A DNA stretch of 64,000 nt from Mobula hypostoma (GCF_963921235.1 NC_086120.1:28830001-28894000), one strand, 5' to 3'; numbered from the stretch's first letter, positions 1 to 64,000 are shown. The notes: generated by a model from the sequence alone, not told the origin. A program made the numbers and translations.

Positions 1-1640
1 ATCTTGTCCTGTGTCACCAAGTACTCCATAAACTCATCCTTAACAATTGCCTCCAACATCTTCCCAACCACTGAGGTCAGGCTAACCGGTCTATAATTTC
101 TTTCTGTTGCCTTCCTCCTTTCTTAAATAGTAGAGTGACATTTGCAATTTTTCAGTCCTCTGGCACCACGGCAGAGTCCAATAAATTTTGAAAGATCATT
201 ACTAATGCCTCCGTAATCTCTACTGCTACCCCTTTCAGAACCCTAGGGAGAAGTTCATCAGGTCCCGGTGACTTGTGTACTCTTGGGTCTTTCAGTTTTT
301 TGAGCAACTTCTCCCTTGTAATAGTAACTGCACTCGCTTCTCTTCCTTCACACTGTTCAACATCTGGCATACCGACAGTGTCTTCCACAGTGAAGACTGA
401 TGCAAAATACTCATTTAGTTCATCTGCCACCTCCTTCTCCCTTTTATTATTTCTCCATCCTCATTTTTTTAGCCGTCTTATTATCACTCTCATTTCTTTT
501 TTATTTTTTTACATACTTGGAAAAAGCTTTTACTATCCACTTTGATATTGTTTGCTAGCTTGCTTTCATATTTCATCTTTTCTCTCCTAATGATTTTATT
601 GCTCTCTGTAGGTTTTTAAAAGCTTCCCAATCGTCTATCTTGCTTTGTTGTATGCCTTCTCTTTTGTTTTTAAATTATCTTTGACTTCCCTTGTCAGCCA
701 GTTGTACTATTTCGCCATTTGAGTATTCCTTCGTTTTTGGAACACATCTATCCTGCACCTTCCTCATTTTTCCCAGAAACTTATGCCATTGCTGCTCTAC
801 TGTCATCCCTGCCAGCAAATCCTCATAATTTACTTAGGCCAACTTCTCTCTCATACCACTGTAATTTCCTTTATTTCACCAAAATACTGCTACGTCAGAC
901 TTTACATCCTCCCTATCAAATTTCAAGTTCATCTCAATCATGTTGTGATCACTGTCTCCTAAGGGTTCATTACCTTCAGCTCCCTAATCACCTCTGGTTC
1001 ATTACATAACACCAATCCAGTATAGCTGATCCCCTAGTAGGCTCAACGACAAACTGCTCTAAAAAGCTATCTCTTAGGCATTTAACAAACTCGTGCTCTT
1101 GAGACCCATTACCAACCTGATTTTCCCAATTGACATGCATGTTGAAATCTCCCATAACTATCATAACATTGCCCTTTCGACATGCCTTTTCTATTTATCG
1201 TTGTAATCTGTGTTTCACATCCCAGTACTGTTGGGAGGCCTGTAATGTAACTGCCATCAGGGTCCTCTTACCTTTGCAGTTTCTTAACTCAACCCACAAG
1301 GATTCAACATCTTCCGATCCTATGTCACATCTTTCTACTGATCTGATGCCATTCTTTACCAGCAGAGCTACGCCACTCCCTCTGCTCACCTTCCTGTCCC
1401 TCCGATACAACGTGTAACCTCGGATATTCAGCTCCCAATTACAACCATCCTTCAGCCATGATTCAGTGATGGTCACAACATTATACCTGACAATCTGTAA
1501 TAGTGCAACAAGATCATCCACCTTATTTCTTATATTCCATGCATTGAGATATTCCGTGCATTGAGAGTACTGTATTTGATACCCTTTTTCTGATTCTGCA
1601 TCCCTAATGCACTGATACGGACCCTGATGGCTGTAATTTT
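1..1640 (-). mobile_element. CR1 LINE ORF2 fragment (APE to RT start), degenerate
   Basis: ORFs with ITESWL...GYTLYRRDR...GSGVALLV and LNEYFASVFT...KSPGPD. Confidence 0.9.
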
Positions 1641-4600
1641 GTCCTATCTCTCATCATATTCTTAAGATTGTCTTCAAAGAAGGTCGGGTTGTTTCAGACC
1701 CACCAATGCTGTTGAATATTAACTAGCCTCCAATCAGTACAGGACCAATTTAGGATGGGCAACAAATGCCAGAACAATATATTGTGACTACATATTGTGA
1801 ATAGATAAGTAGAATATTCAGCACTGTAAATGATAAAGGAAGATCAACACTAGCGATCTGACAAAGTATCAAAACCTAAAATGAAGCTGATCCACCTATT
1901 GTGTCATTCACTGTTTATTTTAGGATTCTAACTTCATTATTTTCTATTTTTAATCTTAAAAACCACCCAACAAAATGCATCAGATCTCATTTATGAAATG
2001 TCTGGTTGTAAATCACAAGGAAAGAACATTAGTTCTTGTCTCATTTGCAATCATTAGCACAGTCCTGGTGAAAGGTACTTTCTCTCTCCACAGATGTCCT
2101 TTGAGTTGTCCAACATTTTATGCTTTTCTTTTCAAATTTTATATTTTTCCAGTGTATTTCTTTAGTATTGATATACCAGAGACTTGGCTATGAATTAATG
2201 GATCACTCTTGTCTCTGGATGAGAATGTTATGGATCCAAATCCTAATCTAGAACTACTGTCATTACAGTACATATTGAGGGGCACTTGCATGGGATGTTA
2301 AACTAATGGTTAGTGTGCTTTTTTTTGCATATGTAAAATATTCAACACTAATTTGAAGAGTAGCAAAAGTATTCTTTCCCAGGTCTAATAGCCTACTGCA
2401 AGTTCAAGTAGAATTTTTACTTCGAACTTTATTATCACATTATAAGTTTGGGGCAGCTTTCTGTGCACAAATTGGTTGCCATTGGAACAGAGAGGTTCTT
2501 GGGTAGCTCAAGGCACAATAGTTCTAAAATTGAGATCCCTTTGACTACAAACATGAGGACACTGTTACTATTTTGACTCTGAAAACCTGCATGTTCCTGA
2601 AGCTGGGGTGAGAATATTTGCATAGCGGAACAAGACCGCTGAGCTGATAATTTTCCTTTAGCTGCTGGAGTTCAACCAGCAAACACAGGACTTCAGTGAA
2701 AGAGCAATCAAATATCTAATTAAAATTCATTGAGCGATTTATAACTTTTTGTTGAAGCAATTTGATTAATCTCAACTAAAGAGAATACCAAAACTCATCT
2801 GACAAGGTATCTCCATGGGCATCACATCATTCATAGCCCGTGGCTCCATGTGAGTTCCATTTTTACCATGCTTCCAAACCTAATCCGGAATGTGCTGAAT
2901 TATTCAATGCAGCATATTCATTTGGGATTTACTTAGAATGCTGCTGAAAGCAATATGGATAATTATGAGGCCAATTATTGATGTATTCAGAGAAATGGAA
3001 TCATCACATGCAGGAAAAACTTGTCCCTATGGAGATGGTCCAATTTTAATTGAGAATAATATTGAATCAAAATTCCCCTGACAGTTGGAATGGTAAAGGC
3101 AGTTCATACAGAGAAGAAAGCTTGATCTTTGGTCTCTGCCAAGTCAGCTGGTCTGAAGCCACAGTGCAACACTTCTTTCCAGTGTCTCCAGGGCAGAGTT
3201 TCCAACCATAGAATTCTGACTTTGTACAACCCTGTCTGATGGGTGATAGTAAATTGGCAGCCCATTTTTTGGCTCTCTTATTTATAGTTTCACATAGATA
3301 TATCAACATTACCATCCCTTGCAGGAACCGGGTGTGTTGTGAAAATGGGTTCTATTCAACCTCTGAGGGCAAGGGTGGGGGGGGGGGGGGAAGAACTGAG
3401 CCAAAGACCCAGCACCAGCAAACTGCTGTGTTACTTCTCACCCAGCCTCTCCCCTACAGTTGACTGTGGAAGAACTGAGATTGTGAGAAAATAGAGAAAA
3501 ACTTGCCTGATTTAATATTAAGGTACTTTTCTTAGCCATGATGAATCATAGCAACTTGATTTATCAACTGTTATTTAGCTTATGATTTAGAATAAACAGA
3601 GCTTAATTTTTGCCAGTTCTATATTGGCCTCATTTTTCCATTACATGATTCACTCCTCTTTCCTACTCTTACATAAATGCACTGTCAAACACCACATACC
3701 CATTACTATTTTCATCCAAGTACAATGAACAAGCTAGACAAATTAAAGGTTTTTCCACCTGACCAACAGAAAGAGAGGAAAAGGCTGTAATGCCAAGGGC
3801 TTCAAGCCACACGATATTCTGACTTTGAATATATCAACAATTTATTCCCATCATCTAAATATTCTCATCTCAACAATATTATGGGAGCACCTTCATGTAA
3901 AAGGGTTATCAGAAGGCAGATCTCCATTTTCTTGTTGATAGGCAGTGGTTCTGATACACCCCCAAAATAACAAAAGACAGTGCACACAGTTCAACCCTCA
4001 CCTTTAAAAGATAACAATTCCAAACAAACAGTTTGAAATAAATAAAATTGTATCTTTGGTTTTTGCTCTTTTCACCAAAACCCTACGGCTGCTTTCAATT
4101 TTCTATCCATTCACACTGTGTGGTACATTGGAAGGTAGTAATGAATCTTTATTTTTCTTTCAGTTGATGGACTACTGTGCAGTTCCAGTCTCTTTTTCTT
4201 TGTTTATTTATTCACCATCTGGACTTATATAAATTCCCAGGTCCACTGTTCTTTCTTAATGACTTGGTGGATTGTTGGAATATAGTTGGCGATGGGAAAC
4301 TGAATCTCATCTACTTGTTCCTGGATGGAAAGAATAATGCTTAAAAAATTTGTACTAGCAGTTGAAGACTTTGTATGATAGAATGAAGTTACGTACATCT
4401 CCCATTTAGAACAGTATCTCAGCTTTTAGTTTGATATCTGTTTCTTTAAAATGAGTACCCCAATGAATATTGACTATTGGATTTAGAGTTCCTGTTTTCC
4501 TTGTTCCTTCAGTGTCCTCAGTGGCTCACAGTTCTGATGCATTTCATCACCCTTGATCTTATGAAAATAGACTCAAATGCTAAATGGTTTTCTTGGTTCA

Positions 4601-5980
4601 TCTGGGCATATTCCCATCCTATAATATTGGTTGTCAAGACTTAACTTCAGGTGTTGTGAATTTATCCTTATCCTTAAAATATCATCTCCCATCTTACCTA
4701 ACCGGACTTCCTTAGTTCCTTCTGCAAAGACTAATCCAGATTTCTACATTCTTTTGTACCAAAAGGTACAGAAAATATTGGCTATTACTCAGTGATGGCT
4801 CTGAATCACCAAGTGTGCATTACAAGTCTACAGAACTGCATGTTGTTTTGATATATTTTGTGTATACTTACTTATAATAGTATTACACAAACAAGGATAG
4901 ACAGGTTAATGTGCAGGTGTCCAAGTGTAATTCTCCAGGGATGCAATCAAAATCTATTCTGGGCTGAGGAGTGAACAAGCTTAATGGAAAGTGACTAGTA
5001 TTTGAATTCATTGAGGGTTTGATGTACAGAAATAATCTAAAATTGGAACAGATGTAATATAACTGGGAGAATGGAAATTCTGCTGGTGTTATAAGATAAA
5101 CTGTTATTAAGCTGGTGGTTGTGATAGAAGTCAATTATAATTTATCTTTGACCTATTCCTTTCACAACATTGTCTTAACAAGGCAGTTGAGATTAAATTT
5201 AGTAGATTGCATTTGGTGGCCATTGAGGAGAAACCAAATTCAGATCAAGTGATTGCTTTGCACACAGCCCCAATAAGTTTTTGAGGCTGAGCCCGAGCTT
5301 CTCTTTAATTTTCCATTCCACTTTGACCTCTGTTTTGCTCTGCTACACTGTTCCAATGCAGTCCAATGCACCCCGTTTCCCTTTGGGTGCACCAGCCTTT
5401 CCTGTTTATGTCTGAACCACCAGTTCTGATACAAGGTTATGCACCTGAATATTAGCTCAATTTTTACCCTCTTTACACTGATGGTACTTGCATTATTTTT
5501 GTTCCACATTTCCACACACTGCACCTCACAGTTCCAGCACCACCCTCATTCATCTTCCTCCAGATAAATCGACTACAGTTAACAAGCATTCACTTGTCTC
5601 ACGAGGAAGGCCCACTGTGTCACCTAGACAATCTTGGTTCCATCTTAATAAAGGCATTCCCCTTGTTTTCTGCATCACCCCCCTCTCTTCAACATAGAGT
5701 GCTCATCATCTCACTTTTGCAGTTATGACTGCCATTAAAACATTTATCATATGCCTCTCCACGGTTACCATCTGAACTGCTAACTGGCACGATGCACCTC
5801 AGGGACTTTAGACATACCCTGTTTCTCTACGAAGGACACAGTAGCTCACAGCAATCAATAGTACAAAAGTACGATGCATATCCTGATTTGGTTATAAAGA
5901 GAATCAATAAATACATTATTCATTCAGACTATAGAGTATATGTTGAGAATGTTGTACAAAACAAAATGTTATTTTATCAC

Positions 5981-6209
5981 AAACAACAGGAATTCTGCAG
6001 ATGCTGGAAATTCAAGCAACACACATAAAAGTTGCTGGTGAACGCAGCAGGCCAGGCAGCATCTCTAGAAAGAGGTGCAGTCGACATTTCAGGCCGAGAC
6101 CCTTCATCAGGACACCTGACGAAGGGTCTCGGCCTGAAACGTCGACTGCACCTCTTCCTAGAGATGCTGCCTGGCCTGCTGCATTCACCAGCAACTTTTA
6201 TGTGTGTTG
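5981..6209. mobile_element. Penelope-like fold-back element with hammerhead motif (copy A)
   Basis: 95-bp inverted arms at 6017-6111 and 6115-6209; CTGACGA-A-GGGTCTCGGCCT-GAAAC-GTC at 6116-6143; TSD ATGTTRTTTTATCAC at 5966-5980 and 6210-6224. Confidence 0.8.
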
Positions 6210-6286
6210 ATGTTGTTTTATCACTGGTTAAGTTACCCAACTGATTAGAGCTAGCCATTTTAATTATTACTGTTACAAAGAATGAC

Positions 6287-6475
6287 TAGATCAACGTGTT
6301 GATGTCGTGCAGAGGCTTGCATGCTTCAAGGATCCCATCGGGCGATGCCAACTCAGGGCCACACATGTTGGAACGGCTGTAGAATAGATGCCAGACAAAG
6401 ATCGATCCAACCCCGGCTCCCGAACGGACAGACTCATGTCTGCCCCTCCCGGGCCACACTTGCCATACAAAACAA
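6287..6475 (+). mobile_element. Short CpG-rich retroposed element, possibly an RTE-derived non-autonomous element
   Basis: 5' GTCGTGCAGAGGCTTGCATGCTTCAAGGATCC resembles RTE-clade 5' ends; ACAAAACAA tail; flanking repeats GTTACAAAG(AA)TGAC at 6272-6286 and 6476-6488. Confidence 0.4.
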
Positions 6476-7190
6476 GTTACAAAGTGACCACAAAAACACT
6501 GCTGTGAAGAGATTTCTTATACATTCATGTTGATTGGAATAATATGAAAATAATTATTCCCTTCACAGCCAGTGCTGATTCTTGCTGAAATCCAGCTTCA
6601 ACAGGCCAGGCTACCAATCCCTAAGTTGGAAACCAGGTCCACAAGGTATACTGTTATATTAGACTCAGATCCCATGCCATGTTTATATTCACATTGAGCA
6701 GAAGGTAACAGTTAGCAGAAAGATTACCAATTATGAGTTTTCCGCCCTCCAAAGTCAATAACAGTCTAACTGAATACAAACTAACTCAAAAAAAATGTTG
6801 CTGGAAACTTAAAAGGAAGATGTTGGAGATACCAAGCAGGTCAGGCAGCACACCAGACAGAGTTAATGTTTCAGGTATGAAACCTTTTGTCAGAAGAATG
6901 TCAGAGTGTGAAACACTAAAAATCTCTCTCTCTACACATACATTTTTTGAAACTGAATTCTTTGAAATAACTCTTACAACTACTCTAATGGAGATCATAT
7001 ACCACTGTACAAACTGTACTTTGACCCCGAATCCTGCGTTTGAGGTGGTGGGTAACAGATGACCTGGTTAAACCAAATATTTAACTATTACAAGAGCTGC
7101 AGCACTTCAGAACCACTGATTTTAGGCAATAAATGTAAGCTTAGTAGTGTAGTTCAAATCCTGTCAAGAGATAGTTGGAATCATGATGAT

Positions 7191-7196
7191 TTTATT
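7191..7196 (-). terminator. Candidate COPE polyadenylation signal AATAAA
   Basis: TTTATT on the + strand about 280 nt downstream of the COPE stop codon. Confidence 0.55.
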
Positions 7197-7472
7197 GACA
7201 GTTACAATTCAGAAGTTGTTATAACTGATGTTAGAATTTTGTGCAGATTGACAAATCTTATGACCAAAATTAACCTCAAATACAGTCTTTAATATTAAAC
7301 AATAGAGTCTCAAAGAAAGTAATAATTGCTCGCTAGTCACTTTTATACAAGGAATCAGATCCTACGACATTAGTTTTAAATGTACATCCAGAGTTGGGTT
7401 GCTCCAAGGATAAACAGTCCAAGATATTAATTTCTGATCATTTCATCTTCATAGGTATTATTTCCCTTCTTC

Positions 7473-7520
7473 TCATGCACTTGGAGCATACTGCAAAACC
7501 AATCGATCAAATTCGTGCTC
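7473..7520 (-). CDS. COPE: COPE exon 10 coding part ([15 protein letters not shown])
   Basis: CAG acceptor, TGA stop at 7475-7473; conserved C-terminus. Confidence 0.97.
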   Translation of the reverse strand, partial: EHEFDRLVLQYAPSA

Positions 7521-10500
7521 CTGTGAGGAGAGTTCAGAACTCATTTAGATTTTTTAAAAACAGAAATGAACATATAGAATATCTCTTGCCTACTAAATAT
7601 ACATTTAGTACATTCTTAATAGAACTGAATCAGAAGCTCAATTAACATCATAATCATTGAACACATTTCATAATCCTTCCAGCAGACATCACTCAAAGGT
7701 CACACCTGTTGGAGGAGCTGTGCCTCTTCATACTAATGTGTGTGCTGTACTCACATCCCTGGGAATTCCCTCTAGAATGAATAAGGTGGCTAGCTGCACT
7801 TTGCAATCTAGCCATGCAAGGTCTTGCTACATGTTGAAATATAGAACCACAACTATATTTATTTTCAATTCCATTAATTCAGTGAGATAAATATGTCATT
7901 AGGTTTGTGTCTAAAAATCCCCTGGTATGTCAGTGACAGCAAGAAAAATAATATATACCCTTGAGCAAAATTCTACTGATTTCCTAAATAAGTGGATATG
8001 TCTCTTGGTTAACACAACCAAAAATAAATAACCTATTCTTAGATAGCTGTTTCCTGTAGGAGCATGCTATGTGTACACTGGCTCCTGGCTTTGCTTCTGC
8101 TAATGACAATCAAACTAATTTAAGTACTTGCAAAGTGAAGCATTTCGGAATGTCTGATAGCTGTAAAAGTGAAGAAAAAATGCAAGTCTTGTTATTTATT
8201 AATCCTAGATGGTCACACAAAACACTTCAATCAAACCAACTTTGATGCAAAGATATAATGACCTGAGGTTCCACAGTTTAACAGAATGCTCAGCAAGATT
8301 GACCAAAGCCATCTGCAAAGACAGTTATTCCATGAGCCAAATAGTATTTGGTATTTTCTTAGGATTTTAAATCACAACTCACTGTACTTATTAAGGATTT
8401 ATTACATGTTCTTCAAAATAGCAATTAAGAACTGCTGCTCTCGCTTTTATTGTTTCCTAACAAGATTTAAGTCAGTTATAAATTTCCCAAATCACCAAGA
8501 TGATTTCTATTTAAAGATTTGAGATTAAGCGAGAAACCTCCTGACTTCTACTGAAATAAGTATTCATTTATAAACCAAAATTCTTTAGGAAATTCACAGC
8601 CAGTAACCGTTTTTACATACCTTGGCTATATACTCTTTAACGAAAGGATGACCTCTGTGCCCATCCTTCAGCTGCGAGAGATAGCGGTTACTAACCTGTT
8701 TATGGGAAAAAAAGTACAATTTAGCATGAGACGGCACCACCAACAGTGACAGACTGCATGTGGCATTACCGGAACACTCTCTGTTGATGAGTCATATCAA
8801 TGCAGATAATTGCACAAGAAATCTGTAGATGGTGCCACCTGCTGACGAATTTAGTATTGCAAAACAGGTCAATTTTGTGTACTTGTACAGGTGATTTACC
8901 AAAGTCAATTCCGTCCCTACATCAACTATCAACAAATGCACCCTCCTTAATTCAGGGATTCCCAACCTGGAGTCCACAGACCCTTTACTTATTGGTACTG
9001 GTCCATGGCATTAAAAAAAGGTTTGGAAACACCTGCCTTAAAGGATAGTTAGCAGTTGTGACTGATGCTGCCAGATCTCTTTCTAAGGTTGGCACAAGAC
9101 TTGTTTTACTTTCACAGCAGCTCTCTCCTATTGGAGAAAACAAGAAGGCTCAGACGACCACAACTCTGAAACAAAATTACATTCTGATGCCTCACTGAAA
9201 TTGCTAACAACTTGGCAAAAAGAAGTACAGAAATTCCACTTCTACCAGGTGTGAACAACTGGTTCAAATGGTCTAAAATACAAGAGTCGTTCAATATAGT
9301 TAAGGTGAGGAAAGTGTATTTGACAGCTCTGGTGTCTTATCGCACTGACTAGGATGAAAGACTTTGCTGAAGAGTCTGGTTCACATGGTGCAATATATTT
9401 CAGATAATTCTACAACCCCTTCTACCACCCACTCCAACATGACCTTTCTATACTAGGGATGCAAAGGCCAATTCTAGGGTCCCTTAGGTTACTCATGACT
9501 GATGCAATTTTGTTCAGTAGACATAAGGAGTTGAAAATGGAACAGTTCTTGTCAGCATGAAGGATTTACTTTCACATCAATGTGGGGATATCTAGTAAAC
9601 ATCATTATGTCAAATTTTTCAGAAGCCTTACCTCAGGAGCCTTGCCCGAATGCTGAGAAAGTACGATCAAATTGATGAGAGTTTCTGGGTGATTACTGTC
9701 CTAAGGGAATTGAAGTTAAGTAATTATTGTCACATTAACTAAGGGACAGTGAGAACATTTGTTTTGCATGCTGTTCATACAGATCATTTCATCACATCAA
9801 GCTAATACATAGGAAAAACAACAGAATACATACTGAAGTGTTACAGTTAGAAAAAGTGTAGTGCAGGCAGACAATAAGGTACATGACCATGGGGTGGGGT
9901 CTTAGATTACATTAACTGCTTTACTGAGAAGTGTTGACAGAGTTCATGGCTTGTTTTTGTGATGTGCTGAGCTTGTTCTGCAGTTTCTTGCAGTCTTAGG
10001 AAGAGCAGTTGCCAAACAAACCCATGATGCATCCAGATACGATGCCTACTATGGTGCATCAATAAAAATTAAAGGCCAATGGGAATTTGCTGAATTTCTT
10101 CAGCTTCCTCAAGAAGTAGAAATGCCTGTGACATCCCTGTGGTTGGACCAGGAATGGATATTGATGTTCCCTTCTAGGAACTTGAAGCTCTTAACTCACT
10201 CATCCTTAGCACCACTCAGGTAAACAGGAGCGTGTGGGCTGCAGCGCCTTCCTGAAGGGAATGACCAGCTCTTTTGTCACGACCATGGGAAATTGTTGTT
10301 ACGATGCCCAGCTACCAGGCTATCTCCTTACTCTGCTTTGACTCATTATTATTTGTGATTCAGTGCACTACAGCGGTGTCATCTGAGTAATAACGGTTAA
10401 CATTCGAAGTAGATAACAAACACATGGCTCAAGTTTGACCGGCAAGGGAAAGGGGTCATAGCGACACTATGGTCAGTGCACAAAGTATATCCAAAATCAG

Positions 10501-13500
10501 ACTGAAGAATGAAACACTGGGACAAAAGGAATCAAACTGCAGCAGGACCTATATAAAATGGATCTACTGAATAGTCAATGAGATGATCATCTATAACTCA
10601 TTTTAAATTTCAGGTTAAATTCATGAAAAATAAAAAACTGGTGTGTAGATTTAAGTATAATAAAACATCACTTAAAAGTTAATGCCCTGGGGACTTCCGG
10701 GTCATCAAGGGAATGGCGGCGTAAGGAAAAGGTCTCTCGACAAAAAAGAAGGTAAACTGCCCCAAAATCGAATTTAGACAAATACTTAATATTGCATAAC
10801 TATATTAATAAAAGGGGCAAGGATGATGTGTAAGAACAAGAATAAAAAGTCCGCTTCGAAGTCTGATAAACATAAAGAGATGCAGCAAGGCGAAGGGCCT
10901 AGCTCTCCCACGGCAAGCCAGGACGGAGATAATGAGGGGGAATCGGTGACTCTGTCTTTGATTCTCGGAGAGATTCGCGAGTTCCGACAAGATAACAGCA
11001 AACAGCTGGAAGATATTAAAGGAGAAATAGTAAAAACTAACTCGCGGATAGATGAAGCCGAAGCGAGGATTCTTGGAATTGAAGAAAAGCTACAAAACGC
11101 CGAGGAAGTGATAGCAGAAATGCTGAAGCTACAAGACCAACTCCAGTGGAAACTAATAGATCAAGAAGGCCGCTCGAGAAGGGAAAATGTGAGGATCTAC
11201 GGAGTTCCCGAAGGAACCGAAGGTAAACCCGGATTGATGATTCCCTTCGTGGAGAAGCTGCTTAGAGAGAACCTTGATATGCCGGCCGCAAAAGACCTAC
11301 AGATAGAAAGGGTTCACCGCGCGTTGGCACCACAGCCCCCGGCAGGCGCCCAGCCCAGATCGATTCTGGTCAGATTTCTCAGTTACAGAACGAAGGAAGA
11401 GGTGCTTAAAAGAGCATGGCAAAAGAAAGGTTTCATGTGGAACAACTGTAAAATCAGTTTAGACCACGACTACGCACCGGGGATTCTTGCCAGACGGAAG
11501 GAATATATGGAAACACGGAGAGTCCTGAAGGAAAACAACATCAGATTCCAGACCCTGTATCCAGCTCGGCTGAGAGTCTTTTACGACGAAGGGACAAAAA
11601 CTTACGCTACGGTGGAGGAGGCAATGTCGGACCTGGTGGACCGGGGACTACCTATTAAAGTTATCACCCAACCGGAGTCGCTACTGGAGAGGATTCGGCA
11701 GAAGTCGTGGCAGTTAGTGGGGCGAGGATGCTCCACTCGAAACAGAGTGTCAAACTACAAGGAAAAGCTGCAAATATTCAGACGCGAATGTACAGAGAAT
11801 ACAGATTAATTAAGAGAAATGACTGAAAAGAGTAAATCGGATTTAAAAGTAAAATGAAAACTGATAATTGAAAATAATCTAGGCGGAATAACTTGAATGA
11901 TAGCAATATGGTCGAGACATAAATAGGAGAAAATTCTCTATGATTATTCAAACTGCTGAGGGCCCTCTAACCCAGGGTGAAGATAGAGGTTATCCCTCTG
12001 AACTGAGGCGGGTCGGTGCTCAGGCCTCACTGTGGGAAGTAGGGGAAAATTTTCAAATGTTATACGTTCAGAAATGTCTAGGGTGTGGTTATATGTCTTG
12101 GTTTACTGTTGAGAAGGGATTGCTTACTGTTTGGTTAGAAAAGGAGAGTGCTTTTTTTCTACTAGAGAAAAATGCAAACTGAATTGGTAAAAATAATTTC
12201 CTATAATGTTAATGGGGTTTTGAATCCAATTAAAAGAAATAAGATTATGTCTAAATTGAAAAAAGAGAGGGCACAAATAGCTTTCCTCCAGGAAACACAT
12301 ATGAGCCAATCTGAACATGGAAAATTAAAAAGAATGGGCTTTAAGCATATATTTTATTCATCATATAAATTGAGTCACAAAAGAGGGGTAGCTACTTTAA
12401 TATCAAGTACTCTTAATTATGAACATATTTCAGAGACTAGAGACAAAGAAGGACGGTTTGTAAAAATCACAGGAAGAATAGAAGGTACAGAAATAACATT
12501 GCTGAATGTTTATGCTCCTCCAGGTAGTGAATGGTCATTTTATAGACACATTTTTGACCTAATGGTCAGTTCTCGAGGGGTAGTAATTTGTGGAGGGGAT
12601 TTTAATATTAGAATAAATCCTATATTAGATTCTTCAAGAATAGTTACTCAGAATAAACCTCTGAGTCGGAAAGTGAATTCATTGATGGAGGAGTCGGGAA
12701 TTATAGATGTCTGGAGGGAATTACACCCTACTAGTAAAGATTATACATATTACTCTTTCTCTCATTCAGCCTATTCAAGGATAGACTATTTCTTTATCTT
12801 TAATACAGATAGACTCAGGATAAAAAACTGTAATATTGCAACAATTGATCTGTCGGATCATAGCCCAGTCTCTATGTCTCTAATCCTGGAAAGGAAAATG
12901 AGGAAAACACTATGGAGGCTAAACTCACATATACTTAATAACCCAAAAGTAATGGAGAGATTAAGGGGAGAAATCAAAGAATATCTAGACCTTAATGACA
13001 CGGGAGAAACATCACCAGTGATTTTATGGGATACATTGAAAGCTGTACTGAGAGGGAAAATTATTTCCATTACTACTCACATGAAAAAAAATCAATGCAC
13101 AAAAATTAGCAGACCTTCAAGGAAAATTAAAACAACTTCAAGTTGGAGATAGCAACAAAAGTAATTCAAATCAAAAACAGGAAATTAGGAAATTGCAAAG
13201 TGAAATTGATGATATTTATACGTTGGAAACTCAAAGAAATTTTCTTTACCTGAGACAAAAGAATTATGAAGTAGGAGGTAAATCAGCTAGATTATTAGCA
13301 TATAAATTACAAAAACAACAAGCAGACAATACAATTCATAAAATAAAGAATCCAAAGACAAAGCTTGTGGAGAGTACAATAGGGAAAATTCAAGAGAGTT
13401 TTGAAACGTATTATCGAGAGCTGTACTCCCAACCCCGGGCCCCCAATGAGCCCTATATAGACAGTGTATTGAATTTTTTAAATCTACCTAAACTTACAGA

Positions 13501-16500
13501 TTTACAAAATGAAAGTTTATTAGAACCAGTAACTGTCAAAGAACTGAACGTGGCCATCTCTAGGTTAAAGGCTGGAAAGTCCCCGGGTTCTGATGGGTTT
13601 ACCTCAGAGTGGTACAAGTCCCTGAAGACACAGTTAGCCCCATTACTACTTAACACCTTTAATTGGATCTTGCAGAGAGGAGAAACTCCACCTTCCTGGA
13701 GAGAAGCGATTATTTCAGTTATTCCTAAAGAGGGTAAAGATAAACTAGAATGTGGCAATTATCGGCCAATTAGTGTTCTTAATTTAGATTACAAACTATT
13801 TACATCTATATTAGCGCGCAGATTGGAAAAGCTTTTACCTGGCCTAATCCATTTAGACCAGACTGGATTTATTCAACAAAGTCAAACACAGGACAACATA
13901 AGGAGAACTCTGCACATATTAGAACAGGTTAATAAGAATGAGACAGAGACAATGGTAGTAGGATTGGACGCTGAGAAAGCTTTTGATTCGGTTAGTTGGG
14001 CATTCCTATACAGAGTGTTAGGAAGATTCGGCTTTCAAGAAAGGTTTATTAAAGTAATTCAGACTCTGTATGACAGCCCAACAGCCCGAATTAAGATAAA
14101 TGGGGACCTCTCTGACTCCTTCATTTTAGAGAGAGGCACTAGACAGGGATGCCCAATTTCTCCTCTCCTTTTTGCGCTATATATTGAACCACTTGCCCAA
14201 CTAATAAGACAGAGCGAAATCGTAAAAGGTATCAAGGTGGCAGGGATTGAACAGAAAGTGGCGTTATTCGCAGATGATGTTTTGGTCTATCTGAGTGAAC
14301 CAGAAAAATCATTTATAGGATAGTTTACACTGTTGGATGACTTTGGGAAAATATCAGGTTATAAAATAAATGTAAAGAAAATGCAGGTTATGTCCCTAAA
14401 TTATACACCATCCAAAAAATTGCAGGATACATACGATCTTAAGTGGGAAGCTAAATCATTAAAATATTTAGGAATAACCCTGCCGAAGGATCTTTCAACA
14501 CTGTCACAGGTAAATTATGGGCCATTAATCTCAGAGATAAAAGCAGATATGCATAGATGGAATCTTATCCCCTTTTTAAGTTTAAATTCAAGGATAAATA
14601 CTATAAAAATGAATATTCTTCCTCGGTTATTATATCTTTTCCGTACTTTACCAGTGGAGGTGGATGATAATCAATTCAGGGAATGGGACAAATGGATTTC
14701 CCGCTTCATTTGGCAAGGAAGGAAACCTAGAATTCGATATAACACTTTACAGTTAGGGAAGGAAAGAGGAGGTATGGTTCTTCCTTGCCTGAGAAATTAT
14801 TTTTATGCCTCACAGATAACCCCTCTGTTATATTGGTGTAATAGGGAATATAAGGGTAGATGGAAGGAAATAGAATTTGGATTAGTTGACAGTTTTCCTC
14901 TTCAGGCCTCAATAGCTGACAAAGGATTGATGGCCCAGTTGGAAAAATTTAATAATGCTTGGATAAATCTTACATTAAAAGTATGGCAGAAGGTGGTTAA
15001 TTCATGTGGAATTAATAACATGCTAAAACTCTTTAGATGGTGTGCATATGATACCGAATTCCTTCCCAACAGAGGAGATAAAAGATTTGAGCTATGGATA
15101 AAGAAAGGTCTTACAACCTACCTCTTATTTATAGATAAAAGAGTATTACAAAGTTTCCAAATCCTGCAGGACAAACATGGCCTAGAACATAATGACTTTT
15201 TTAGGTACCTTCAAATACGAAACTATGTTAACCAGAGTTGTAGATATACAGACCTATCAACAGTAGAATTAGAATTTTTCAAGATTCTGAATTCGGCTTG
15301 CAGTTCAATACCTAGTAAATCAGTTTCTCGCCTATATAATGCACTCTCCCATGCTAAAAATGTAAATACACTGTATATTAAAGAGAAGTGGGAGAAAGAA
15401 GCGGGGTTGGTACTTTCAGAGGAGGCGTGGGGGAAAATCTGCAGCTTTCAATGGTCCTCGACTAATTCTTTGACTTGGAGAGAACATTGTTGGAAAAACA
15501 TTATAAGATACTTCAAGACCCCATATCAGGAAAAATATAAAGATACAAATGTGATGTGTTGGAGAAGGTGCGGCTCTAAGGAGGCAAATCATTTTCATAT
15601 TTTCTGGGATTGCCCTAAATTAAGTCTATTTTGGGAAGGTATTCATAGAACATTAGTTAAGGTACTTAGGTCCCAGATACCTCTGAACTTTGAGACGCTC
15701 TATTTGGGGCATGTATTGTTCCTTGAACAGAAGGAAGATATAAAGTTGCTGCAGGCCCTCTTAGCGGCAAGTAAGAAATCAATCACTAGAAAATGGCTAA
15801 ATCCAATACCACCTACATTAGAAGATTGGTACAAAATTATCTTGGAAATATTTAAAATGGAAAAGTTGACCTACTCCCTGAGAACTCAAAAAGAAACATT
15901 TTATCGAATCTGGAATAAATGGATTGAATATATAACCCCAATGCGAGCAGACTTTAGATGACTCTCCTAATGATTTATATTGCTCTTCTCATCAACACAG
16001 TAATATTGCTAACGTAAGCACCCCTAGTCTAAATGTTTGTTGTTGTTTTTTTTTGGAAGATAGAGAATTAACACAAGTAAAGGGAAAGATTTGGGAAAGG
16101 GATAAAAAAAAATGAAAAAATTAAGTAAATAAGTACATAGGGATTGGATAATTATGTCTGCGGGCAGGAACAAGCACGAACAAATTGGGATATAAACACC
16201 TACAATGGTTGGTATATAGGCTTGTATGCAACATTTTGGACCAGTGGAAATGGTCCAGAAGGGTTGTATGGAAACTATTATTACCATTTTTCTTAACAAC
16301 TAATTTCATTACTTAGCCTAATAGGTTAGATTTACCACAGTACATAATTATCTATTTAAATGTTTATTTTGCTTTTATATCATCTCAATGTGTACTTAAG
16401 AATGTATAAATAATTGTAGTTTTATACATATAAAAAAATGGAAAAGGTTATATGTTTGAAAAAAGTACATGATAATTGTGAACTCCTTATCCAAATAAAA

Positions 16501-19500
16501 ATAAAATTTAAAAAAAAAAGTTAATGCCCTGTTGCAGAAATATTGGAAAGATATTTTTGATATTATTTCAACGGTTTTAAATATAGACTTATAACCGCAT
16601 CCAATTACTGCTATTTTTGGACTACCAATGATAGATTTAAATAATTTAACCTCTTCATCACGAAGAATGATTGCATTTCTTACTTTAATGGCCAGAAGGT
16701 CCATTTTATTGAATTGGAAAGAGATTAATCCTCCTAAGGTATTTCATTGGTTTTCACAAACTATGCTGTGTTTGAATTTGGAGAAAATTAGAAGTGCAGT
16801 TTATGACCCTTCCATCAAGTTTGAAAAAACTTGGAGGCCATTCATTCAGCATTTTCACTTAATGTAATATCTTTATTTCCAAACCTATTCTATTTCTCCG
16901 TATTGTTGTTGGAGGGGAATGGAGTCGTTGGCACTGAGGTTTTCTTCTTTTTCATTTTTAAGTTCTTAGATTTGCCCAAGTCTTTTAGTTTAGTTGCTTA
17001 ATTTTGTCTTTCTTTTGGGTTGGGGTTTTCTTTTTGGTTTTGGTTTTTTTTTCTTTTTCATGTTTTTTTTTTAGTTTTTTTTTGATCTGTTTTATCCGTT
17101 GTTAGTTTTACATGATTGGGAGCTTTGTCAAATTTCAATATTGGACTTTACAATTACTGTTTGTAAGTGTAACAATTTATCTCCTATTATTTGTATCATT
17201 GCTATGTTTTGTTTATATATTCTAAAATTAATAAAGAGATTGAAAAAGAAAAAAGTTAATGCTGAGCTGATATGCAGCTGTGCCAGAAAGAAAATTCTAG
17301 ATAAGTTTGCCTTTCTGTGAAGAAGCTCCTGGTACCAACATGCACATGGGATGGAAAGGATTGAAAGTGGTACAATCAGTCTGCTGTGGAACAGTCAAAT
17401 ACTGTTAAAGTTCATACATAAAGATTAAAGTTCTGTACTTAAATTATTCGAATTTATATTTTCTACAATTGATGTAATTAACATAAATATCAATGAAACA
17501 AAAAGAACAAGGCATGATCTTTTGAGCTTGCTTCATTTAATCAGATCATGGCTCACCTGACTGTAACCTGAAAGCTGCGTTCCTATCTACCAGTGGTAAC
17601 CTTTCACCACTTTCCTATTGAAGTATTTATCTGGATACACACGCGCTACTCCCTCTCCATCAACACAGGGGGCCCCAGGATAATGTGCTGAGCTCGTTGC
17701 TGCATGGACAAACACCCGAATAATTACTTGTCAAGTTCGCCAATGACATGACAGCAGTGGGGCTCATCACCAGCAACGATGAGACAGTTTACAGAGAGGT
17801 GGTTGGAAGAGCTCAAGACCTGGGGCTGAGTTACTTCTTCCCCGATGTCAACAAGACAAAGGAGACCGTCATCAGTTTCAGGAGAACTTGCACCATTCAC
17901 ACCCCTCTTTAAATCAGTGACACAGCAGTGAAATCTGCAAGCAGTTTTAAACTCCTGGGAGGGCACATCGCACACAAACTGTCACGAAGACATTCTACAC
18001 AATCAGGAAAGACCACCGATGCCTCTGCTTGCTGAGGAGGTTGAAGAAAGCTGGACTATACACATCTATACTCTAGTCCTTCTACAGATGTACAGTAGAG
18101 AGCATCCTAACATGCTGCATCACCACATGGTTTGGAAACTGCACTGTGACAGACAGGAAGGCTCTACAACAAGTAGTCAAAACTGGCCAAGGCTTCACCA
18201 GCACCAACCCTACCCACCACCAAAAACATGTATATAGATTACTCCCAGACAAGAGCCAGTAACATTATGAAGGATTCTACCCACCCTGCTCATGGACTGT
18301 GTCCCCCACTATCAGGGAGGCTATGAAGCATCCATGTCAGAACCATAAGGACCACCAGCAGTTACTTTCCCCAAGCAGTATGAATGACCAACACCTCCAC
18401 CCATTAACCCACCACTCCTTTATTGTTTCCTGTCAGAGTCACCTATGTACACACTCTTGTGCCTCACGTCACTTTATGGACAAACAAGTAATCAATGTAA
18501 ATATGCTATCTTATGTATTTATAGTTAGTGTTTGTGTTTAATTATTGTGTTCTAAATTATCTTGTTGTATCACATACAAAATGCTAAAGGATCTCAGCAG
18601 GTCAGGCAGCACCTATGGAAATGAATAGATAGTTGACATTTTGGGCCAAGACCCTTCTTAGTGATTTTTGTGCCGCATCGTAACTGGAGTAACAATCATT
18701 TCATTTTCCTTTACACTTGTGTATTAGAAATAACATTGAATTCAATTGACTTTATTTCTTACATCCTTCACATACATGAGTAAAAATCTTTGTTACATCT
18801 CCATCTAAGTGTGCCACGTGCAATCATAGTAATTTATTGTAAATAGAACAGTCAATGTAATATAGAGCACACTCAAACACAGCGTGAGTTCATCAGTCTG
18901 ATGGCCTGGTGGAAGCAGCAGTCCCGGAGCCTGTTGGTCCTGGCTTTTACGCTGCAGTACCACTTCCTGGATGGTAGCAGCTGGAACAGATTGTGGTTGT
19001 GGTGACTCGGGTCCCCAACGATCCTACGGGCCCTTTTTACACACCTGTCTTTGTAAATGTCCTGAATAGTGGGAAGTTCACAACTACAGATGTGTTGGGC
19101 TATCTGTACCACTCTCTGCAGAGTCCCACAATTAAGGGAGGTACAGTTCCCATACCAGGCAGTGATGCAGCCAGTCAGGATGCTCTCAGTTGTGCCCCTG
19201 GAGAAAGTTCTTAGGATTTGGGGGCCCATAACAAATTTCTTCAACCGTCTGAGGTGAACAAGGCACTGTTGTGCCTTTTTCACCACCCCGCTGGTGTGTA
19301 CAGACCACGTGAGGTCCTCAGTGATGTGGATGCCAAGGAACTTGAAGCTGTTTACCCTCTCAACCCCAGATCCATTAATGTCAATAGGGGTTAGCCCGTC
19401 TCCATTCCTCCTGTAATCCACAACCAGCTTCTTTGTTTTTGAGACACTGAGGGAGAGGCTGTTTTGTTGACACCACTGTGTCAGAGAGATGACTTCTTCC

Positions 19501-22500
19501 CTGTAGGCCACCTCATTATTGTTTGAGATAAGTCCAATCAATGTAGTGTCGTCGGCAAATTTAATTAGCAGAATGGAGCTGTGCGTGGTGATACAGCCAT
19601 GGGTATACAGGCAGTAAAGGAGGGGACTCAGTACGCAGCCCTGAGGGGCTCCTGTATGGAGACTTATAGCCTTCAGAGAGAAAAGAAAATAACCTCAATT
19701 GGTCTTCAATGGATTTTTTAAAACAGTAATTGCCAGTTCTAGATTCCCCCACTAGAGGAAATACCTTCACATCCACTCTATCAAGAACCTCTCAATCCAC
19801 TCTATCTTATATTTTTCAATTAAAACCCCTCTCAAAATCTTCTAAACTTCAGCAGATACAAGCTAGGTTGTCCAACTTTTCTTCTGAAAACAACATGTTC
19901 ATTCTTGGTATCAGTCTGATAAAATTTCTCAGAACTGCTTTCAACACATTAATTTCTTAGATACTGTATATTCAACTCCAGATGTGGTTTCACTGATTTC
20001 ATACATAATTGAAGCACAACTTCCCTACTTTGTTTATTATTCAGGGAATTTAATTTTTAAAAAAAATCACATTATCAGTTTTCCCAATTGCTTTCTCTAC
20101 TTGAATACTACCCTTCTGCAGAGTAGGTGTACAAGGACACCCAAATCCCTCTGTACTTCAATTCTGCAATCACTCACCATTTTGGTAATATGCTCCTTGC
20201 CCCCAAATTGGGACAATTTTATTTTCTCACATTTTCCAGATCTTTGACCATTTGTTTAACCATCTCCCCTTTCATAGTCTCCTTATAGGTCATCTTCATA
20301 ACCTACCTTTCCACCTAACTTTCTGTTATCAGCAAATACAGTAAACGTAACTTGGATTCTTTTATCCAAGTCATTGCTACAAATTGCAAAAAGGAAATTG
20401 AGAATCCAAAACATATCCCCGTGACATTCCACTAACTGCACCTTCCTTACCAGCAAAGACCCTGCCCTGTTAGCCTGCAAGTCCTCTGCTAACACTAATG
20501 TTAACCATCACATCATGAGCTTTTATTTTCAGTAAATGCCTTTGAAACCAATGCATGCTTTCTGGAAACCCAAGTCTAATGCATCTCATTACTTCTCCTT
20601 TAACCATTACAAACTATATATTACTGCCTCAAACAATTTCAAGAAATTGTCTGTTGTTGTTTGTCATCTACCTCAATGATCAGGATAATAATGTGGTAAA
20701 CTGGATCAGCAAATTTGTAGATGACACCAAGATGGGGCTGTAATGGACAGCAAAGAAGGCTTGCAGTGCGATCTGGGCCAGCTGAAGAAATGGGCTGAAA
20801 ATGGCAGATGGAATTTAATACAGAGAAGTCCGAGTTTCTGCACTTTGGGAGGACAAACCAGGATAGGACATGAAAGGTAGGTCACTGAGGAGTGGGGCAG
20901 ACATAAGGATTGGGGGGAGGGGTGGAAGAAGAAAGATCCATAATTCCTTGAAAGTGGCGTCACAGATAAGGTCTTAAACAGAGCTTTTGACACATTGGCC
21001 TTCATAATTCAAAGTAAGACTACAGAAGTGGGATGTTATGTTGAAGTTGCTCAAGACAATGGCAAGGCCTAATTGGAGCATTGTGTGCTGATTTGGTCAC
21101 CTACGTACAGGAAAGATATGAAAAAGTTTGAAAGAGTACAGTAGAAATTTCCAAGAATGTTGCTGAAACTTGAGGAACTGAGTTATAGGAAAGGGTGAAC
21201 AGTTTACGACTTTATACCCTGGAGCGTAGGAGAATGAGGGGAGATTTGATTGAGGTATACAACATTATGAGTGGTATAGATAAGGTAAATGCAAGTAGGC
21301 TTTTTCTCACTAAAGTTCGGAGAGAATAGAACTAGAGGTCATGGGTAAAGGGTGAAAGGTGAAATATTCTGGGAGAACATGAGGGGGAAATTCTTCACTC
21401 AGAGGGTGGTAAGAGTATGAAACAAGCTGCCAGTGGAAGTGGTGGATGTGGTTTCAATTTCAACATTTAAGAGCAGTTTGGATAAGTACATGGACGGGGG
21501 CGGCGGAAGGGAGGGCTACCGTCAAGGTGCAGGTTGATGGGACTAGGGAAAATAAAAGTTCAACAAGGACTAGGTGGCACGTTTCTGCGCTGTAGTGTTT
21601 TATGACTCTGTAATTCTAAATTAAACATGCAGTTTTCCTAGCCTCTGCCTGATTACCTTGACTTTCTCAGTGCTCTGCAATAGTATTTTATTAATAGCTT
21701 TTAATATTTCCCTCAGGTCCAATTTAAGTGATCTTCATTTTCTTGAAATCTGCCTTTCTCCTTTTTTCAATAAAGTTTTTACTATTTTCCAATCTACTAA
21801 AATCTTCTGCCAGATCTAGAAAATTATGGGAAATTAAAACCAACTAGCCATTTCTTTTAAAGGCCAAGCAAGAAATCCATCAGGATCTAGAGAACTATTT
21901 TCTTGTTCTCATTAAAGGATTTATCACCATTCAAGTTTAATCCATTCCATCTCTTCCTAAATGGTGTACTATTAATTCTACATTGTAGCATCTCTATACA
22001 CTATTACTGAGAGGCAAGCTTGAGCTATGGGTAATTTTGCTTGTCTTCAAATTCACTGAATTGAATATTCGGTATGTGTACTCTTTTCTAAATAGTTACT
22101 GTTCAGAGAAATTCAGTTTAGAGTGGGACATGTAGGATTCCACTTTAAAGAACACTGATAGTACTGAGTATTAGGCTTTGAGTCAGAGTGGCAATGACTG
22201 GAACCTACAATTATTAATTAGGTAAAAGTGATTCTTTTTAAAGAGTTTTGATTAAGTCAATCTACCATGAGAAATTAATGTTACAATTTCACCCCCCCCC
22301 GCCAAAATAAGTAGTACACGCTGAAGGATCTGGACCATTTCTCACTTGAAATCCTTGACAGTAGAGCTTTGTGGAATTATCTTCGTCAGAATGCCGAATA
22401 ATCTAATTTTCTTCTTAGTACTATCACCAGTAGAGGGCACCAAACCTCCTCCTCTACATTATTGTCAGGCTTACACAATTCTTCTTTTAAATATTTTAAA

Positions 22501-25500
22501 GTGATTGGTAATGTGGATGTTGCAAATAACATTGTTGCATCAGCCTACTTCTGATGCAACTGTAAGCAATACTGCAAATTCATGCAAAATCTGTACCAGC
22601 TTGCTGATTTAATCTGCCCTACTACTGCCATTCTACTTTCACTGTTGTCCGAATTAAACTCTCACCTCGACAGGGACAGAAACTTCACCAGTTAAACCAG
22701 ACGTCAGTCAAACCCAATTCATCCAGTGTTCCTCATCGTCCCCCCTCCCTCAGCAAAGAAACAGAACAAGAGCTTTGTCCAATTCTTCTCTCCCTTGCTC
22801 AGGTGGCCACTGTTTATTTTCCTACTTCCAAAGTTAGTAGATTGAACTTTGGATCTTTTGATATGTGTGACCCCTGCCAAATACCTTACCCTCTTGGTTC
22901 CCCAAAATAGAGATAGTCTGAACTGCACTTTTTCTAGCACACTGTTAAGACCACTTTTCAGAGTCCTGAGTGATCCCTTTATAAAGAACACTGAAAGCAT
23001 AGGATATGTAATTCTGATTCACCAGGGTGACAAACATTGGAAGCAATAATTATTAGATGAAACCTGAGATGCAGAGATTATTTCCGCTAGAAGATTATTT
23101 TTATTCTGTGAAGGGTTTTAATGAAAAGAGGAATGTTATTTCCTCTGGTTGGGGAGCTGTTAGGAAAAAGGTTAGTAGCTCACAAACAGTGGAATAAAAG
23201 AGAGTTCTGATTTGTTTTTGTTTAAAACAATGCAGTGCATTGGAGCAAAGAATAATTTGCCAAAAATACTCAGTGGAGGTGAAACTAAACTTAGTGGCCA
23301 CTTTATTAGGTACAGCAGTGTACCTAGTAGCCACTGGAGTGGAACCTGGCGTTGTCTTCTGCTGCTGCAGTCCATCCACTTCAAGGGTTTAATGTGTTAT
23401 GCATTCAGAGATACTCTTACGCACACCATTGTTGTCAGACCTGATTATTTGAGTTACTGTCGCCTTTCAGTCACATTAAACAAGTCTGGGCATTCTCCTC
23501 TGACCTCTCTCATTAACAAGGTGTTTTTGCCCAGAGAATTGCTACTCAGCAGTTTCTGAGATATTCAAGCCACCCTGTCTGGCACCAACAACCATTCCAC
23601 GATCCAAGTCACTTCAATCATGTTTCTTCTCCAATCTGATATTTGGTCTGCACAACAACTGAACCATTGGACCATGTCTACATGTTTTTATGCACCGAGT
23701 TGCTGCCACATGATCAGCAGATATTTTTATAATATGATTAGATATTTGCATTAACAATTAAGTGTACCTAATCAAGTGGCCACTGAGTGTATTTCATAGG
23801 GAACACATCAAGCGAAGACTGATAAATACTGGACAATGAGACTACTTTTGGATTTCTCTAGCAAAGAGCTATTTCAGAAATAATGGCCGAAATTATCAAG
23901 CTGAAACTTACTATAGTTTTATGGCTTTTACTCTCAGTCAACTACTTTAAGAGCCTTCCTACCTTGTCCAGTGCTTCCTGAAGAACTCCTTCTGCGTCAT
24001 CCCACTTGCCTTGTGCCATCTGACAAGCAGCTTGTCCATTCAGGAGCAACAAGGTTGCTGTGTACTTATCTGCCATTTCTTGGAAAATGTAAAAGGCATC
24101 CTGCAGCTTGTCCCCACCCTGTAGAGAGCAGTCGATAAAATTGATTCACCAGTGCGAACAGCAATTATATAGCACAGTACGAATTCAAAGAACATTTACA
24201 GGCCATTGTTATTCCAACAGTAAGAGTTGTTTCAACCCATCAATCAGCAACAATGTCATAAATGCTTGCATTTATACACAGTGCATGACATAAATAGTAG
24301 ATCATAAGGCTAGTCATCTCTGTCCCATCATTTGACAGTATTTTGAGCATTGTTCACTTTCCCACCCAATCTCCATAACTCATCTTGTAAGTGTCTAAAA
24401 AAAATAATATTCACACAAGGAAAGAAAATGCATGGCAAGCCAAATAAAATCGAAGTGGTAAGCAGAAGCTGTAAAGATGTGTTCTGAAATATGGTCACGG
24501 AAGAAGACATTTCAAATGGTGAGATCAAAGCCCCTCAAGGCACGGAAGGAAATAGAAGAGATAAAGGACAGTAGCAATAAATAAGAAATACAGAACTAGG
24601 TTTCAAGGGAAGAGGATGTAAATGTCTAAATAAGGCTACAGAGGTGTAAACATGAAGGTGAACATTTTTAATTGAAGGCACTGGAAAAATAAATATCACT
24701 GAGTTCGGCACCACATTAAGAGGAGGAACCTCTAAAAGGTAATAATCTGAAATGAGATCTGAATATTGAAGGGCACATTAATTTTAGGAAGGACAAGAAG
24801 CTAGAAAAGGTGGAGGATTGTCTCCGTTAATGATAGTATTAGCACAGGATTAAGGGATGACACAGTTTAAGAAATGTTGCAAATTTAGTTGGACATTTTA
24901 AAGAAAATATTAAAAACAAAATCTTGCTTGTGATAGTGCTTTTGCAGGCCTCATTCACAATAACTATAGATCAGAGTACAAATGGTAAAGAAATGGGAGC
25001 TTGTTAGAAAGATAAAGCAATAACCACAGAGGATTTCAATCCATAGAGCAACTGGAAATATCAAGCATTCAAAAGGTAGCCAAGATGAGGATTCAGAGGG
25101 TTATCTTCTTAAAAAAGCATGCTCTGCAACCAAACCCAAAAGCAATCTATACTTGACCATGTATGATACAATGAGATAAGATTAATTAATAGCTTCATTA
25201 TGAATGCAGCCCTTGGCAAAAATGTTCATAATTTGAATGAGTATTACATTAGTTTTGAAAGAGAAATGATCCAAAACTAATAATTTAAACATAAGGAAGA
25301 CTAGCCTTGAGGGAGTGAAAGTAAGGTTACCCAAAGTAAACTAGTATCAAAGTTAATGAGAAGGCAACTATTACGGCACAGAAATTGGCTGACAAGTCAG
25401 AAGATGGACAAAATATGAAAAATCAAAGAATGTCTAAACATTGAGAAAGGTAAATGTACAGATAATAAGGGTTTCTGTGATCCAATAGAAAGTGTAGTTG

Positions 25501-28500
25501 TGAATTTAATAATGGACAGCAAGGATGTGGCAAATGAATTAAATAGGGATATTGCAGTTTTCACTAGTGAAGATACCAGAAGTGGCTATAATCTGAGAAA
25601 TGGAAGACAAGGTGGAATTCCAGAAAATTATGATCACCAGGGAAGTGGTCCAAGTAGATTGCTTAAGGTGGTATTAAGACTCCAAGTCTCAACAACTTGT
25701 AAGAAAATTACTCTAATTTTCACAAAATTCTCTGAACTCAGGGAAAGTTCATTAGTTTATAAACCGGAAACTGCAACTTCTTTATTCAAAAAGGGAGCAA
25801 GACAGAGAGGAGGAAACAATAGCCTAGTGAGATGATTTACCTTAGGGAAAATTTTAAACCTTGGGGGGCTTTGGATCTGGACATAGATTCAAGGTTATCA
25901 GGCAAAGTGAAAATTGTGAAAATGTAGCATCAGAGAGACCTAAATTGACTGATGACACAAAGATGGTTAGGAAAGTATGCTGCAAGGTCTTAAGGGACAT
26001 TTATAGATTAAGTGAGTGGGCAAATGTAAAGCAAATGGAAAATAATGTCTGAAAATGTGAAATAATCTACTTAGGCAAGAAAATTAAAAAGCACATTGTC
26101 TAAATGGATTCTAGAACTGGGGAGAATTGTTTAAAAATAAAAAAGCTGCCCATTCAAGATATAAATTAGGTAATTCTTTATTCCTCTCAAAAGCTTGAGG
26201 GTTTTTAAAGCTCTCTTCCTCTAAAACAGTGGAAATCGAGACTGTTACATCTTAAGAGTTTGATAATTATTTTATATAGGAGGCGTAAAAAGTTACTGGG
26301 AGAAATGTAGCCATCAGATCTTTCATTAACATTAAAAAGTGGAGCAAACTTAAGGGACCAAATGGCAATTGTTGCTCATAATTTACACCTATGTACGTTT
26401 GAAGGTAAGTTCTTATTTGGGATGGGTAGACTTTGTTGATGACAGTTTGATACAAATCATGAGATCACCAAGTTTTAGTCAAAACCGGGAAAGATTCACA
26501 ACAATCACATGAATGTAAAAGATAAGAATACGTTATAAGGTGTAGGCCATCTGAGTTCCCTGTGCTTAATTCAGCACTAGTGCCCTGCACTACCCTCATA
26601 TTCTCTGGCCAAGACAAAAAGAGGGACATTATGTTGATTTGCTGTTAAATTCCAAATAAATAATGTCAAAATATGGTGAAGTTGACTCTGATTGGACAGT
26701 TGGTTGGAAGATTAGCAAGGAAGAGGAAAAATTTTGCTTGCTTGGGTGCAGCTCTAAATGAAACAATGAGAAATTTAGAGAATGACAAGTGAGGTACAAA
26801 GTACAGCTGCAGAATCAAACAAGTGGGCCACACACTTGATGCATTAGCAGGGAAGTGGGAAGGCACCGAAATAACGATACTGTGGACTCGTAATATAAAG
26901 CACACAAGTGGCAAGAAATTAAAGGCAGCATAACTGGACAACATGAATGGAAGAAATAAAGCAATAACTGGAATATCAAGTTTTGGAATAAACAAAAGAA
27001 GAGATCGGTCCTATTTGCAGGTCCAGTAGGTTCTAGAGAAATTCAATTTTTGATTTGTCTTTCTCTTCTTCATTCAAATCACTATCTCTCAACCCACCCA
27101 GCAACAGCAAACTTAAATGGGGGTGTTAAGGTAATTAAGGTATCTTCACTAACCATAGCCAAGTTCACCCAGGCTGTCGACAACTGTGTCAGGGTAGCAT
27201 CTTCATCTTGGTCATGCATCTTCTTCAGTTCTTTTCTAAATTAAATAAATTAAGTTACTAATTAAACAAGATGGATGACACAACTCCTCCAATTGGCATT
27301 CTGAAGGTCACAGTAACAATGTGCTTTACTTTCTTCAACAATTTCCTTCGCTTCCCATTTGGAGTACATTCTATTGATAATGACGCGACCAAATACAAGG
27401 TTTTTGTAGTTTCAGGTGGGACTTGATTTATTCTTCAACCAACTGGTTGAAAGAGAAAGGGTCATTCTCATGCAATGGTCCAATGGGATGAACGAAGAAA
27501 CAGATGGCCAGTTATTCGGAGCAATTCAAAATTCCACTCAAGTCTGCACCTTGACACAACAATCATGAAAAGATCCAACATCACAGGCTAAGCATCAAGT
27601 GTGGAAACTTGCTGTACAAGTCTCAGCTGTACAGATGTTTTCCGATCACAGAACACCAAAGCAACACTTGACTTGCTTTCACACCATTCTTCGCTGGAGT
27701 TCAGATTGGGAAAGCAACAGAAGGAACGGACTGAAAAATGACAGACTTCAGTGCATTGGTCCCCATCAATAGAGTGCAAATAAAGTTTTGTTTACAAGTT
27801 CCACAACATTAACTAATGATTATTCTGCAAAGTACCAAGTCTGGATTGGATAAAACTTCTTGCTTTAAGTCTTATCGGTAAAATTTGGAAGGAATACTAC
27901 AAATCAAATAGCTGATATTGTAAGCTTGGCTTTGGAGAAAATTGACACAATTGCAATGAGGCTCCAAAAGTCAAAATGGTCTAAGAACAAAATATTAAGA
28001 AATGGTTTAAACATTACAAATCCTTTATGCAATAAATATTCCTAACACCAATTCTGGTAAAATAGACAAATACCTCTGGAGAGGGATGCTTGAACTAGGA
28101 AGAGCTTCAATGCACCAAATGGCCTTTCCCCAATTCATGACTGTTCATACTTTATAGGTAACCATTACAGAATAATCTAAACTAGCCACAGAAAATAAAG
28201 ACTCGTTAACTGTACTTGTTCTCAGCAAAGCTAGTTCACACAAATTCAAGAACTTGGACAGAAGCAGAAATTGTGCATATTGTCATCTCCAACCGCTCAG
28301 TATAAAAAGGATGTTTGCAGTCTGGATTTAGCTACACTTCATGTTGAAATGGTGATTCTTACCGAGCCAAATCCAGCCGGTCAAGCTTCAAAAGGATCTG
28401 TATTGACATGGCCATGCTGTTGGGGTGAAAGAGACGAATAATTATCTGTGTTATGAATAATTCAACAAAAGGCTAAAATAATTAACAGTAAATAGCATTC

Positions 28501-31500
28501 CTATATTATTCCAAAAATCTACCCATAAATCACAAAATTCCAGGGATGTTCCATCAGGTATGTGATCTAGAAAAAGGTGAAATGTGCCATTACTGCAACA
28601 CCCTACAATTTGAGTTAAATTGCCTCATATTATCTTTTCTTGCTATTATATTGCTCAGTTGACATCAATGTCATGTTTGGTAGTACACAGGCTGGAGTAA
28701 ATGGTGTTGGGAGAGAAAACTGTATTCACTGGACTTTAGAAGGACAAAAGGAGATCTCATTGCACCCTGTCCGAATCTACATGTTTCAACAGACTAGATG
28801 TAGGAAGTAAGCTTTCTCTGGCTGGGTGAAGTGGGGTGAGGTGGCATCTAGAAGTAAGAGTAACAGTTTCAGCACACTGGATAGTTTCTTTAAGATTGAT
28901 GGGGCATATCTTCATTCAGGATGGTGAATCTGTAGAATTCTCTCTGCCACAAAAAGATCTGCAACCAAGTTGATGAATAGATTTGAGGAGATAGACATCT
29001 AAACACCAAAAGCATCAAAGAGGGAGACTACAATAACACAGAGTCAGTCATACAGCATGGACACAGACCCATCAGTCCAATTCACTTATGCCAACTGTGT
29101 TGCCCAGTGAGCTAGTTCCATCTGCTCACACTTGACCTAAAGCCCTTTAAAGCTCTCTTATCCAAGTATTAACCTTAGACAACACACAAGATGCTGCAGG
29201 AACTCAGATCATGCAGCATCTAAGGAGGGGAATAAACATTCAGTGTTTCAGGATGATGAAGGGAAGGTGGTGAATGAAGTGAGAAGTTGGGAGTTGATAG
29301 GTGGAAAGATAAAGGGGTGAAGAAGAATCTGATAGGAGGGAAGAGTGGAAAGGAAGGGTACACCAGGGGGAAGTCGCCTTAAACAGCTATCAGGTACAAA
29401 AGCCATCTTAGACAGCTGTTAAATGTTGCATATATACCAATTTCAACCATTACTTCCGATAGCTAATTACAAATACACACCACCCTGTGCGTGAAGCAGC
29501 TACCTGTTACCCTTTTTACAATTTGCACTTCATCTTAACTCTATGCCCTCATGTTCTTAGCACCCCTTCCCTGGGAAAGAGATTGTTCCATAGACGCTAC
29601 CTGACCTGCTCACCTTCCTCCAGCATTTTGTGTGTGTTGCTCAGATTTCCAGCATCTGCTCATTTTCTCTTGTTACAGGTTACATCAATTCTCTTTTTAC
29701 CCTTGTTTCTTTACAAATTAGTCTTGGCACATTCCAATTCTATCAGTTCTCTTGTGAATTTTACATAAATAATTTAGTGCCCTCAGCCAGTGGCTTTGTT
29801 GCTTTGTTCAAGGTAAATTTATTATGCTTCCTGATGGCAGCAGTGCGAAGAGAGCACGACGTGGTTGATGGGAGTCTTTGATGATGGATGCTGCTTTCCT
29901 TCGACAGTGCTCCACGCAGATGTGCTCAATGGTGAGGAGGGCTTCACCTTTGATGAACTGGACTGTATCCACTACTTTTTGTAGGCTTTTCCATTCAAGA
30001 GCATTGGTATTTCCATACCAGGCTGTGATGTAGCCAGTCAATATACTCTTCACAGCTCATCTACAGAAGTTTGTCAAAGTTTTAGATGATACGCCAAATC
30101 TTTGCAAATTTCTAAGAAATTTGAGGTCGTGCCATGCTTTCTTTGTAATGACACTTATGTGCTAGATTCAGGACAGATTCTCTGAAGTGCTAACACTGGG
30201 GAATTTAAAGTTGCTGACTCTCTCCACCTCTGATCACCTGATGAGAACTGGCTCATGGACCTCTGGTTTCCTCCTCCTGAAGCCAATAAACCTCTTCTTG
30301 GTCTTGCTGACATTCAGTGAGGGGTTGCTGCTGTGGCACCACTCAGCCAGATTTTCATTCTCCTTCCTTTATGCTGATTCGTCACCACCCTTGATTTGGA
30401 CAACAACAGTGATGTCGTCAGAAACTTCAATACGGCACCGGAGCTGTGCTTCTCTTCAGTCAAGAGTGTAAAGCAAGTAGAGCCGGGGACTAACCACACA
30501 GCCTTGTCATGCACCTGTCCTGGGGAAGATTGTGAATATGTTGTTGCCAATCCAAACTGACTAGGGTCTGCAAGTCAGGAAATCAAGGATCCAGTTACAC
30601 AAGGAGGTATTGAGGCTTAGAACTTGAAGGTTCGGGGCCAGTTGGTGGCTCAACGACATCGGCGCCAGACCTGGGAGCGGAGGTTCCCGGGTTCAAAACT
30701 AGTCGGGTCCGCCCCCGAGCATGCTTTCCATCTGTGCCGGGTTGAGTGTCGAGATCACAACTCGACCTCGTAAAATAAGAGGAAAATACTGTGAAAATGT
30801 CTGTGTGAGGAGTGGCGTATCACAGTCTCTCTCTCGCTCCACACCTTGTAAAAAAAAAAGCCATGAAAAAGACATCTTCAGGGATGTACACACGGACACG
30901 CACACACAGATGCGCACGCACGCAGGCACACACCAAAAAAAACTTGAAGGTTCTTGATTAGTTTTGAAGGGATAATAGTATTGAATGCCGAGCTGTAGTC
31001 AATGAATGTATGCATCGTCACAAAATTTGATTCCCCAATAGGTAATAACCTCACATTTATTTGGACAAAACCAATCCTCAGCCCACAAACCTAACTGATC
31101 AAGATCCCTGTAACTACAACACCACCTATTTTAGCATAATCTGCAAATCCTAACACTTATTCATTTAAATCCAAAGCACTTATCTAAATCATGAACAAAG
31201 GTCCCAATACTGACCCCTGTGGCACTGCACCACTATTAAATCTCCATGGTATTGAGATTTCAGATCAGTCACCGAGTAGTGAAGCAGGCTGTAAGGGCTC
31301 AATAGCCTGCTCTTGCACCCATTTCTCTGTGCTTCAATGTTCCTAGAGGATGGACTCATGATCTTAATAGACACCACAGTGCTTCTCTGTCAGAAGATGG
31401 TTCTTGACAGGAAATGCAGAACAAAGTTAATCTGTATTTTTGACTGTTGATGTAAACCTTATAATATCCCATTTAAAGATGAGCATAGTACTCTTCTAGT

Positions 31501-34500
31501 TTATTAATCAACACTCTCCTTTAAACTAATACATTAAACTCACTGCATTTTGGAGAAAAGTCTGCTTACAGAAGTGTGAGTCACTTCACTGTTAACAAAA
31601 TCCAGAAACACAAAGCACATGTGGCTAGCAGGATCTGTACATTTCTACTCACCATTCCAGACTTTCTCCTTGGTGCAACGCACGCAGGGCTGCATCTGTA
31701 TTTTGTTCATATAAGTAGATTGAGGCCGCCATCAACAAGAACGTTGTATTGCTAACATCAACATTCTTTGCCATCTTCTTGTCCAACTCTGAAACGGTGG
31801 CATCTCTGCATGAGAGATGACATCAAGAATAATTCTTACAAAATTACTTTAACAAAAACCAACTCTGGTTGCTTTTTAAGTGACCAATGTATTCATTTAT
31901 GCTCCAAGCCAAATTGTGTGGGCACGTGGCCAAGTGGTTAAGGCGTTGGACTAGCTACCTGAAGGTCGTGAGTTCGAGCCCCAGCCGAGGGAACGTGTTG
32001 TGTCCTTGAGCAAGGCACTTAATCACACATTGCTCTGTGACAACACTGGGGCCAAGCTGTATGGGTCCTAATGCCCTTCCCTTGGACAACATTGGTGTCG
32101 TGGAGAGGGGAGACTTGCAGCATGGGCAACTGCTGGTCTTCCATACAACCTTGCCCAGGCCCGCGCCCTGGAGAGTGAAGACTTTCCAGGCGCAGATCCA
32201 AGACTAACGGATGCCTTTGAGCCAAATTAAATCACAACACCTAGGATCTGTCACTACTCTCATTATCATCACCTACAGCAGGGGGTCCCAACCTAGGGTC
32301 CATAGGAACCCCTGATCTAGAGGATAGAATTACAGAATCCAGTGATACCTTCTTAAAAATGGACTTCACAAATGATGATGTAATTGTGCTTTGATGCAAT
32401 ACCCACAGACATGCAGCAAACTGCCAAATAGCATTTACCATATTGCATATTGGGTATGTTACTAGATTCATAACACAACAGCCCAAGAACAATGAGCTGG
32501 AGATACGATACAAAACACAACTGTAGTACCTAAGGATTTAAAGTTTATTCATTGAATATCTATTAAAAAACCAGTAAGTGGTTGTGAAACTACTGGATTC
32601 TTGTAAAAATACAACTGGTGTACTTTTGTAAAGAAATATTATGTACTTACTGACCTGGCTTTTAGTGAGTCCAGACCCTCAACAATGCAGTCAATTTTTA
32701 AATGAACTCTGAAATGGTAACTTGCGTGAAAATAGAGACTGGCAATATTGACCTTGTTTGAAACACAACCACTTACAGAAACTAAGAAGTTCCAAAGGAA
32801 CTGTAGCCTTTCAATGGGTACTGAGACCTCAACCAAACCTGATCACATCTGAAGCAGCATTCACACATCATAGTTTACATTAGGCACGGAATGCAAGGAT
32901 GCTTCAAGGTCAACTCTAGCACTGAGAAAGACAGGGTTATTCAGCATCAACCAGGAAGAGATATCCAGCCCATCATCAAAAAAAGAACATCCACTCAAGT
33001 ATGACCCCTTACCTTTGATCCTCATTGGACAAATATTCAGCAAACATTTTTACAGCCTGTAATTCAGGGGGAGCTCCTGGTTTGATATCATCCAATATAA
33101 CACCATATTTTCGCTAAAGAGGAAGATAAAATAATTAGAAGTCTGTTTCTAATCAGTTAGGTTTTAAATTCAGTGGTGTTGGTTGATATGTTCCCACTGA
33201 AAAGCAAGTTTAATCATTCCCTGTTATATCTAGCCCAATATTTCTCCTTCAACAATATGGTTACTCCTTCACATCTTAAAAAAATTGAGCAACTATGTAC
33301 ATTTTCCAAAGTAAAACAGCAGAATTACTGATAATAATACAAGGAATCGGAAGACAAATGTCCAGTCACCACTTTTATCAAGTTTTCTCATTTACAGACT
33401 GTCACAGGGTAATGAATGGGTTCCATCTTTACAGACACCCATAAGCACTTACTGAATGTTTGTCCACCAGTTAGAAATCAGAAAAATCATTCAATATGGC
33501 AACCACAGGGTATTGTAATGAACTGTATCAAAAATACACAGGACTGATAATAATAATTATTGAAAGTGGAGAGAGAGAGACAGAGAGAGAGAGAGAAAAA
33601 AAACTATTTCTGCTATTCATAGTGCTGAACATCTGTAGGTATGCTGGGCTTTTGAATTTAATATTATGGAAGCTCAATCTTGTGTAGGAATGTTCATAAA
33701 TTGGGAGTGCTTAACTCGAGAATAACCTATAATCAGCTGAAGACACACTCATTGCATTAGTCAGGACTAACTGAATTAACCTGCAGGAAAGCTGATGCAT
33801 CATACTGGAGATTAATAGTACCCAAGCTGTGCAAGATCTAGTAGTACCAACTGAGAAATCAAGACACAAAAGCAACTGAATACCTTAGTTCCTAAAAGCA
33901 ATACAGAAAGTCAACAAATCTGTGCAAAGTTATTTTTTTTAAATCTATTAATTACACAATATAACTATCCAACAGCGAATGCCAAGCACATTAAATTTAT
34001 TTTGCATCCAACCAAATCTAAGCAAACATAGGGATTGCAGATTGCAACTGATCACACGTAATCAATGGAATAAACTGATTATAAAATAATATCCCTGAGC
34101 AGTAAAGAGATTTAAAAGTTGAAGTACCAGTGACCAATGATACAGTGAAAGTTTGGTGATACAACACACACTTGAACTTGACAGGTGTAGGTTAACCCTA
34201 TGGGGCTCCCTTGATACTGTAGTTAGACAGTATTGTCACTACATTGCATTACAATCATTCACAAGTAAATTGAGCCAATTAAACATTTTTATTACAGAAA
34301 TTATTACCAAGCTCTTGAGTCAACACCACTATACTGAACTAAGTTGCACATCTCAGGAAGCTCCGCTGTGAAGCTAGCACTTGAAGATTCAGAAGAAACC
34401 ATAATAACATTTTCTACAAACTATACTACCACTTCATTTAACATATACAATTGTGATGTACTAGAGGTCTTTAAAATGAGCAGAGGACTTGCTAGTGTAG

Positions 34501-37500
34501 ATAAAACTGTTTTCCCTATTGAAAAAGTGAGTAAGCCCTTCATCCAAGTGGTGCTGGCAAAAAAAAAGAAAGCGGGGTCAAGTTCACATTTCAAAACAGA
34601 CAGTAGGAAAAAGTAGCTAGGTGCGTAACATGTAAAATATAAAAAAAACACCAGCTGCTTCACTGTGGGAAGTGGAAATCTGAGGAAACATCTGCCTTGA
34701 CCTACTTGTATGCTTTTCAACTGGGAGCCTCAATGAGTGACTTATAGTCTCTCTCTCTTGAAAATGAGGGGGTAAGGCTGCACATGAAAACACATAAATA
34801 AAAATTTTATTCAATTACAAGAATTGATATAATTATAGTGAACATTGTTCATACCTGTGCAATATAAGCTCTATAAAGGAAAACATCACGCTCAATTTCT
34901 TTCTCAGGATTAGAGACCTGAAAAACACATCAGTTTGTTACGACCATGAAAACAAATATTTTTGCTTGTCAGCACTTAATTCCATCGCTGTGCTTGATCT
35001 TCAGAAAAAAAGTCTTTCAAGGCAATTTAAAAAAAAATCAGATAATGAGTAAGAGATAAAGAGGAAGGTGACCATTACCACATATAGGAAGAGCGCTCAA
35101 AAGCAGAAAGGCTGTAACAAGGTACAGTGTTGCTGACAGGTAGTCTGAGGTACACAGGTGAAAAATGCTGGTGTACCAGACTGTAAGGAGAGACAGTAAA
35201 GTTTGCAGATGACTGAAATACAGCCAATTGAACTAAAGCATGTTGCAAATGACAACATTTTGATGTCAGTATGCTAGCACACAGTGTGTCAAAGAACATC
35301 AATCCACACTTCTATGAAATAAAATGCAGCCAGACGTGTTTAAAATTTGAAGTAAAGGGAAAATGAACTTTACAAATAGGTGAAGAGAAAATGAATTAGG
35401 CTTTAGAGTTACAACTAAAGTACAGAAAAGGATACTTTGGAAAATTGAGTTCGGGCTGATGGAGAAGTTCATCAAAATGTAATGCCAGTTTACGTTCATA
35501 CCAAGCAGTTTACAACGTTAACCCTATGTACAGATTACATTTAGGATTATTCACCCTTTCCAATAAATGGCCAATGAATTCCCGGGCCTGATGACCAGAA
35601 TCTTAGGTGGCTGCTATGGAGAAAGTAGATGCACTGGTTATGTTCATCGAAAATTACATAAATTCCAGCAAAGATAAAGAAGAAACCAGGGAGCTGGAGG
35701 CAGGTTAGCAGCTGTGGGAAACAACATTCCCTCTAAGCTGCACGGTGCACAGCCACACAGTAACTGAAATGCTTCCATGCACACAGCAGCTGGAATTGGG
35801 CGCAGTTAAAAAGTTTACGAAATGTGAAAGATTTTCTTTGTTGTACTGCATTTCATTATACCCTTTAATAAAGAAAATCAAAGTGTGGGATTTTTCAATT
35901 TTCATTTTAAATATTCATAGTATACATATTACAAAAAAAAAGTAACATGCCATGCAGTTTTCAGACCATGTAAAAATCTCCTGCTTAGAGCAATGATTGA
36001 TCCATGCAGCTGTGTAAAAAAAACTGACGGAATGTTGGTGGAAAATAATTCTATGTTTTATTAAGGAAGTTATCACAGGGCACTCAGGAAATAAGACTGG
36101 GTAGAATGAACATAGATTTATAAAATGGAAATCATAATTGGCAGATCTGTTGCTGCAATAATTCACAGAATAGAAAAGGGCATTGCGCATTGGAAAGAGG
36201 GTTTAGAGCTATGTAGACTGGCTAAATGAATGGTCTCCACATAGTTACACATGATGAAACATGTATAAGGACTGTTGTTCAAGTGGACGCCACAGTTGCA
36301 TTGGAGTTAGTGAGACACTGTTTCAGCTCGAGGCATCAGAGTTCAGAGATCAATCCTGGCATCCTTTGTAAGGAGTCCCTGTATGCCTTTCCTGTGGAAT
36401 GCCTTCTCCCACAGTCGAAAGACATACCAGGTTGGCTAACTGATCATTATGAATTGTCCTATGATTGAGCTAGGGTTTAATTGGGGTTGTTGGGTGGTGC
36501 GGCTTGAAGGACTGGAAGGGCCTATTCCATGCTGTATCTCTAAATAAAAAAAATAAAGTTCAAGTTTATTGTTACTGAAACATACACATGCATACTGCTA
36601 AATGAGACAATGTTCCTCTGAACCAAGGTGCACAACACAGTATATGTAACTCACACACAACACAAAGTAAATAGTGTAACACTCCTGGCACTTCTTGCGT
36701 GATAAGACCTGGGTGGCAGCTGGGAGTTCAGTAGTCGTTGTGGCCTGGGGGAGAAGCTGTGTCCCACCCTTACAGTTCTCATCCTAATGCTATGGTACTT
36801 TCTGTCTGATGGTGGTGAGAAAGTTGGGGGGACACTCAAAGAGATTGTTGGACGGATAGGAGGGATCACTGAAAATGCTAATAGCCTTGCATACACAACG
36901 CTCCTGATAAATGGGGCTCCTCTCTGCAGTACTTGCAATCCTTTTGTAGGAACCACGTATCTATTTTCTGAACGCAACCAACAGGAATTCTGCAGATGCT
37001 GGAAATTCAAGCAACACACTTCAAAGTTGCTGGTGAACGCAGCAGGCCAGGCAGCATCTCTAGGAAGAGGTACAGCCGATGTTTCAGGCCGAGACCCTTC
37101 GTCAGGACTAACTGAAGGAAGAGTTAAGTAAGAGATTTGGCAAATCTTACTAACTCTTCCTTCAGTTAGTCCTGACGAAGGATCTCGGCCTGAAACGTCG
37201 ACTGTACCTCTTCCTAGAGATGCTGCCTGGCCTGCTGTGTTCACCAGCAACTTTGATGTGTGTTCCTATCTATTTTCTGTCTGTTTTATATCATGTGTTG
37301 CACATTTTATAGGTTATTGCAATTTGTCACGTGGGTTAGAGCGTGATAGAAGCAAATGAGTATACTTATGCATTCACACTTTGTCTTAGTTTTAGTTTAG
37401 TTAGAGGCAGCCAGGTACAGGGATTTTTTTTGTTGTTCACTAATTATGCTGATTTGAAGACTAGTTGCTCTTATTTCGCCATATCACTAATTTAGTTTCA

Positions 37501-40500
37501 TTAGTTTTTTTATTGCTATAAGATCATTCATCTTTGCTGTTTTCATAATAAAGGAGCAATCCGAATGTACTTTTCTTCGACTTGGAACTCAGCTATTTGG
37601 AAGCACGCCAAACAATGTCAGTTCTTGTACTCAGTCTCTCAGTAGTTTTGGTTTGTTTTCAAGTAACCACTACACCTTTGTAAGGACTTGTGGTCAGACG
37701 CCTTACAGCTCCTGTACAGATGGTGGAACAGTTGGTCAAGACACTCTAGATGGTGCTCCTTGGTTAAAAAGGCGGGGGGAGGGGGTGTTAGAGAGAGAGA
37801 GAAAGGAAGCCTTACTTGCTTCAATCTCCTCAGAAAGTAGAGACCCTGCCATGCTTTTTTTTGACCAAACAGGTGGTGTTGAGGGATCAGGTGAGATCAT
37901 CCATTATCATCCACTGCCAGAAACTTGGTGCTCTTAACTCTCCTCACGGAGCAGCTGTGTATGTGTAGTGAGGAGTGGTTAGCCTGCACCTTCCAAAAGT
38001 CCACAATCTCCTCTTTGGTCTTGTCCACGTTGAGACTCAAGTTGTTGTATTCACAGCATTCTATCAGCCGCTCCACCTCCTCTCTGTATGCCGTCTCTTT
38101 CTCATTGATCAATTATTCAGAGGCTGACCACTTGTATCATGAGCCAACCTGACGATTTGCTTTGAACTGGATCTAGCAATGCAGTCACCCATCAGCAGTG
38201 GGCAGAACACGTAGCCCTGGTGAATACCAGCGTTCAGCATGATGGAGCTAGAAATGTTTCTGCCAACACAGACTGGCTGTGGCCTTTCTGTCAAGAAGTC
38301 CAGGATCCAATTACAGAGAGAGGTATTGAGACCCAATGAGGGCAGTTTACTCACCTGCCTCTGAGGGATAATCATACTGAATGCCAAGCAGGAGTTAATA
38401 AGCAGCATCCTTATGGGGGGGGGGGGAGACGAGGTGGAGTGGAGTACAGAGACTGTGCCATCATCAGTGAACCGACTTCAGTGATAAGCAAAATGGAACA
38501 GGTCAGTGTAGGAGGAAGGTGGTATTTAATGTGATCCATAAACAGCCACTCTTTATTGTTGAGATCAGTGTTACTGGAAAGTAATTGTTGAGGCAGGTTA
38601 CTGGTGACCTCTTGGGCACCGGGATGATGGTGGCTGCCTTGATGCCTGACAGGACAGTGTAGTATTCCAAAGAGATGTTAAAGATATCTGTTAGAAACTC
38701 AGTTAACTGGGCTGCATAGTCCCTCAGCATCCGATCAGGTATGTTAAATGGGAAGCCATCAAAAGTGAAATTTTGAAGTACAGTGTTTGTATGTTCCTGT
38801 TAGAATAAAAAACAAGGCTAACAGGTTTAGGGAATCCTGATTTTTGAAGGATATTAAGGCTCTGGTTAAGAAGAAGCTGCATAGCAGGTATAGGCAGCAA
38901 AGAACAAATGAGGTGCTTGAGAGAAAACAAAATGCAAGAGAACACTTAAAAGAGATATCAGGAGGCATGACTTCGGGCTGGTAGATAAGGCAAATAAATA
39001 GATTTCTTGCATCTATGTTTACTTGAATGACACTGAGGCAAAGCAGCAGTGAGGTAATGGATCGTGTATGGATTAGAGATGAGGAGGTACTGGCTGTCTT
39101 GAGGCAAATTAGGGTGGATAAATCCCCAGGGCCTGACAGAGATTTTTAATATGTCTTTAGCCAAGCATGAGATGTCAAAGGACTGGAGGACAGCTGATGT
39201 TGTTAAAGGAAGGCTCTAAGAATGTCAGGAAATTATAGACAGGTGAGCCAGACATCAGTAGTGGGTATTGGAAGGTATTCTAAAGGACTGGATACATAAG
39301 TATTTGAAGAGACAGGGACTGATTAGGGATAGTCAACATGGCTTTGTGTGGCAGATCCTGTCTAACCAACTTTATATAGTTTTTCAAGGAATTATCAGGA
39401 AAGTTGATGAAGGAAAGGTAGTTGAGGTTGTCTACATGGACTTTGGCGAGATTTTTGACAAAGTTCTGCAAAAGAGGTTAGTCAAGAAGTTTAAATTGCT
39501 TGGTATTCAGGATGAGGTAGTAAACTGGATTCCACCTCGGCTTCACAGGAGAAGCCACAGAGTGGTAGTAGATGGTTGCCAATCTGACTGGAGGCCTGTG
39601 ACGAGTGGAGTGCTGCAAGGATTGGTGTTGGGTCCATTGTTGTTTGTCATTTATATCAATGATCTGGATGAATGTGGTAAACTGGATTAGCAAATTTGCA
39701 GATGACACCAATACTGTAGGCAAAGTGGACATTGAGGAAGGCTATCAAAGCTTGCAATGGAACCTGGACCAGCTGAAAATGGTGGATGTAATTTAAAGCA
39801 GACAAGTGTGAAGTGTTGCACTATGGGAGAACAAACCAGGGTAGGACGAAAGCCTGATTTATACTTTTGTATAGGCTCCACGCCGTTGTGAGCATTTATA
39901 CTTGTGCGTTGGTGTGTCTGCGTCGCTCTGCAATTCACCGCCAAAACAGTTTCTTTGTGTACTTCAAACAACAACGACTGAAACTGAGTGCATCATGTTG
40001 GAGTTGGAACTAATAAATGTTAAACAAGAGTTACTTTTATTGAAATTACTGCAATGCAGAAAAGAGAGAAGGCATCGGAGGAGATGGTGTGTACGACCAT
40101 TGAACGGATTGAGGCAGAAGGAGGGTGAATTTTCTGTGCTTGTCCGGCCACTGAGAGGCATGGACGAGGAAATGCATTTCAAATATTTTCGGATGTAGGC
40201 AGGTAGATTTGACAATTTGGTTCATCGTCTCCAAGCGATGCTACCAAGCGGACCAATCACAGATGTGGCGGTCTGCGTCGCCGCGATGCGTAGGTACATT
40301 TTTTGGGGAGGTGTGCATCAGGCTACGGCGTAGGGTAGGTGGCTACGCTGTACCTGTGGTGTAGATTCAACGCAGAAGTATAAACTGGCCTTTACAGTGA
40401 ATGGTAGGACACTGAGGAGTGTGGTAGAACATAGGAATACCCAATCCCTTAAAAGTAGCATTTCAGGTAGATAGGGTTGTAAAGAGAGTTTTTGGCACAT

Positions 40501-41872
40501 AGACCTTCAAAAGTACAAGTACAGGAGTTGGGATGTTATGCTGAAGTTGTACTAGATATTGGTGAGGCTGAACTTTGAAATATTGTGTGCAATTCTGCTC
40601 ACCGACGTACAGGAAAGATATCGACAAGATTGAAAGAGTACAGAGAGTATTTAACAGTTGCTGGGACTTGAAGACCCTAGTTATAGGGAAAGGTTGAAGA
40701 CATTAGGACTTTATTTTCTGGAGTGTAGGAGAATGAGGAGGGATTTGATAGAGGTATATAAAATTACGAAGGGAATAGATAAGGTTAATGCAAGCAGGCT
40801 TTTTCTATTGAGGTTGGGGGAGACTAGAACTAGATGCCATAGGTTAAGGGTGAAAGGTGAAATGTTTAATGGGAACCCGAGGGGGAACTTCTTCACTCAG
40901 AGGGTGGTGTGAGTGCGGAATGACCTGCCAACAGAATTGGTGGATGGGGCTCAATTACAACATTTAAGAACAGTACACAGATTGGAGGGCTGTGGTCCTG
41001 ATGTGGGTTGATGAGACTAGAATAACAGTTAAGCATGGACTAGATGGGCCAAAGGGCCTGTTTCTGTGCTGTAGTACTCTGTGATTCTGTGTAGAAGTAC
41101 ATGAAAGGCATCTAATTTGAGAGAAAAGATAGAAAACTAAGACACTGATGAATCTTTGGAATACACTGTGCATTTTCAAGACAAATCAAAAAGGTGCTTA
41201 GATTTTAAGCATCAGAAGGAATAAAAGATTAGCAGGTATGTGACACCAATGTGAAATACCAGTCATGATATTATTGAATGATGGAGCAAACACACAGGGC
41301 TAAATAGCCTGTCCTTATTTATTTCGTACATTCAATGTTCCTGTACCACAGTTGTAGGGTTCATCAACCTAACTGTAATAAACCATTTGAAAGTAAGCTC
41401 AGATTTTAAATTAATTGCATTCAATTTTGTCCGGTTTGACAAGCTTCAGCTTTGATGTAAACACTATGTTAGCACCTCTCCATCTGGCATCCACTGCCCA
41501 ATTAAGTCCTGAACCCAACCTTTCATGAACCCCAACTCCTTATCAGTTAAAGCCAAGTTCATGTAAATGAATTATTTAAAACAGGTGGTACTCTGCCGAG
41601 CCAACTGGCCACTGGGTCACGGAGCCCTGAGCCCGGACACCTTGGCCGTGACCACCATCCCCACCAGCAGCCGGCCTTCTGTCAGCCCGTTCCCCCAAGT
41701 TAACTAGCCTGGGTTAGGGAAGTTATACCTGCCCTTTTTGCAATTTTCTATAACTCGGCCAACTCACCTTGAGTTTTTGCGCCTCATTTATACACTGCTG
41801 ATAGCTGCCAATGTAGAAACTGTTCCTCACATCGAAAAGCGGATCCCCCTCCCCCTGCTGCATTGCCGCCAT
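7473..41872 (-). CDS. COPE: Coatomer subunit epsilon, complete 10-exon gene. CDS join: 41768-41872, 34855-34917, 33013-33113, 31653-31805, 28363-28416, 27154-27235, 23963-24118, 9632-9700, 8621-8695, 7473-7520 (906 nt, 301 aa)
   Basis: Manual splicing gives an uninterrupted [38 protein letters not shown]...[15 protein letters not shown], recognisably vertebrate epsilon-COP. All introns are GT-AG with consistent phases. Confidence 0.98.
8621..8695 (-). CDS. COPE: COPE exon 9 ([25 protein letters not shown])
   Basis: 75 nt, CAG acceptor, GTATG donor. Confidence 0.97.
8953..9035. mobile_element. hAT (Charlie-like) MITE
   Basis: CAGGGATTCCCAACCT...AGGTTTGGAAACACCTG termini; 8-bp TSD CCTTAATT/CCTTAAAG (6/8). 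Confidence 0.65.
9632..9700 (-). CDS. COPE: COPE exon 8 ([23 protein letters not shown])
   Basis: 69 nt, TAG acceptor, GTAAG donor. Confidence 0.97.
9720..10385 (-). mobile_element. Degenerate Rex1/Babar-type LINE 3' fragment
   Basis: Similar to the other Rex1 copies (AGGAACTTGAAGCT, GATGCATCCAGATACGATGC). Confidence 0.55.
10823..11809 (+). CDS. L1 ORF1p (coiled coil, RRM, CTD), 328 aa, intact
   Basis: Motifs [32 protein letters not shown]...[13 protein letters not shown]. Confidence 0.92.
   Translation: MMCKNKNKKSASKSDKHKEMQQGEGPSSPTASQDGDNEGESVTLSLILGEIREFRQDNSKQLEDIKGEIVKTNSRIDEAEARILGIEEKLQNAEEVIAEMLKLQDQLQWKLIDQEGRSRRENVRIYGVPEGTEGKPGLMIPFVEKLLRENLDMPAAKDLQIERVHRALAPQPPAGAQPRSILVRFLSYRTKEEVLKRAWQKKGFMWNNCKISLDHDYAPGILARRKEYMETRRVLKENNIRFQTLYPARLRVFYDEGTKTYATVEEAMSDLVDRGLPIKVITQPESLLERIRQKSWQLVGRGCSTRNRVSNYKEKLQIFRRECTENTD
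12172..15961 (+). pseudogene. L1 ORF2p (APE endonuclease, RT, CCHC knuckle) with one frameshift and one in-frame stop
   Basis: APE motifs SYNVNG, LQETH, GDFN, SRIDY, SDH; RT motifs [34 protein letters not shown]; knuckle CWRRC...HIFWDC. Extra A in an A8 run at 13084-13091; TAG at 14321-14323. Confidence 0.93.
16528..17250 (+). mobile_element. 5'-truncated L1 of a different family (ORF2 C-terminus, T-rich 3'UTR, A tail)
   Basis: Translates LQKYWKDIF...[10 protein letters not shown]...LEKIR...FEKTWRPF; AATAAA at about 17230; 12-bp TSD AAAAGTTAATGC with right copy at 17251-17262. Confidence 0.9.
17630..18740 (+). mobile_element. Degenerate Rex1/Babar-type LINE 3' fragment, with a Penelope-like fragment at about 18572-18662
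   Basis: AAGTTCGCCAATGAC (KFADD-like), AAGACAAAGGAG, GAGAGCATCCTAAC...TGCATCACC. Confidence 0.7.
18742..19660 (-). mobile_element. Rex1/Babar-type LINE 3' part (RT C-terminus and DUF1891-like region)
   Basis: ORF 18873-19541: [48 protein letters not shown]; KFADD just upstream. Confidence 0.88.
20650..21615 (+). mobile_element. CR1 3' fragment nested in an older minus-strand CR1 (about 19680-21900)
   Basis: [11 protein letters not shown]; CR1-type 3' end TTTCTGCGCTGTAGTGTTTTATGACTCT. Confidence 0.8.
23288..23789. mobile_element. Tc1/mariner non-autonomous element (MITE)
   Basis: TIRs AACTTAGTGGCCACTTTATTAGGTACA and TGTACCTAATCAAGTGGCCACTGAGTG, flanked by TA. Confidence 0.8.
23963..24118 (-). 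CDS. COPE: COPE exon 7 ([52 protein letters not shown])
   Basis: 156 nt, CAG acceptor, GTAGG donor. Confidence 0.97.
24640..26390 (+). mobile_element. Highly degenerate CR1 ORF2
   Basis: Remnants VANELN, LFKKG, DDTKM, LSEWAN. Confidence 0.6.
27154..27235 (-). CDS. COPE: COPE exon 6 ([27 protein letters not shown])
   Basis: 82 nt, TAG acceptor, GTTAGT donor. Confidence 0.97.
28363..28416 (-). CDS. COPE: COPE exon 5 ([18 protein letters not shown])
   Basis: 54 nt, CAG acceptor, GTAAG donor. Confidence 0.97.
29805..31015 (-). mobile_element. Rex1/Babar-type LINE fragment interrupted by a SINE
   Basis: ORF 29808-30053 [13 protein letters not shown]...AASIIKD...FALLPSG. Confidence 0.8.
30634..30940 (+). 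mobile_element. tRNA-derived SINE with A tail, nested in a Rex1-type LINE
   Basis: A-box TGGCTCAACGA, B-box GGTTCAAAAC; perfect 13-bp TSD AACTTGAAGGTTC at 30621-30633 and 30941-30953. Confidence 0.8.
31653..31805 (-). CDS. COPE: COPE exon 4 ([51 protein letters not shown])
   Basis: 153 nt, CAG acceptor, GTGAGT donor. Confidence 0.97.
31916..32219 (+). mobile_element. tRNA-derived SINE with CORE-like segment
   Basis: A-box TGGCCAAGTGG, B-box AGTTCGAGCC, GTGTCCTTGAGCAAGGCACTTAA; TSD AGCCAAATT at 31907-31915 and 32220-32228. Confidence 0.8.
32279..32314. mobile_element. 36-bp internally deleted hAT MITE
   Basis: CAGGGGGTCCCAACCT...GGAACCCCTG; TSD ACCTACAG/ATCTAGAG (6/8, NTCTAGAN-like). Confidence 0.55.
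33013..33113 (-). CDS. COPE: COPE exon 3 ([34 protein letters not shown])
   Basis: 101 nt, TAG acceptor, GTAAG donor. Confidence 0.97.
34855..34917 (-). CDS. COPE: COPE exon 2 ([21 protein letters not shown])
   Basis: 63 nt, CAG acceptor, GTATGA donor. Confidence 0.97.
36284..36556 (+). mobile_element. V-SINE (HE1-like) with CR1-type 3' tail
   Basis: V-domain-like CTCCCACAGTCGAAAGAC; 3' end GAAGGGCCTATTCCATGCTGTATCTCTAAATAAA. Confidence 0.6.
36557..38725 (-). mobile_element. Rex1/Babar-type LINE, degenerate, interrupted by insertions at about 36958-37650
   Basis: ORFs DIFNISL...[31 protein letters not shown]. Confidence 0.75.
36971..37266. mobile_element. Penelope-like fold-back element with hammerhead motif (copy B), in COPE intron 1
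   Basis: Inverted arms of about 120 bp; hammerhead motif at 37168-37203 (+); 13-bp TSD TATCTATTTTCTG at 36958-36970 and 37267-37279. Confidence 0.8.
38730..41090 (+). mobile_element. CR1 ORF2 3' half, degenerate, interrupted by the Harbinger element
   Basis: [18 protein letters not shown]...[21 protein letters not shown]; CR1 3' tail. Confidence 0.88.
39851..40391 (+). mobile_element. PIF/Harbinger internal-deletion derivative inserted in a CR1
   Basis: Imperfect TIRs, AGCCTGATTTATACTTTTGT versus reverse complement AGGCCAGTTTATACTTCTGC. Internal ORF 39902-40198 (RRRWCVRP...GEFSVLV...[11 protein letters not shown]) resembles a Harbinger transposase N-terminus. CR1 sequence resumes on both sides. 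Confidence 0.8.
41768..41872 (-). CDS. COPE: COPE coding exon 1 ([35 protein letters not shown])
   Basis: ATG in AAGATGGCGGC context; GTGAGT donor at 41767-41762; [14 protein letters not shown] motif. Confidence 0.97.
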
Positions 41873-41970
41873 CTTCCTCGGCTTGCCCTGACAAATGCGC
41901 AGGCGCGGCCTACGTGGCGCCGGAAGTCCGTGTGGGAAGCTCGTCGGCTATTCTGCGCATGCTCCGAAAA
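41860..41970 (-). promoter_or_regulatory. COPE CpG-rich housekeeping promoter
   Basis: YY1 motif GCCGCCATCTT at 41865-41875 overlapping the ATG; NRF1-like TGCGCAGGCGC at 41896-41906 and TGCGCATGCTC at 41954-41964; ETS/GABP CCGGAAGT at 41920-41927; local CpG enrichment. Confidence 0.8.
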
Positions 41971-42116
41971 GAACTGCTGAACTTGGCCGAGTTTTGTCTT
42001 GACTGTAATGCGGGATAATTAACACATCAAAATATTTCTCAGGGGTATTATAATACAAAGCTGGCTATAAAAAGGCCCAACATCACGATCAAAGTGGGAC
42101 GTAATGAGAGCTATAA

Positions 42117-42305
42117 ACTACTGGAGGGAAGGGAATTATCGATATTTCTGGTTGAGACCCATCTGACCGTCTCCCCTCTTCGCTATCAGTCCCGATGCAG
42201 CTTTCCAACCAGAAATATCGATAAGTTTTCTCCGCCACAGATGCTACACGACCCGCTGAGTTCCTCCAGCGGATTGGTTGTTGCTCCAAGTTCCAACACC
42301 TGCAG
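42117..42305. mobile_element. Degenerate Penelope-like fold-back fragment just upstream of the COPE promoter
   Basis: Inverted TTATCGATATTTCTGGTTG / CAACCAGAAATATCGATAA; GATGCT...GCTGAGTTCCTCCAGC family motif. Confidence 0.6.
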
Positions 42306-42839
42306 TTATTGAATATGTTTATAGAGATATTTTTGAATGTTGTCAAAACAGCGTTCAGGAACAAGCCGGAAAGTCCGGTTGGGGCTTGGAATCAGGGCAG
42401 GTTCAAAGCCGTAGCTTTGATAGTAATAATGTAATTTCTGGTAATATTACAAAGCATTCTATTCATGGTTGCCTCTGAGCCTGGGCATAAGTTCTAGATC
42501 TACACCCCTTGTGCAAACTGCTTTCATTGTTAGTATTGCTTGTACTGAATGTTTGTGAATGTACACAAACATTTCATGGTCGCAATCTACTGTCAGCTTC
42601 GGCAGCCTGTGAGTTTGAGGACAGGCCTTGCCAGCTGTCTGTACTATGACGGTCGCTATAATGTGCTCAGCCATGGTGAAGTACCGGAAACTGAGCTGCA
42701 GCAGAAGATTGCACCAGGAAATAAACAGTGTAACAGGAGAAGGTGGGCATCTAGTTGGGAAGGCCTGCCTCATTGGGCTGAAGTCCTTTCTACTATTTCA
42801 AGTGGCAGCAAAATGTTATTTCATTATTTCAGAAAGAAA

Positions 42840-43403
42840 CAATCAGAATCAGGTTTATTATCACCTGCATGTGTTGTGAAATCTGTTAACTTAGCAGCAG
42901 CAGTTCAATGCAATACGTGATATAGAGAAAAAAAAATAAATTAGTATAGGTATATTGAATAGATTAAAAATCATGCTAAAAACAGAAATAATATGTATTT
43001 TAAAAAGTAAGGTAGTGTTCAAGGGTTCAATGTCCATTTAGGAATCGGATGGCAGAGGCGAAGAAGATGTTCCTGAATTGCTGAGTGTATGTCTTCAGGC
43101 TTCTGTACCTCCTACCTGATGGTAATAATGAGGAAAGGGCATGCCCTGGGTGCTGGAGGTCCTTAATAATGGATGTTACCTTTCTGAGACACTGCTCCTT
43201 GAAGACGTCCTGGGTACTTTGTAGGCTAGTACACAAGATGGAGCCGACTAGATATGCAACCCTCTGCAGCTTCTTTCGGTCCTGTGCAGTAGTTCCCCCC
43301 CCCCCACCCCGCAACCAGACGGTGATGCAGCCTGTCAGAATGCTCTCCACGGTGCATCTATAGAAGTTTTCAGTGCATTTGTTGATATCTCTTCAAACTC
43401 CTA
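42840..43403 (-). mobile_element. Rex1/Babar-type LINE 3' end with (ATTCTG)n tail
   Basis: ORF 43027-43350 [11 protein letters not shown]...LLPSGRRYRS; AATCAGAATCAG tail. Confidence 0.82.
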
Positions 43404-43404
43404 A

Positions 43405-46400
43405 TAGACAATAGACAATAGGTGCAGGAGTAGGCCTTTCGGCCCTTCGAGCCAGCACCGCCATTCACTGTGATCATGGCTGATCATCCACAATCAGTAC
43501 CCCGTTCCTGTCTTATCCCCATAACCTTTGATTCTGCTATCTTTAAGAGCTCTATCCATCTCTTTCTTGAAAATGTCCAGAGACTTGGCCTCCACTGCCT
43601 TCTGGGGCAGAGCATTCCACATATCCACCACTCTCTGGGTGAAAAAGTTTTTTCTCAACTCCGTTCTAAACGGCCTACCCCTTATTCTTAAACTGTGGCC
43701 TCTGGTTCTGGACTCACCCGTCAGCGGGAACATGCTTTCTGCCTCCAGCGTGTCCAATCCCTTAATAATCTTACATGTTTCAATCAAATTCCATCTCATC
43801 CTTCTAAATTCCAGTGTATACAAGCCCAGTCGCTCCAATCTTTCAACACATGACAGTCCCGCCATCCCAGGAATTAACCTTGTGAACCTATGCTGCACTC
43901 CCTCAAAAGCAAGAATGTCCTTCCTCAAATTTGGAGACCAAAACTGCACACAATACTCCAGGTGTGGTCTCACCAGGGCCCTGTACAACTGCAGAAGGAC
44001 CTCTTTGCTCCTATACTCAATCCCCCTTATTATGAAGGCCAGCATGCCATTAGCTTTCTTCACTGCTTGCTGTACCTGCATGCTTGCTTTCAGTGACTGA
44101 TGAACAAGAACACCTAGATCTCGTTGTACTTCCCCTTTTCCTAACTTGACTCCATTTAGATAATAATCTGCCTTCCTGTTCTTACCACCAAAGTGGATAA
44201 CCTCACATTTATCCACATTAAAATGCATCTGCCATGCATCCACCCACTCATCCAGCCTGTCCAAGTCACCCTGCATTCTCATAACATCCTCCTCACATTT
44301 CACACTGCCACCCAGCTTTGTGTCATCGGCAAATTTGCTAATGTTACTTTTAATCCGTTCACCTAAATCATTAATGTATATTGTAAACAGCTGCGCTCCC
44401 AGCACTGAACCCTGCGGTACCCCACTGGTCTCCGCCTGCCATTCCGAAAGGGACCCGTTAATCGCTACTCTTTGTTTTCTGTCGGCCAGCCAATTTTCAA
44501 TCCATGTCAGTACTCTGCCCCCAATACCATGTGCCCTAGTTTTGCCCACTAATCTCCTATGTGGAACTTTATCAAAGGCTTTCTAAAAGTCCAGGTACAC
44601 TACATCCACTGGCTCTCCCTTGTCCATTTTCATAGTTACATCCTCAAAAAATTCCAGAAGATTAGTCAAGCATGATTTCCCCTTCTTAAATCCATGCTAA
44701 CTCTGACCTATCCTGTTACTGCCATTCAAATGTGTCGTAATTTCATCTTTTATAATTGCCTCCAGCATCTTTCCCACCACTGACGTCAGGCTAACTGGTC
44801 TATAATTGCCTGTTTTCTCTTCCCTCCTTTCTTGAAAAGTGGGACAACATTAGCCACCCTCCAATCCACAGGAACAGGATCTAGAACATTGGAAAATGAT
44901 TACCAATACATCCACGATTTCTAAAGCCACCTCCTTAAGTACCCTGTGATGCAGACCATCAGGTCCCGGGGACTTATCAGCCTTCAGACCTAATAGTCCA
45001 TTTCCTGCCTAATATAAATTTCCTTTAGTTTATCCATTACCCTAGGTCCTTTGGCCACTATTATATCTGGGAGATTGTTTGTGTCTCCCCTAGTGAAGAC
45101 AGATCCAAAGTACCTGTTCAACTTGTCTGCCATTTCCTTGTTCCCCATAATGAATTCACCCTTTTCTGTCTTCAAGGGCCCAATTTTGGTCTTAACTATT
45201 TTTTTTCCTTTTCACATACCTAAAGAAGCTTTTACTATCCTCCTTTATATTCCTGGCTAGTTTACCTTAGTACCTTATTTTTTCTCCGCGTATTACCTTT
45301 TTAGTTATCTTCTGTTGCCCTTTAAAAGTTTCCCAATCCTCCGGCTTCCCACTCATCTTTGCTATGTTATAATTCTTCTCTTTTATTTTTATACTGCCCA
45401 CTACTTCTCTTGTCAGCCACGGCCTCCCCTTACTCCCTTAGGATCTTTCTTCCTCTTTGGAATGAACTGATCCTGCACCTTCTGCATTATTCCCAGAAAT
45501 ACCTGCCATTGTTGTTCCACTGTCATCCCTGCTAGGGTATTGTTCCATTGAACTTTGGCCAGCTCCTCCCTCATAGCTGCATAGTTCCCTTTGTTCAATT
45601 GTACTATTGACACTTCCGATTTTCCCTTCTCCTTCTCAATTCGTAGATTAAAACTTATCATATTATGGTCACTACCTCCTAATGGCCCTTTACCTCGAGG
45701 TCCCTGATCAAATCCGGTTCATTGCACAACACTAAATCTAGAATAGCGTTCTCTCTGGTGGGCTCCAGTACAAGCTGTTCTAAGAATCCATCTCGGAGGG
45801 ACTCCACAAACTCCATTTCTTGGGGTCCAGCACCAACCTGATTCCTCCAGTCTACCTGCATGTTGAAGTCCCCCATAACAACTGTAGCATTACCATTGCG
45901 ACATGCCAATTTTAACTCTTGATTCAACTTACACCCTACATCCAGACTACTGTTTGGGGGCCTGTAGATAACTCCCATTAGGGTCTTTCTACCCTTAGAA
46001 TTTCTCAGTTCTATCCATACTGACTCTACGTCTCCTGATTCTATGTCCCCCCTCGCAAGGGACTGAATATCATTCCTCACCAACAGAGCCACCCCACCCC
46101 CTCTGCCCATCAGTCTGTCCTTTCGATAGGACGTATACCCTTGAATATTCATTTCCCAGGCCCTGTCCACTTGAAGCCATGTCTCTGTTATTCCCACAAC
46201 ATCATACTTACCAATTTCCAGCTGAGCCTCAAGCCCATCCACTTTATTTCTTATACTCCGTGCATTTCATATACAATACTTTTAATTCATTACTCCCCTC
46301 ACCTCCCACATCAGTTCCTATATCACTTGGCCATACTGTACGATCCCTTCTTGAGCTTTCTGCTGTCATTCTTAACTTTTCTTATTCTCACTTTCCTTTC

Positions 46401-46720
46401 ATCTCCATCCTTATGTTTCCAGTTCGTCCCCTCCCCCCCACAACTTAGTTTAAACACACCCGTGTTGCAGAGGCAAACTTGGCTACCAGAATGCTGGTGC
46501 CCCGCTTATTAAGGTGCAACCCGTCCCTTTTGTACAATTCATCCTTACCCCGAAACATACCCCAGTGGTCCAAGAATGTAAATCCTTGATTCCTGCACCA
46601 GTTCCCCAGCCACACGTTCAGATCCATTATCTCCCTGTTCTTGACCACTCCAGCACAGGGAACTGGAAGCAAACCGGAGATAACCACCCTGGAAGTCCTG
46701 CTTTTCAGCCTTCTTCTGAG
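43405..46720 (-). mobile_element. Relatively young CR1 LINE (ORF1 esterase end, ORF2, 3' tail), 5'-truncated, ORF2 disrupted
   Basis: SGNH motif DGLHLN (46445-46687); APE ORF 45679-46242; RT C-terminal ORF 43494-44549 ([17 protein letters not shown]); (CTATTGT)n tail. Confidence 0.93.
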
Positions 46721-46889
46721 CTGGTATACCTAATAGAGTGGCGACTGAGTGCAATAATGCTGGAATAGAGAGGAAGTCCAACAGAGGGAGATGGATGGAG
46801 CTGGAGGCAGTGAGCTGAATTATACAAAGTCTAGGTTGGAATGTAATGATGAGAAGCTCTATGTGAATATAGTGATGTTTGCTGAAAGT

Positions 46890-47530
46890 TGGGAATGTAG
46901 AGAAGATTTGAAGTTGGGCCAAAGGCTGCCTGATTTGGAGGGCACGTGCTATCATGAGAGGCTGGATAAAATCAGGTTGTTTTCTCTGAGCGGCGGAGGC
47001 AGAGAGGAGATCTGATAGAGGTTTACTAGATTATGAGAGGCATAGCTAGAGTAGACAGGGAGCATCTTTCTCCCAGGGTTGAAATGTCTAATACTTGAGG
47101 GCATACATTGAAGGCGAGAGAGGGTAGATTCAAAGAGAACACAAGAAATAGGAGCAGGAGTCGGCCACCTGGCCCGTCGAGCCTGCTCCGCTATTCAATA
47201 AGATCATGGCTGATCTGGCCATGGACTCATCTCCACCTACCTGCCTTTTCCCCATAACCCTTAATTCCCCTCCTATGCAAAATCTTATCCAACCTTAAAT
47301 GTAGAGGATGTGAGGGGTAAGTTTACTCAGAGAGTGGTGAATGCCTGGAATGCACTGCCTGGTATGGTGGTAGAGGCTTTTAAAAGATGCTTGGACAGAC
47401 ACCTGCATGTAAGGATGATGGAGGGATACGGACATGGTGTAGGTAGGCGGGATCAGTGTTTGCATGTTTTTGATTTGCTTCTTAGCTGGTTCAGCACAAC
47501 ATTCTGGGCTGAATGGCCTGTGCTGTACTA
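46890..47530 (+). mobile_element. CR1 3' fragment with a nested minus-strand CR1 3' end (about 47137-47300)
   Basis: ERLDKIRLFSL and FTQRVVNAWNALP on either side of the insert. Confidence 0.75.
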
Positions 47531-47929
47531 TGCAAGTGTTTCACTGTTTCTCTACAATGGAGAAGGTCCATCCACTCCCATGGTCAGACGTTCTTCAGGA
47601 GCTCCTCCTCTCCCAAAAATGCAGCCTGTTTGCGCCCTTCCTTCCCTCTGTCATTGAGTATTGAAGTTCCTCGGTGCTTAGAGCCCTTATTCCGAGCCCG
47701 GCAGAGCAATGCTGAAGGAACACTGCACCGTCAGGAGTACCCTCTTGCAGATAAAGAAATTTTTGACTGAAAAAAAAGATGAATAATTGCTTCCTCAGGA
47801 GATGTAAAAGATCCCATTCCCAAGTCTTACTCATTCTCAACATTCCATTTGTCTGCCTAATCACTCCCTGAGTATACATTACGTCAGTGACTACATGGCA
47901 GAAAGTACAGTAAGAATCTGATAATCTGC

Positions 47930-48597
47930 TATCTGATTTTAATTCATTACTCCCCTCACCTTTCATATCAATTCCTATTTCACTTGGCCAGACTGTACGA
48001 TCCCTTCTTGAGCTTTCTGCTCCATTGATTCTGTAGTCTTTCTTAACTTTTCTTATTCTCACTTTCCCTTTAACTCCATCCTTATAGTTCCAGTTCATCC
48101 CCTCCTCCCCCCACTATTTAGTTTAAACACACCCGCGTTGCAGTGGCAAACCTGCCTGCCAGAATGCTGGTCCCCCGCCTATTAAGGTGCAACCCATCCC
48201 TTTTGTACAATTCATCCTTACCACAAAACATACCCCAGTGGTCCAAGAATGTAAATCCTTGCTTCCTGCACCAGTTCCTCAGCCACACATTCAGATCCAT
48301 TATCTCCCTGTTCCTGCCCTCTCCAGCACTAATGAAGTATAGTCGCTGTCTTGCCTTCTTTATAACTTCATCGACATGTTGGGACCAGGTTGGGTCCTCA
48401 GAGATCTTGGCATCCAGGAATTTGAAACCGCTCACTCTCTCCACCTCTGATCCCTCTATGAGGATTGGTATGTGTTCCTTCGTCTTACCCTTCCCAAAGT
48501 CCACAATCAGCTCTTTCGTCTTACTGACGTTGAGTGCCAGGTTGTTGTTGCGACACCACTCCACTAGTTGGCATAGCCCAATCCTGTATGCCCTCTA
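47930..48597 (-). mobile_element. Chimeric Rex1 RT fragment fused to a CR1 ORF1-end fragment
   Basis: ORF 48118-48564: LNVSKTKELIVDF...KKARQRLYF joined to GRNREIMDLN...DGLHLN. Confidence 0.8.
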
Positions 48598-49364
48598 CAA
48601 GATTGAACAAGGGAGCTCAATCTTCAAATATTCTCTCTTGAATCAATTGCCCAAAATATTATTATGTTACAGTTTTGGGAGCTTGCTGTGCACAGGTTAG
48701 CTGTTGAGTATCCTGTGACCAGAGCTCAAATGCATTTTATTGCTGGTAAAGTACTTTGGATCATTTTCAAAAATATATATTTTAAAGATACTGGTATAAT
48801 ATCTAAAAACAGTTCATGCTTGCATATGGATGGAGTATTTAGCTGAATAACTTGTCTTCAGATGCTGTGTTTCAGTCTTCAGTGTTCTTGTGAATCATTA
48901 CAGAACTGGAATTTAATATTTCATCCCCAGCACAGTATGTCCACAAATGCAGTGTTTTCCTTGGAGCAGAGCTCAAGGATAATGCATCAATTTCTTTTGT
49001 GTGCTTTAAACTTACAACCACCTGACTTAGAAGCAAGCATGAGCCAAACATATTTTAACTACAGTGATGGGAAATGATACAAGAGTAGACTCTCTTGGCC
49101 TAAGACTCAAGAGGTTAAAACTATACAATCTAATCTGACACAATAGCATGTCTACATTAGGCTTTGTTCACACACAGAAATTGCCTCAGGAATATTTTCT
49201 AGAGTTTCAAATGAATACAGTCCTTTGAAATGGAGACTATTCATCTCTCTCAGAGTTCAGAATCCCAGTTTAGAATCCTCGTAGAGCTACAAACAAAAGC
49301 TTTTGATCTATTGTAGCAGACTACTGTAGAAGTAGGATTAATCAGTTACTAATAATATTATACC

Positions 49365-49615
49365 ATCTGTGGGGAGAAAAAGCAAGAGTTAATCTTTCAT
49401 GTTGAAGAGCCTTCCTCAGAACCACAATTTCCAAGAATTCCTACTGTGAAGATGGTCCATTCTTTTCCATCTATCCTGCTTCCTTCACCCACTCCTGATG
49501 GACGGTCTTTGACCTGAAATGTTAATTCCGTTTCTCTTCCCACAGATGCGGCCACACCTGCTGAGTACTTTCCGCACCATCTATTTTTATTTTAGATGTC
49601 CAGCATTTGTATTTT
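49365..49615. mobile_element. Degenerate Penelope-like fold-back element
   Basis: CATCTGTGGGGAGA / TCTTCCCACAGATG inverted; CCTGATGG...GACCTGAAATGTT. Confidence 0.55.
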
Positions 49616-50378
49616 TTTTTAGATTTTATCTATCCAGCAGCTATGCTTTTGTATATGCCATCTTTTGGATGAAACTCTGGACTGAAAGAGAGTTGAGAAT
49701 ATTGAGCTCTAAGTTACCAATATATTAGATGCAAGAGGTTACAGTAAAAATTGCGATTGTAAGTTCGCAGTTTAGGTCAGTGGGTGATGGGAGAGTGATG
49801 CCCTGTTTATGAAGGAGGACATCATTGCCTCATCTACAAGTAAGAGGCAGAGAGGGAAAAAATCAGATATTTGTGACCCATCTCATTGTTGAATGTGGAT
49901 ACAAGATTCTGTCCAAAGCTGTCACTTTTCAAGTTATTTGGCAGATGGTTCACCCTGAGTCAATCGGATTGTATCCAGAAGAAAGATCACTACGATCTTG
50001 AGCTACTCAAACGAATGAACATCTATATTTGGCACATTTGCCTTGTCACCATGGACGCAGCAGACTGTAACATCATAATCAGCGAGTTGTTTTGTTGGTC
50101 TCCCCTCTTACTGTGGAAAAGGGGTGACACTTCTGTTCCTGGTTAGAGAGAAAGAGAGAGCCTTAGCTTTTGTTTGACCGCAGATCATGGTCTCTCTTTG
50201 GGGGATTTGCAATTGCTTGCTTGGTGGGTGCTGGGTGCTGATGCTTCCTGCTGAAATAAGTGGGAGAGGGCTGATGCTTTGCTGCTACTTGTGCATGTGA
50301 GAGAATTGAGGGGACTTTGGGGTTCTAACATTTTTACTGTCACTCATTCTTTGGGTTCTCTTCTGTATTGAAGATGTT

Positions 50379-53222
50379 GGCTGGTTGGCACACAAATCGA
50401 GAAAGCTTGTAGACAGTGTGAGAGGGAGGATAGGCAGGTGATAGAGAAGGGATGTGCTCAGCCTGATGGTTTGAGATGTGTCTATTTTAATACAAGGAGT
50501 ATCTTGAACAAAGCGGATGAGCTTGGAGCGTGGATCAGTTTATGACGTTGTGGCCATTACAAAGACTTGGATGGCTCAGGGGCAGGAATGGCTACTTAGA
50601 ATGCCAGGCTTTAGATGTTTCAGAAAGGTCAGGGAGGGAGGCAAAAGAGGTGGGGGCATGGCACTGCTAATCAGTGATAGTGTCACGGCTGCAGAAAAGG
50701 AGGAAGTCATGGAGGATAGTCTACTGAATCTGTGGGGGTGGAAGTTAGGAACAGGAAGGGGTCAATAAATCTACTGGATGTTTTTTATAGACCACCCAAT
50801 AGTAACAGGGACATCGAGAAGCAGATAGGGAGACAGATTCTGGAACGGTGCAATAATAACAGGGTGGTCATGATGGGAGATTTTAATTTCCCCAATATTG
50901 ATTAGCATCTCCCTAGAGCAGGGAGTTTAGATGGGGTGGAGTTTGTGAGGTGTATTCAGGAAAGTTTCCTGACACAATATGTAGATAAGCCTACAAGAGG
51001 AAAGGCTGTACTTGATCTGGTATTGGGAAATGAACTTGGTCAAGTGTCAGGTCTCTCAGTGGGAGAGCATTTTGGAGAAAGTGATCACAATTTTATCTCC
51101 TTTACCATAGCATTGGAGAGGGATAGGAACAGACAAGTTAGGAAAGCATTTAATTGGAACTTGGAAGCATAAATTGGGAACAGATGTTCTCAGGGAAATA
51201 TATGGCAGAAATGTGGCGAATGTTTGGGGGATATTTGTGTGGCGTTCTGCATAGGTACGTTCCAATGAGACAGGGAAGAAAGTGGTAGGGTACAGGAACT
51301 AGGGTGTACAAAGGCTGTTGAAAATCTAGTCATGAAGAAAAGATAAGCTTACAAAAGGTTCAAAAAACTAGGTAATGATAGAAATCTAGAAAATTATAAG
51401 GCTAGCCGGAAGGAGCTTAAGAATGAAATTAGGAGAGCCAGAAGGGGCCATGAGAAGGCCTTGGAAGCAGGATAAAGGAAAACCCCAATGCATTCTACAA
51501 GTATGTGAAGAACAAGAGGATAAGACGTGAAAGAATAGGACCACTCAAGTGTGACAATGGAAAAGTGTGTATGGAACCGGAGAAGATAGCAGAGGTACTT
51601 AATGAATACTTTGCTTCGGTATTCACTAGGGGAAAGGATCATGGCGATTGTAGGGATGACTTACAGCGGACTGAAAAGCTTGAGCATATAGACATTAAGA
51701 CAGACGATACGCTAGAGCTTTTGGAAAGCATCAAGTTTGATAAGTCACAGGGACCGGACGAGATGTACCCCAGGCTACTGTGGGAGGCGAGGGAGGAGAT
51801 TGCTGAGCCTCTGGTAATGATTTTTGCATCATCAATGGAGACAGGAGAAGTTCTGGAGGATTAGAGGGTTGTAGATGTTGTTTCCTTATTCAAGAAAGGG
51901 AGTAGAGATAGCCCAGGAAATTATAGACCAGTGAGTCTTGCTTTAGTGGTTGTAAGTTGATCGAGAAGATGCTGAGAGACAGGATTTATGAACATTTGGA
52001 GAGGCATAATATGATTAGGAATAGTCAGCATGGCTTTGTCAAAGGCAGGTCGTGCCTGATGGAGCCTGATTGAATTTCTTGAGGTTGTGACTAAACACAT
52101 TGATGAAGGTAGAGTAGTAGATGTAGTATATATGGATTTCAGCAAGGCATTTGATAAGTTACCCCATGCCATGCCTATTGAGAAAGTAAGGAGGCAAGAG
52201 ATCCAAGGGGACATTGTTTTGTGGATCCAGAAATGGCTTGCCCACAGAAGACAGAGAGTGGTTGTAGATGGGTCATATTCTGCATGGAGGTTGGTGACCA
52301 GTGGTGTGCCTCAGGGATCTGTTCTGGGACCTCTTCTCTTCATAATTTTTATAAAGTACCTGGATGAGGAAGTGGAAGGATGGGTTAGTAAATTTGCTGA
52401 TAACACAAAGGTTGGGGGTGTTGTGGATAGTTTGGGGGGCTCTCAGAGGTTACAACAGAACAGCGATAAGATGCCATCTGGGCTGAGAAGTAGCAGATGG
52501 AGTTCAACCCAGTTAAGTCGAGGTGGTTCATTTTGGTAGGTCAAATATGATGGCAGAATATAGTATTAATGGTAAGACTCTTGGCAGTGTGGAGGATCAG
52601 AGGATCTTGGGGTCTGAGTCTATAGGACGCTCACAACCATGGGATTGAGTTCAAGAGCCAAGAGGTGATGTTACAGCTTTATAGGACCCTGGTCAGACCC
52701 CACTTGGAGTACTAAGTTCTGGTCACCGCACTACAGGAAGGTTGTGGAAACTAGAAAGGGTGCAGAGGAGATTTACAAGGATGTTGCCTGGATTGGGGAG
52801 CATGCCTTATGAGAACAGGTTGAGTGAACTTGGCCTTTTCTCCATGGAGCGATGGAGGAAGAGAGGTGCCCTGATAGAGGTGTATAAGATGATAAGAGGC
52901 ATTGATCGTATGGATAGTCAGAGGCGTTTTTCCAGGGTTGAAATGGCTAACACGAGAGGGCACAGTTTTAAGGTGCTTGGAAATAGATACAGAGATATCA
53001 GGGGTAAGTTTTTATGCAGAGAGTGGTGAGTGCATGGAATGGGCTGCCAGTGATGGTGGTGGAGCCGGATACAATAGGATCTTTTAAGAGACTCCTGGAT
53101 AGGTACATGGAGCTTAGAAAACTAGAGGGCTAAGGGTAACCCTAGGTAATTTCTAAAGTAAGTACATGTCTGGCACAGTTTTGTGGGCTGAAGGGCCTGT
53201 ATAGTGCTTTAGGTTCTCTATG
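50379..53222 (+). mobile_element. CR1 LINE, near full ORF2, degenerate
   Basis: ORFs with [59 protein letters not shown]. Confidence 0.9.
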
Positions 53223-53356
53223 GAAATGATCAGGCAACGTTTCATGACAAAGGGTTCCGGCCTGAAACGTTGACTGAGGATGCTGCCTGACCTGCTGAGT
53301 TTCTCCAGCGTGTTGTGAGTGTTGCTTTGACCCCAGCATCTGCAGATTATTTTGTG
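53223..53356 (+). mobile_element. Older Penelope-like terminal fragment inserted in a CR1 tail
   Basis: ATGACAAAGGGTTCCGGCCTGAAACGTTGAC...CCAGCATCTGCAG; TSD TTTAGGTTYTCTATG at 53208-53222 and 53357-53371. Confidence 0.7.
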
Positions 53357-53584
53357 TTTAGGTTTTCTATGTTTTGTGAAAAGTAAGAATTTCAGGTTGT
53401 ATACTGTATACATCCTCTGATATTCAATTGAACTATTGAACTTGAATAATCATTCTCTTGAAGCTGTTGTGCAGAGTCAGCATTTTCTGGTTTTATTATA
53501 CAGTACATTTTTGTATCTGCAGCATTTTCTTCCTACATCACCATTTAGTTTTAATTATTTCAAATCAAACAGTTTAGTTTTCAA

Positions 53585-53819
53585 GCAACATACATCAAAG
53601 TTGCTGGTGAACGCAGCAGGCCAGGCAGCATCTATAGGAAGAGGCGCAGTCGACGTTTCAGGCCGAGACCCTTCGTCAGGACTAACTGAAGGAAGAGGGT
53701 CTCGGCCTGAAACGTCGACTGCGCCTCTTCCTATAGATGCTGCCTGGCCTGCTGCGTTCACCAGCAACTTTGATGTATGTTGCTTGAATTTCCAGCATCT
53801 GCAGAATTCCTGTTGTTTG
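53585..53819. mobile_element. Penelope-like fold-back element with hammerhead motif (copy C)
   Basis: Perfect 93-bp arms at 53580-53672 and 53696-53788; 14-bp TSD AGTTTAGTTTTCAA at 53571-53584 and 53820-53833 (the left TSD overlaps the arm by a few nt). Confidence 0.82.
53648..53683 (-). ncRNA. Minimal type-I hammerhead ribozyme motif (PLE type)
   Basis: Minus strand reads AGUC|CUGACGA|A|GGGU-CUCG-GCCU|GAAAC|GUC|GACU: stem I AGUC/GACU, conserved core, stem II, palindromic ACGU in place of helix III, GUC cleavage triplet. Confidence 0.7.
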
Positions 53820-54194
53820 AGTTTAGTTTTCAAAGTTATTTTAAATCAATGTATTTTAAACTATCCCACTTTGTTCTTTTAAACTTACTCTCGAATCTGG
53901 AGTCAGATACAGGTCAGACCAGACAAGCATGGAATACTTCCTTTCCTGAAGGACATTAACAATTTAGACATGTTTCTATGACTACCTAATAATTGCTGTT
54001 TCCCATTACTAAAACTAGCTTTTTCTTAACCTCAACTACTTACCTTTACTTACTTTTAAATTCCCCAGTAACCAGGAGATGATTTGAACCAAGGATCCAG
54101 AATTCGAGATATGATTCCAATAATTTAACTTCCATACCAATTTATCCCCATATTACTCACCCCAAAGTAGAGTTACCTGTGAAATCTTCAAATC

Positions 54195-54510
54195 CTAGTC
54201 CAAAATTTGACACAAGATCCGGCTGACAATTCGCTACAAACCTGAGGGAATGTTAAACTATCCTTAAGATGAGACAATAGATAGAGGTTATCTCAGTTGG
54301 GCTCAAAATGATCCATACTATTTAAATCAAAGGATTTCTCCCCAATGTCCCAGCCAGTAATATTGGTTTAATCCACATTTAGAAGAGTTGTCTAGTTATG
54401 GGCACTCAAAGGTTGCCAATGACATCCTACATCCATGACTTCATTTCACATATAATTTATTGACAGCACCTTGGTAATTTGAGATCATGAAATGTGTCAT
54501 TAGATAAATA
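54195..54510 (+). mobile_element. Ancient Deu-type SINE remnant (related remnants at about 2190-2400 and 47690-47825)
   Basis: GGCTGACA...CTGAGGGAATG...GATGAGAC...GATCCATACTATTT resembles the shark DeuSINE pattern, recalled rather than searched. Confidence 0.4.
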
Positions 54511-54849
54511 CAGTTTTATTCCTTCATGCTGATCCATTATTAGGTTTTGTTGATACCACTCATGAGATAATATGAAACATACCTGAGGGATTTATGAAAT
54601 AGTAAAAAGTGTCCATTAAACCACCAGGTAAAAACTTTTTTTTAATTCATAAATTGACATTTTTAGAGCTTTTTAAAAAAAATTGTGCTCCTCCTAATGC
54701 AGGTATCTGGAGACCTGCGTGACATTTTGTTCAGATATAGGAGATAGAATTAGCAACAGACCTCACGTATAAATATTCCTCTGAATTAAAGTATACTGAA
54801 GCTGGCATAATTTGTTCAAATCTGTTTCATCAATAATAACTGAGGTAAC

Positions 54850-55670
54850 CTGTAGATTTCCTCTTCATTGCTGATTCACATTAAGCCCACACAACAATTT
54901 CTAAAAGATTATGGCACTGATATGTTTAGGGATGCAGTTCTACTGCCTCCCTTGCCTGAAATGTCATTCTTTATAAAACAGCCTAAATAATATGTTAATT
55001 ATTTGGTTTTCAAAAAAAAGATTGTTGACATCACATCTGTTCACATGACGTACTTGAATGCATAATAATAGATGGGAGCACAACTGAAGTAGGCAGATCA
55101 AATCATTACTGAAGTGACTGCTGGGGCTATTTAAGTTCTTGTACAAGAAAGGCAAAACAATTCAGAAAACAATAGTATTTTTATCTTTATTATAAAAGAA
55201 TTTGAATTCAAGAGAAGAGACATCTTGCTCCAATTATATAGGACCTTGGTAATACTGTACCTATAATATTATTTACTAGTCTTGTCTATCCAACTAAAGA
55301 AGAATATATTTGAAATAGAAGAGTGCAATTAGTTTGCCATATGTGTGGGCCTATGTTCTGGTCAATTTAGAGAAGTCAAATTAATTGAAAAATGCCAAAT
55401 ACTTAAGGGTTTGACAGGGTTGATGTGGATTCAATTATTTCTTGTTCTAGAATAGAAGAAGACATTAGAAGAAATGTCTTCACCCAAAAAGTAGTGATCT
55501 TTGGAATTCTTTACCAAGAAGCTTGTGGAGAACCAGTCATGACCAGTATATTCAAGACAACAATCAATAGATTTTTAGATATTAAGAGATTCATTGACAA
55601 AGTGTTTGTGCAGGAAAGAAGCACTAAGATGAAAGATTAATCATGATCTTACTGAATGGCAAGAGGGTGT
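54850..55670 (+). mobile_element. Old CR1 3' remnant
   Basis: RRNVFTQKVV, FKTTINRFL. Confidence 0.55.
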
Positions 55671-55714
55671 GAAGGTGAACAGCCTTTTCAAGCTTGATAA
55701 TCGGGATAATCAAG

Positions 55715-56063
55715 GACATGACCCACTCAGCCAACACAATTTTCGTCCCTCTTCCCTCCGGGAGAAGGCTCAGGAGCTTGAAGACTCGTATGGCCAGATT
55801 TGTGAACAGCTTCTTTCCAACTGTGATAAGACTGCTGAACGGATCCTGACCCAGATCTGGGCCGTACCCTCCAAATATCCGGACCTGCCTCTCGGTTTTT
55901 TTTGCACTACCTCACTTTCCCTTTTCTATTTATGATTTATAATTTAAATTTTTAATATTTACTATCGATTTGTAATCCAGGGAGCGTGAAGCGCAGAATC
56001 AAATATTGCTGTGATGATTGTACGCTCTAGTATCAATTGTTCGGCGACAATAAAGTAAAGTAA
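55715..56063 (+). mobile_element. Rex1-type LINE 3' end with (AAAGT)n tail
   Basis: CTTCCCTCCGGGAGAAGG (LPSGRR), AACAGCTTCTTTCCA; AATAAAGTAAAGTA. Confidence 0.7.
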
Positions 56064-57199
56064 TATGTTCTTCGGCTTGGAAGTGCTATAAAAAGAAAAT
56101 GTATCTGGCATAAGATTAAACTTTAAATTCTCATTTAATCACAAACTTTGTACAGAAATTTTTTCTGAATGGATAGTAGAATACCCAAAATTTAAAAAAC
56201 TTTAAAACAAGTCTAAATTATAAATCATTTTTATAAAGATTTCCAGAGATAATGTAAAATTTTAACAATACGTTGCTGTAGCATCTCTTCATCAAGATGT
56301 TTTTTCCTTTTACTTCCAAAAATGTTTCATTTAAAACTATTCTTGAGAAATATTTTGTTTTTGTTATATTTGATACTGAAATTGATTTAAAAACTGCCAC
56401 TATCGTTGCAGAATTTAACACAATTTTTTGTTTTAATCCACTTTTCATACAAAAATTGCTTACATGTTGAAAAGATGCTAATTTGAAAACAACTACTAAA
56501 GCTTTGATTAAAATATTTACAAAGTAGAACTGTACAATTTTTATGGTTTTCAGAAAAACACAGTGGAAAAGTTGAAAACATGAGGCCAACTCATTTTCAG
56601 TTTTCATTATGGTACCCTCTTGATCATGCACAATAGATTCTTCCTTTTGTACCACTTTCTTCCCTTGTATATTACATGAGTCTAACATCTTTAACTTTCT
56701 ATTTTCCAAACCAGTTTTCCCTTCCTTCATCTGCTTCTGAACTCAGACTTGTTAGGATGCAATTCCATAAGCACAACTCCATTGTGCTGTTTCATCAGAG
56801 TAAGCAGTTCTCTGATGTATTTTGGTTCCATTGATCATTGAAGATATAATGGTCATTCCTAGCACTGTCCTCATCTCTGGGCATAGAATCCACAACTCAG
56901 TTCTTTTTATTTTCCCAGCCATGGAGGTGTAGACCCCAGGTGTAGCTCTGCTCTGGCTTTGGATTCTCTGATATTCAGTTAAGATTTAATAGTGGAATGC
57001 TAAACCAAAGGGAAAGGTTTTACAAGTACATAGCTATGAATGGCCCTTTTGCTTTCTCTTAAAACTGTAGCTCCCTGCAGTAAATAGACAGTGAAAAATA
57101 TTGTTTAGAATAATGTAATCCATTCATATTCTCTAGTAATATTTGTCTAATTTAAAATAATGACAGGTAACAGACATGAATCAGTAATAATAAATTTGA

Positions 57200-57243
57200 A
57201 ACACAAACAGGAGAAAATCTGCAGATACTGGGTGTGTATTACT
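57200..57243 (-). mobile_element. 44-bp Penelope-like terminal fragment
   Basis: GAAAATCTGCAGATACTGG matches the family end; perfect 13-bp TSD ATAATAAATTTGA at 57187-57199 and 57244-57256. Confidence 0.6.
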
Positions 57244-57876
57244 ATAATAAATTTGATTCTCATTCTGAAGATTATTATATTATTCACTGGATACTGAAGA
57301 CCAAGATAGAGAGCTCAAAAACTCGGTAATCATGGCTAATAGAATGTTGTGATTGTAGCTGATACTACAAGTTCTAGTTCCTGCTTTCAATTATGCTACT
57401 GGGACCAGTGTCAGACTTCCTCACAGGAAGAGAAAAGAAACAAAACACATACGTTAGGTCAAAAGTCTCAAGTTGTTAATTCCTTTCTATCTGCACAACT
57501 GAGTGCTTGGGCTGCTTCCTAGTCTACTTCCTAGGGCTTAATATGGAGCAAGAAATTTAAAAAAAAATTGTATGCCAGGTCTGACAACATCCCACAACAT
57601 GGAATACCAAAAAATGGAGGTCAGCAGAAAACATGCAATAGCATAGCATGTTTACTGAGAATGACAGTAGACTGAGGGTAGTGGTACAACCACCACCCTA
57701 ATTTTAATAAAATACACCAGCAAGCACAGATCAACATGTCATATTTAACCAAGACAATGATAGTATCCCAGAGATGTACAGGATTTCAATGGAAAATGCC
57801 ATTTTCAATCTTTAAAAAGGTTGATGGCATTTGACAAATATTGCGTTTCATGGGTTTTACAGGATATATAGCTCAA

Positions 57877-57879
<3 letters not shown>

Positions 57880-57909
<30 letters not shown>
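57880..57909. repeat. (TA)n microsatellite
   Basis: About 15 TA units. Confidence 0.95.
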
Positions 57910-57910
<1 letters not shown>

Positions 57911-58992
57911 CTCAAAGTTCTCATATTTAAGTACAATATGCAAGAATATCAAACCAAAGTTCATTTGTATATAATATAAATGTACAATAAGGAATTTATG
58001 TGGAGTTGTGAGGTAGAGATGATCTAATAAAACAGCACTTTCAGCTACAATATGCACATTGAGTGTAAATTTGGTTGCAACCAGTAAATCCTCTTTCAAG
58101 GAAAAACAAATGAAAAGTCATAATTTAAAATAAAAAACATTTTTGTAATGTATCTTCAAGACAGCTTTTCTGGACCAGCAACTTCTATTTATGTTGAGCC
58201 TTGAAAACCCAATCTACTCAACTAGAGAATTAGCAAACAAATTTCCACACTGAGCATAAATATCGGGATAAATGAACTAAACTTACAGCAAAAGCTTGGT
58301 TTCAACATTCACATTAAAAGAGAGAGAGGTAGAGGAGAGGATGTAATGAGAGTATCCCGGAGTATAGAATCATGGATGATGAATTATGGAAAGTAAACCA
58401 TGGTGGAAGCATGGAAGTTGGAAATGCAAATCACCAGAATTGAAGGTGCAGAGATCTCAGACCACTGTGGAGCTGAAAATTATGTTTACAGAAAAATGTT
58501 GAGAACTCTGGGTTCAAAAACAGAATTAGATGCCAATTATGCAAATAAATATAGGGAGTTAGGCTGAAGTTAAAAAAGCATGACCTCTAGGGTTCTAATC
58601 TCTGGATTACTCACTTTGCCACACATTCGTGAGGGCAGGAATAGGACAGAGCAAATGAATGCATGGTTGAACAGCTGGTATAGGTAGGAGTAATTCAATT
58701 TTTTTTTGCTATTGGGATCTCTTCTGGGGCAGGAGAGGGACAGGTTGCATGTGAAGTAGATGGGGATCAATACCCTGGCAAGATATGCTAGAACTACTTG
58801 AGTAAGTTTGAACTGGTCTGGCAGGGAAGTGGGACCCAAAGTAGTACTGTAGCAGATGTGAAAGATGAAGCAAATAAAAAGGTTAGAGCGATCAAGGCCA
58901 GATAACGGCAGCACAGGCAGCAAGGAAGGTCTGACAGGTGTATTAAAAGCAAAAGGGTAATTAGGAATAGAGTAATGATCAGTGTGCTTATA

Positions 58993-59115
58993 CAGACCAC
59001 CCAGAGGAAACCCATATGTTCATAGGGAGGACGTACAAACTCCTCACATATGGGATCGGAATTGAACTCCGAACTCTGATGCCCCGAACTGCAATAGCAT
59101 CACACTAATTGCTGT
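58993..59115 (-). mobile_element. V-SINE 5' fragment
   Basis: GGAAACCCA...GGGAGGACGTACAAACTCC...GGAATTGAACTC is the reverse complement of a V-SINE head. Confidence 0.55.
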
Positions 59116-60399
59116 GGAGCTGTGGGAAATGGGTGAGGTTTTAAATGAAGACTTCTCATCTTCATTTATTGTGGAGGGCATGGAAGCTAGTGAGTTTAGT
59201 GATGCCTTGAAGAATATTGACAATATGAAGTTGGAGATGTTGGCAGTTTTGAATCACATAAAAAGAGGACAACTCCCCAGGGCCTGACTGGATGCAAATT
59301 AAATATGTAGCAAGCAAGAGAGTGCTGGGGTCCCAGCAGAGATTTTTGTAATTTCATTCTCCACTGGTGAGGTACCAGAAAATTGGAGAATGACTAATGT
59401 GCCGTTATTTAAGAAGGGCTATAAGGATAAGTCAGTAAGTTTCAGACCAGTAAGCCTTACAACAGTGGTGGATAAGACAGTGGAAGGGATTCCAAAGAAC
59501 AAGATTTACATTAATTTAGAAAGGAAATGACTAATTAGGGATTGTCAATATGGCTTTGTTTATGGGAGCTCATGCCTCACAAATTTGATTTAAATGTTCT
59601 GAGAAGGTAGCTTAAAGGATTGATGAGGGTAGAGTGGTAAACGTTGTCTACATGAACTTCAGCAAGGTATTTGACAAAGTCCTGCATGTTACCCTAGTCC
59701 AGAAAGATAGAGTATAGGGATCCAGGGCAAACTGGATACAAAATAGGCTCAGTAGGAAGAGGCAGAAGGTGATAGTGCAGAATGCTTTTCAGATTAGAAA
59801 CCTATGACCTGTGTTGTGCTGCCAGGATTGGTGCTGGATCCTTTATTGTTTGTCATGTATATTAATAATTTGGAAGAGAATATAGGAGACATGATTAGTA
59901 AGTTTACAGGTTGTCGAAGGTTACAATAGGATCTAGATCAACTGGGAAAGTAACAAGGGCGATAGAATTTATGCCGACAAGTGCAAAGAATTGCACTTTG
60001 GGAAAGTAAACCAGTTCAGACCATACACACAGTGAATACCAGGGCCATGGGGAGTGTTACTGAACAGCAAGACCTAGGTGTACAAGTTATATAGTTCCCT
60101 GAAAATGTTAACATAGGTATACTGAGTTGTGAAGGTGTATGATGTGCTTGTCTACATTGGCTGAGTATTGAAGTTCATACATATTCATAGAGTTGTACAA
60201 ATGATTGGTTAGGCTGCCTTTGGAGTATTGTGTGCATTTCTGGATGTAATTTTGCTAAAGAGGGTGAATAGAAGATTCACAGGAACATTCCTTGAACTGG
60301 ACAGCTTAAGTTATAACAGGCTGGGCCTGTTTTCTCTGGAGGGAAGCATGGTGAGAGACGACTTTACAGAGGTTCATAAAACGATGAGGGGCATGGATA

Positions 60400-60558
60400 G
60401 TCGAATCACAAAACATGGGAAAACCCAAGCAACACACACAAAATGCTGGAGTAACTCAGGTCCTGATGAAGGGTCTTAGCCTGAAACATTGACTGTTTAC
60501 TTTTTCCCATAGATGCTGCCTGGCCTACTTAGTTCCTCCTGCATTTTGTGTGTGTTGC
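60400..60558. mobile_element. Older Penelope-like fold-back element inserted in a CR1
   Basis: GCAACACACACAAAATGC / GCATTTTGTGTGTGTTGC inverted ends; GTCCTGATGAAGGGTCTTAGCCTGAAACATTGAC; TSD AGGGGCATRGATA at 60387-60399 and 60559-60571. Confidence 0.7.
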
Positions 60559-63439
60559 AGGGGCATAGATAAGGTTGATAGTCGCAATGGTGGTTGAGAC
60601 AGGTACAATATCTAAGAGATATTTTAACAAGTACATGGACAGGAACTTTTTAAAAGAATGCAGACAAATGGGATTAACATAGATAGCCATCTTCAAGAGC
60701 ATGGATGATTTGGGCCAAAGCCCTGTTTCTGTCCTGTATAACTATGCATTAAGAATGTTCATAAGTCCATAGCTGCATGGGATTTCTTTATAATAAGGAA
60801 ACAACACTGCATGATTTGTCTCACCATTGTAATTAGTGTTGGATCATTTAAAAATTTGAGTAGTTGCACGATTTAAAGAAAATCTTTATGATTTATTACA
60901 ATTGAAAAGCTACTCAGTTCAGGTGCAAGAAATACACTTGACCTTGTATTTTACTATCAGTAAGGCTGTTTGACAAAACAATGTTGCCTCATCCAACATT
61001 ATTTCTCCCCAGATGTTCTAACTCATGTTAGATTATATCCCCATGACACCATTCTAGTACCTTACCATTCATATGAGCATGTTAATTGGTGAATTAGATT
61101 CAGCAACTGGATGCATGCAATCAAGAATAGGACCCTCGGAAACTTTTATCCTTCTGATGTAGTCCAGAACCTCTGAAGAATAATAGGGCCACTGTATACT
61201 TCTTTACATCCCAAACCATTGGATATTTTATATCCATCTCAGATCCAAGTGGTGAAAAAAAAAGAACAGTTAAAGTTACAACTCAAAAAGGACAATAAGC
61301 TTCCCAAAAGGGAGGTCCATCAAAAAAATGCCTAAAGTTATCAGATTTGTCTTTATATAATGACTTTGAACAAAAAAGTCTTAAGGAAACTTTAAAGCTT
61401 ATATGATTTCCATGAGCACTAAATAGTCCAGGCCTACTGGTCGCAGGAGAGAAAAGTCTGACATTTCATAGATTTTTCACACCTTTCCATTTTCAAGAGA
61501 CAAAAATACCTTTACAGACTGGTCCATTATATACTTAGCAGCTAACATTTGATTGTGCTTACATTACTATGAATTAGTGAAAATAATGCACAGGATACTG
61601 CAAACTGGGGTTTAATTCAAGTATCTGTAATCTAAATACTGTTAAGACCTGTGCTCGTTACAGTGGATCAGATTTAGGGAGAATATGGGAAAAGTTATGT
61701 TTATACAAAGACTGGCAAAACAGATAGTGTTAATCCTAGCATTGCATTTCTATGCAGATATTTTGGGGAAGATTTATCGCTGCCAATTTTCTGCCTTTAT
61801 TTCCTGAAGGTGTTGACTCAGTTGGGAATAAAGTTCCTGCACCTTGCTCAACTAACTGAATTTTACGCACGAGCATAACATTAACCCAATATTAACTGGG
61901 AAGAAGGCCCTACTTTGTCTGATCCTGTCCAAAGCTGATATCGCCATATGGTCATTCCACCAGGAATCTCTGTGAAACAACAGGGGCAGGAACTAGAGCT
62001 CATTTCCTACCTCTCCAGTAATGTGAAAAGGTGACTGGTTGTTAGAGTCTGACTGATGCCTTTAAATGTTACTCTCAATTACAAGGATCAACTCTACTTG
62101 TTGCTCCATCTCCAGGAGTAGCCATACATAATCATAATCTCAGAAGCAGGGAAAGTAGTCAGAATAGATGAATCCCTCAACAGCTTCATGCATGAAACTC
62201 TGAATACAACTTCTCCATACCAGAAGCAGTCTTACAAACAGGTTCTTTGTATTTAGTGCCCAAAGATTGGGAATACAGGACTGAAGAGCAATCAAAAATT
62301 GTAGAGCATCCCCTTCAATTGATGTCTCAGTTGCAAACATATAGATCCTTGGATATTACATGTTTCATATACATTCTAACCTGTTTAACACAATCAGTGT
62401 GCTGCCTAACTAACCACAGAAATACTATTTTACACAAAACTACAGGTTTACCCTTCGATTTCTGATAGCTTTGCTCAGAATATCACTGTGGTGACTGGCT
62501 CAGTGTCAAAGGTCTAAAGTTAAATATACAAAAGGAGAGAATAAAAAAAGGCAGGACAACTTAATCCAGAATGTTATAGAAAACTGAGATATGTTCACAA
62601 GCAAGACTATTGAAGTGATGGCTAAAGCGCATTCAAGAGGCAAGTGAGTGAATAAGTGAATTCAATTGAATAAGTGAGAAAGGATTGAGATCTGTGATGA
62701 TAATACACAGGGAGATTGAAATAATCCACTTGTAAGATAGCGTTTTTTCCTGTTCTTAATAATTCTTGTGTTAAAACGGTTTATGCCAATATTAGTCATA
62801 AAACTAAAAGTTTGACAAATGTATATTCATTGTGATTACATGAATGTTAAATGTTTTATCACATGCATTTTAATACTACATGGAAGGACCTAAAAAGAGC
62901 AAGCAAAACACAGCAAGATTCAATCCTAGTAGCATTAGTATTTGTCTAGAATGAAATTCTAAGGAGAAATTCAGTGATTTCATGCTCCCAGGGATTAGCT
63001 AAACTCACACATGCGTATATGAGAATTAATGTTGCAACTCCATCTTTATTGACCATCCACAGTGGTTTCAAACAAGCTTATTGGGAATATACTGTATGAA
63101 CACCTAACTAAACCAATAGTACCCAACTATGAAAAGCCCATGGCACTTTTAAGTTTAGAGTTTTTTTTAATATGCACTAGACTAAAGGAATATTGATTTT
63201 CTCCTGGGGTGAAATATATAAAACATATATTACTGTGCCCTTTTACAGAACTTATAATGAGATATAGTCTATTATTGAATGTATGATATGGCTCCTTCTT
63301 CCATGTTAACCCTAGATCAGGTAAAACAGCCTCTCTCACAAGAATATCTAAGTGAGAGACGTATTACGGAAAGGATGAAAAAAGGCTATACTGCATTACC
63401 CAATATTCACAGCGTGTAGATTTTGTCATTTCCATAGTC

Positions 63440-64000
63440 TTACCCTTTTGATTCAGTCTGATCAGCATCAATGTATTCCAATTCATCACAAACAAGTAAT
63501 GGTCTAGCACAGCTGGAGTTAGTATTCTCTAGTGGCATTGAATTATTGTTGCTGTTTGTCACAAGTGGGCTTGTATTGGTGATACTTGTAAGTGGAAGGT
63601 CAATATTGTTCAGAGCACCCTTTAGTTGTGGACCCCCTGACAATGGTGTTTTCACCTCCAGCTGTTGTTCCAAGTTGTTCAAAATGGTAGCTTCTGTTCT
63701 TCTTCTATTTTCACTTCCAGATGGTCGCAATAATATTGGCACATGACCTTTATAAATATTCCATGCAAGAAGTAGTATGAACATAATGATGAAAAGTACC
63801 AGGAAACCTTTCAGTGTTAATTCAGTTTGAAGGTTATCTTGTATCACAGGCAAGTTGCCCCTGCGAAGAGTATTGCCTGGTGAAGTTGGCACACTGGCTG
63901 ATTTAGCACCAACATCTGTCTTATTTAGAATGGGATATTGACCCACTCTAGGTTTATATGTAGATGAGTAGAGAAAATAACTTGCTGAGACTTGTGAAAG
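63440..64000 (-). CDS. Class-4 semaphorin-like (SEMA4D/SEMA4E type) C-terminal coding region: end of Ig domain, stalk, transmembrane helix and cytoplasmic tail; truncated by the window edge
   Basis: The frame is open from 64000 (LSQVSASYFLYS...). TM segment GFLVLFIIMFILLLAW is followed by NIYKGHVP (compare SEMA4D YNCYKGYLP), and the tail PLLVCDELEYIDAD resembles SEMA4D PFDVKCELKFADSD. Recognised from memory of the family, no search run. Confidence 0.7.
   Translation of the reverse strand, partial: LSQVSASYFLYSSTYKPRVGQYPILNKTDVGAKSASVPTSPGNTLRRGNLPVIQDNLQTELTLKGFLVLFIIMFILLLAWNIYKGHVPILLRPSGSENRRRTEATILNNLEQQLEVKTPLSGGPQLKGALNNIDLPLTSITNTSPLVTNSNNNSMPLENTNSSCARPLLVCDELEYIDADQTESKG

What the first reader, a model, noticed from the sequence alone, without database searches (positions are those of the whole stretch)
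5981..60571. Family of fold-back retroelements carrying minimal hammerhead ribozyme motifs in their inverted arms
Seen: three young copies (5981-6209, 36971-37266, 53585-53819) and several older ones (42117, 49365, 53223, 57200, 60400, also about 6795, 18572, 29181/29583) share one sequence family. Copy C's minus strand (53683->53648) reads AGUC-CUGACGA-A-GGGU(CUCG)GCCU-GAAAC-GUC-GACU, a complete hammerhead core with stems I and II. Helix III is replaced by the palindrome ACGU. Six copies have 13-15 bp TSDs and none has coding capacity. Known: minimal type-I hammerheads that cleave as dimers occur in the pseudo-LTRs of Penelope-like elements. Inference: this is an abundant non-autonomous, ribozyme-bearing PLE derivative (retrozyme-like). 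Copies A and B have the motif, slightly mutated, in both arms, so transcription in either direction yields a hammerhead motif, while the full hairpin could sequester it.
Basis: partly seen in the sequence, partly recalled or inferred. Interest (0 to 1): 0.85.

Follow-up and report, generated by a model that had tools for sequence, protein, structure and literature searches.

The report
Penelope retrotransposon ends inserted as hairpins
These small hairpin repeats in a ray genome are most likely dead, heavily shortened insertions of the end piece of a Penelope-like jumping gene, each laid down as two mirror-image copies in one event and carrying that element's known minimal hammerhead motif, so this is a tidy, recently active example of a known kind rather than a new class.

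Summary
Copies A (5981-6209), B (36971-37266) and C (53585-53819) sit exactly where stated. Each has two inverted arms, a 36-40 nt extension ("tail") at one end only, and a 13-15 bp target-site duplication (TSD).

A complete minimal hammerhead stands at 53648-53683(-) and 37168-37203(+). None appeared in 200 simulated windows.

A public DNA contig joins 53570 directly to 53820. So copy C went in as one event and is polymorphic.

Head-to-head 5'-truncated copies, a one-sided 30-40 bp tail, variable TSDs and a minimal hammerhead with a palindromic helix III are published hallmarks of Penelope-like elements (PLEs).

The hairpins do not propagate as hairpins and are not retrozyme-like:
- The arm junction differs in every insertion.
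- Both arms of a copy share private variants.
- No tandem copies occur.

Limits: no RT/GIY-YIG partner lies in this window, cleavage is untested, and stem covariation among the 13 arm segments aligned is no better than shuffles.

Other windows of this genome were flagged earlier in this scan for the same family. Verdict: a new member of a known kind, of modest interest.

The parts
5966..5980 (.). Copy A, left TSD (15 bp, 1 mismatch to 6210-6224)
5981..6016 (-). Copy A tail: 36-nt 3' extension present on this arm only
6017..6111 (-). Copy A tailed arm (sense on minus strand). Hammerhead boxes at 6083-6110 with one C-to-U change at 15.2.
6115..6209 (+). Copy A tail-less arm. Intact core boxes at 6116-6143, but the helix I 5' strand is truncated at the junction.
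6210..6224 (.). Copy A, right TSD
36958..36970 (.). Copy B, left TSD (13 bp, perfect; partner 37267-37279)
36971..37009 (-). Copy B tail, about 5 nt longer at its outer end than in A and C (heterogeneous start of reverse transcription)
37010..37126 (-). Copy B tailed arm. Hammerhead boxes at 37078-37105 with a G-to-A change at 16.2.
37151..37266 (+). Copy B tail-less arm with a complete minimal hammerhead at 37168-37203
53571..53584 (.). Copy C, left TSD (14 bp, perfect; partner 53820-53833). The empty-site contig holds this sequence only once.
53585..53696 (-). Copy C tail-less arm (sense on minus strand) with a complete minimal hammerhead at 53648-53683. It extends about 23 nt further 5' than the other arm.
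53697..53783 (+). Copy C tailed arm, 5'-truncated inside helix II
53784..53819 (+). Copy C tail (36 nt). Its first 5 nt match the target site, so the boundary of the other arm is ambiguous by 5 nt.
60400..60558 (.). Older copy. 60400-60458(-) is a diverged tail plus a 31-nt arm; 60459-60558(+) is a 100-nt tail-less arm starting 3 nt before CUGA. TSD 60387-60399 / 60559-60571.
53223..53356 (.). Older copy: a short inverted internal fragment (about 22 nt), then a sense arm plus tail on the + strand. TSD 53208-53222 / 53357-53371.
49365..49609 (.). Old diverged head-to-head copy (minus arm about 49365-49425; plus arm with tail 49479-49609)
42126..42306 (.). Old head-to-head copy of a subfamily in which ACGU is AUAU and GUCGAC is AUCGAU in both arms
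29178..29672 (.). Old inverted pair: a tail-less minus arm at 29178-29252 and a tailed plus arm at 29586-29672, with unresolved sequence between
18572..18659 (-). Old single arm with decayed boxes (CCCAAAAU in place of CCUGAAAC). It lies about 60 nt beyond a LINE 3' end and is not part of that LINE.
6816..6895 (-). Old single arm with hammerhead-like boxes

Best explanation
Each 'fold-back element' is one insertion event made by the machinery of a Penelope-like element (PLE). Two heavily 5'-truncated DNA copies of the same 100-160 nt 3'-terminal (pLTR) module of the PLE RNA are joined head-to-head inside one 13-15 bp TSD.

One copy starts at the downstream reverse-transcription start and so carries the 36-40 nt tail. 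In five of the seven or so inverted pairs the other ends at the tail boundary, as expected for the upstream start.

The most likely route, which is inferred, follows the in-vitro behaviour of the anole element PAc. The RT-endonuclease nicks both target strands, primes cDNA on each from RNA of one source element, and the two cDNAs are joined by a template jump. Some copies may instead arise by self-priming.

The hammerhead is the PLE's own minimal, dimer-dependent ribozyme, about 65 nt from the 3' end, so even very short copies keep it. In these copies it is a passenger. A transcript across the whole insertion would fold into a roughly 100-bp duplex in which the ribozyme cannot form. The copies have no ORF and no sign of propagating further.
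For: Shown:
1. One event. A 1624-nt DNA contig of run X1 joins 53570 to 53820 with no mismatch and one TSD copy. It lacks exactly the 235-bp element plus one TSD. A contig of run X5 runs from the tail into the flank, so that run has the filled site.
2. Every copy where both arms are readable has exactly one tail: A, B, C, 60400, 53223, 42126, 29178 and 49365.
3. In A, B, C, 60400 and 29178 the tail-less arm ends at the tail boundary, within a few nt.
4. Junctions differ in every insertion: A at -3/-1, B about -45/-45, C -18/+9, 60400 -3/+75, counted from C3 of CUGA. More than 400 different joints appear among public contigs.
5. In C and 60400 each arm holds sequence the other lacks, so neither arm can be a pure copy of the other.
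6. Arms of one copy share 2-4 private variants against other copies. Within-copy differences are 0 (C), 4 (A) and 6 (B), mostly CpG transitions.
7. The minimal hammerhead is complete in two arms, with 0 of 200 simulated windows giving a hit. The hammerhead block is better conserved between old subfamilies (0.43-0.73 pairwise identity) than the adjoining spacer and upstream sequence (0.32-0.36).
8. Up to 206 contigs continue 5' of copy C's junction with one consensus, so the parent is longer than these copies.

From the literature:
- Inverted pLTRs head-to-head with a 31-bp tail on one of them and a TSD (PMC3846280).
- An inverted 5'-truncated copy and a 30-40 bp tail at one end (PMC8557442).
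- Nicking and extension of both strands, and two RT start sites that delimit the tail (PMC11167929).
- Minimal hammerheads in pLTRs with an extra nucleotide after A9 and palindromic 15.2-16.2, and paired motifs on opposite strands 100-700 bp apart (PMC4209133).
Against: - No PLE ORF is in the window. All RT remnants have KFADDT and, where readable, an AP endonuclease, so they are LINEs, and no GIY-YIG motif was found. The link to an autonomous PLE therefore rests on anatomy, the literature and unchecked notes from other windows.
- Rfam's hammerhead models give no hit even at E up to 10.
- Stem covariation among 13 arms is no better than shuffles: 75.5% of cells paired against 77.4%.
- Cleavage could not be tested, because all public runs are held as contigs only.
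- All roughly 18 arms are shorter than about 190 nt, and five start within 3 nt of the hammerhead's 5' edge. That would also fit a dedicated short template RNA.
- The symmetric junctions in A and B fit self-priming as well.
- An asymmetric deletion at the palindrome centre after insertion could mimic unequal truncation.
- Two old copies (53223, 49365) have a tail-less arm that ends internally, not at the upstream start site.
Confidence: 0.75

Rival explanations
1. A dedicated non-autonomous element: a short single-arm RNA (hammerhead, conserved box, stem-loop, tail) with its own defined 5' end is the usual template. It is mobilised in trans by a PLE, in the manner of a SINE. The hairpin would still be made at insertion.
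For: All arms in the window are shorter than about 190 nt. The 5' ends cluster 1-3 nt before CUGA in A (both arms), 60459, 42126 and 53242. Six of the 15 best-supported joints in public contigs also break at -2/-3. pLTR sequences alone suffice for integration in trans in rotifers (PMC3846280). Retrozymes are argued to be PLE-dependent (bioRxiv 10.64898/2026.07.22.740005).
Against: Arms of B, C, 49479 and 42186 start well upstream of that point, and up to 206 contigs continue further 5' with a shared consensus, so longer templates exist. No promoter was identified. Part of the joint cluster may only reflect subfamily divergence upstream of -4.
Confidence: 0.2
2. The hairpins arise by self-priming (snap-back) of a single cDNA, as proposed for rotifer Penelope, rather than by reverse transcription on both target strands.
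For: Junctions in A and B are symmetric to within 2 nt. Arms are identical at insertion. Palindromes at inverted junctions were read this way in PMC3846280.
Against: In C and 60400 the tail-less arm holds 23 and about 70 nt that the tailed arm lacks, while the tail is unique to the other arm. The tail-less arm ends at the tail boundary in five copies, as expected for a second RT start site. I saw no self-complementary microhomology at the junctions of A, C or 53223 on reading them.
Confidence: 0.2
3. The hairpin itself is the replicating unit, a fold-back retroelement or retrozyme-like RNA copied as a whole.
For: High copy number: 33,591 and 85,717 contig pieces at least 90% alike in two DNA runs. 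A hammerhead motif is readable on either strand.
Against: No two insertions share a junction. Private variants are mirrored in both arms. The tail makes the ends unequal. There are no tandem arrays. The RNA would be a duplex of about -200 kcal/mol.
Confidence: 0.03
4. A SINE-like element mobilised by an L2/CR1-type LINE through a shared 3' stem-loop.
For: A weak match of the tail to the UnaL2 3' element (15.9 bits, E 2.7). TSDs of LINE-like length. Two copies lie just downstream of LINEs in the same orientation.
Against: The match is far below the gathering score of 55. The LINE 3' end at about 18735 is separate from the neighbouring copy and unlike it. No LINE end in the window matches the family profile. 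LINE-driven insertion does not give head-to-head duplicates with a one-sided tail.
Confidence: 0.04
5. A MITE or Foldback-type DNA transposon with terminal inverted repeats.
For: Long inverted arms and small size.
Against: TSD length varies (13, 13, 14, 15, 15 bp) and has no consensus. The ends are unequal because of the one-sided tail. The inner junction varies between copies while the outer ends are fixed. The arm content is a PLE-type hammerhead module.
Confidence: 0.01

Closest known systems
Inverted pLTR insertions of Penelope-like elements (Evgen'ev and Arkhipova 2005, as cited in PMC8557442; PMC3846280; PMC8557442)
   Same: Head-to-head inverted 5'-truncated copies, a 30-40 bp tail at the 3' end of only one of them, a short TSD around the whole unit, and a hammerhead in the terminal repeat.
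   Different: Here nothing lies between the inverted ends: there is no ORF and no direct pLTR pair. The arms are only 30-160 nt. TSDs are 13-15 bp, against the 8-10 bp reported for rotifers. The host is a ray, for which I found no description.
Minimal hammerheads of metazoan PLEs (Cervera and de la Pena 2014, PMC4209133; Lunse et al. 2016, cited in PMC6765202 but not readable here)
   Same: Type I layout, a 4-5 bp helix I, an extra A between A9 and helix II, helix III reduced to the palindrome ACGU, and massive dispersal as single or oppositely oriented motifs near truncated PLEs.
   Different: Helix II is short (3-4 bp including wobbles, tetraloop CUCG) rather than the 6-8 bp typical of published families. 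Position 11.1 is U in the young copies and C in 21-28% of contig depth.
PAc, the Poseidon element of Anolis carolinensis (Frangieh et al. 2024, PMC11167929)
   Same: Two adjacent internal RT start sites whose spacing equals the tail, both target strands used, AT-rich targets, and a hammerhead upstream of the start sites that is not needed for insertion.
   Different: In PAc the ORF begins inside the hammerhead and the start sites lie within the ORF. Here the only ATG frame downstream of the hammerhead stops at the first tail codon, by reading the sequence. In these genomic copies the two start sites are used one per arm, which was not reported in vitro.
Non-LTR retrozymes (PMC7229834; bioRxiv 10.64898/2026.07.22.740005)
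   Same: Non-coding, a type I hammerhead, probably PLE-dependent.
   Different: Retrozymes are head-to-tail tandem repeats that give circular RNAs. These are single palindromic insertions with TSDs and no tandem copies.
Twin priming in L1 insertions (Ostertag and Kazazian 2001; from my own knowledge, not read here)
   Same: The second target strand also primes reverse transcription, giving an inverted segment inside one TSD.
   Different: Twin priming inverts an upstream part of one RNA without duplicating it. Here both arms cover the same region.

Membership tests
Penelope-like element insertion | ORF with telomerase-like RT and GIY-YIG endonuclease sharing these ends | tested here: not met
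   No such ORF is in the window. All RT remnants are KFADDT LINEs, with AP endonuclease where readable, and there is no GIY-YIG motif. The rest of the genome could not be searched with these tools. Short non-coding copies are not expected to carry the ORF.
Penelope-like element insertion | Inverted, head-to-head 5'-truncated copies within one insertion | tested here: met
   Single-event insertion shown by the empty-site contig.
Penelope-like element insertion | 30-40 bp tail at one end only | tested here: met
   A 36-40 nt tail on exactly one arm in all 8 readable insertions.
Penelope-like element insertion | Short TSD of variable length | tested here: met
   13, 13, 14, 15 and 15 bp.
Penelope-like element insertion | Direct pseudo-LTRs (partial tandem) | tested here: not met
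   No same-strand adjacent copies. This is expected if only the terminal module was copied.
Hammerhead ribozyme, minimal PLE type | Core CUGANGA ... GAAA ... UH with helices I and II | tested here: met
   Complete at 53648-53683(-) and 37168-37203(+), with 0 of 200 simulated windows giving a hit. The minimum-energy fold of the isolated segment forms helices I and II.
Hammerhead ribozyme, minimal PLE type | Extra nucleotide between A9 and 10.1, and palindromic 15.2-16.2 | tested here: met
   The A after CUGACGA, and ACGU (AUAU in both arms of the 42126 copy).
Hammerhead ribozyme, minimal PLE type | Stem covariation across copies | tested here: inconclusive
   Two pairs show changes on both sides (2.1-1.1 C-G to U-A; 15.2-16.2 C-G to U-A), but overall pairing is not above shuffles. 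The rows are decayed copies, not masters.
Hammerhead ribozyme, minimal PLE type | Self-cleavage after GUC, as a dimer or with protein | not testable with these tools
   Only assembled contigs are held for all runs, so RNA ends cannot be read.
Hammerhead type I (Rfam covariance models) | Score against the curated model | tested here: not met
   No hammerhead hit at the gathering threshold or at E up to 10 on copy C. The models expect a helix III.
Non-LTR retrozyme | Head-to-tail tandem repeats of the hammerhead unit | tested here: not met
   all pairs are head-to-head.
MITE / Foldback DNA transposon | Fixed TSD length and symmetric termini | tested here: not met
   Variable TSDs and a one-sided tail.

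The most novel reading that the evidence does not exclude
The mini-palindromes may be a natural record of an obligatorily paired integration. On this reading a dimeric PLE particle reverse-transcribes two RNAs of one source element on the two target strands. It uses the two RT start sites in a fixed complementary way, always giving one tailed and one tail-less arm, and then joins the cDNAs head-to-head. A discrete RNA 5' end just before the ribozyme core may define a short dedicated template. That would turn an in-vitro observation into a rule of PLE integration in vivo.
Probability: 0.3. Interest if true: 0.55.

Novelty: new member of a known kind. Interest (0 to 1): 0.3.

Why it matters
- It shows a Penelope-like lineage that is active now, or was very recently, in a ray: copy C is present in some sequencing runs and absent in another.
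- It provides thousands of minimal, easily read insertion products. From these the unusual PLE integration steps could be measured in vivo: use of both strands, the two start sites, and the joining of the cDNAs.
- It is a caution for annotation. These hairpins can be mistaken for MITEs or microRNA precursors (a mir-3926 model scores 51 bits on copy C), and they inflate genome-wide hammerhead counts with dead copies.
- Where transcribed, they would give long perfect double-stranded RNA.

Tried and rejected
- Rfam, whole window at gathering threshold and copy C at E up to 10: no hammerhead family. The only strong hit, mir-3926, reflects the perfect hairpin. The UnaL2 hit is insignificant.
- Autonomous partner in the window: Pfam on 20 ORFs, then RT and GIY-YIG motif scans in six frames. 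Only LINEs were found.
- The idea that the module is the 3' end of the neighbouring LINEs was rejected after reading 18440-18920.
- Two scans of metagenome contigs for the hammerhead module and the conserved box: no match.
- Literature search for the exact motif, and for Penelope with Mobula: nothing. Lunse et al. (PMC5785218) is not held. The supplements of PMC4209133 are not held.
- RNA test of cleavage: no run is kept as raw reads, and the putative RNA runs only show that the repeat is abundant while the unique flanks are empty.
- Covariation count: uninformative.
- Splicing test for the 3' splice-site-like motif: the loose ends at position -6 in RNA contigs turned out to resemble LINE coding sequence, not an upstream exon. 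The idea is left open.
- This scan's notes by sequence returned nothing.

Full report
**What is there.** Each has the same anatomy:
- two inverted arms of 95, 117 and 93 nt that are 96%, 95% and 100% complementary;
- a 36-40 nt extension on one arm only;
- a flanking direct repeat of 15, 13 and 14 bp.

I call 'sense' the strand that ends with the extension. On that strand each arm reads, 5' to 3':
- a hammerhead-like block;
- a variable spacer;
- a conserved box (AGAUGCUGCCUGRCCUGCUG);
- a small stem-loop (GCAAC...GUUGC);
- on one arm only, the tail.

A profile built from the six arms finds about eleven insertions in the 64 kb, of very different ages. Seven or so are head-to-head inverted pairs and the rest are single arms or fragments (my alignment). 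The window is vertebrate-like in CpG depletion (observed/expected 0.29). Earlier notes of this scan call the genome a devil ray; I did not check that.

**The hammerhead motif.** My own descriptor of the published minimal hammerhead finds complete motifs only at 53648-53683(-) and 37168-37203(+), and none in 200 simulated windows of the same first-order composition.
- The motif has the published peculiarities of PLE hammerheads: an extra nucleotide after A9 and a palindromic 15.2-16.2 step (PMC4209133).
- The isolated segment folds with helices I and II in the minimum-energy structure.
- Between old and young subfamilies the hammerhead block is better kept (pairwise identity 0.43-0.73) than the spacer and the upstream sequence (0.32-0.36). 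It is about as well kept as the downstream box (0.75).
- One old subfamily has AUAU for ACGU and AUCGAU for GUCGAC in both arms, so the palindromes are retained.
- Among tens of thousands of contig pieces, the only frequent variant inside the motif is U11.1 to C (21-28% of depth). That restores the canonical G10.1-C11.1 pair. Because CCCG holds a CpG, CCUG and the dead CCCA form seen at 18659 are its two decay products.

Against this:
- Rfam's hammerhead models do not match at all.
- A formal count of pairs over 13 arms shows no covariation beyond shuffles.
- Nothing here shows cleavage.

**One insertion event, recent.** When DNA contigs of public runs are laid on 53380-54050, one 1624-nt contig of run X1 matches 53395-53570 and then continues at 53820-54050 without a single mismatch at the joint. 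It lacks exactly one TSD copy plus the 235-bp element, so it is the empty site. A contig of run X5 runs from inside the tail (53799) into the right flank with no mismatch, which is the filled site. The whole unit (two arms plus tail) therefore went in at once and made a 14-bp duplication. It is polymorphic among the sequenced animals, which fits the zero differences between its arms.

The same runs hold 33,591 and 85,717 contig pieces at least 90% alike, and the unique flanks have almost no depth. The family is therefore very abundant, and four differently labelled organisms hold it.

**Why the hairpin is made anew each time.** Four observations point the same way.
- *Different junctions.* The junction between the arms differs in every insertion. 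Counting from C3 of CUGA, the arms start at -3 and -1 (A), about -45 and -45 (B), -18 and +9 (C), and -3 and +75 (60400). The 53223 copy has only a 22-nt inverted fragment. Public contigs show more than 400 different joints between the two arms.
- *Mirrored private variants.* The two arms of a copy share private variants: 2-4 positions are fixed in both arms of one copy and different in both arms of another. Differences within a copy number 0, 4 and 6, mostly CpG transitions. A hairpin master could not acquire mirrored changes by point mutation, so both arms are copied from a single-arm template at insertion. This agrees with another note on this window (s1-144889).
- *Each arm has unique sequence.* In C and in 60400 each arm holds sequence the other lacks: the tail on one, 23 or about 70 inner nucleotides on the other. 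Neither arm can be a mere copy of its partner, unless an asymmetric deletion at the palindrome centre followed insertion.
- *Longer parent.* Up to 206 contigs continue 5' of C's junction with one shared consensus, so the parent element is longer than any copy here.

**What makes it.** This anatomy is the published signature of Penelope-like elements.
- The inverted 5'-truncated copy and the 30-40 bp one-sided tail are listed as general PLE features (PMC8557442).
- The anole element PAc nicks and extends both target strands in vitro. It starts reverse transcription at two adjacent internal sites whose spacing is the tail, and its hammerhead is protein-assisted and not needed for insertion (PMC11167929).
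- Minimal hammerheads sit in PLE pLTRs, and pairs on opposite strands 100-700 bp apart were already noted (PMC4209133).

The copies here add some detail:
- The outer end of the tailed arm varies by a few nucleotides; B is about 5 nt longer.
- In five insertions the tail-less arm ends within a few nucleotides of the tail boundary.
- Every readable insertion has exactly one tail.

The best reading is two reverse transcriptions on the two target strands, one from each start site, on RNA of one source element, joined head-to-head. Self-priming, proposed for rotifers, remains possible for the symmetric copies A and B.

**What is missing.** The window has no PLE ORF. All RT remnants carry KFADDT and, where readable, an AP endonuclease, so they are LINEs. 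No GIY-YIG motif is present. A suspicion that the module is the 3' end of those LINEs was removed by reading the LINE end at about 18735, which is separate and unlike it. The UnaL2 match of the tail is noise (15.9 bits against a threshold of 55). Unchecked first-reader notes from other windows of this genome report hammerhead copies linked to GIY-YIG remnants and a 6.2-kb palindromic Penelope insertion. These are leads, not evidence.

**Function.** The inserted hairpins are best seen as dead-on-arrival by-products. A transcript across copy C would fold at about -200 kcal/mol into a duplex of roughly 100 bp, so the ribozyme could not form. The ribozyme's role, if any, lies in the master element's transcript, as a dimer or with protein help. 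The elements are not retrozyme-like because no tandem copies occur.

**Verdict.** The PLE origin and the nature of the ribozyme motif are supported by anatomy and the literature. The 'fold-back family / retrozyme-like' reading is not supported. This is a new member of a known kind. It has some value as a clean natural data set on PLE integration and as evidence of current activity in a ray. The same family was flagged by this scan in several other windows of this genome.

Noticed in passing
window 53571-53819; contig of run X1: There is an empty-site allele: one public DNA contig joins 53570 to 53820 exactly, so copy C is a presence/absence polymorphism among the sequenced animals. Another run (X5) holds the filled site.
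   Followed up: partly
window 37151-37170(+) and 53680-53696(-), plus contig loose ends at 53697: Directly upstream of helix I the sense strand reads UACUAAC, then a pyrimidine tract, then CAG. This is a textbook branch point and 3' splice site ending 6 nt before CUGA. In Drosophila virilis Penelope an intron also ends at the 5' edge of helix I (PMC4209133). I found no splicing evidence here.
   Followed up: partly
arm starts at 6112-6116, 60459, 42163-42170, 53245; joints at 53680-53682: The 5' ends of arms cluster 1-3 nt before CUGA: 5 of about 14 arms, and 6 of the 15 best-supported contig joints. No arm in the window and none of the 15 joints listed starts at the predicted cleavage site. 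Cause unknown: a discrete RNA 5' end, an RT stop, or an effect of subfamily divergence on mapping.
   Followed up: no
sense arm box (e.g. 53735-53754) and tail (53793-53800): The best-conserved block of the family is not the hammerhead but AGAUGCUGCCUGRCCUGCUG. Part of it can pair with CAGCAUCU/CAGCA in the tail, closing a three-part fold around the GCAAC/GUUGC stem-loop where the upstream start site lies. This is a possible RT recognition structure. No covariation was seen.
   Followed up: partly
window 53643-53725, both strands: The Rfam mir-3926 model scores 51 bits (E 4e-9, below the gathering score of 82) on the perfect hairpin. This is a likely source of false microRNA calls in this genome.
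   Followed up: no
window 18873-19562(-), 20711(+), 39268-39709(+), 43494-46242(-), 50517-52539(+): Five remnants of LINEs with a KFADDT RT motif. Two of these have AP-endonuclease matches and two have an ALKBH8_N-like stretch after the RT.
   Followed up: partly
window 60387-60399 / 60559-60571: The 60400 copy sits inside LINE coding sequence (AGGGGCATGGATA, part of a common LINE motif). Contigs with an arm abutting similar LINE sequence recur in RNA-labelled runs.
   Followed up: no
window 29253-29585: Between the two arms of the old 29178/29586 pair lies a purine-rich stretch and unrelated sequence that I could not assign. It may be a longer, decayed copy or a secondary insertion.
   Followed up: no
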